Positions 1 to 33,642 of a stretch of 33,642 nucleotides of DNA are shown here, piece by piece. Within the stretch, counting starts at the first letter, position 1; every line of letters begins with the position of its first letter. A program made the position numbers and the translations under genes. The notes beneath the pieces are model-generated. The model saw only the letters and a list, made by a program, of their open reading frames with translations, searched no databases and had not been told where the DNA came from. Source of the stretch: an uncultured Christensenella sp. (GTDB taxonomy: Bacteria; Bacillota; Clostridia; Christensenellales; UBA1242); contig CASFHZ010000003.1 in the NCBI GenBank assembly GCA_949294585.1, forward strand, positions 1 to 33,642. Direction: 5' to 3'.

Positions 1-31
1 GAATTTCAAAATGTCCTCCCAAATTAGTATA
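1..31 (-). promoter_or_regulatory. Probable start of a gene running off the left edge (RBS GGGAGG, TTG at 9-7) with a TATACT -10 box
   Basis: Minus strand reads GGGAGG (20-15), 5 nt, then TTG AAA TTC. TATACT is at 31-26. No convincing -35. Confidence 0.5.
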
Positions 32-101
32 TGATTTAATGTTAATAGTGTTTTACATAAAAAATATAAGATTTTAGTCTAAAATTTTTAGAGTTAATAT
101 A

Positions 102-139
102 AAAAAGGAACTTTACTTTTATGTGTAGAGTTCCTTTTT
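102..139. terminator. Intrinsic terminator downstream of aspS, probably bidirectional
   Basis: AAAAAGGAACTTTAC...GTAGAGTTCCTTTTT inverted repeat (1 mismatch) with A/T tracts on both sides, about 50 nt past the aspS stop. Confidence 0.8.
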
Positions 140-189
140 AATTTTTGATAGTTTCAAAAGGTTTTAACCTTTATCTTTTCTTTTTAGTG

Positions 190-1962
190 TTATTTTTCAT
201 CTTTTATTACTTTAATATGAACTGCAGTTAATTGTGATTCATCAACTTCTGATGGTGCACCCATTAAAACATCTTGTGCTTTTTTATTCATAGGAAAAGC
301 AATAACTTCTCTTATGCTTTCATCACCTGTTATAAGCATAACCATTCTATCAACACCTGGAGCAATTCCTGCGTGAGGTGGTGCACCATAGCAAAATGCG
401 TTATACATTGCAGGGAATTTTGCTTTTACATCGCTTTCCTTTAAACCTACAATTTCAAATGCTTTAACCATAATTTCTGGGTCGTGATTTCTTACCGCGC
501 CCGATGATAATTCAATTCCGTTACAAACCAAGTCATATTGGTATGCTTTAACAGAAAGTGCATAGTTTATATCTTTTTCTGCCTTGTTTAATGCTTCAAT
601 TCCGCCTTGTGGCATAGAGAATGGATTGTGACAAAACTCAAGTTTTCCAGATTCTTTGCCTATTTCATACATAGGGAAATCAACTATCCAACAAAATTCA
701 TAGCATTCTTTGTGCATATGTCCATCAATTGAACTGCCAAGCATTTTAATCAAAACACCTGCTGTTTTTAATGCAATATCTTTTTCACCACAAGCAATTG
801 CAACAAGAGTGTTTGGAATAAGGTTACATTGTTTTGTTAACTCTTCATAAACTTGTTGAACAAATTTTGAAACACCACCAACAAATTGTCCGTTTTCATC
901 AACTTTGAACCAAAAAGGTTTATTCCCTGTTTGAACTTCAACATCAGCAACAACTTTATCTATATATTTTCGTGTTTCGTGGAATTTATCAACAACAACT
1001 GCTTTAACATAGCCACTTTTAAAAGGTTCAAAATCAATATCTTTAACAATTGGTGTTATGTCTTTAATTGTTAAATCAATTCTTAAATCTGGTTTATCCG
1101 AACCATAAATTTCCATAGCATCATTATATGGTATTCTTCTAAATGGTGCTTTTGAAGCAGTTTTATACAGTCCAAACTTTTCAAAAACAGGAGGAATAAC
1201 AGATTCAATCACTTCAAAAACATCTTCTTGACCTGCAAAAGCCATTTCCATATCAAGTTGATAAAATTCCCCTGGAGAACGGTCTGCCCTTGCATCTTCA
1301 TCTCTAAAACAAGGTGCAATTTGAAAATACTTATCAAATCCCGAAGTCATTAAAAGTTGTTTAAATTGTTGAGGTGCCTGAGGAAGTGCATAAAATTTGC
1401 CCGGATAATTTCTTGATGGAACAAGATAATCTCTTGCACCTTCTGGTGAAGAACTTGTTAAAATTGGAGTTGTTATTTCCAAGAAACCTTTGTTTATCAT
1501 TCTATTTCTAAGTTCATTTATAACCTTTGACCTTATAACAATTTTTTCTTTAACTTTTGGATTTCTTAAATCAAGATATCTATATTTTAATCTTAAATTT
1601 TCATCTGAATCTTTTGAATAATTAATTTCAAAAGGCAAACTGTTATAAATGCATTTGCCCAAAACTTCAAGCTTTTCACATACAACTTCAATATCACCTG
1701 TTGGCAAATTTTTATTTTTTGATGACCTCTCTCGAACTGTTCCCTCAACATATATTGTTGATTCACAATTAATTGTATCAACAACTTTAATTAAGTCTTC
1801 AGAATCTACAACAATTTGTGTTATACCATAAAAATCTCTTAAAACAAGAAATTCAAGGTTTTTACTAACTCTTCTAACATTTTCAAGCCAACCTGCAAGT
1901 TTTACTTTTTCATTTACATTTTTAATTCTTAATTCATTTAGGTTATGTGTTCTTTTTTGCAT
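190..1962 (-). CDS. aspS: Aspartate--tRNA ligase (bacterial type, with GAD insert)
   Basis: OB-fold N-terminus, RLKYRYLDLR, motif 1 EITTPIL, LPQAPQQFKQLLM, motif 2 FRDEDARADR, YGSDKPDLR, motif 3 GAPPHAGIAPGVDR. Start moved from 1995 to the ATG at 1962 (MQKRTH) because it follows AAGGAAG and the promoter overlaps the longer ORF. Confidence 0.97.
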   Translation of the reverse strand: MQKRTHNLNELRIKNVNEKVKLAGWLENVRRVSKNLEFLVLRDFYGITQIVVDSEDLIKVVDTINCESTIYVEGTVRERSSKNKNLPTGDIEVVCEKLEVLGKCIYNSLPFEINYSKDSDENLRLKYRYLDLRNPKVKEKIVIRSKVINELRNRMINKGFLEITTPILTSSSPEGARDYLVPSRNYPGKFYALPQAPQQFKQLLMTSGFDKYFQIAPCFRDEDARADRSPGEFYQLDMEMAFAGQEDVFEVIESVIPPVFEKFGLYKTASKAPFRRIPYNDAMEIYGSDKPDLRIDLTIKDITPIVKDIDFEPFKSGYVKAVVVDKFHETRKYIDKVVADVEVQTGNKPFWFKVDENGQFVGGVSKFVQQVYEELTKQCNLIPNTLVAIACGEKDIALKTAGVLIKMLGSSIDGHMHKECYEFCWIVDFPMYEIGKESGKLEFCHNPFSMPQGGIEALNKAEKDINYALSVKAYQYDLVCNGIELSSGAVRNHDPEIMVKAFEIVGLKESDVKAKFPAMYNAFCYGAPPHAGIAPGVDRMVMLITGDESIREVIAFPMNKKAQDVLMGAPSEVDESQLTAVHIKVIKDEK

Positions 1963-1985
1963 ATTTTCTTCCTTTTTTCCATACA

Positions 1986-2014
1986 AATTTAGCACATTAA
2001 AAATAATAAGTCAA
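1986..2014 (-). promoter_or_regulatory. sigma-A promoter of aspS
   Basis: TTGACT (2014-2009), 17 bp, TAAATT (1991-1986) with an extended TGn. Confidence 0.7.
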
Positions 2015-2131
2015 CAAACTTGCAAACAAAAGAAAACTATATATTAAGGTTATTAATATTATCTATACAAATTAAAAGTACATATTTTTACAATATGTAT
2101 ATTTTACTAACACAATATTTGTTTATTTTGC

Positions 2132-2160
2132 TTGTATAAAAAAAACATTTTTGTTATTCT
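2132..2160 (+). promoter_or_regulatory. sigma-A promoter of the lipoprotein gene
   Basis: TTGTAT (2132-2137), 17 bp, TATTCT (2155-2160) with an extended TGn. RBS AGGGGGT at 2167-2173. Confidence 0.6.
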
Positions 2161-2177
2161 CTTTATAGGGGGTAATT

Positions 2178-3065
2178 ATGAAAAAATATATAACATTAAT
2201 TGTTTTCACTTTTATGTTTGTTATGTTTGGAGGAATTTTTTATGCTTGTGGTAACAACAATCCTTCAACTTATTCTTTTAAAAGCACAAAAGAATTATAT
2301 GCATTTTCAATTGTGTCAGGTATGGAACTTGCACTAAACAATGAACAAAATGCACAACTAAACCAAAGCCAAACAGAGTTTAATGAAATTGTTAATTCCG
2401 TACATTCATATTTGCCTACATTTGAAAGTTTTTTGGGAAATGACAAACTTGTTATCCCAACAGAAACAACTTCTGATAATGCATCATATTCAAAAATGCT
2501 ATCTGTGAATTATAATGACACATTTGGAAATAATCACATTTATAAAATATACTACAACGAATATATACCGTCTCAAAATAATAGACCTTTTGATGATGAT
2601 GACGATGATGAAATTGAAACAGTTTTAAATGGAGAAGTTGTTTATAATGACACAACTTATACAATGTCTGGAAAGAAAGAAGTTGAACAAGGCGAATTTG
2701 AAATATATTTTGAAATTAATATAAGTGCAAATGAAAAAATAATAATAGAACAAGAACAAGAAAATAATGAACAAGAGTTTACATATTCGCTTTACAATGA
2801 AAATAAATTAATTTATTCAAACTCTTTTGAATTTAAAATGGAAAATGGAATGATTGAATTTGAAACAGAATACGAAACACAAAACCAACAATTAGAACTT
2901 GAAATTAAACAAATTGAAAAAAACAATCCTAATTTGTTTAATATTGAATACGAAAATAATAATCAAAAAATAAGAATTAAAGTGGAAAAAATTGAAGAAA
3001 ATAACACAGTAAAATATGTTTATTCAAACAATAATTTTACATTAACTAAAGAAATTGCAAAATAA
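2178..3065 (+). CDS. Acidic lipoprotein of unknown function
   Basis: MKK, hydrophobic core and lipobox-like FYAC (Cys24). Mature part is Glu/Asn-rich with a DDDDDDE tract and alternating beta-strand patterning. Has RBS, promoter and terminator. Confidence 0.85.
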   Translation: MKKYITLIVFTFMFVMFGGIFYACGNNNPSTYSFKSTKELYAFSIVSGMELALNNEQNAQLNQSQTEFNEIVNSVHSYLPTFESFLGNDKLVIPTETTSDNASYSKMLSVNYNDTFGNNHIYKIYYNEYIPSQNNRPFDDDDDDEIETVLNGEVVYNDTTYTMSGKKEVEQGEFEIYFEINISANEKIIIEQEQENNEQEFTYSLYNENKLIYSNSFEFKMENGMIEFETEYETQNQQLELEIKQIEKNNPNLFNIEYENNNQKIRIKVEKIEENNTVKYVYSNNNFTLTKEIAK

Positions 3066-3067
3066 TT

Positions 3068-3095
3068 AAAAAAACAACTCATTGAGTTGTTTTTT
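3068..3095. terminator. Bidirectional intrinsic terminator
   Basis: AAAAAAACAACTC-ATT-GAGTTGTTTTTT between the lipoprotein stop and the convergent TspO-remnant stop. Confidence 0.85.
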
Positions 3096-3261
3096 AATTT
3101 AATATCCACAACGCCACATTTAAAGTTGTTGCAATTAAAAGCCAAATTGGATATATCCACATTAAATACACATACCATTTATTTATTTTTAGTAGTTGAA
3201 TTATTAATAATATTCCCAAAATTCAATTTAAAATTATAAAAATATTTCCTAAAAATAAAAG
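3094..3261 (-). pseudogene. tspO: 3' remnant of a TspO/MBR (tryptophan-rich sensory protein) gene
   Basis: Manual translation LLFLGNIFIILN*ILGILLIIQLLKINKWYVYLMWIYPIWLLIATTLNVALWILN* resembles the TspO last helix (YxxWxxxATxLNxxxWxLN). No start codon, and an internal TGA at 3225-3223. Confidence 0.7.
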
Positions 3262-3419
3262 ATAATAAAGTTATATCTCCAAAAAGTGATTTGGAACTAA
3301 AAAAAGGAGATGTATTAGTAGTTTCGGGAAACATTAATAAACTAGAAGCAATTAGTAATTTATCTAGTGAAATAATAGATGCCAATCAATCTATTCAAAA
3401 CGGTTTAAATGTAGAATAA
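3255..3419 (+). pseudogene. 3' remnant of a TrkA-C/RCK-domain (KtrA/TrkA-like potassium uptake) gene
   Basis: Manual translation IKDNKVISPKSDLELKKGDVLVVSGNINKLEAI...NGLNVE* fits the RCK-C pattern PxxDxxLxxGDxLVVxG. In-frame TAA upstream at 3237-3239 and no ATG/RBS. Confidence 0.7.
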
Positions 3420-3430
3420 CAAATTCAGTA

Positions 3431-3459
3431 TTGACTTAACATAATATTTATTTTATAAT
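3431..3459 (+). promoter_or_regulatory. Near-consensus sigma-A promoter
   Basis: TTGACT (3431-3436), 17 bp, TATAAT (3454-3459). RBS AAGGAG at 3466-3471. Confidence 0.85.
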
Positions 3460-3478
3460 TACACTAAGGAGATAATAT

Positions 3479-4051
3479 ATGAATATATCACAAGATGCTA
3501 TGAAATTATATGAAAATTATAAAGTCCAAGCAATGCTTGAACTTGAAGGTAAAACTTCTTACAATTGGAACTTAATAAAATATCACTTGAAAAAAATTGC
3601 AATAATTTGGGCTGATTATGAAAACTACAAAAATAATCCAATTAGTTTAACTAATGTTCAAATAAAAGAATTAGATATTTGTGATTTGCTCACTTACTAT
3701 ATGATTGCAAAAACAATATATGATATGAATACTAATAAAGCAACAAAAGAAAAATTAGAATGCTTTATAAAAAATTTGCAAAATGAAGCACAATCATCAA
3801 GTTATGATAAAAAATGTGTATTTGCAAAAAATGTTAAAGATTATGAAACTGCTCTTAATTTTGTGTTAAATTTCTATGTTGAACCAATATATATTAAATA
3901 TTGTTTTTTCCAACATTGGGAAGATGTTAATTTGGGTTTAATTAATAACTTAGATCTTAAAGAATGCATATTTTTTGAAAAAAATATAAGAAGCGTTCAC
4001 TGTTTTGGATATAAATTAAGAAATGAGTTAAGTGAAGAAAAAACACTTTAA
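3479..4051 (+). CDS. Hypothetical cytoplasmic protein, 190 aa
   Basis: ORF with strong promoter, RBS and terminator. No signal peptide or recognisable motif. Confidence 0.8.
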   Translation: MNISQDAMKLYENYKVQAMLELEGKTSYNWNLIKYHLKKIAIIWADYENYKNNPISLTNVQIKELDICDLLTYYMIAKTIYDMNTNKATKEKLECFIKNLQNEAQSSSYDKKCVFAKNVKDYETALNFVLNFYVEPIYIKYCFFQHWEDVNLGLINNLDLKECIFFEKNIRSVHCFGYKLRNELSEEKTL

Positions 4052-4054
4052 AAC

Positions 4055-4092
4055 AAAAAAGTATAAATTAAAATTTTAATTTATACTTTTTT
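4055..4092. terminator. Perfect 38-bp palindrome, terminator of the hypothetical gene
   Basis: AAAAAAGTATAAATTAAAA|TTTTAATTTATACTTTTTT just after the stop, followed by more T. Confidence 0.75.
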
Positions 4093-4164
4093 TTACTTTC
4101 ATTAAACAATTTTAAAATATTTTAATTTTACACATCTATTTACTAATTTATTCATTTTAATATC

Positions 4165-4201
4165 AATAAAAAATGCAAAGAATTTCTTTGCATTTTTTAT
4201 T
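4165..4201 (-). terminator. rpoBC terminator
   Basis: AATAAAAAATGCAAAGAA-T-TTCTTTGCATTTTTTATT overlapping the rpoC stop codon. Confidence 0.85.
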
Positions 4202-7200
4202 ATTCAACTTCAACAGGAATTAATTGTCTATATTGTTTTAATCCAGTTCCTGCTGGGATTAATTTACCAATAATAACATTTTCCTTTAAACCAATTAAAT
4301 GATCAACTTTTCCTTTAACAGCTGCATCTGTTAAAACTCTTGATGTTTGTTCGAATGATGCTGCTGACAAGAAACTATCAGTTGCAAGAGATGCTTTTGT
4401 TAATCCTAACAATATTCTCTTTGCTGTTGCAGGCACTCCACCTTCTGACAAAACTCTTTCGTTTTCATCTTCATATGTGAACACATCAACAATTTCTCCA
4501 GGAAGTAATGTTGTATCACCTGCATTTTCGATTTTTACTTTTTTAAGCATTTGTCGAATAATTATTTCTATATGTTTATCATTAATAGGAACATCTTGTG
4601 CTTTGTAAACAGAAATAACTTCACTAAGCAAATAATCTTGAACACCTTTAAGTCCTTTTGTTCTTAAAAGGTCTGTTGGGTTAATTGAACCTTCTGTAAG
4701 TTGTGTTCCTGGTTCAATTTTGTCACCTGTTTTTACTTTTAAGTAAACAGGTTTTTTAACTTCATAAACAGCTTCTTCATCGCTATTTTTTACTGATATT
4801 ATATAAAGTTTTGGTTCTTCTTTAACTGTAACAACACCAGATATTTCACTAAGCCTTGCTTCACCTTTTGGTCTTCTTGCTTCCAAAAGTTCGTCAACAC
4901 GAGGCAAACCTTTTGTGATATCGGCAGCAACTGCGGCACCACCTGTGTGGAATGTTCTCATTGTAAGCTGTGTTCCAGGTTCACCAATACTTTGTGCAGC
5001 AATAATACCAACTGCTTCACCAACAGAGACTTTATCAAGCCCTGCCATATTTTGTCCATAACATTTTGCACAAACTCCGTGTCTTGAACGGCAAGTTAAT
5101 AATGTTCTGATTTGTACTTTTTCTATTCCTGCATCTTCAATTTCTTTTGCTTTATCTTTGCTAATCATTGTGTTTGCAGGAACAATTACTTCTTTTGTTG
5201 TTGGATTTATAACATCTTCAACTGTAAATCTTCCTGAAATTCTATCAGCAAGCGATTCAAGAACTGCTTTGTCTTGTTTTAGTGCACTAACATAAACACC
5301 TTTAACTTTTTCTCCAAGTGTTTCAAAACAATCTTCTTCTGTTACAACAACATCTTGGCTTATGTCAACAAGTCTTCTTGTTAAGTAACCAGAATCGGCT
5401 GTTTTTAAAGCTGTATCTGCAAGACCTTTACGTCCACCACGAGATGACAAGAAGTATTCAAGTGGTGTAAGTCCACTACGGAATGATGATTTTACAGGAA
5501 TATCAACCTTTTGTCCTGATGCGTTTGCCATAATTCCTCTCATTCCAGAAATACCATTAAGCTGAACGTTATTACCACGGGCACCAGAAATAACCATCAT
5601 TTTTAATGGGTTATAATCATCAAGGTGTTCAATTACCGCTTCTTGAACTTTTGTAGTTGCTTCAAACCAAGTTTCTATATTAGATGTTAATTTTTCATCA
5701 AGTGTAACAAGCCCACGAGCAAGCAATTTTTCATTTTCAAGAACTTTTTTATTTGCCTCTTCCAAAATTTCCTTTTTCTTTGGTGGTTCTTCCATATCGT
5801 AAACATTAATTGTTAAAGATGCAATTGTTGAATACTTGTATCCAAGTTCCTTAAATCTATCAACCATCTTAGAACACTCAGTAGTTCCCAATTTTTCAAA
5901 ACAAGCAACTGTAATTTTTTTCAAGTCTGCCTTCATTACTGGATAGTTAATTTCCAAATCACAATAATCTTCAGGTTTTTCTCTTTTGCAGAACCCTAAA
6001 TTTTGTGGAACAGCTTGATTAAAGATTATTCTACCAACAGTTGTTGTAAATCTTTTACTATATTTAACACCATCGACAACCGTTGTTCTTCTTAAAATTA
6101 TTTCTGCTTGAATGTCTATTGATTTTGTTTGATATGCAATAATTGCTTCTTCTTCACTAGTGAACATACTACCTTCACCTTTAACACCTTTTTTGGATTG
6201 TGTTAAATAGTAACAACCAATAACAATATCAAGTCCAGGTGTGATAATAGGTGAACCATCAGATAATTTTAATATATTATTTGAAGCGAGCATTAATGTT
6301 CTTGCTTCTGTTCTTGCATCAATACTTAGTGGTACGTGTACAGGCATTTGGTCACCATCGAAGTCGGCATTAAATCCTGTACAAACAGAAGGGTGAAGTC
6401 TTATTGCTCTACCTTCAACCAAAACAGGTTCAAATGCTTGAATACTAAGTCTATGCAATGTAGGAGCACGGTTCAAGAGCACTGGGTGATCCTTAATTAC
6501 TTCGCTAAGTACGTCCCAAACAACAGGTTTTTCTCTTTCAATTAATCTTTTTGCACTTTTAATATTGTTTGATTCATTAAGTTCAACCAATCTTTTTATA
6601 ATAAATGGTTTAAACAATTCAAGTGCCATTTCTTTTGGCAAACCACATTGATACATTTTTAAACTTGGGCCAACAGCAATAACTGAACGACCAGAATAGT
6701 CAACACGTTTACCAAGTAAGTTTTGTCTGAATCTACCTTGTTTTCCTGTTAAAATTGCAGTTAAAGATTTCAAATCTTTTTGTTTTGCACCTTGAACAGC
6801 TTTTCCTCTTTTTCCATTATCTATAAGAGCATCGACAGCTTCTTGGAGCATTCTTTTTTCGTTTCTTATAATAACATCAGGAGCACCAAGTTCCATTAAT
6901 TTTTTAAGTCTGTTATTTCTGTTGATTACTCTTCTATACAAGTCGTTTAAATCACTTGTTGCAAATCTGCCACCATCAAGTTGAACCATTGGTCTAAGTT
7001 CTGGTGGAAGAACAGGAAGAACATCAAGCACCATCCATTGTGGTTTGTTTCCACTTGTTAAAAATGCTTCAATAACACCCAATTTTTTAATGGCTTTTAA
7101 TCTCTTTTGTCCCTTTGCAGTTTGAAGAATTTCTTTTAGTTCTTCGCTTTCTTTTTTAAGGTCAACTTCGCTTAACAAACGCTTAATTGCATCAGCACCC

Positions 7201-7712
7201 ATTCCTGCAACAAAAGAATTTGGTCCATATGTTTCTTGGGCTTCACGATATTCTTTATCTGATATTATTTGTTTATAGGTAAAATTTGTATTTTTTGGAT
7301 CAAGAACTATCCAATTTACATAGTAAACAACTTGTTCAAGAGCTTTTGGTGTTATGTCAAGAACTGTTCCTATTCTTGAAGGAACACTTCTTAAGAACCA
7401 TATGTGAGTAACAGGAGCAGCAAGTTCAATATGTCCCATTCTTTCACGACGAACTTTTGAACGAGTTACTTCAACTCCACATTTGTCACAAACAACACCT
7501 TTGTATCTAATTCTTTTATATTTACCACAACTACATTCCCAGTCTTTTCTTGGTCCAAAAATCTTTTCACAAAACAAACCATCTTTTTCTGGTTTTTGAG
7601 TTCTGTAATTGATTGTTTCAGGTTTTGTAACTTCACCATAAGACCATTCTCTTATTTTTTCTGGTGATGCAATTCCTATTTTTATAGAATCAAAGTTATT
7701 AAGTTCAAACAT
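4200..7712 (-). CDS. rpoC: DNA-directed RNA polymerase beta' subunit
   Basis: Zn finger CSC...[17 protein letters not shown], catalytic NADFDGD, bridge helix [21 protein letters not shown], trigger loop [17 protein letters not shown] at 7726-7721. Confidence 0.99.
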
Positions 7713-7763
7713 TATTTATTTCTCCTAATTTTTCTTTGTTATGGTTATTGATATAAACAACTA

Positions 7764-10700
7764 TTAATCATTAAAGTCATCAAACTCATCAAACAAGTTA
7801 TCAACATCAATATTGTTTTCATTATTCAAATCTTCTTGTGTAATAACATCACTGTGTTCTGCATTGTTGTTATCAAAATCAATACTTACATCTTTAAGTT
7901 CTTCTTCAACTTCGTGACCAAGGTTTGGAGTATCCAAATCATCATTAGATAGTTCTTGAATTGATATTTCAGTGTTGTCCTCAGTTAATATTTTTACATC
8001 AAGTCCAAGTGATTGCAATTCTTTAATTAAAACTTTGAAGCTTTCTGGAATTCCAGGTTCTGCAATTGGTTGACCTTTAACAATTGCTTCATATGTTTTT
8101 GTTCTTCCAACAATATCATCAGATTTAACTGTTAATATTTCTTGAAGTATTGAAGATGCACCATATGCTTCAAGAGCCCAAACTTCCATTTCACCAAATC
8201 TTTGTCCACCAGACATTGCCTTACCACCAAGTGGTTGTTGTGTAACAAGAGAGTATGGTCCAGTTGAACGAGCGTGCATTTTTGAATCAACCATATGGTC
8301 AAGTTTTAACATATACTTGTAACCAACAGTTGCAGGGTGATCAAATGGTTCACCAGTTCTTCCATCATATAGTTGAATTTTTCCATCAGCTGGGAAATTG
8401 TTTGCAATAAGAAGTTGTTTAATTGAATCGGCATTAGCACCGTCAAAAACTGGTGTTGCAACTTTCCAACCCAATGTTCCTGCAACAAGTCCAAGGTGAA
8501 CTTCAAGAACCTGACCAACGTTCATACGAGATGGAATACCTAGTGGGTTAAGAACAATGTCAAGTGGTTGACCGTTTGCCATAAATGGCATATCTGCTTC
8601 TGGCAATACTCTTGAAACAACACCTTTGTTTCCGTGACGACCAGACATTTTATCACCAACAGAGAGTTTTCTTCTTTGTGCAACATACACTTTAACAAGC
8701 ATATTAACACCAGCATCTAACTCATCTTTATTTTTTCTTGAGAACACTTCAACATTAACAACAACACCACCTCTACCATTTTTAACTCTTAGTGATGTGT
8801 CCCTAACTTCTCTTGCCTTATCACCAAATATTGCACGAAGCAATCTTTCTTCTGGTGTTAGGTCTGTTTCGCCTTTTGGTGTAACTTTACCAACCAAAAT
8901 ATCTCCTGCTCTAACCTCTGTTCCAACACGAACAATACCTCTTTCATCAAGGTTTTTAAGAGCTTCTTCACCAAGGTTAGGAATATCTCTTGTTATTTCT
9001 TCATCGCCTAGTTTTGTTGAACGACAAGGCATTTCTTCAACTTTTAGTGTTATAGATGTGTAAACATCTTCCTTTACTATTCTTTCACTAATCAAAATAG
9101 CGTCTTCGTAGTTGTATCCTTCCCAGTTCATATAACCAACAAGAACATTTTTACCAAGAGCAAGTTCTCCGTTTTGTGTTGTGTAGCCGTCTGCTAACAA
9201 ATCGCCAACTTTAACTCTTTGACCTTTAACGCAGTTTGGTTTTTGGTTGTTACAAGTGTCTGCATTTGTCTTTTTAAATTTAATTAATTTATAAACATCT
9301 TCTTCACCGTTATCGGTTAGAACTTTAATGTAGTCACCACTAACATATGTTACAGTACCTTCTCTTTTTGCAGTAATCATATCACCACAATCTTGAGCAA
9401 CAGGTCTTTCCATTCCAGTTCCAACAATTGGAGCTTCTGGTCTTAAAATAGGAACAGCCTGACGTTGCATATTTGAACCCATAAGTGCACGGGCAGAGTC
9501 ATCGTTTCCAAGGAAAGGAATTAATGCAGTTGCTGCAGAAATAAATTGTCTTGGAGAAACATCAACCAAATCAACCATTGATTTTGGAACTTCAACAATT
9601 GCATTTCTATATCTGCAAAGAACACGGTCGTTTACAAATCTGTTGTTTTCATCAAGAGGTTCAACTGCTTGTGCAATATAGCAATTGTCTTCTGCATCAG
9701 CCATATAATACTCGTATGAGTTAGAAACAACTCCTGTTTGTTTGTCAACTTTTTTATATGGTGTTTCCATAAAACCATATTCGTTTATTTTTGCATAAGA
9801 TGCAAGTGTGTTAATAAGACCAATACTTTGACCTTCTGGTGTTTCGATAGCACATATTCTGCCATAGTGTGTGTAGTGAATATCACGAACTTCAGCAGAT
9901 GCTCTTTCCTTCTTTACACCTCCAGGACCAACAGCAGAGAATTTTCTCTTTTGTGTTAAACCACTAAGTGAGTTAATTTGGTCCATAAGTTGAGAAAGTT
10001 GAGATTGAGCAATAAAATCTTTTAATGATTTATTAACAGGTCTTGGATTTACAATTTGTGTTGGTGTAACTTCGCTTAGTTCTTTACCTTGCAAAGTTTC
10101 TTTTATGTTTGCACCAAGTTTTTTAACACCTGCTCTAAATGCATTTCCAATAAGTTCTCCAACAGAAGCAACCCTTTTGTTTGACAAGTGGTCGATGTTA
10201 TCAACATCTCCAATTCCCTCAATTAAATCAAGATAATAACTTATTGTTGCCAAAATGTCGTCCATTGTTAATGTTGTTATCATTAACTCTTTTGCATTTG
10301 CTTTAATTGCTTCCAAACGCTTTTCTTTTGTTTTGTTTTCTTTAAGTATTTGTACAAATTTTGGATAGTAAACATCTTCAAGAATACCCAATTCTTTTTC
10401 ATCGCAAGGGAAAACTTTGCTTAATTTAACACGATTGTTTCCTCTAATTAAGTGATGTCTTCCGTTAAGTTCAACATAAACTTCGTTAATTCCACTGTCT
10501 TGAATTTGTCTTGCAACTTCAGCACCAATTGTTTCGCCTGCTTTAACAACAACTTCATCATCAATAACAATGTTTTGAGCACTCTTTAACCCTGTTATTC
10601 TTGTTGCAATTGAAAGTTTTTTGTTCATTTTGTATCTACCAACACGATTAATGTTGTAGTATGCATCTGTGAAGAATAACAAATTAATGTAATTTCTTGT

Positions 10701-11468
10701 GCTTTCAGCAGAAGGAACATCGGCAGGTCTTGTTTTTCTTGCAAGTTCAATTAATGCTTCATCTTGAGTTGTTTGAGGTTCTTTTTCAATGACTTGCTTA
10801 ATTAATCTGTGGCCACCAAACATATTGATTATTTCATCATTTGTGTAACCAAAGCACTTTAAGAAAATGCCAAGTGTTATTTTGTAACTTCTATCAAGAA
10901 CAATTTTTAGAACTTCATTTGCACCTTGTTCTATTTCCACCCACATACCGTGATTTGGATAGATTTGACCTCTTAGTGTGGAATTGTCATCTTTATCTCT
11001 TGTGAAATAAACACTTGGAGAACGGGTAACTTGACTTACAACAACTCTTTCAATTCCATTAAATATAAAAGAACCTTGGTCTGTCATAAGTGGAATATCT
11101 CCAAGATAAACTTCTTGGTCAATTGCTTCACCACTATCTTCAATAACAAGTCTTGTTTTTACTTTTAATGGGAAAGAATATGACAAACCTCTTCTTATGC
11201 ATTCTCTTATGTCATATTTTGGTTTTTCTGTCATATCAACATCAAGAAAATATAACTTTGCCTTACCACTATAATCGGTGATAGGTGAAAGTTCTTGCAA
11301 GATTTCATAAATACCCTTGTTCAAAAATTCATCATATGCCTTTTTTTGAATGTCAAGCAAGTTAGGCATTTCTGCTATTTCGTCTAGTTTTGCGAAAGAA
11401 TATCTTTCGTTTTTACCACATTTAATTTTTTTAAGTGCTGGCATTGATTGTTGCATAGTTTTATCCAT
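7764..11468 (-). CDS. rpoB: DNA-directed RNA polymerase beta subunit
   Basis: ETPEG, ALMGSNMQRQA, GDKMSGRHGNKG, GGQRFGEMEVWALEAYGA and a Firmicute-type acidic C-tail. AAGGAG abuts the ATG at 11468, so the true start may be the ATG at 11456. Confidence 0.99.
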   Translation of the reverse strand: MDKTMQQSMPALKKIKCGKNERYSFAKLDEIAEMPNLLDIQKKAYDEFLNKGIYEILQELSPITDYSGKAKLYFLDVDMTEKPKYDIRECIRRGLSYSFPLKVKTRLVIEDSGEAIDQEVYLGDIPLMTDQGSFIFNGIERVVVSQVTRSPSVYFTRDKDDNSTLRGQIYPNHGMWVEIEQGANEVLKIVLDRSYKITLGIFLKCFGYTNDEIINMFGGHRLIKQVIEKEPQTTQDEALIELARKTRPADVPSAESTRNYINLLFFTDAYYNINRVGRYKMNKKLSIATRITGLKSAQNIVIDDEVVVKAGETIGAEVARQIQDSGINEVYVELNGRHHLIRGNNRVKLSKVFPCDEKELGILEDVYYPKFVQILKENKTKEKRLEAIKANAKELMITTLTMDDILATISYYLDLIEGIGDVDNIDHLSNKRVASVGELIGNAFRAGVKKLGANIKETLQGKELSEVTPTQIVNPRPVNKSLKDFIAQSQLSQLMDQINSLSGLTQKRKFSAVGPGGVKKERASAEVRDIHYTHYGRICAIETPEGQSIGLINTLASYAKINEYGFMETPYKKVDKQTGVVSNSYEYYMADAEDNCYIAQAVEPLDENNRFVNDRVLCRYRNAIVEVPKSMVDLVDVSPRQFISAATALIPFLGNDDSARALMGSNMQRQAVPILRPEAPIVGTGMERPVAQDCGDMITAKREGTVTYVSGDYIKVLTDNGEEDVYKLIKFKKTNADTCNNQKPNCVKGQRVKVGDLLADGYTTQNGELALGKNVLVGYMNWEGYNYEDAILISERIVKEDVYTSITLKVEEMPCRSTKLGDEEITRDIPNLGEEALKNLDERGIVRVGTEVRAGDILVGKVTPKGETDLTPEERLLRAIFGDKAREVRDTSLRVKNGRGGVVVNVEVFSRKNKDELDAGVNMLVKVYVAQRRKLSVGDKMSGRHGNKGVVSRVLPEADMPFMANGQPLDIVLNPLGIPSRMNVGQVLEVHLGLVAGTLGWKVATPVFDGANADSIKQLLIANNFPADGKIQLYDGRTGEPFDHPATVGYKYMLKLDHMVDSKMHARSTGPYSLVTQQPLGGKAMSGGQRFGEMEVWALEAYGASSILQEILTVKSDDIVGRTKTYEAIVKGQPIAEPGIPESFKVLIKELQSLGLDVKILTEDNTEISIQELSNDDLDTPNLGHEVEEELKDVSIDFDNNNAEHSDVITQEDLNNENNIDVDNLFDEFDDFND

Positions 11469-11535
11469 CTCCTTAAATTAGATTTAAAGAAGCACATACT
11501 TCTTTTTAACAATTTGCTAATTGTTCTCATAACGC

Positions 11536-11590
11536 AAAAATAACAAGCAAAATTTACACAGAACTTCCCCGTGTTTTATGCTTGTATTTT
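11536..11590 (-). promoter_or_regulatory. Long hairpin with U-rich tail in the rpoB 5' leader (possible attenuator)
   Basis: RNA ACAAGCA..ACACGGGG-AAG-UUCUGUGU..UGCUUGU-UAUUUUU. The G-U pairs form only on the transcribed (minus) strand. Confidence 0.55.
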
Positions 11591-11649
11591 ACAATATTAA
11601 ATTAGAATATTTGAATTTTAATCACTATTTGAACAATATTCCTTGAGAA

Positions 11650-11678
11650 AGTATATATTTTTAAATTAAATTTGTCAA
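11650..11678 (-). promoter_or_regulatory. sigma-A promoter of rpoBC
   Basis: TTGACA (11678-11673), 17 bp, TATACT (11655-11650), with AT-rich upstream sequence. Confidence 0.9.
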
Positions 11679-11781
11679 CATAATTACCAAAAATATTTTG
11701 TATTTTTTTATAATTTTTGACCAAAAACACAATATGTAAACATAAATATATTCACTAAATTAACATTTTATTATATAAAAC

Positions 11782-11810
11782 AAAAAACGAGAGGAACTTA
11801 TTCCCCTCGT
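11782..11810 (-). terminator. Intrinsic terminator of the giant-gene operon (hairpin A)
   Basis: Minus-strand RNA ACGAGGGGAA-UAAG-UUCCUCUCGU followed by a U-tract. Confidence 0.8.
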
Positions 11811-11834
11811 CATTAGTGTTAGGACCAAATAAAA

Positions 11835-11987
11835 TTAGACTGCCGAAAAACAAGTGAGGCGAGGCTCGTAAAATACCCAAAAGCAGGAGTTTAGTTACCT
11901 AAATGACTGTTTTTGGGTGTTTTACAGTAAACAAAGCAAGAAAAAATTTTCTAATTTTTTCGGTCACGCCGTTTTTCGACAGTCTAA
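11835..11987. mobile_element. MITE-like non-autonomous element / structured intergenic repeat
   Basis: 17-bp terminal inverted repeats TTAGACTGCCGAAAAAC / GTTTTTCGACAGTCTAA (1 mismatch), internal hairpins at 11868-11925 and 11940-11961, no ORF, more GC-rich than its flanks. Confidence 0.65.
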
Positions 11988-12010
11988 CGAGGGGAATTTA
12001 TTCTCCCTCG
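11987..12010. repeat. Hairpin B, an imperfect copy of hairpin A
   Basis: ACGAGGGGAATTTATTCTCCCTCG versus ACGAGAGGAACTTATTCCCCTCG at 11787-11809. Both are self-complementary. Confidence 0.7.
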
Positions 12011-12018
12011 CTTTCTTT

Positions 12019-15000
12019 CTAATTTGTCATAACTACCCCTTGTGTTTGAACATTGATATATCCATAACATTTATCTGGAGTTTGACTATTGAATGAGAAT
12101 GCTTTGCCATTTATTAAAATGTCATAGTTTAAGTTGTCATCAAAATTAATATTTTCGGTGTTTAAACCTTTATAATTTAACCAACTTAAATATGTGTTAA
12201 ATTCTTTTGCAATACCATTATCATCTAAGCCATTTCTCAAATTAGAAATTGTTAAATTAATATTTGTGTAGATATCAATTTTGTTTGTGCTTTGTGAACT
12301 TGAAAGTGTAATTTTGCTTGCCCAATAAGAACTTGAAGCAACATTTTCGTATCCACCAATTAGTCCACCAGCCCAAACATTGTAATTTATACTATCAGCA
12401 TCAATTCCACTTGTGCCATAAACACTTATAGTTTTTGATGTTAAATTTGTGTATAGTTTGATATCCTTAAAACTTAATTTGTTGTTTTCCAATGCTTCGC
12501 CGTCAGTGTTGTAGCCACTTATAACACCAATTAAACCACCAACATAAACATCAATCGTTGAAGTGTCGGTTGCTGGTTTATTTAATTGCAATGTTACATA
12601 ACTATCAGTTGAACCAACGATTATGTTTGACATTATCACATTAACATTTGCAGTTTGATTTGCAACAAGTTCTCCAACAACTGCACCAACTGCTTGTCTT
12701 GCTTGAACATCGCCATAAACATAGCAATTTTCAAATGTTGCACTTTGAAGAACTTTTCCTGCAATACCTCCAACAACTTTAACTGTTAGTGATTTATCAA
12801 CAACAACATTTTCATATATAGTGCAATTGCTTATTGTTCCATTTCTTACTATTCCTGCAATTCCACCAATTGCAATAGGTATTCTTGGCTCTAGTTTAAA
12901 CAGGTCATAACCTTCAACATCTTCACCTTGTTCAACTACCACATTTGTCAATTTACCTCTTACATCACCTGCAATTAAACCACCATATGCACTTGCTCTT
13001 ACAAAGTTTTTGTCTGAGTAGATTGGCATTAATGTTATGTCGCTAACTTCAACATTTCTTCCAATTCCACCAAACATTAAACCACTAACCATTCCTATTG
13101 AAGCAACTTCGCTATTTATGCTAACTCTTTGTAATTTGCCTTGTCCTCCAACATAGCCAATAACTCCACCAGAATATGCAACCTTGCTGTTGTCACCACC
13201 AATTTCTTCATATAAAATTTCGTTTTGTGCACTTTCCGATGTCCAGTCACTGCCCATATATGTTAAGTATGCATTTGCAGAAGCAGAAGATGATATGTTT
13301 TGAATGTCAAATGCTGAATTTGTTATTCCAAACACACCTCCAACAATATCTCTACCCAAAATTACAATTCCATCACTGTTTTGTGAGTATCCATCAACTG
13401 TTATGTTGTAAACATATGCTCTTTGAACCGTTCCCGCAACTGTACCAACATTATATGCATTAGGCAAGTTGATGTATTTTGGTACAAAAGTTAGGTTTTG
13501 AATTGTTGCATATGTGCTAGAATTTCCTATTTGAGCAAAGAAGCCACCACTGTATAAACTTTCATTTGTGTTTATTGAAAATCCAGAAATTTTAAGCCCA
13601 TTTCCCTCAATATATCCTGTTATTACAGTTCTATACAAATTGCTAACAACAACACCTTCACTTGAATAATCAATATCTCTAACAATTCTATAATTTAAAG
13701 AGTTCTCATCTTTGTATGAACCATTAATTATTTCTGCTTCTAGTTGTGTTGCCGAATATATAATAATTGGGTTATATATTGAACCTTCGCTTGCGTATAT
13801 GCTTTCAATTGGTTTATAGGTATAAATAATTTCTCCTGTTTCTTCGTTTACATTTGATGTGTCAATTTCAACTTTGCTATAAGCCAACAAATTTGCAGAA
13901 ACAAGTTGAGGTCTGTTTGCAACAAATTGTTGCACTGTGCCGTTATATACATAACTTTCACAAGCAATATATTTGCTGTATTCAAATTCTGATGGGTTTA
14001 TTGTATCTGAAACATTATAGGTTTTTGAATCATTATCTGTTGGATAGAACCACACACCTTTGTTTTTATCACCGTTTGTGTTAATGATAAACTCAGAGAA
14101 AAGTTTTTCGTTTTGTATTATGTTATTTTCAACAACATATCCCGTTGCAAACTCTGCAAGAGTTGTTGCCCTAAGCACATCACTGCTTAAATTATCATTT
14201 GATTGATTTATGTTAACATTAAAGTTTGTATCTTTTAAGAAATAACAGTGTTCAATTATTGCATCAGTTGAATTTGTTATAAAGAATGGATAGTTTTCTG
14301 TGTCTTTATCACCAAGTTTTGATGTTGTGTAACACCTTGAAATTTGTCCATCATTAATGCACACAAATCCTGAGTTTCTTGAAGATGAAATAACAGGAAT
14401 ATTTGCATAACTATCGCTTATTTCGCCCGAATTGCTATATGCGAATGCACCTGCAATTGAAGATGCCCTAACAATGTAATCACCATCATCGGCATACATA
14501 TAAATAACACCTTCACTATATTTACCTTCTATGTAACTTAAAATAATTTTACCATTATTTATTGTTACAAATCCACCCGTTGAGTTATTTACATTTGTAC
14601 TTGAATTTCTTATTAAACTATTTGTTACATAACTGCTTGAAACGTGTCCGTTGTTAACTGCCACAAATCCTGCAAGGTTGGCTCCCGAGGACTCTATTTT
14701 TACACTAACTCTACAATTTGTTATATATCCATTATTTGTTCCAACAAAACCAGAAACATATGATGTGTTTGTTGCTGAAATTGAAGCAGAGTTTGTAACT
14801 TTTAGAGCAGTGTTAAGATTTGACATTGTAACCATACAGTTTGTTATGGTTCCGTTATTTTGTGCTGTTAAAAGTCCAAATATCAATGGTGATGTTGATG
14901 TTAAATTGTTAAATTCCATCATCACAGTGCCATTGCCTTGAATGTCTATTATTAAATTTTCTATGACTGTATCTTGATAAATTTGTTTAAACAAGCCAAA

Positions 15001-18000
15001 TTGATTTACATTTTGATAATTTCCATAATTACCTGTAAAAATAATTTTATTATTGTTTCCATCAAGTTTTTTAATGTCAACATCAATTGGATTAAAGTTT
15101 GATGGAATAACTATATCGTCCATAAGAACATAGTAATTTCCAGCACTCATATTAAGCAAATCTTCTAGGTCGTAAATAGGGAATGCCGATTCTTCTGATG
15201 TTCTTTGATTAACAACAACATTAAATTCTTTTATTTTTGTAATATCAACATCTTCATATTGTTCATTTACAACTTTAATGTATCCACCACTGTATTGCAA
15301 TGTTGCAGAAATACCAAATTGGAATAGGTTTTCTCCAACATAGTTTGGAATAACCTCAAAGTTTTCCTTTATTGTTACATACTGATTATCCAAAGTTGTT
15401 GTGCTAGTTAAAAATTCGTATGTATCAGAAACTTTATAATAGAATGTTGCATTTTCCTTTAAACTTTGTTTAAGTTGTTCAACTGCATTTTGTGCATTGC
15501 TTGAGTGTTCAATTTCAAGTTTATCAATCATATAATCTCTTATATCAACTGCATTTTTAACACTTAAAACCAAGTTGTTATCGCTAAACAATTCTTTAAT
15601 ATCCAAACTTTCCAAAACATATTCAACAACTGTACAAACAATAAATTTCTTTGAACTTTCAACTGTTTGTCCATTTACAACTCTTCTTCCATAATATGTA
15701 ATTGTGAAATCAACACCTTCTTGGTTTGATATATAGTTAATAGAATCAGAAATTTGCAAGTAGTATATTCCATTTTCTTTTGTTATTGTTCCATAAGGTG
15801 AATTGCATTCTATTACAATTTCATTTTCGTTGTATCCAACAGAAGAAACATTTAATGCATATGAATAACCTCTTGCAACATAATAACTTTTTGATGTTGA
15901 TGTTTCATCTTTTGCTTCTTTGTTTGAAATACTAACATCAATTGTTTTATTAATTGCAATAGTCAACACTTTTTGTTGTTGGGAATAAACAATTTCACCG
16001 TTTTCATTATAGAAATTAATGTTAAGAGTAACAGAATCGCCTTCAACAACATTTGTTGCCAATCTGTATAATACTTTTAAATCTCCACCTTTTATTGAAG
16101 ATTTCAAAACCCTAATTCCATTTGCTGTGAAATAGCCTTCTGATGAAACTATTGCTTGATCGGCGTTTTGATATTCTTGCAACAAACCAAATAAAACAAT
16201 TTTTCCACTTTGAATATTTGAGTCTGCGTTTGTTATTTCAATATATGAATAGTCTGCAAATTCTGGCATTACAACCGTTCTTAAAATATTGACTTCTCCA
16301 GCAGTTATTGTATCTGTTTCTTGCATTGTGTAACTTGTGTTATAAATAACATTTCCCTCTGGTGTTGAACCAATAACAATATTTTCATTGTCTGCGAACG
16401 AATAGTTTTTAACAATTACACTTGTTAATGGTTGAGATAGATAATTTACATTAAGAACTTTTATTGCCATTCCATCTGAACCACTGAAAATAAACTGATA
16501 TTCGCCTGTTCTAATTCTATTATCTGTATTCATTGATATTACATAATCAATATAATATTTGTTACTTTCACCACTCACTAAACTTGCATTGCTTTTTGTG
16601 ATGTTAAAATAGTATTGAATTGTACTATTATCGGTTATGTATTCACCTGTTTCTTTGTAACTTACATACAAACTTAAAACATCGTTTACATCATCAGTGT
16701 AGTATTCCACTCTCAACTTGATTGTGTCACTTGGAACAACTGTTACATTTATTTTATCCAATGAAATTGAATAAATGCCTTGTGTGTATTTCATAGTTAA
16801 TTCAAAGTTGGATTGGTCTTTTTCTGTAACAAAAACATAATCGCCATTAACTTTTGTCAAATATCTTTTGTCATTTTCTGCAACATTTAAGTATATATAG
16901 TATTCTATTTTTTCTTGTTCTGAATTTGAACTTCCATTTCCTGTTAAAATTATTGAACTTCCAGATTGTGTAATTTTTACATAGTCATTTCCAACAATTT
17001 CCAACTTAACATTTTGGTTTTCAACTGTTTCAATTATTGTATTTCCTGCACTAAATTCGCTTTGGAATTTTGGATAAACACTAAATGAATTTCTGTTGGA
17101 TAAACTAATTACATCTGTTTGTAGAATTGATGTGCCAATTCTGTCTGGAGTTGTGTAGAGTTCCAATCCTGAAATGTAATTTGTAACAATAACTCTTAAT
17201 GTTATTTTATCATCATAGTTTAAAAGTGAAGTTATTGTTATTTCAACATAACCTGTTGAGTTTAAAACAAGTTGTCCTTGTGCAGATATTGATATAACTG
17301 ATGTTGCACTAGATTGCATACTAACTTCAACATTGTCATCAAAAATGTCACTTGGCAAATTTTGAGTGTTGTATTTTTCAATGTATGTTTGTTTTGTTGA
17401 ATCAACTGCCTTATAGTACATTAAAACAATAGTTTTGTTTGGATATTTTTCAATATTAAACAAAGAGTCTAGTGTTTGAATATTACTTCCGTTGTCGAAT
17501 TGTTTTCCAGTATAAGACAAACCACCTTCTTTTGTTTCAATTTGAACAATATCTCCGTAGTAGTTAGCCAAATTCATTGCAGTTCCATAAGTTACAACCG
17601 TTCTTTTGAAGTATGTTTCTGCAATGTTTTCTGTGTATGTTGGAGTTGATGTGTTTTTTGCATTCAAAATTGCATCGTATTTTGTTCCAAAGTTTGAAAT
17701 AATCAAAGATGCATCTTCGCCAATTTTTGTTCTTGTGTCAATTGCTTGAACTTTGTTATCTTCAATAACTCCAGCACTAACTTGACCAACTAAACCTGCA
17801 ACATAATCTTTGCCTCTAACAAAAACTCGTGCAGTGTTGTTTAAAATTTTACCGTTTTCTATTGCACCAACAAGTCCACCAACATTATCTTTTGAACCGA
17901 TGTCCACAATTCCAGAAACTAGCAAATTAACAATGTTTCCATTCTCGTTATATCCAACTGCTCCACCAACATACGATGCATTAATTGAGTTGTTTACAAC

Positions 18001-21000
18001 CGTTCCATCTTGATTATACACTTCGTTATCAAGATAAACCACACAAGATGTTCCATAGTAGTTATATTTGTTTATTTCTTCATCATATCTAAATTTAACA
18101 AGTCCATTATTATATCCTGCAATACCACCAAAGTAATATGTTTCACCACCATTTGACAATTTTAGGTTAAACAATTCACCTTCTGGCATATAAACCATAA
18201 GTGTTGATGCTGGTGCATATGATTCATAATATTCGTTAATGTAACCATTTGTTGACTCCACACTTATGTTGTCAATTAATTCACCATTAACTCGCTTTTC
18301 ATTATCATAATCTTTTATTTGTTCACCGGCTTGTCTTTGATTGATGTCTGTTATAATTAAACCATTGTTTTTTCCACAAACTGCACCCAAATATGTTTGA
18401 TAATCACCACTTGCATAAACATCACTTGTTGAAAGTGTTATGCTTACATTTTTGATTACACCATTATTTTCACCACAAATTACACCAATATATGAGTGTT
18501 TTGTTGTTGAATCAATTTCTATGTGTCCTGATATTGTTAGGTTGCTTATCAAAGCATTTTGTGCAACTTTTGTGAACAAACCATAATATGATGAACCATC
18601 AACATCTTTTGAGAGTTTTATGTTTAAGTTTACAATTCCTCCAACATTTTCTGCATTGCCATTTATAACATTAACGCCTTTAATGCCACCTGTTAATTCT
18701 CCAAGAGGTTCAATTGCCTCATTTCCTGCATCAATAATTGAATCAAGAACATAGTACTTTGAAAGGTCAATCTTTTTAAATTCCTCCCAACTGCTTATGT
18801 GCAGAGGGTTGTTTTGCGTTCCATCACCAACTTTTACTTCTATGTCAAGTGAATAGTCATAGTTGCCATAATCATCAATGTATTTAGATGTTGGAACAAT
18901 GTGAAGTATTCCACTTCCTCCACCAACTCCAGAATATTTTAATTTGATATAATCGGAGTTGTATTCAAGTTGAACAACAGAAGAACTTGTATCCAACGAA
19001 GGTTCAAACCAAACAACATAATTTTTGTTTGTTGCATTGTTTGGCATAATATAAGGATACAAAATAACCTCTTTGTTTATTGAATCAAGATAAACTTGGT
19101 CCATATAATTTTCAAGCCAAACACCATCAACTTTCACATATTCTTCAACATTAATTTGAACAGTTGAATTTAGGTGTTTACCATATTCGCTTATTATTGC
19201 CTCAATTTTAAATGAGCCACTAGGTTCACCTTGTGCATCACACACGAATTTTAGTTCATTTGGATAAAAATATCCATAGGTTATTGAACCTGATTCTGTT
19301 AAAATATACGCTTTTAAACTTTCACTCCACTCATATGAAATAGAGAAATCCCACTCAACTTGATTTGCTATTTGAATAGAATCAAGTTCTTTGCCATCAA
19401 CATATAATTTGAAAGTTACTTCTGACATTAATCTATCCAAATATCCAACTGTGTTAACATCATAAACATCAACCTGGCTTGAATATTCGCCTTCCATATC
19501 TCCGGAATTTAAACCAGTAATTAAAAATGATGAAATTGGATTAAAACAAGTAACAGTAAAACTGTAATCTGTGTTGTTTACAACATCATCAACAAGTGCA
19601 AAGTTTTCTATTTTCTTTGTGTTTAATGTAACAGTAATGGTATATACATTGTCATCTGCAACAAGTGCCTTAATTCTGTTGTTGTTGCCAACTTGTATAA
19701 CATCGTTGTTTTCACTAACCAATGAAAAACTGTACATATCATCATCTATTAAATCGAAATCTATGTTAGATGACACTTCAAACTCTGCATTAATACCTCT
19801 AAGTGCAACGGAGTTTAATGTTTCTTGTTCCAAAACATTTTTATATGTAACTTCTGCAACTGCATCGGAATTAACAGAAGATATATAAAGCATAAAATCA
19901 CTTATGTTTAACTCTTCTTTAACAACAATTTTTATTCTTGTTGAAATTCCACTTGACAAAATTAATGTGTAATTTGCAGTGCCCACTTTTAGTGCTTTTA
20001 TCTTTAATTTTGCAACATTATCTGCAACTTGACTAACTTCAACATAGCCACTGTTTAAAAAGTCTGGAATTGCTGTTATTTTGCCAATGTACGCATCAGG
20101 TTCAACAACAACAAATCCATCAAACTCAACCTCATCTCCATTTTTTAAGTAAATGGTTGAGTTTTGATATTTATCAGAATCAACATAGAAATTTGTTGCA
20201 CTCTTGTGAACAACAACCTTTATTTCATTATAAACAGGCTTTTCGGTTAGTTGTGATATGCATTCAAATCTTATGCAAATATAGTCACCAACACTTGCTG
20301 GCATAACTGCTCTACCATAATAAACAACTGGTATTGACAAATTGTCAATTTCTTGTTCGTTTTGTATTTCAACACCATTGTATGTAACGCATATGTATTG
20401 TTTTATTGTTTCATAATCAACATTTGTATATGTTGTTTCAAGTGTTGAAGGGTTTGTTTTTGCAATTAAAAAACTAATTTTAATTGTATCATATGTTGCA
20501 TTGCTTGGGTCAACTGACAACAAAACTTCTTTTTTTGTTGAATCAAGTTGATTGTCAAACAAATCAACAATTTCATCATATTCTTTTTGTCCGTTTATTT
20601 TTATATTTTGTGGAACTGTAAACATCTCCACTCTGTAACTTAAATCAACATAATATGCATCGTAATCTTTATAAGAAACTCTTATTATTAAGTTATCACT
20701 TGTGATATTTTTCAAATTATTGTGTTGAATATCTATAAAAATTGTATTTTCATAATCCGATGATTGATATGTTTCAATATAAAGTGCATTTTTTTCTGAC
20801 AACACTTCATATTGGTAAATGGAATTTGCCTGATATGAAAATGTTAATGTCTTTTTAAACTCATTTTCATCATTTGTTAAAATTTGAATATAACTATCTG
20901 GATTTTCTTCAACTGTTTGCAACACATTGTCATCCAAACTAAGAGATGTATCAACTAAAGTTATTTTGTTTAGCACTTTAACTTGAAAATTTACATTTAA

Positions 21001-21594
21001 GTTTGGATTAAACACACTTGTAGCTGTTATTGTAACAACATCTGGTGAATCTTGTGTTGCCACAAATGTGTTGTTATCCAAAACATTTTCTTCATAACTA
21101 AATGTTAGTTGTTTTTGAGAAGAAATTACATTTGACATTGGATAAAAATTAAACATATCACTTGAAAATGTAATGCTTTCTCCCCTTAAAACATACAATG
21201 ACAAATCAGTTTTTAACGCAAACGAATTAATTGGCTCATAAATATCAACGGGAATTAACAATGTTTTATTTCCCTGCAAGAGTGTAATAGTTAGTGTTGT
21301 GCTACCACTCATTAAAGATTTTACCTTTATTCTAAAAGTTCCATCTCCCAAGTTTTCTATTTGTGTTTTGTCTATTTGTGCAATGTTTTTATCAAAGTTA
21401 AAGTCAAAGTCAATTTGTGTTTCAAAATAGTTTTCAACAGAAATATCATAAGTTTGTTCTTCACCCAAACTTAATTCAATGCTGTCGCTTGAAAAATGGA
21501 GTGCGAATTTGCTAAAATCCTCACCACAGCCAACAAACATTACTGTGCATAATGTAATTATAAATAAATTAACCATTAATAAAAATTTTTTCAT
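12019..21594 (-). CDS. Giant surface lipoprotein (3191 aa) with Ig-like (Big_2-like) repeats and three GLUG-motif beta-helix modules
   Basis: Signal MKKFLL...MFVGC (Cys23). Ig-like signatures VDPSNAT, IMPNNATNK, IKALKVGTANYTL. Module caps GDGTQNNPLHI, TSEESAFPIY, EGSIYNPIII, and many VGGxVG/GGIAG repeats. RBS GGAG/AAAGGA at 21606-21597. Confidence 0.9.
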   Translation of the reverse strand: MKKFLLMVNLFIITLCTVMFVGCGEDFSKFALHFSSDSIELSLGEEQTYDISVENYFETQIDFDFNFDKNIAQIDKTQIENLGDGTFRIKVKSLMSGSTTLTITLLQGNKTLLIPVDIYEPINSFALKTDLSLYVLRGESITFSSDMFNFYPMSNVISSQKQLTFSYEENVLDNNTFVATQDSPDVVTITATSVFNPNLNVNFQVKVLNKITLVDTSLSLDDNVLQTVEENPDSYIQILTNDENEFKKTLTFSYQANSIYQYEVLSEKNALYIETYQSSDYENTIFIDIQHNNLKNITSDNLIIRVSYKDYDAYYVDLSYRVEMFTVPQNIKINGQKEYDEIVDLFDNQLDSTKKEVLLSVDPSNATYDTIKISFLIAKTNPSTLETTYTNVDYETIKQYICVTYNGVEIQNEQEIDNLSIPVVYYGRAVMPASVGDYICIRFECISQLTEKPVYNEIKVVVHKSATNFYVDSDKYQNSTIYLKNGDEVEFDGFVVVEPDAYIGKITAIPDFLNSGYVEVSQVADNVAKLKIKALKVGTANYTLILSSGISTRIKIVVKEELNISDFMLYISSVNSDAVAEVTYKNVLEQETLNSVALRGINAEFEVSSNIDFDLIDDDMYSFSLVSENNDVIQVGNNNRIKALVADDNVYTITVTLNTKKIENFALVDDVVNNTDYSFTVTCFNPISSFLITGLNSGDMEGEYSSQVDVYDVNTVGYLDRLMSEVTFKLYVDGKELDSIQIANQVEWDFSISYEWSESLKAYILTESGSITYGYFYPNELKFVCDAQGEPSGSFKIEAIISEYGKHLNSTVQINVEEYVKVDGVWLENYMDQVYLDSINKEVILYPYIMPNNATNKNYVVWFEPSLDTSSSVVQLEYNSDYIKLKYSGVGGGSGILHIVPTSKYIDDYGNYDYSLDIEVKVGDGTQNNPLHISSWEEFKKIDLSKYYVLDSIIDAGNEAIEPLGELTGGIKGVNVINGNAENVGGIVNLNIKLSKDVDGSSYYGLFTKVAQNALISNLTISGHIEIDSTTKHSYIGVICGENNGVIKNVSITLSTSDVYASGDYQTYLGAVCGKNNGLIITDINQRQAGEQIKDYDNEKRVNGELIDNISVESTNGYINEYYESYAPASTLMVYMPEGELFNLKLSNGGETYYFGGIAGYNNGLVKFRYDEEINKYNYYGTSCVVYLDNEVYNQDGTVVNNSINASYVGGAVGYNENGNIVNLLVSGIVDIGSKDNVGGLVGAIENGKILNNTARVFVRGKDYVAGLVGQVSAGVIEDNKVQAIDTRTKIGEDASLIISNFGTKYDAILNAKNTSTPTYTENIAETYFKRTVVTYGTAMNLANYYGDIVQIETKEGGLSYTGKQFDNGSNIQTLDSLFNIEKYPNKTIVLMYYKAVDSTKQTYIEKYNTQNLPSDIFDDNVEVSMQSSATSVISISAQGQLVLNSTGYVEITITSLLNYDDKITLRVIVTNYISGLELYTTPDRIGTSILQTDVISLSNRNSFSVYPKFQSEFSAGNTIIETVENQNVKLEIVGNDYVKITQSGSSIILTGNGSSNSEQEKIEYYIYLNVAENDKRYLTKVNGDYVFVTEKDQSNFELTMKYTQGIYSISLDKINVTVVPSDTIKLRVEYYTDDVNDVLSLYVSYKETGEYITDNSTIQYYFNITKSNASLVSGESNKYYIDYVISMNTDNRIRTGEYQFIFSGSDGMAIKVLNVNYLSQPLTSVIVKNYSFADNENIVIGSTPEGNVIYNTSYTMQETDTITAGEVNILRTVVMPEFADYSYIEITNADSNIQSGKIVLFGLLQEYQNADQAIVSSEGYFTANGIRVLKSSIKGGDLKVLYRLATNVVEGDSVTLNINFYNENGEIVYSQQQKVLTIAINKTIDVSISNKEAKDETSTSKSYYVARGYSYALNVSSVGYNENEIVIECNSPYGTITKENGIYYLQISDSINYISNQEGVDFTITYYGRRVVNGQTVESSKKFIVCTVVEYVLESLDIKELFSDNNLVLSVKNAVDIRDYMIDKLEIEHSSNAQNAVEQLKQSLKENATFYYKVSDTYEFLTSTTTLDNQYVTIKENFEVIPNYVGENLFQFGISATLQYSGGYIKVVNEQYEDVDITKIKEFNVVVNQRTSEESAFPIYDLEDLLNMSAGNYYVLMDDIVIPSNFNPIDVDIKKLDGNNNKIIFTGNYGNYQNVNQFGLFKQIYQDTVIENLIIDIQGNGTVMMEFNNLTSTSPLIFGLLTAQNNGTITNCMVTMSNLNTALKVTNSASISATNTSYVSGFVGTNNGYITNCRVSVKIESSGANLAGFVAVNNGHVSSSYVTNSLIRNSSTNVNNSTGGFVTINNGKIILSYIEGKYSEGVIYMYADDGDYIVRASSIAGAFAYSNSGEISDSYANIPVISSSRNSGFVCINDGQISRCYTTSKLGDKDTENYPFFITNSTDAIIEHCYFLKDTNFNVNINQSNDNLSSDVLRATTLAEFATGYVVENNIIQNEKLFSEFIINTNGDKNKGVWFYPTDNDSKTYNVSDTINPSEFEYSKYIACESYVYNGTVQQFVANRPQLVSANLLAYSKVEIDTSNVNEETGEIIYTYKPIESIYASEGSIYNPIIIYSATQLEAEIINGSYKDENSLNYRIVRDIDYSSEGVVVSNLYRTVITGYIEGNGLKISGFSINTNESLYSGGFFAQIGNSSTYATIQNLTFVPKYINLPNAYNVGTVAGTVQRAYVYNITVDGYSQNSDGIVILGRDIVGGVFGITNSAFDIQNISSSASANAYLTYMGSDWTSESAQNEILYEEIGGDNSKVAYSGGVIGYVGGQGKLQRVSINSEVASIGMVSGLMFGGIGRNVEVSDITLMPIYSDKNFVRASAYGGLIAGDVRGKLTNVVVEQGEDVEGYDLFKLEPRIPIAIGGIAGIVRNGTISNCTIYENVVVDKSLTVKVVGGIAGKVLQSATFENCYVYGDVQARQAVGAVVGELVANQTANVNVIMSNIIVGSTDSYVTLQLNKPATDTSTIDVYVGGLIGVISGYNTDGEALENNKLSFKDIKLYTNLTSKTISVYGTSGIDADSINYNVWAGGLIGGYENVASSSYWASKITLSSSQSTNKIDIYTNINLTISNLRNGLDDNGIAKEFNTYLSWLNYKGLNTENINFDDNLNYDILINGKAFSFNSQTPDKCYGYINVQTQGVVMTN

Positions 21595-21624
21595 TTTCCT
21601 TTCTCCATTTTTCTTGCTTAAAAC

Positions 21625-24600
21625 CTAATTTGCTCCAAATGTTAAGTCTATTCTAGTTCCATTAACATCATACTCACTTATAATATAACATACTTGTTCA
21701 TTGTCGCTATATTGATAATTTTGATTTTGAGTAAATGTATCATTTTGACTTGGAATATATTGAACTAACACACCATCAACAGATGTAATTCTTGTAGTTA
21801 AAATTTTATTTTCATCATTATATACACCTTCTGTTGTGCTAAATTTTTGAATAATTGTATCTTTTATTGTAATTATACCATTAACAACTGCAATTTCTCT
21901 TGTTAGAGTTGTTTGAGTGTAAATTGTTGTATCATTAACAACATCACTAGTTTCAACTGTAATTGTCAATGGTTCGGTTGTTGCACTTGCTTGAACTTCT
22001 TTTCTAACAAAAATGTATTCTCTAACAACAATATCAGTTTCTGCTTTTATTGTTGCATCGTTGTATAAAAGGTACCCATTCACAACAACACCACCCAAAC
22101 TGTATTCGGTGTAATCATCCAATTTTTTAACATTTAATGAACCAACAATTTCGTATCCATCAAGTGTGAAATACATTGTTTTATTGTCAACATTTATGTT
22201 TACTTTTACAGCATAACTATTGTTAAATGGCAACAACTCAACAACACTTGCTTCACAACCATTGTTTGAACTTGAATACTTAATTGTTATAAATTTACCT
22301 GTTTCATCAATTTTAAATTTAAACAAATAATCATATCCGCCATTACTTGAAACCATTTGTGTGTAGTTGTACTTAATGAATGTCTTTTCAATTGTAGCAT
22401 CATATACATCTTTAACAGTGATAAATGTTGTGCCCATATTATAAACAAAACCAGAGTCTATATCAAATCTAATTGTTGTATTGCCTATTAGTTTTATTAC
22501 AACACAATCAACCACACTATCAACAAGTTCTCTGTTTATGCTAGCAATTGTTGTTCCTGTTGTTATTAAGAGCGAATTAAAGAGGTCAACATCACTCTTT
22601 GTTAAAGCTCCATTTTCTTCAACAAATAAACTAAATTTTGAACTGCTCGCATCAATAACAGCTTTGTTTTCATCAAGCATATCAAATTCTTCATTGTTGC
22701 CAATTGCATTGTATTGATATAGATATACCGAATTATTTTCATTAAACAATTCCAAAACTCTAATCATTGTTAAATCAGTGTAAATTCCCACCAATTCTTT
22801 TTCATTGTCACTTGTTGAAATTGATATGTATGTTTCACCTATATCAAGTTCTTGTTTTAACTCAAATTTTGCATATCTGTTAAAACTCATACCAATTTCA
22901 TCAACATTTTCAAACAGGTTCTTAATTGTTACTGTTTGTGTTTCATTTTTTATTGTGATTGAGTTAGTTGGTATATTTTCAATTATTGTATAGGTATTTT
23001 CACCTAATGTAATTGTATATTGCATTTCACTTATAACAAGTTTTCCGTTTAAGATATCAACAACAAAATAAACACTGTTATTTTTTGAATTTTCAATTCT
23101 TAATGAATTTCCTTGAACTGATATTGAATATGTGCCTTCAAGAACAAATGGCATATCATTATTTCCATAAGTAAATGTTAAATATGTGTAATTATCATTA
23201 TCTGCATATTGCACACTTGCTTTGTTGCCATCTGGGCCAAAGGTTAATGTTTGAACATCGACAAGTCTAAATGTATCTTCTGTTGTTGAAGTTTTTTCAA
23301 GAATATATTGCAATATTTTTCCATCACTTGTAAATACATAAGCTTCAAAAACTTCGCTGAATAATGATGTTTCATAACTGTAATTTAATCTGTTAGAAAC
23401 AACAATATAGTTTCCACTAAGCCCTTCAACAACTGCATTGTTCACAACATTTGCCTTAGCAGAATTGTTGTAACTTAAAGTAATTTCGTTTACAACTTCT
23501 TCATTTGTTTGAACTTCACTTTCATATGAAATATCAAATATAAATCTATTAGAAGTTATGCTTTCTAGTGTAATTGTGTATGTTTGTGTTGTTAATTCTT
23601 GCTTTTTGTTAATTTCTCCACTTGAATTTATTTCATAATTTATTGTTGTTAAATCAACTTTTATTTCTTCACTAAATTCATTTGTTTCAGAAATTTCGTT
23701 TAGTGGCAATAGGTCATTTGAAAATTCAATAATTGTTTCAGAAATTGGGAAGAAGAAATTATTTCTGCTTGAATTTGGACTTATTTGCTCAGATGATAAG
23801 TAATATATTTTTCCTAAATACAATGTCTTTGAATTAGATGTAATGAAAATATAATCAGTGTAATTATATAGTCCCTCTTCATTTGTTTCACAAGATATTA
23901 TATAAGGTTTATATACTGCATCTAAAACATTAATTTCATTACCCTCAATTGTTTTTAAATTTACTTCAATCTTTTCAGAAGTTTCATATGATGTCAATTG
24001 AATTTTATTTTCGCCATATACAACATAAACATTTTCTATTGTTTTGTTTTCCAAATTATCAAGATTAAGTGATTTTATGTTGTTGTTATTTGTTAACTTC
24101 CAACCATTATTATCTGTTAAACCATTGAATGTAATAATATCAATGCTTGTGCTAATATCATTTTTTATACAATTAACAGTTAAACTGTAACCATTTGAAT
24201 TATCAGAAGTGATATTTTTATATTCAAATGTATCTATTTTATCTTGTGAATTTACAGATATGCTTCCACCATTAGAAGAAATTTGAACATCTGTTGAATC
24301 TGTTTGAGATATTATCATATTTAGGTCAATTCTCTGACTTCCATTTGAATCAATATACAAATCAGATTCAGTTAATGGAGTAACAGTTGAAGCATTAATT
24401 CCAAGTGGATAGAAATTAGATGTTCTGTTTGCTAGTGGATAAGCCTGATATTTATACAAGTTGTATATCAAATCAGAAGATGAGTATTTAAAGCCAGTAA
24501 CATATTCCATTTTTACATCGTTAACAAGGTTATAATCATTGTTGTCAATAGTTCCTGTGATTATTATCTTATAAACTCTTTCTTCATAATTATATAGATA

Positions 24601-27600
24601 TGTTTCATCTTCTTGTGTAGAAATAGTTTCCTTTATAACAAATAACAAATACTCCTTTTGGAAGTTATACATTGTAGAAAGTTTGCCATCTACATAAGAA
24701 TTTTCAATATTTTTGTTAATTTGAGCTTTAAATTCATACAAATCAATTTTTAATATGTCTGTGTAATCTGTTTTGATATTACCGTTATTATCCTTATATT
24801 TACCATAACCTTCGGTGTAAACAATTTGTTTTGAACTTGTTAGTAGTTCATTATAGTTATTATTTAGCTGATTTTCTGTTGAGATAGAAGATTCATAGTT
24901 AGGATTTGCAATAGATAGTGGTTTTGTGTTTGTTTCGCAATTTTCAATTAAGAATGCATTTGCATCAACATTATTTGCAACACAAGAAGATGCATAAGCA
25001 CTATTTGGATAAACACTTCCACCAATTCCAGATAAAATGTAAACTTTTTGTCCAGAAACATTAGATTGAATTGTAACATTTGTCATTGAAACATTTTCTT
25101 CGTTAAATGTTTGAGCAAAGGCGAATAACCCTGCTGAATATGTTGCACTTTGTGGATTGCTTGTTTTTGCTGAGATTAGTGATAAACCAACATTAACTTC
25201 GTTTAAGCTTATCTTTTTATCTCCTTGATTTAAGTGTCCAACAACCCCACCAGTTTTTATGATTAAGTTATTAGATTCAACATCAATTATTCCATTGTTA
25301 ACATTAACATTGCTTAAAATTAAGTCTGTTTGGTCAACATAACCAATAACTCCACCAACAACTGAATTTAATGAATTTGTTGTAGTGATTGCAAAATCAC
25401 TTGTTTCAAAAGAGTCTCTAGCAATTTCAACATTAGTTAAAGTAACATCTGAATTTGCTACTTTCCCTATTATTCCACCAATAGCATTGTTTTCATTTGA
25501 AACACTTGTTGAAGAAGCTATTAACTCTATATTAATTTTTTCAATTGTTAAATTATTGATGTTTACACTGCAATTATTGCTTACATTTGCAATAACTCCA
25601 CCTATGTTTGACACAGCTTTTGATATTGTTCTATTTCCAAAATTATCAACTTTATAGTCTTTATAATAGAAGTATAAAGCAACCTCATCGGTTATGTTAA
25701 TTTTACCATTTTCAACAACTGTTCCAACAACACCACCAACATTAATATTGTTTGTTGTGTAAATTTCAAAATCACTGCTATAAGACATTGTTATATTTTC
25801 CATTGTCAATGATTTTACATATCCAAATAGTCCCAAAGATGTTTCATCTGATGTATTGCTGTAAGATAATTTAATGTTGCTTAGTTGTGTTGTTTGGTCT
25901 GTGTGTGAAGTTGTACCAACAAAACTTCCATTAAATGGACTTGAAACTGTACCAATAGGTGTAATTGCAGAATTAAATGAAATATCATTTAACACTTTAA
26001 CTGTGTAGCCACCTTTAATTAAACTGTTGCATAGTTTATGGAATTTTTCAGTATTAATTGCATTGACTTCTATTCCATAAGATTGAATATATTCTCTTAT
26101 TGCAGAGTTATTAATAAGACTATCTTTGTCAACAATCAAACCATTTTCATCTGTTGGAATTATTGGAACTAGGTCATTAATTAATGACGTCATTGTTCTA
26201 AAATCTTTTTGAGCACTGTATCCTTCGCCATTTTGTGAGCCAATATTAATAATTGCGTTGTCATCATCGTCAAAAGATATGTTGCTATTTAGCATACTAT
26301 CTAATGATGTTTTTGCTATTTCTTCTGATGTAGTTAAAATCCATTCACCATTGTATTGCGACCAGTTGTCACCCAAATCTTCTTTTTCAATGTCATCGCT
26401 TGTAACTGCTTTTGTGTAATTTTTGTAATCAAAAGAACCAAAGCCAGTGTTGTAAACTAATCCATAAGTTTTAAACACATTTGATATAACCTCTTCGCCA
26501 TCTTTTATAGTAGTTGCAACACTATTGTCCATAATTCCATATTGAGAAGAACCATTAATTTCAATTTCATAAACAGATGAAATTGTATCTTCATTGCCAC
26601 TATATACAGAGTATGCATTTACTTTTGTTGCACCTTCTCTACCCAAACCAATACTGTCAAAATAGATGTCATCTACATACAAAAGTTTAGAGCTTTCTTG
26701 TGAATAAATATATTTTCCATCATCAGTTTTATTTAATCCCATCCAACTATTGCCAGTAAACATAGTTAATAGTGATTTTTGTTTATCAACATAGTTTGGA
26801 GTTCCTGCAATTTGGTGGTCTTTACCTTCACTGTTTCCTTCAAGTATATAACCTATCTTTTTACCTCCAGTTATAACTTCAATCAATCTACTAAATACTT
26901 CTGCTATGTTTTTCGGAGCATCTATTGTTCCCCAAACTTGACAATCGTTAAAATATTGTTCATAAACATCTTTATAATTTGTGTTTTCAAAATAATATTC
27001 AGGAATTTCAATGGAACGAGATAATATCTTTATTGATACAAATGCCATAGCCAAACCACTAGCCATAATACTAGTTGCAAATACACTGATGATTGGGAAA
27101 ACGGTTCCACTAATCAACAATGGTGCAAGTGATGCAACAACTGTTGCTACTACAGCCATACTAATCTGCAATCTGTTGTTTAATTCTGTTCCATCAACTT
27201 CCAAATAAGCATATGGACTTCTTGCGTTTATTCCACCAGTAACTTGTGAATAGTTAATGCAAGAATTTACGCTTTGATATTGGTTTGCAATACCTGCAGA
27301 ATATGCTTGTTGCTTAGATTGTCTTAAGAATAGTTTTGAATATCCTTCTTCGTTTCCATTAACATAAACATTTGGCAAATGATTCATTCCTTGTTGTTGG
27401 TCAAAACCATCTCCAACAGGTTCAAATTGATATTTTGCATATGATGTAATAGACATTGCTTTATTGTAACAGTTTGTTATATTCCCACCATATCCACTTA
27501 TACCACCTGCATATGTAGTTATAAATGAGATTTGATTACCTACCACTAAATTAGCATATTCTGTTAAATAACAATTGTCTATTAAAGTTGTTGCATCTTG

Positions 27601-30600
27601 ATATTCGCTTATATCATTCATTTCCAGTGCTGAATTAACACCAACATATCCAACAATTCCACCTGCATAGAGAACTAAATCTTCTCCATTTTTAGACAAA
27701 TCACTAGTAAATACATCTATTTTTGAATTAATGCTTGAATATGATATTGTTCCAGACAATTGTTGTCCAACAATTCCACCAAAAATTATTGTGTTTCCTA
27801 TTGGAATGATATCAGACAAAAATTCCAAAGAAATGTTTTTATTTAACGCTGAATTTGTAACTGTACCACCATCTAAGCAACCAACTAAGCCTCCAATAAT
27901 CCAATTTGAAACATAACCAATGTAAATTTTAAATGTATTGTTATTATCTGAAGTATTAGAAATTGAGCAATTAGTTAAAATAGAATTTGTTTGTAACAAT
28001 CCAATGATTGCCCCATAGCAAATCTCTGATACATTTTCTATATCAAATGCATCATTTTCATCAATAAATGCATTTATTCCAGTTATTGTCGAATTAACAG
28101 CATTGTTACCTAAAGAACCTAAATACACTTTATCATTATTACCATAATAATAAATTATTAAAGAATCTATGACTATATTTTTTATAGTAGAATTTTTAAT
28201 TTCGTTAAATATTCCACCATTTTCGGAAAGTAGATTTTTTATTGTATGAGATCCAGAGGAAACACCATCAAATCCATTTAAAACAATGTTTTCTACATTT
28301 TTAGATTTCCAATCCAGTGTTTTTGTATTAGAACCAATATCCTGAACTAAAACATAATATATTGAAATTTCTTCTGAACCATTAGCAATTTGATTTAATT
28401 TACCCAAATTTGGAATTTGGTATGGATTGTTGCTTGTACCGTCACCTGTATTGTGATGCATATAATCAATGCTTGCATAAACACCATCACTAAATGAACC
28501 ATAACCATACGCATAATTTACATTTAACGACATATTTCCTTTATAAATAGAAGTTAAATTTTCATTTTTATAGTTAACAGCCATCTCATCTGTTGTCTTT
28601 TCTGATTCACCACCAATTTCAACATTTGATTCAAGTGCTATTTTATCGTAATAATTTGAACTATTATTATCAAATACATAATAAGTGGCGCCTTTTGATT
28701 TTAAATTTATTATTTTGCAAATAGTGTAACAATATTTTACATCTCCTGGGCCAAAAGCATAAACCAAACCAATGTATTCTGTTGAATTTTCTTCTGAATT
28801 TTGCAACGAACCAGATGCATAACAACTTAAAACCGCTCCACTATTTTTTCTAACAAATCCAGCTATGCTAACTTCATCTTTGTTTCCTTTAAAATGAGAA
28901 ATCATAGAACTTGCAACATAACTTTCTTTAATTAAACCTGCATTTTCGGATACAAAACCTGAAACTGGCAAACTAGATTTAATTATTCCGTTTATAACTT
29001 TGTTTTCTGTGTTACTTCTTCCTCTAACATTGCAAGAGTAAATAATACCACTGTTATATTGAACAAATCCAGCAACATCATTGTTTAAAGTTATAGCAGT
29101 GTTGTCAACATTCACTTGTTTATCACCAGCACTATCTTGAGCGTTTGTATAATTAACATAAGACACAACACCTGCAACATAACTATTTTTATCAACAGCG
29201 CCAATTGGACTTGTTTGTTCGCCATTGTATTCAAATGAAATAACTGCTCCATCTGCAACTAAAACGGAATTCTTTAAAATGCCAATTTTTGTTAAAATTG
29301 AAGAATTTTGCAAGTAGATATATTGTCCATCAATAATCTCTTCACTTGGATTTAGACTTAATAGCATAGGATTTAGTTTTGTCCCCTCTGTAAATAAATC
29401 ATCACTCCACAAAACAAAACTATCTTTTTCATTGTCTTCGTTTACAATTCTATTTGTCAAAACATTTCTTGCTTCAATTAATAAATCATAAAGAGTAGTA
29501 TTTTCGCCAAAGTCATTATTACTTTGAGTGCATAATGTGTATATATGTGAATATTTATTTGATGAAACAACCCCATCATTGTCATCTTTCACATTTTCTT
29601 TTGAATATGAACCAACAATTGCATTTGCTTGATAGTTAGAAGATAAATCTTCGTCAAGTTTGTTATAATGTGTGTTTAAACAAATGTTATTTGCAATATT
29701 TAAACTATTTGTACCAGTACTGTCAACTTGTGCACAAATTCCACCATAAACATAACTATCCATTAATGTAATATCAGTTGTTACAGATTTATCAAACTCA
29801 CCATTGTCACTATTGTAAGCATATGTTGGATACACATTTCCTGCAACAACATTGTTGTTTACATCACACTCGCCAGAAGTTATTCCAATAAATCCAGAAG
29901 TGTATAAGAATACACTGACATCTGTTGGTGTACTCCATTTTTCGTTTGTAACTTTTACAACATTTTTAACTTCACCAGTAAATGCAGAGTTTGTTATGTT
30001 TGAACTGTTAATTCCTCCACATAAACCTGCCAAATAAACACTGCTATTTGCCTCATTAAACAATTGAATAGAATTGTAGTAAATAGAATTAGAAATATTG
30101 TAATTTGAAAGATATCCAACAAGTCCACCAACATAAACAGAATCTCCATTAGATTTTTCATCTTTTGTTTTTACTGTTATGTTTAAATAAGATTTTACTT
30201 TAAAAATATCTCCATTTTCACCTTCAAGTGTTCCTGCATATCCTGCCAAAGAACCAACATATGAGCCATTGACATTTTCAACAACAAATACACTATCACT
30301 GTCGCCAACTGTACAATTTTCTATGCTACTTGTGTTTATTGTTCCAACAAGTCCACCAACACTAACTCCAGCATTTACATTGGTAGATTGAATTTTAATG
30401 TTTGGCAAAATACAAACATTGGTTAAATCACTATTTTCTATGTTTCCTGCAAAACCACCAATATTCACTTGGTTTAACTGAATTTTTCCATTAACACTAA
30501 CATTAGATTGAATTTGTGCATCAATAGCTGTTTGAACATTAACATTGTTAATATTTCCAAACAAATATCCAACATTTGCGTTTTTAATTGTAACAACATT

Positions 30601-33600
30601 AGTTGAATTTGAAATGATATTAACATTTCCATCAATAGGAACTTTTGTATTATTATCACTTGTTACATTTGTTAAATTAAACACCGTTCTGTTTTGGTCT
30701 TTGTTGCTTGTTCCAATTATGCTTCCACCAATTAAACCAATGTTTGACATATTGTTTAATCCAATATTTGCATTTACATTAATATTGCTTGAAAGCACTG
30801 AAATATTTGAAATATAAGTATCAGTTGAAAGTGATGCTTTACCAAAAACCAAACCTGCTTCTATGTTGTTTTGAATGCTAGATGTAACATTTATATTACT
30901 TTTTAATATTTTAATATTATCAAAAATAGTTAAACCTGTTGCCTCTGCACAAACAACACCAATTATGTTATTTCCCTCTGTGACATTTGCATTGATATCA
31001 GAGAATTTTAGATTTCTAAATTCTGTGTTGTTTGCAGTTCTAACAAATGCAGAATTTTTGCTTAAACTGCTATTAAGTGAAATATTTTTTTCGTATTTAA
31101 CTTCAAAATTACTAAAATATGCACCGTTAGTTGTTTCAAACAATGCTCTATTTTGATTAACTGCAAAGATAAATCCATAAGTTTTTTCGCCGTCTTTACC
31201 TTTTAAGGTGTTAGAGAACCCAACAATTGGTGAAATTCTCTTATCAATAACAATGTAAGCACTATCTCTTGTTATTATATTGTTTCCATCATCTTCTGGG
31301 TCAATCACAAATGTAACATCACCACCCGATGTACGCATTAATTCTATATCACTTTGATTTCTTATGTATATCACATTGTTGTGATAGCCAAACAGAATGT
31401 GTGGGAATAGTTCATCATCATCTCTTTGCCAAGAATTAGAATCCCATTCGTTTCCTTTAAAGATAGAGTCAAACAATTCACCATCATCACCAATTCCTGT
31501 TATTTTTGAGAAAGATGTCACTTTTTCAAGATTGTCATTGTCATTATAGTTATATATAACCTCATTATTTGCAAAAACAATATCTTCTTTTGACAATGCA
31601 GCAACTTTATCAAAACTAAAGTTATCAGATTTTAATAGTGAGTAAACTTCGCTTTCGTTATTTTCATCAGCAAGCCAAACTCCCCAATAGTTTACTGCAT
31701 TTACTTTTGTTAAAGAGCAATCATCAATAGATTGTCCAATAAAACCACCGGCAACTTTTGCTCTTACATCTCCTGATGCATAAACTTCCTCAACAGTTAA
31801 ACTGTTTGATGTTCCCTTTTGTTCAACAAAACCAATTGCACCACCTGCGTATTCGGCTTTTTGGTTGACAACATTTAGTTTTGAATAAGACTTTTCTATT
31901 TTTCCACTCTTATTAAGTCCAACCAAACCTCCAATGGCAATAGGAGCATAATTATCTGCGATGAATAACTGTTCGTTTCCTCTGTCAACAGAATAATCAC
32001 CTTTATAATATTCATCTATTGAATCTTCAATTTGGTCTTGCAATTGTTCTTCACTTTCCGAGCGAACTTGTCTTAAATAACCCATATTATATCCAACAAT
32101 TCCACCTGCAAAACCGTTATAAGATAGAATACCTTGCGTTGTGTAATCTTCAACCATAGCAAGTTCAAATAAAGCATCTTGAACAATTGTTAGAGGACCA
32201 ACATATCCAAACACGCCACCAACAGTTCCACCTGTTATTTGCATTGTACCTTTCGTTTTAAGCATTGTTGCATTTGCATTAGAAGAAACTTCGGCATTTG
32301 CAAAATTGTAGTTATTTATTGATGTTTCTGTGTAGCAATCAATAACACCAATAATTCCACCTGCATATGAAACATAAGAATTTAAAGAATCGTTTGTTCT
32401 TGAATATGCATTATATGATGTATATGAAGAACCTGCAATATTATTATATGATTCAGGATACATAACTGCAGTAACACTTATATCCTTTGTTGATAAGTTA
32501 GAAACATAAGAATTTCCAACAACTCTACCTATTATTCCACCAACAATATTTTTACCTCTAACGGTAACACTGTTTGTGTTTTCATAAGCAGAAGTTAAAT
32601 TCACTCCAACAACAGTAGAATCTGAAACAGTTCCTGCAAGTGCACCAACATATTTAATGTTCTTTGCTTCGATACCAAAAATTTCACCTTCTGCGTTTGT
32701 TGCACCAAGAACAATATCAACATTCATCACAATTGCACCATCAGTTATTTTACTGAAAATTCCAAAGCCTTCAACACTGCTATCAACACCGTTATCAGAC
32801 AGTGCCAAACCATTAATTGTGAAGCCGTTTCCATCAAACTTGCCAATGCCAGATTTATTGCCTGCATCTTTGTATATGCCAGTAAGTGACATACTAGAAG
32901 AAGCAAGTCTGTATATTCTTGTTTCGTTTTCTTCTGTTAAAAGTTCTTGCAAATTGATGTCATTAACAAGTCTGTAACTTCCAAAAATTTGTCCTTTTTC
33001 TTTGTTGACATAATTTCTAGCAGAACCTTTTGTTCCACCCAAAACTTCATCAAATTCTTTTGCATCTCTAATTATTATAGGGTTGTTTTTTGAACCATAT
33101 TCAAAACCATCAACATAGTTAAGCACTGCCATTCCATTTTGTGATTCACTATATGCACTTTCATATCTTAATGAAACTGCTATGTCATTTGGACTAATCA
33201 GTTCTGGGCCTGTTGTTGTTATTTGCCAAATTCCATCTTCTGCATCACTTGAAGCAAAGTTAAATCCATAGTAGTATGATTCAGCAGTTATGGAGTTTAC
33301 AAGTTTTGCACCCTCGCCATATGCTTCTTCAACAATAATGGAAGAATCTTCATTTGCAAGTTCATCATAGTAATATGAATTTTCTATATTGCCATAATTT
33401 TGATAATTACCTCTTTCATCAACGCCAGCAAAGTTCATTTGTGTTGTTGTTGAACCAATAATTCTTGAAAGAGAAAGTGAAGTGTAAATATTTGCATTTT
33501 CATTGTTTATATAAACAAATCCTGCACTTGACCTTCCTGGGTTATTGCTTGTGTTTGTTAAAGTTATATTTGAATAACTATCTCTTATCTCGCCAGAATT

Positions 33601-33642
33601 AGAGTAGATAAATCCTGCACTTATTCCTGATGTTTCAATTCC
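21625..33642 (-). CDS. Giant GLUG-motif beta-helix surface protein, 5'-partial (>4005 aa)
   Basis: The frame is open from the window edge (GIETSGISAGFIYSNSGEIRDSYSN...) through 33438, so the listed Met is internal. Repeated GGxxG/GLUG rungs, caps YGSKNNPIII, EGTKLNP, GDGTSNNPYQI, and TPIGTVSSPFNGSFVG. The stop lies 30 bp before the next giant gene. Confidence 0.9.
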   Translation of the reverse strand, partial: GIETSGISAGFIYSNSGEIRDSYSNITLTNTSNNPGRSSAGFVYINNENANIYTSLSLSRIIGSTTTQMNFAGVDERGNYQNYGNIENSYYYDELANEDSSIIVEEAYGEGAKLVNSITAESYYYGFNFASSDAEDGIWQITTTGPELISPNDIAVSLRYESAYSESQNGMAVLNYVDGFEYGSKNNPIIIRDAKEFDEVLGGTKGSARNYVNKEKGQIFGSYRLVNDINLQELLTEENETRIYRLASSSMSLTGIYKDAGNKSGIGKFDGNGFTINGLALSDNGVDSSVEGFGIFSKITDGAIVMNVDIVLGATNAEGEIFGIEAKNIKYVGALAGTVSDSTVVGVNLTSAYENTNSVTVRGKNIVGGIIGRVVGNSYVSNLSTKDISVTAVMYPESYNNIAGSSYTSYNAYSRTNDSLNSYVSYAGGIIGVIDCYTETSINNYNFANAEVSSNANATMLKTKGTMQITGGTVGGVFGYVGPLTIVQDALFELAMVEDYTTQGILSYNGFAGGIVGYNMGYLRQVRSESEEQLQDQIEDSIDEYYKGDYSVDRGNEQLFIADNYAPIAIGGLVGLNKSGKIEKSYSKLNVVNQKAEYAGGAIGFVEQKGTSNSLTVEEVYASGDVRAKVAGGFIGQSIDDCSLTKVNAVNYWGVWLADENNESEVYSLLKSDNFSFDKVAALSKEDIVFANNEVIYNYNDNDNLEKVTSFSKITGIGDDGELFDSIFKGNEWDSNSWQRDDDELFPHILFGYHNNVIYIRNQSDIELMRTSGGDVTFVIDPEDDGNNIITRDSAYIVIDKRISPIVGFSNTLKGKDGEKTYGFIFAVNQNRALFETTNGAYFSNFEVKYEKNISLNSSLSKNSAFVRTANNTEFRNLKFSDINANVTEGNNIIGVVCAEATGLTIFDNIKILKSNINVTSSIQNNIEAGLVFGKASLSTDTYISNISVLSSNINVNANIGLNNMSNIGLIGGSIIGTSNKDQNRTVFNLTNVTSDNNTKVPIDGNVNIISNSTNVVTIKNANVGYLFGNINNVNVQTAIDAQIQSNVSVNGKIQLNQVNIGGFAGNIENSDLTNVCILPNIKIQSTNVNAGVSVGGLVGTINTSSIENCTVGDSDSVFVVENVNGSYVGSLAGYAGTLEGENGDIFKVKSYLNITVKTKDEKSNGDSVYVGGLVGYLSNYNISNSIYYNSIQLFNEANSSVYLAGLCGGINSSNITNSAFTGEVKNVVKVTNEKWSTPTDVSVFLYTSGFIGITSGECDVNNNVVAGNVYPTYAYNSDNGEFDKSVTTDITLMDSYVYGGICAQVDSTGTNSLNIANNICLNTHYNKLDEDLSSNYQANAIVGSYSKENVKDDNDGVVSSNKYSHIYTLCTQSNNDFGENTTLYDLLIEARNVLTNRIVNEDNEKDSFVLWSDDLFTEGTKLNPMLLSLNPSEEIIDGQYIYLQNSSILTKIGILKNSVLVADGAVISFEYNGEQTSPIGAVDKNSYVAGVVSYVNYTNAQDSAGDKQVNVDNTAITLNNDVAGFVQYNSGIIYSCNVRGRSNTENKVINGIIKSSLPVSGFVSENAGLIKESYVASSMISHFKGNKDEVSIAGFVRKNSGAVLSCYASGSLQNSEENSTEYIGLVYAFGPGDVKYCYTICKIINLKSKGATYYVFDNNSSNYYDKIALESNVEIGGESEKTTDEMAVNYKNENLTSIYKGNMSLNVNYAYGYGSFSDGVYASIDYMHHNTGDGTSNNPYQIPNLGKLNQIANGSEEISIYYVLVQDIGSNTKTLDWKSKNVENIVLNGFDGVSSGSHTIKNLLSENGGIFNEIKNSTIKNIVIDSLIIYYYGNNDKVYLGSLGNNAVNSTITGINAFIDENDAFDIENVSEICYGAIIGLLQTNSILTNCSISNTSDNNNTFKIYIGYVSNWIIGGLVGCLDGGTVTNSALNKNISLEFLSDIIPIGNTIIFGGIVGQQLSGTISYSSINSKIDVFTSDLSKNGEDLVLYAGGIVGYVGVNSALEMNDISEYQDATTLIDNCYLTEYANLVVGNQISFITTYAGGISGYGGNITNCYNKAMSITSYAKYQFEPVGDGFDQQQGMNHLPNVYVNGNEEGYSKLFLRQSKQQAYSAGIANQYQSVNSCINYSQVTGGINARSPYAYLEVDGTELNNRLQISMAVVATVVASLAPLLISGTVFPIISVFATSIMASGLAMAFVSIKILSRSIEIPEYYFENTNYKDVYEQYFNDCQVWGTIDAPKNIAEVFSRLIEVITGGKKIGYILEGNSEGKDHQIAGTPNYVDKQKSLLTMFTGNSWMGLNKTDDGKYIYSQESSKLLYVDDIYFDSIGLGREGATKVNAYSVYSGNEDTISSVYEIEINGSSQYGIMDNSVATTIKDGEEVISNVFKTYGLVYNTGFGSFDYKNYTKAVTSDDIEKEDLGDNWSQYNGEWILTTSEEIAKTSLDSMLNSNISFDDDDNAIINIGSQNGEGYSAQKDFRTMTSLINDLVPIIPTDENGLIVDKDSLINNSAIREYIQSYGIEVNAINTEKFHKLCNSLIKGGYTVKVLNDISFNSAITPIGTVSSPFNGSFVGTTSHTDQTTQLSNIKLSYSNTSDETSLGLFGYVKSLTMENITMSYSSDFEIYTTNNINVGGVVGTVVENGKINITDEVALYFYYKDYKVDNFGNRTISKAVSNIGGVIANVSNNCSVNINNLTIEKINIELIASSTSVSNENNAIGGIIGKVANSDVTLTNVEIARDSFETSDFAITTTNSLNSVVGGVIGYVDQTDLILSNVNVNNGIIDVESNNLIIKTGGVVGHLNQGDKKISLNEVNVGLSLISAKTSNPQSATYSAGLFAFAQTFNEENVSMTNVTIQSNVSGQKVYILSGIGGSVYPNSAYASSCVANNVDANAFLIENCETNTKPLSIANPNYESSISTENQLNNNYNELLTSSKQIVYTEGYGKYKDNNGNIKTDYTDILKIDLYEFKAQINKNIENSYVDGKLSTMYNFQKEYLLFVIKETISTQEDETYLYNYEERVYKIIITGTIDNNDYNLVNDVKMEYVTGFKYSSSDLIYNLYKYQAYPLANRTSNFYPLGINASTVTPLTESDLYIDSNGSQRIDLNMIISQTDSTDVQISSNGGSISVNSQDKIDTFEYKNITSDNSNGYSLTVNCIKNDISTSIDIITFNGLTDNNGWKLTNNNNIKSLNLDNLENKTIENVYVVYGENKIQLTSYETSEKIEVNLKTIEGNEINVLDAVYKPYIISCETNEEGLYNYTDYIFITSNSKTLYLGKIYYLSSEQISPNSSRNNFFFPISETIIEFSNDLLPLNEISETNEFSEEIKVDLTTINYEINSSGEINKKQELTTQTYTITLESITSNRFIFDISYESEVQTNEEVVNEITLSYNNSAKANVVNNAVVEGLSGNYIVVSNRLNYSYETSLFSEVFEAYVFTSDGKILQYILEKTSTTEDTFRLVDVQTLTFGPDGNKASVQYADNDNYTYLTFTYGNNDMPFVLEGTYSISVQGNSLRIENSKNNSVYFVVDILNGKLVISEMQYTITLGENTYTIIENIPTNSITIKNETQTVTIKNLFENVDEIGMSFNRYAKFELKQELDIGETYISISTSDNEKELVGIYTDLTMIRVLELFNENNSVYLYQYNAIGNNEEFDMLDENKAVIDASSSKFSLFVEENGALTKSDVDLFNSLLITTGTTIASINRELVDSVVDCVVIKLIGNTTIRFDIDSGFVYNMGTTFITVKDVYDATIEKTFIKYNYTQMVSSNGGYDYLFKFKIDETGKFITIKYSSSNNGCEASVVELLPFNNSYAVKVNINVDNKTMYFTLDGYEIVGSLNVKKLDDYTEYSLGGVVVNGYLLYNDATIKAETDIVVREYIFVRKEVQASATTEPLTITVETSDVVNDTTIYTQTTLTREIAVVNGIITIKDTIIQKFSTTEGVYNDENKILTTRITSVDGVLVQYIPSQNDTFTQNQNYQYSDNEQVCYIISEYDVNGTRIDLTFGAN

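Follow-up and report, generated by a model that had tools for sequence, protein, structure and literature searches.

Two giant lipoproteins and a chromosomal type IV secretion system in a gut family, most likely UBA1242: a candidate cell-contact apparatus

Patescibacteria (CPR) use a type IV secretion system (T4SS) for epibiotic growth. It is chromosomal, lineage-wide and derived from monoderm conjugation, it comprises VirB4, VirB6, VirB3/PrgI, a PF18895 pilin and VirD4, it mostly comes without a relaxase, and it is found in auxotrophic genomes of ~1 Mb, according to the available part of the report (PMC12102498). The mating module of mycoplasma ICEs (CDS5, CDS14-17, CDS19) has a similar set of pilin-like, VirB6-like, VirB4 and VirD4 proteins. 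In ICEA a surface lipoprotein is essential and is suggested to make the cell contact, and chromosomal DNA moves toward the ICE-bearing cell (PMC6030558, in the portion available). Omnitrophota and the Chlorochromatium epibiont, which are partner-dependent bacteria, also encode giant proteins near secretion genes, and these are proposed, or shown, to act where cells touch (bioRxiv 2023.11.21.568195; 10.64898/2026.03.19.712371; both available in part). Dependent bacteria with giant surface proteins, and T4SSs that lack a relaxase, are thus both known kinds.

The family UBA1242 of the Christensenellales has been predicted to be an obligate symbiont or parasite, and no mechanism was named (PMC12306168). 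The main text of that paper mentions neither giant proteins nor a T4SS. We describe a pair of giant lipoproteins, A and B, and the T4SS of a gut family that is most likely UBA1242. Neither was found in the openly accessible main texts searched, and supplements may list the genes.

Genomic context of the A/B pair

The window, which is the whole 33,642-nt stretch analysed, is contig C3 of a 1.03-Mb genome (29% GC, 96% complete, 86 contigs). Giant lipoprotein B (3,191 aa) is encoded at 12019..21594 on the minus strand by an uninterrupted ORF in a table-11 frame. The C-terminal 4,005 aa of giant lipoprotein A lie at 21625..33642 on the same strand, in an ORF that is open at the contig end. The 30-nt spacer between them (21595..21624, minus strand) holds the ribosome-binding site of B, with GGAG/AAGGA preceding its ATG. 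The original prediction of two co-oriented giant ORFs 30 bp apart, with unbroken frames, a ribosome-binding site between them and hairpins after B, is confirmed. An artefact or read-through origin of the giant ORFs is ruled out, as relatives have them open too and their frames are unbroken under translation table 11. The adjacency claimed as an operon holds here, but the operon is not obligatory, because in some genera A and B are at least 16 kb apart or on different contigs.

More than one terminator-like hairpin lies 3' of B, and one of them (11786..11811, minus strand) has a U tract. Between the hairpins is a MITE-like repeat of ~150 bp with inverted ends (11827..11987), with 95–96% copies on contigs C51, C31 and C42 of the same genome. 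The rpoBC genes lie downstream of B and its hairpins. The rpoB gene (7764..11468, minus strand) has its own promoter-like site at 11678-11650, and it is the usual downstream neighbor of B (57 of 73 loci). Small genes nearby had been described as decayed. The small lipoprotein-like ORF at 2178-3065 and the 190-aa ORF at 3479-4051 are intact, and only 3066-3390 may be a gene fragment. None of the three has a family match or a counterpart in the loci compared. No tandem DNA repeats were found in the window.

The N-terminal part of A (~2,350 aa with a lipobox) lies in a 3'-open ORF on another contig (C72:19139-26206, plus strand). In six of six congeners a single ORF of 6,464-6,841 aa aligns to the C72 ORF and then, 2-3 residues on, to the window ORF. 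A single 4,858-aa ORF in one genome of another genus likewise spans the C72 ORF and then the window ORF. In all seven genomes B directly follows the joined A ORF. No direct overlap of C72 and C3 was found, and contigs from four sequencing runs did not show the joint, though records pass both ends. Because the contigs do not overlap and the joint is seen in no read, we infer the join in the source genome from the congener ORFs that span both parts. A would therefore be a lipoprotein of about 6,360 aa. Upstream of A at C72:17439-19139 is a conserved block that usually precedes it and reads, as we take it, like spoIIQ, acyl carrier protein and spoIIID. The acyl carrier protein-like gene is of note in a genome with no detected FabF.

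The source genome most likely belongs to UBA1242. A search with RpoB against plasmids gave a clostridial placement. Strong matches are confined to the family of the window. Some are to records under the names Ca. Caccovivens and UBA5489, which PMC8035907 and PMC12306168 assign to UBA1242 of the Christensenellales. Sequencing runs with this DNA are labelled metagenome, gut metagenome or chicken gut metagenome. To our knowledge, no member of UBA1242 has been cultured. The expectation of a small-genome Firmicute with metabolic gaps holds: ATP synthase, FabF and PurD were not found in the 96%-complete genome, in which 14 of 14 controls were detected and MraY is present. A and B take up 2.8% of the genome, and 11 large surface ORFs together take up 9.5%. 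Further giants (7,143, 3,668 and 3,257 aa and others) with MBG, Flg_new and Ig-like domains are encoded at C42:129-21557, C8:1543-12546, C9:5289-15059 and C29:9158-18447 and on C5 and C53; the C8 type is conserved in relatives.

Predicted lipid anchors, folds and hydrophobic hairpin

The lipoprotein signal peptide of B ends at Cys23 (21526..21594, minus strand; lipobox regex). The same regex finds a lipobox in the C72 ORF and in 10 of 11 full-length homologs, and the genome encodes LspA. From sequence, both proteins are probably exported by Sec and lipid-anchored. Only one of the two had been thought to be lipid-anchored; A carries its lipobox on the C72 part. The paralogy of A and B is real but weak, with 23–30% identity in patches.

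Searches of Pfam and NCBIfam put no family over cut-off on A or B, and a PDB sequence search likewise gave no match. LPxTG is absent from A and B, and HExxH is absent from both and from the 11 full-length homologs, as had been noted for the two window proteins. With structure comparison included, neither protein matches a characterised enzyme or adhesin over its full length. The proposal of GLUG/beta-helix and Ig-like repeats survives in its beta-helix part, by fold prediction rather than through Pfam. A run of Ig-like spacers at the N-termini is weakly predicted: weak Big_2 matches occur in 5 of 31 homologs, two of them over cut-off and none in the window proteins.

Fold models cover ~1,850 of the 9,550 residues of A and B, and they predict M26/GLUG-type beta-helices without a protease motif in both proteins. 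The C-terminal third of B (aa 2130-3191; 12022..15207, minus strand), modelled with 73 sequences, has pLDDT 88 and pTM 0.89 and forms two tandem beta-helix modules of this type. Its best structural match is 3n6z (Z 24.9, rmsd 2.6, 249 aligned), followed by 7uvk (Z 24.7). Foldseek alone returned nothing under 0.001 for the B model. Atlas neighbors carry Peptidase_M26_N and Glug. The modelled part of A (window-ORF aa 1700-2480; 26203..28545, minus strand) was folded with 15 sequences and reaches pLDDT 64. It contains an M26/GLUG-type beta-helix (Z 25.6 to 7uvk, rmsd 3.8, 299 aligned), and, after it, at low confidence, a beta-stalk that bears two hydrophobic helices at its tip. The N-terminal beta-helix typical of M26 IgA1 proteases and Zmp is found, with Z 21.9-25.6 to 7uvk and 7jgj. 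Their HExxH zinc motif and Peptidase_M26_C were not found in A or B by motif, Pfam or NCBIfam searches.

The beta-hairpin stalk is predicted to project from the end of the beta-helix in A (26638..27360, minus strand; pLDDT about 45-60). At its tip the sequence and the low-confidence model place a hydrophobic helical hairpin (window-ORF aa 2151-2207; 27022..27192, minus strand). The hydrophobic stretch predicted inside A is borne out at about aa 2158-2195 of the window ORF. All 13 aligned members of the genus have, by eye, a hydrophobic insert of ~20-55 aa between the same two conserved motifs. Its position is fixed in the genus, while its sequence is hypervariable and still hydrophobic; in four of four close pairs it is among the 1-3 least conserved of 110-321 windows. 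A profile of the hairpin module found matches in 5 of 81 genomes, each of them a member of one of the two genera that had supplied its sequences. Strongly membrane-like segments occur in 9 of 52 A-type sequences (five of the nine from this genus) and in 0 of 85 B sequences, a contrast that shrinks at looser thresholds to 15 versus 5 and then to 26/52 versus 20/85. Searched as part of the larger A model, the hairpin showed no likeness to a pore-forming or toxin fold among the matches listed, and the leads that Atlas returned for the hairpin module were all below 0.9.

In A of other genera, Gly/Ala-rich hydrophobic segments occur at varying positions (L174, L173, L181, L186, L189, L203, G292), and most are not matched by the hairpin profile. 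Several carry P-x-G-W, presumably the motif of polymorphic-toxin membrane domains. This motif occurs five times in A-type sequences and not at all in B sequences. A does not have the layout of a polymorphic contact-dependent toxin, a variable C-terminal toxin domain beside an immunity gene: its variable hydrophobic part is internal and B follows it directly.

Conservation of the pair and the T4SS of the family

A and B share a module whose profile finds matches in 65 of 80 family genomes, from 43 of 54 genera. Most of these genomes have two copies, and the ORFs are about 3,000-8,300 aa long. Among 300 genomes of the order, all 15 family members match at 1e-64 or better. Outside the family there are weak matches in 40 of 285 genomes, the best at 2.5e-17, and matches better than 1e-40 are family-only. 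No match to the module was found in 15 of the 80 family genomes, which include 3-4-contig assemblies (G340, G345, G361). Within the genus, 16 of 19 congeners have B; its identity is about 50%, against 90% for RpoB where compared. Four of 34 diverse A loci could not be scored. In 20 of the other 30 an ORF of >1,500 aa lies within 600 nt (one of these, at L171, is probably not B), and in four more a large ORF is slightly further off or cut by the end of the stretch. The pairing is conserved in most genomes of the family. A and B are under purifying selection, with dN/dS of 0.19-0.29 for A (four pairs) and 0.10-0.12 for B (two pairs).

Of 80 loci retrieved, seven are A-type and were set aside, and the neighbors were scored in the remaining 73. 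In 47 of them B is directly preceded by a gene for a PrgI-VirB4-type ATPase, and in 10 by A. The gap between virB4 and B is 130 nt or less in 30 of 37 loci. The 47 virB4-B loci appear to come mostly from one large genus and may reflect one rearrangement. In the source genome the T4SS genes are unlinked to A and B. A virB3/4 gene for the VirB4-type ATPase follows tuf (contig C75:3-1895; L133), and virD4, a PF18895 pilin and a 760-aa VirB6-like gene are found at contig C47:48-12940 (L138). The search for linked secretion or pilus genes thus succeeded at the level of the family, with a T4SS whose virB4 often adjoins B, and failed at this locus. For type IV pilus/T2SS ATPases there was one weak PF00437 match.

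VirD4 is present in 79 and VirB4 in 77 of the 80 family genomes, compared with VirB4 in 29 of 285 other genomes of the order. The PF18895 pilin was checked in the source genome, where it is present, in further genomes (present in five of five) and in the loci read. The nearest NCBIfam models are those of mycoplasma ICEs: NF045849 for the pilin, NF045848/NF045889 for the VirB6-like protein and NF045975 for VirB4 (under or just under cut-off), and NF045973 for VirD4 (over cut-off). In the loci read, the T4SS genes sit in housekeeping surroundings and usually occur in one copy. None of the relaxase families PF03432, PF18555, PF03389, PF01076 and PF02486 was found in the source genome. Among 81 genomes a MOBP relaxase is over cut-off in one and MobL in 16, and MobL matches adjoin second virD4 copies in G333, G351, G374 and G383.

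VirB4 and RpoB are conserved to the same degree in 37 loci that carry virB4, B and rpoB and represent one part of the family. The RpoB tree contains 19 of 20 strong VirB4 splits, and the converse holds for 18 of 22. As far as gene trees tell, this congruence shows vertical inheritance of the T4SS in one group of the family. A mobile ICE was considered and rejected on the near-universal distribution, the congruence with RpoB and the lack of a single recombinase-relaxase block. The features of a co-opted T4SS of the Patescibacteria type are found: chromosomal VirB4, VirB6, pilin and coupling protein, lineage-wide for VirB4 and VirD4, with none of five relaxase families in the source genome. The T4SS does not require a detectable A/B pair, since most of the 15 genomes without a match to the shared module keep the T4SS; G340, G345 and G361 among them have VirD4.

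Other large proteins also occur beside T4SS genes. A 2,532-aa giant with a C-terminal membrane anchor lies beside virD4 at C47:48-7643, and its homologs flank T4SS genes in G023, G090 and G348. In two other families virD4, a 2,500-aa protein, virB6 and virB4 form a block (G200:C8, L157-L158; G288:C21, L159); a separate ORF at G200:C3 (L168-L169) is about 6,300 aa long and matches GLUG weakly. In G340, which has no detectable A/B pair, two pilins, a 2,125-aa VirB6-like protein and a >1,876-aa protein directly after virB4 are encoded at C2:314129-330000 (L162-L163).

Proposed role and relation to known systems

We propose that A and B are long surface tethers that hold a partner cell for T4SS-mediated feeding, with a probability of roughly 55%. 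Exported by Sec and lipid-anchored, they would reach past the wall, by a rough length-based estimate on the order of 50–150 nm. The beta-helices would bind surface polymers or proteins of the partner, and in this genus the variable hairpin of A may insert into the partner membrane. The mostly relaxase-free chromosomal T4SS would then act across the contact, taking up lipids, nucleotides and other metabolites or delivering effectors. The partner is most likely another gut microbe, as we infer it. Counted together, retention in 65 of 80 genomes, purifying selection, the metabolic gaps, the T4SS, the virB4-B linkage and the variable yet hydrophobic hairpin argue for tethers, and the surface lipoprotein of ICEA supplies a precedent. 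The restriction of the hairpin module to two genera and its low-confidence model argue against them, and giant adhesins occur in free-living gut commensals too. Against close coupling of A and B to the T4SS stand its unlinked position here, the 15 genomes with no detectable pair, the virB4-B linkage being probably that of one genus, and the C47-type giant, which adjoins virD4/pilin in the source genome (G000) and in G023, G090 and G348 and is possibly the closer structural partner of the T4SS. Of the cell-contact apparatus first suggested for this locus, the small genome, the pairing and the secretion system stand, and the single lipid anchor and the obligatory operon fall.

The main rival, which we consider unlikely, gives A and B no tie to the T4SS: they would be adhesins of a generic sort, or a surface coat, directed at mucus, food particles, epithelium or biofilm, on a cell that scavenges metabolites from gut contents. 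Surface proteins of commensals often have M26/GLUG beta-helices and Ig-like domains, and the weak matches elsewhere in the order, the unlinked T4SS and the MBG and Flg_new giants, typical of adhesins, all agree with this. However, two copies are retained with fixed chromosomal neighbors over dozens of genera and animal hosts, unlike ordinary adhesins, which are patchy in distribution, and the hairpin and the virB4-B linkage are left unexplained.

It is improbable that the beta-helix modules act as glycan depolymerases or lyases, whether to open the capsule or wall of a partner or to digest dietary glycans. Lyases and tailspikes are the next structural matches of the modules (Z 13-17), and an alginate lyase promotes contact in the Chlorochromatium consortium (bioRxiv 10.64898/2026.03.19.712371, in the part available). 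The non-catalytic M26-type helices are nonetheless ahead by about 8 Z units. The 73 B sequences have no conserved Lys or His in aa 2130-3191, where conserved charged residues are mainly in repeated cap motifs and connectors, and HExxH is again lacking.

Less probable still is a tethered contact-dependent toxin or translocator, with the hairpin of A as a pore-forming or membrane-crossing cassette against competitors or prey. The hypervariable, hydrophobic, Gly/Ala-rich segments and the confinement of P-x-G-W to A-type sequences would suit it, but the hairpin is internal with ~1,800 aa following, no small immunity-like gene lies in the 30-nt gap, and the module is limited to two genera. It is very improbable that the T4SS is a domesticated conjugation machine by which cells of one species exchange chromosomal DNA, with A and B as mating-pair adhesins. 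Its parts are of the type found in mycoplasma ICEs, which drive chromosomal transfer (PMC6030558, as far as available), and a relaxase could have gone unrecognised, but five relaxase families were not found in the source genome. That almost every member keeps the T4SS in a minimal genome also points to a role in growth, like the one PMC12102498 reports for Saccharimonadia.

Beyond tethering, we tentatively entertain, with more doubt than belief, a wider view of UBA1242 as Gram-positive, spore-forming epibionts or parasites of gut bacteria that arrived independently at a Patescibacteria-style life. A captured mycoplasma-type ICE channel would be their core feeding conduit, A and B would select and hold the host, and the A hairpin would anchor in the host membrane. 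Conjugation machinery would then have been co-opted for a dependent way of life a second time, independently. The core T4SS and the family-specific giant lipoproteins make a concrete candidate apparatus for the predicted life on other cells, and A, B and the T4SS supply markers for imaging and co-culture.

Compared with the Patescibacteria, which share the chromosomal, lineage-wide and mostly relaxase-free T4SS and the small auxotrophic genome, UBA1242 are spore-forming Clostridia whose nearest T4SS profiles are those of mycoplasma ICEs and which carry 3,000-8,000-aa lipoproteins alongside. VirB3 appears to be fused to VirB4 here, a fusion that PMC12102498 did not find in CPR. The ICE mating module matches in its parts, but the UBA1242 system is not mobile, with its housekeeping neighbors, usually single copy and a tree that agrees with that of RpoB. 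None of the ICE lipoprotein families matches A or B, whereas in ICEA it is a surface lipoprotein that starts the contact (PMC6030558, available portion). With M26 IgA1 protease/Zmp and GLUG proteins (7uvk, 7jgj, 3n6z) A and B share the beta-helix fold (Z 21-25.6), and they differ from them by the absence of HExxH and an M26 catalytic domain, by tandem helix modules, by a lipoprotein anchor and by being 3-5 times longer than the solved chains. The giants discussed for Omnitrophota and the Chlorochromatium epibiont exceed 10,000 aa; A and B are much smaller, have other domains, are anchored as Gram-positive lipoproteins and are accompanied by a T4SS rather than T2SS/RTX.
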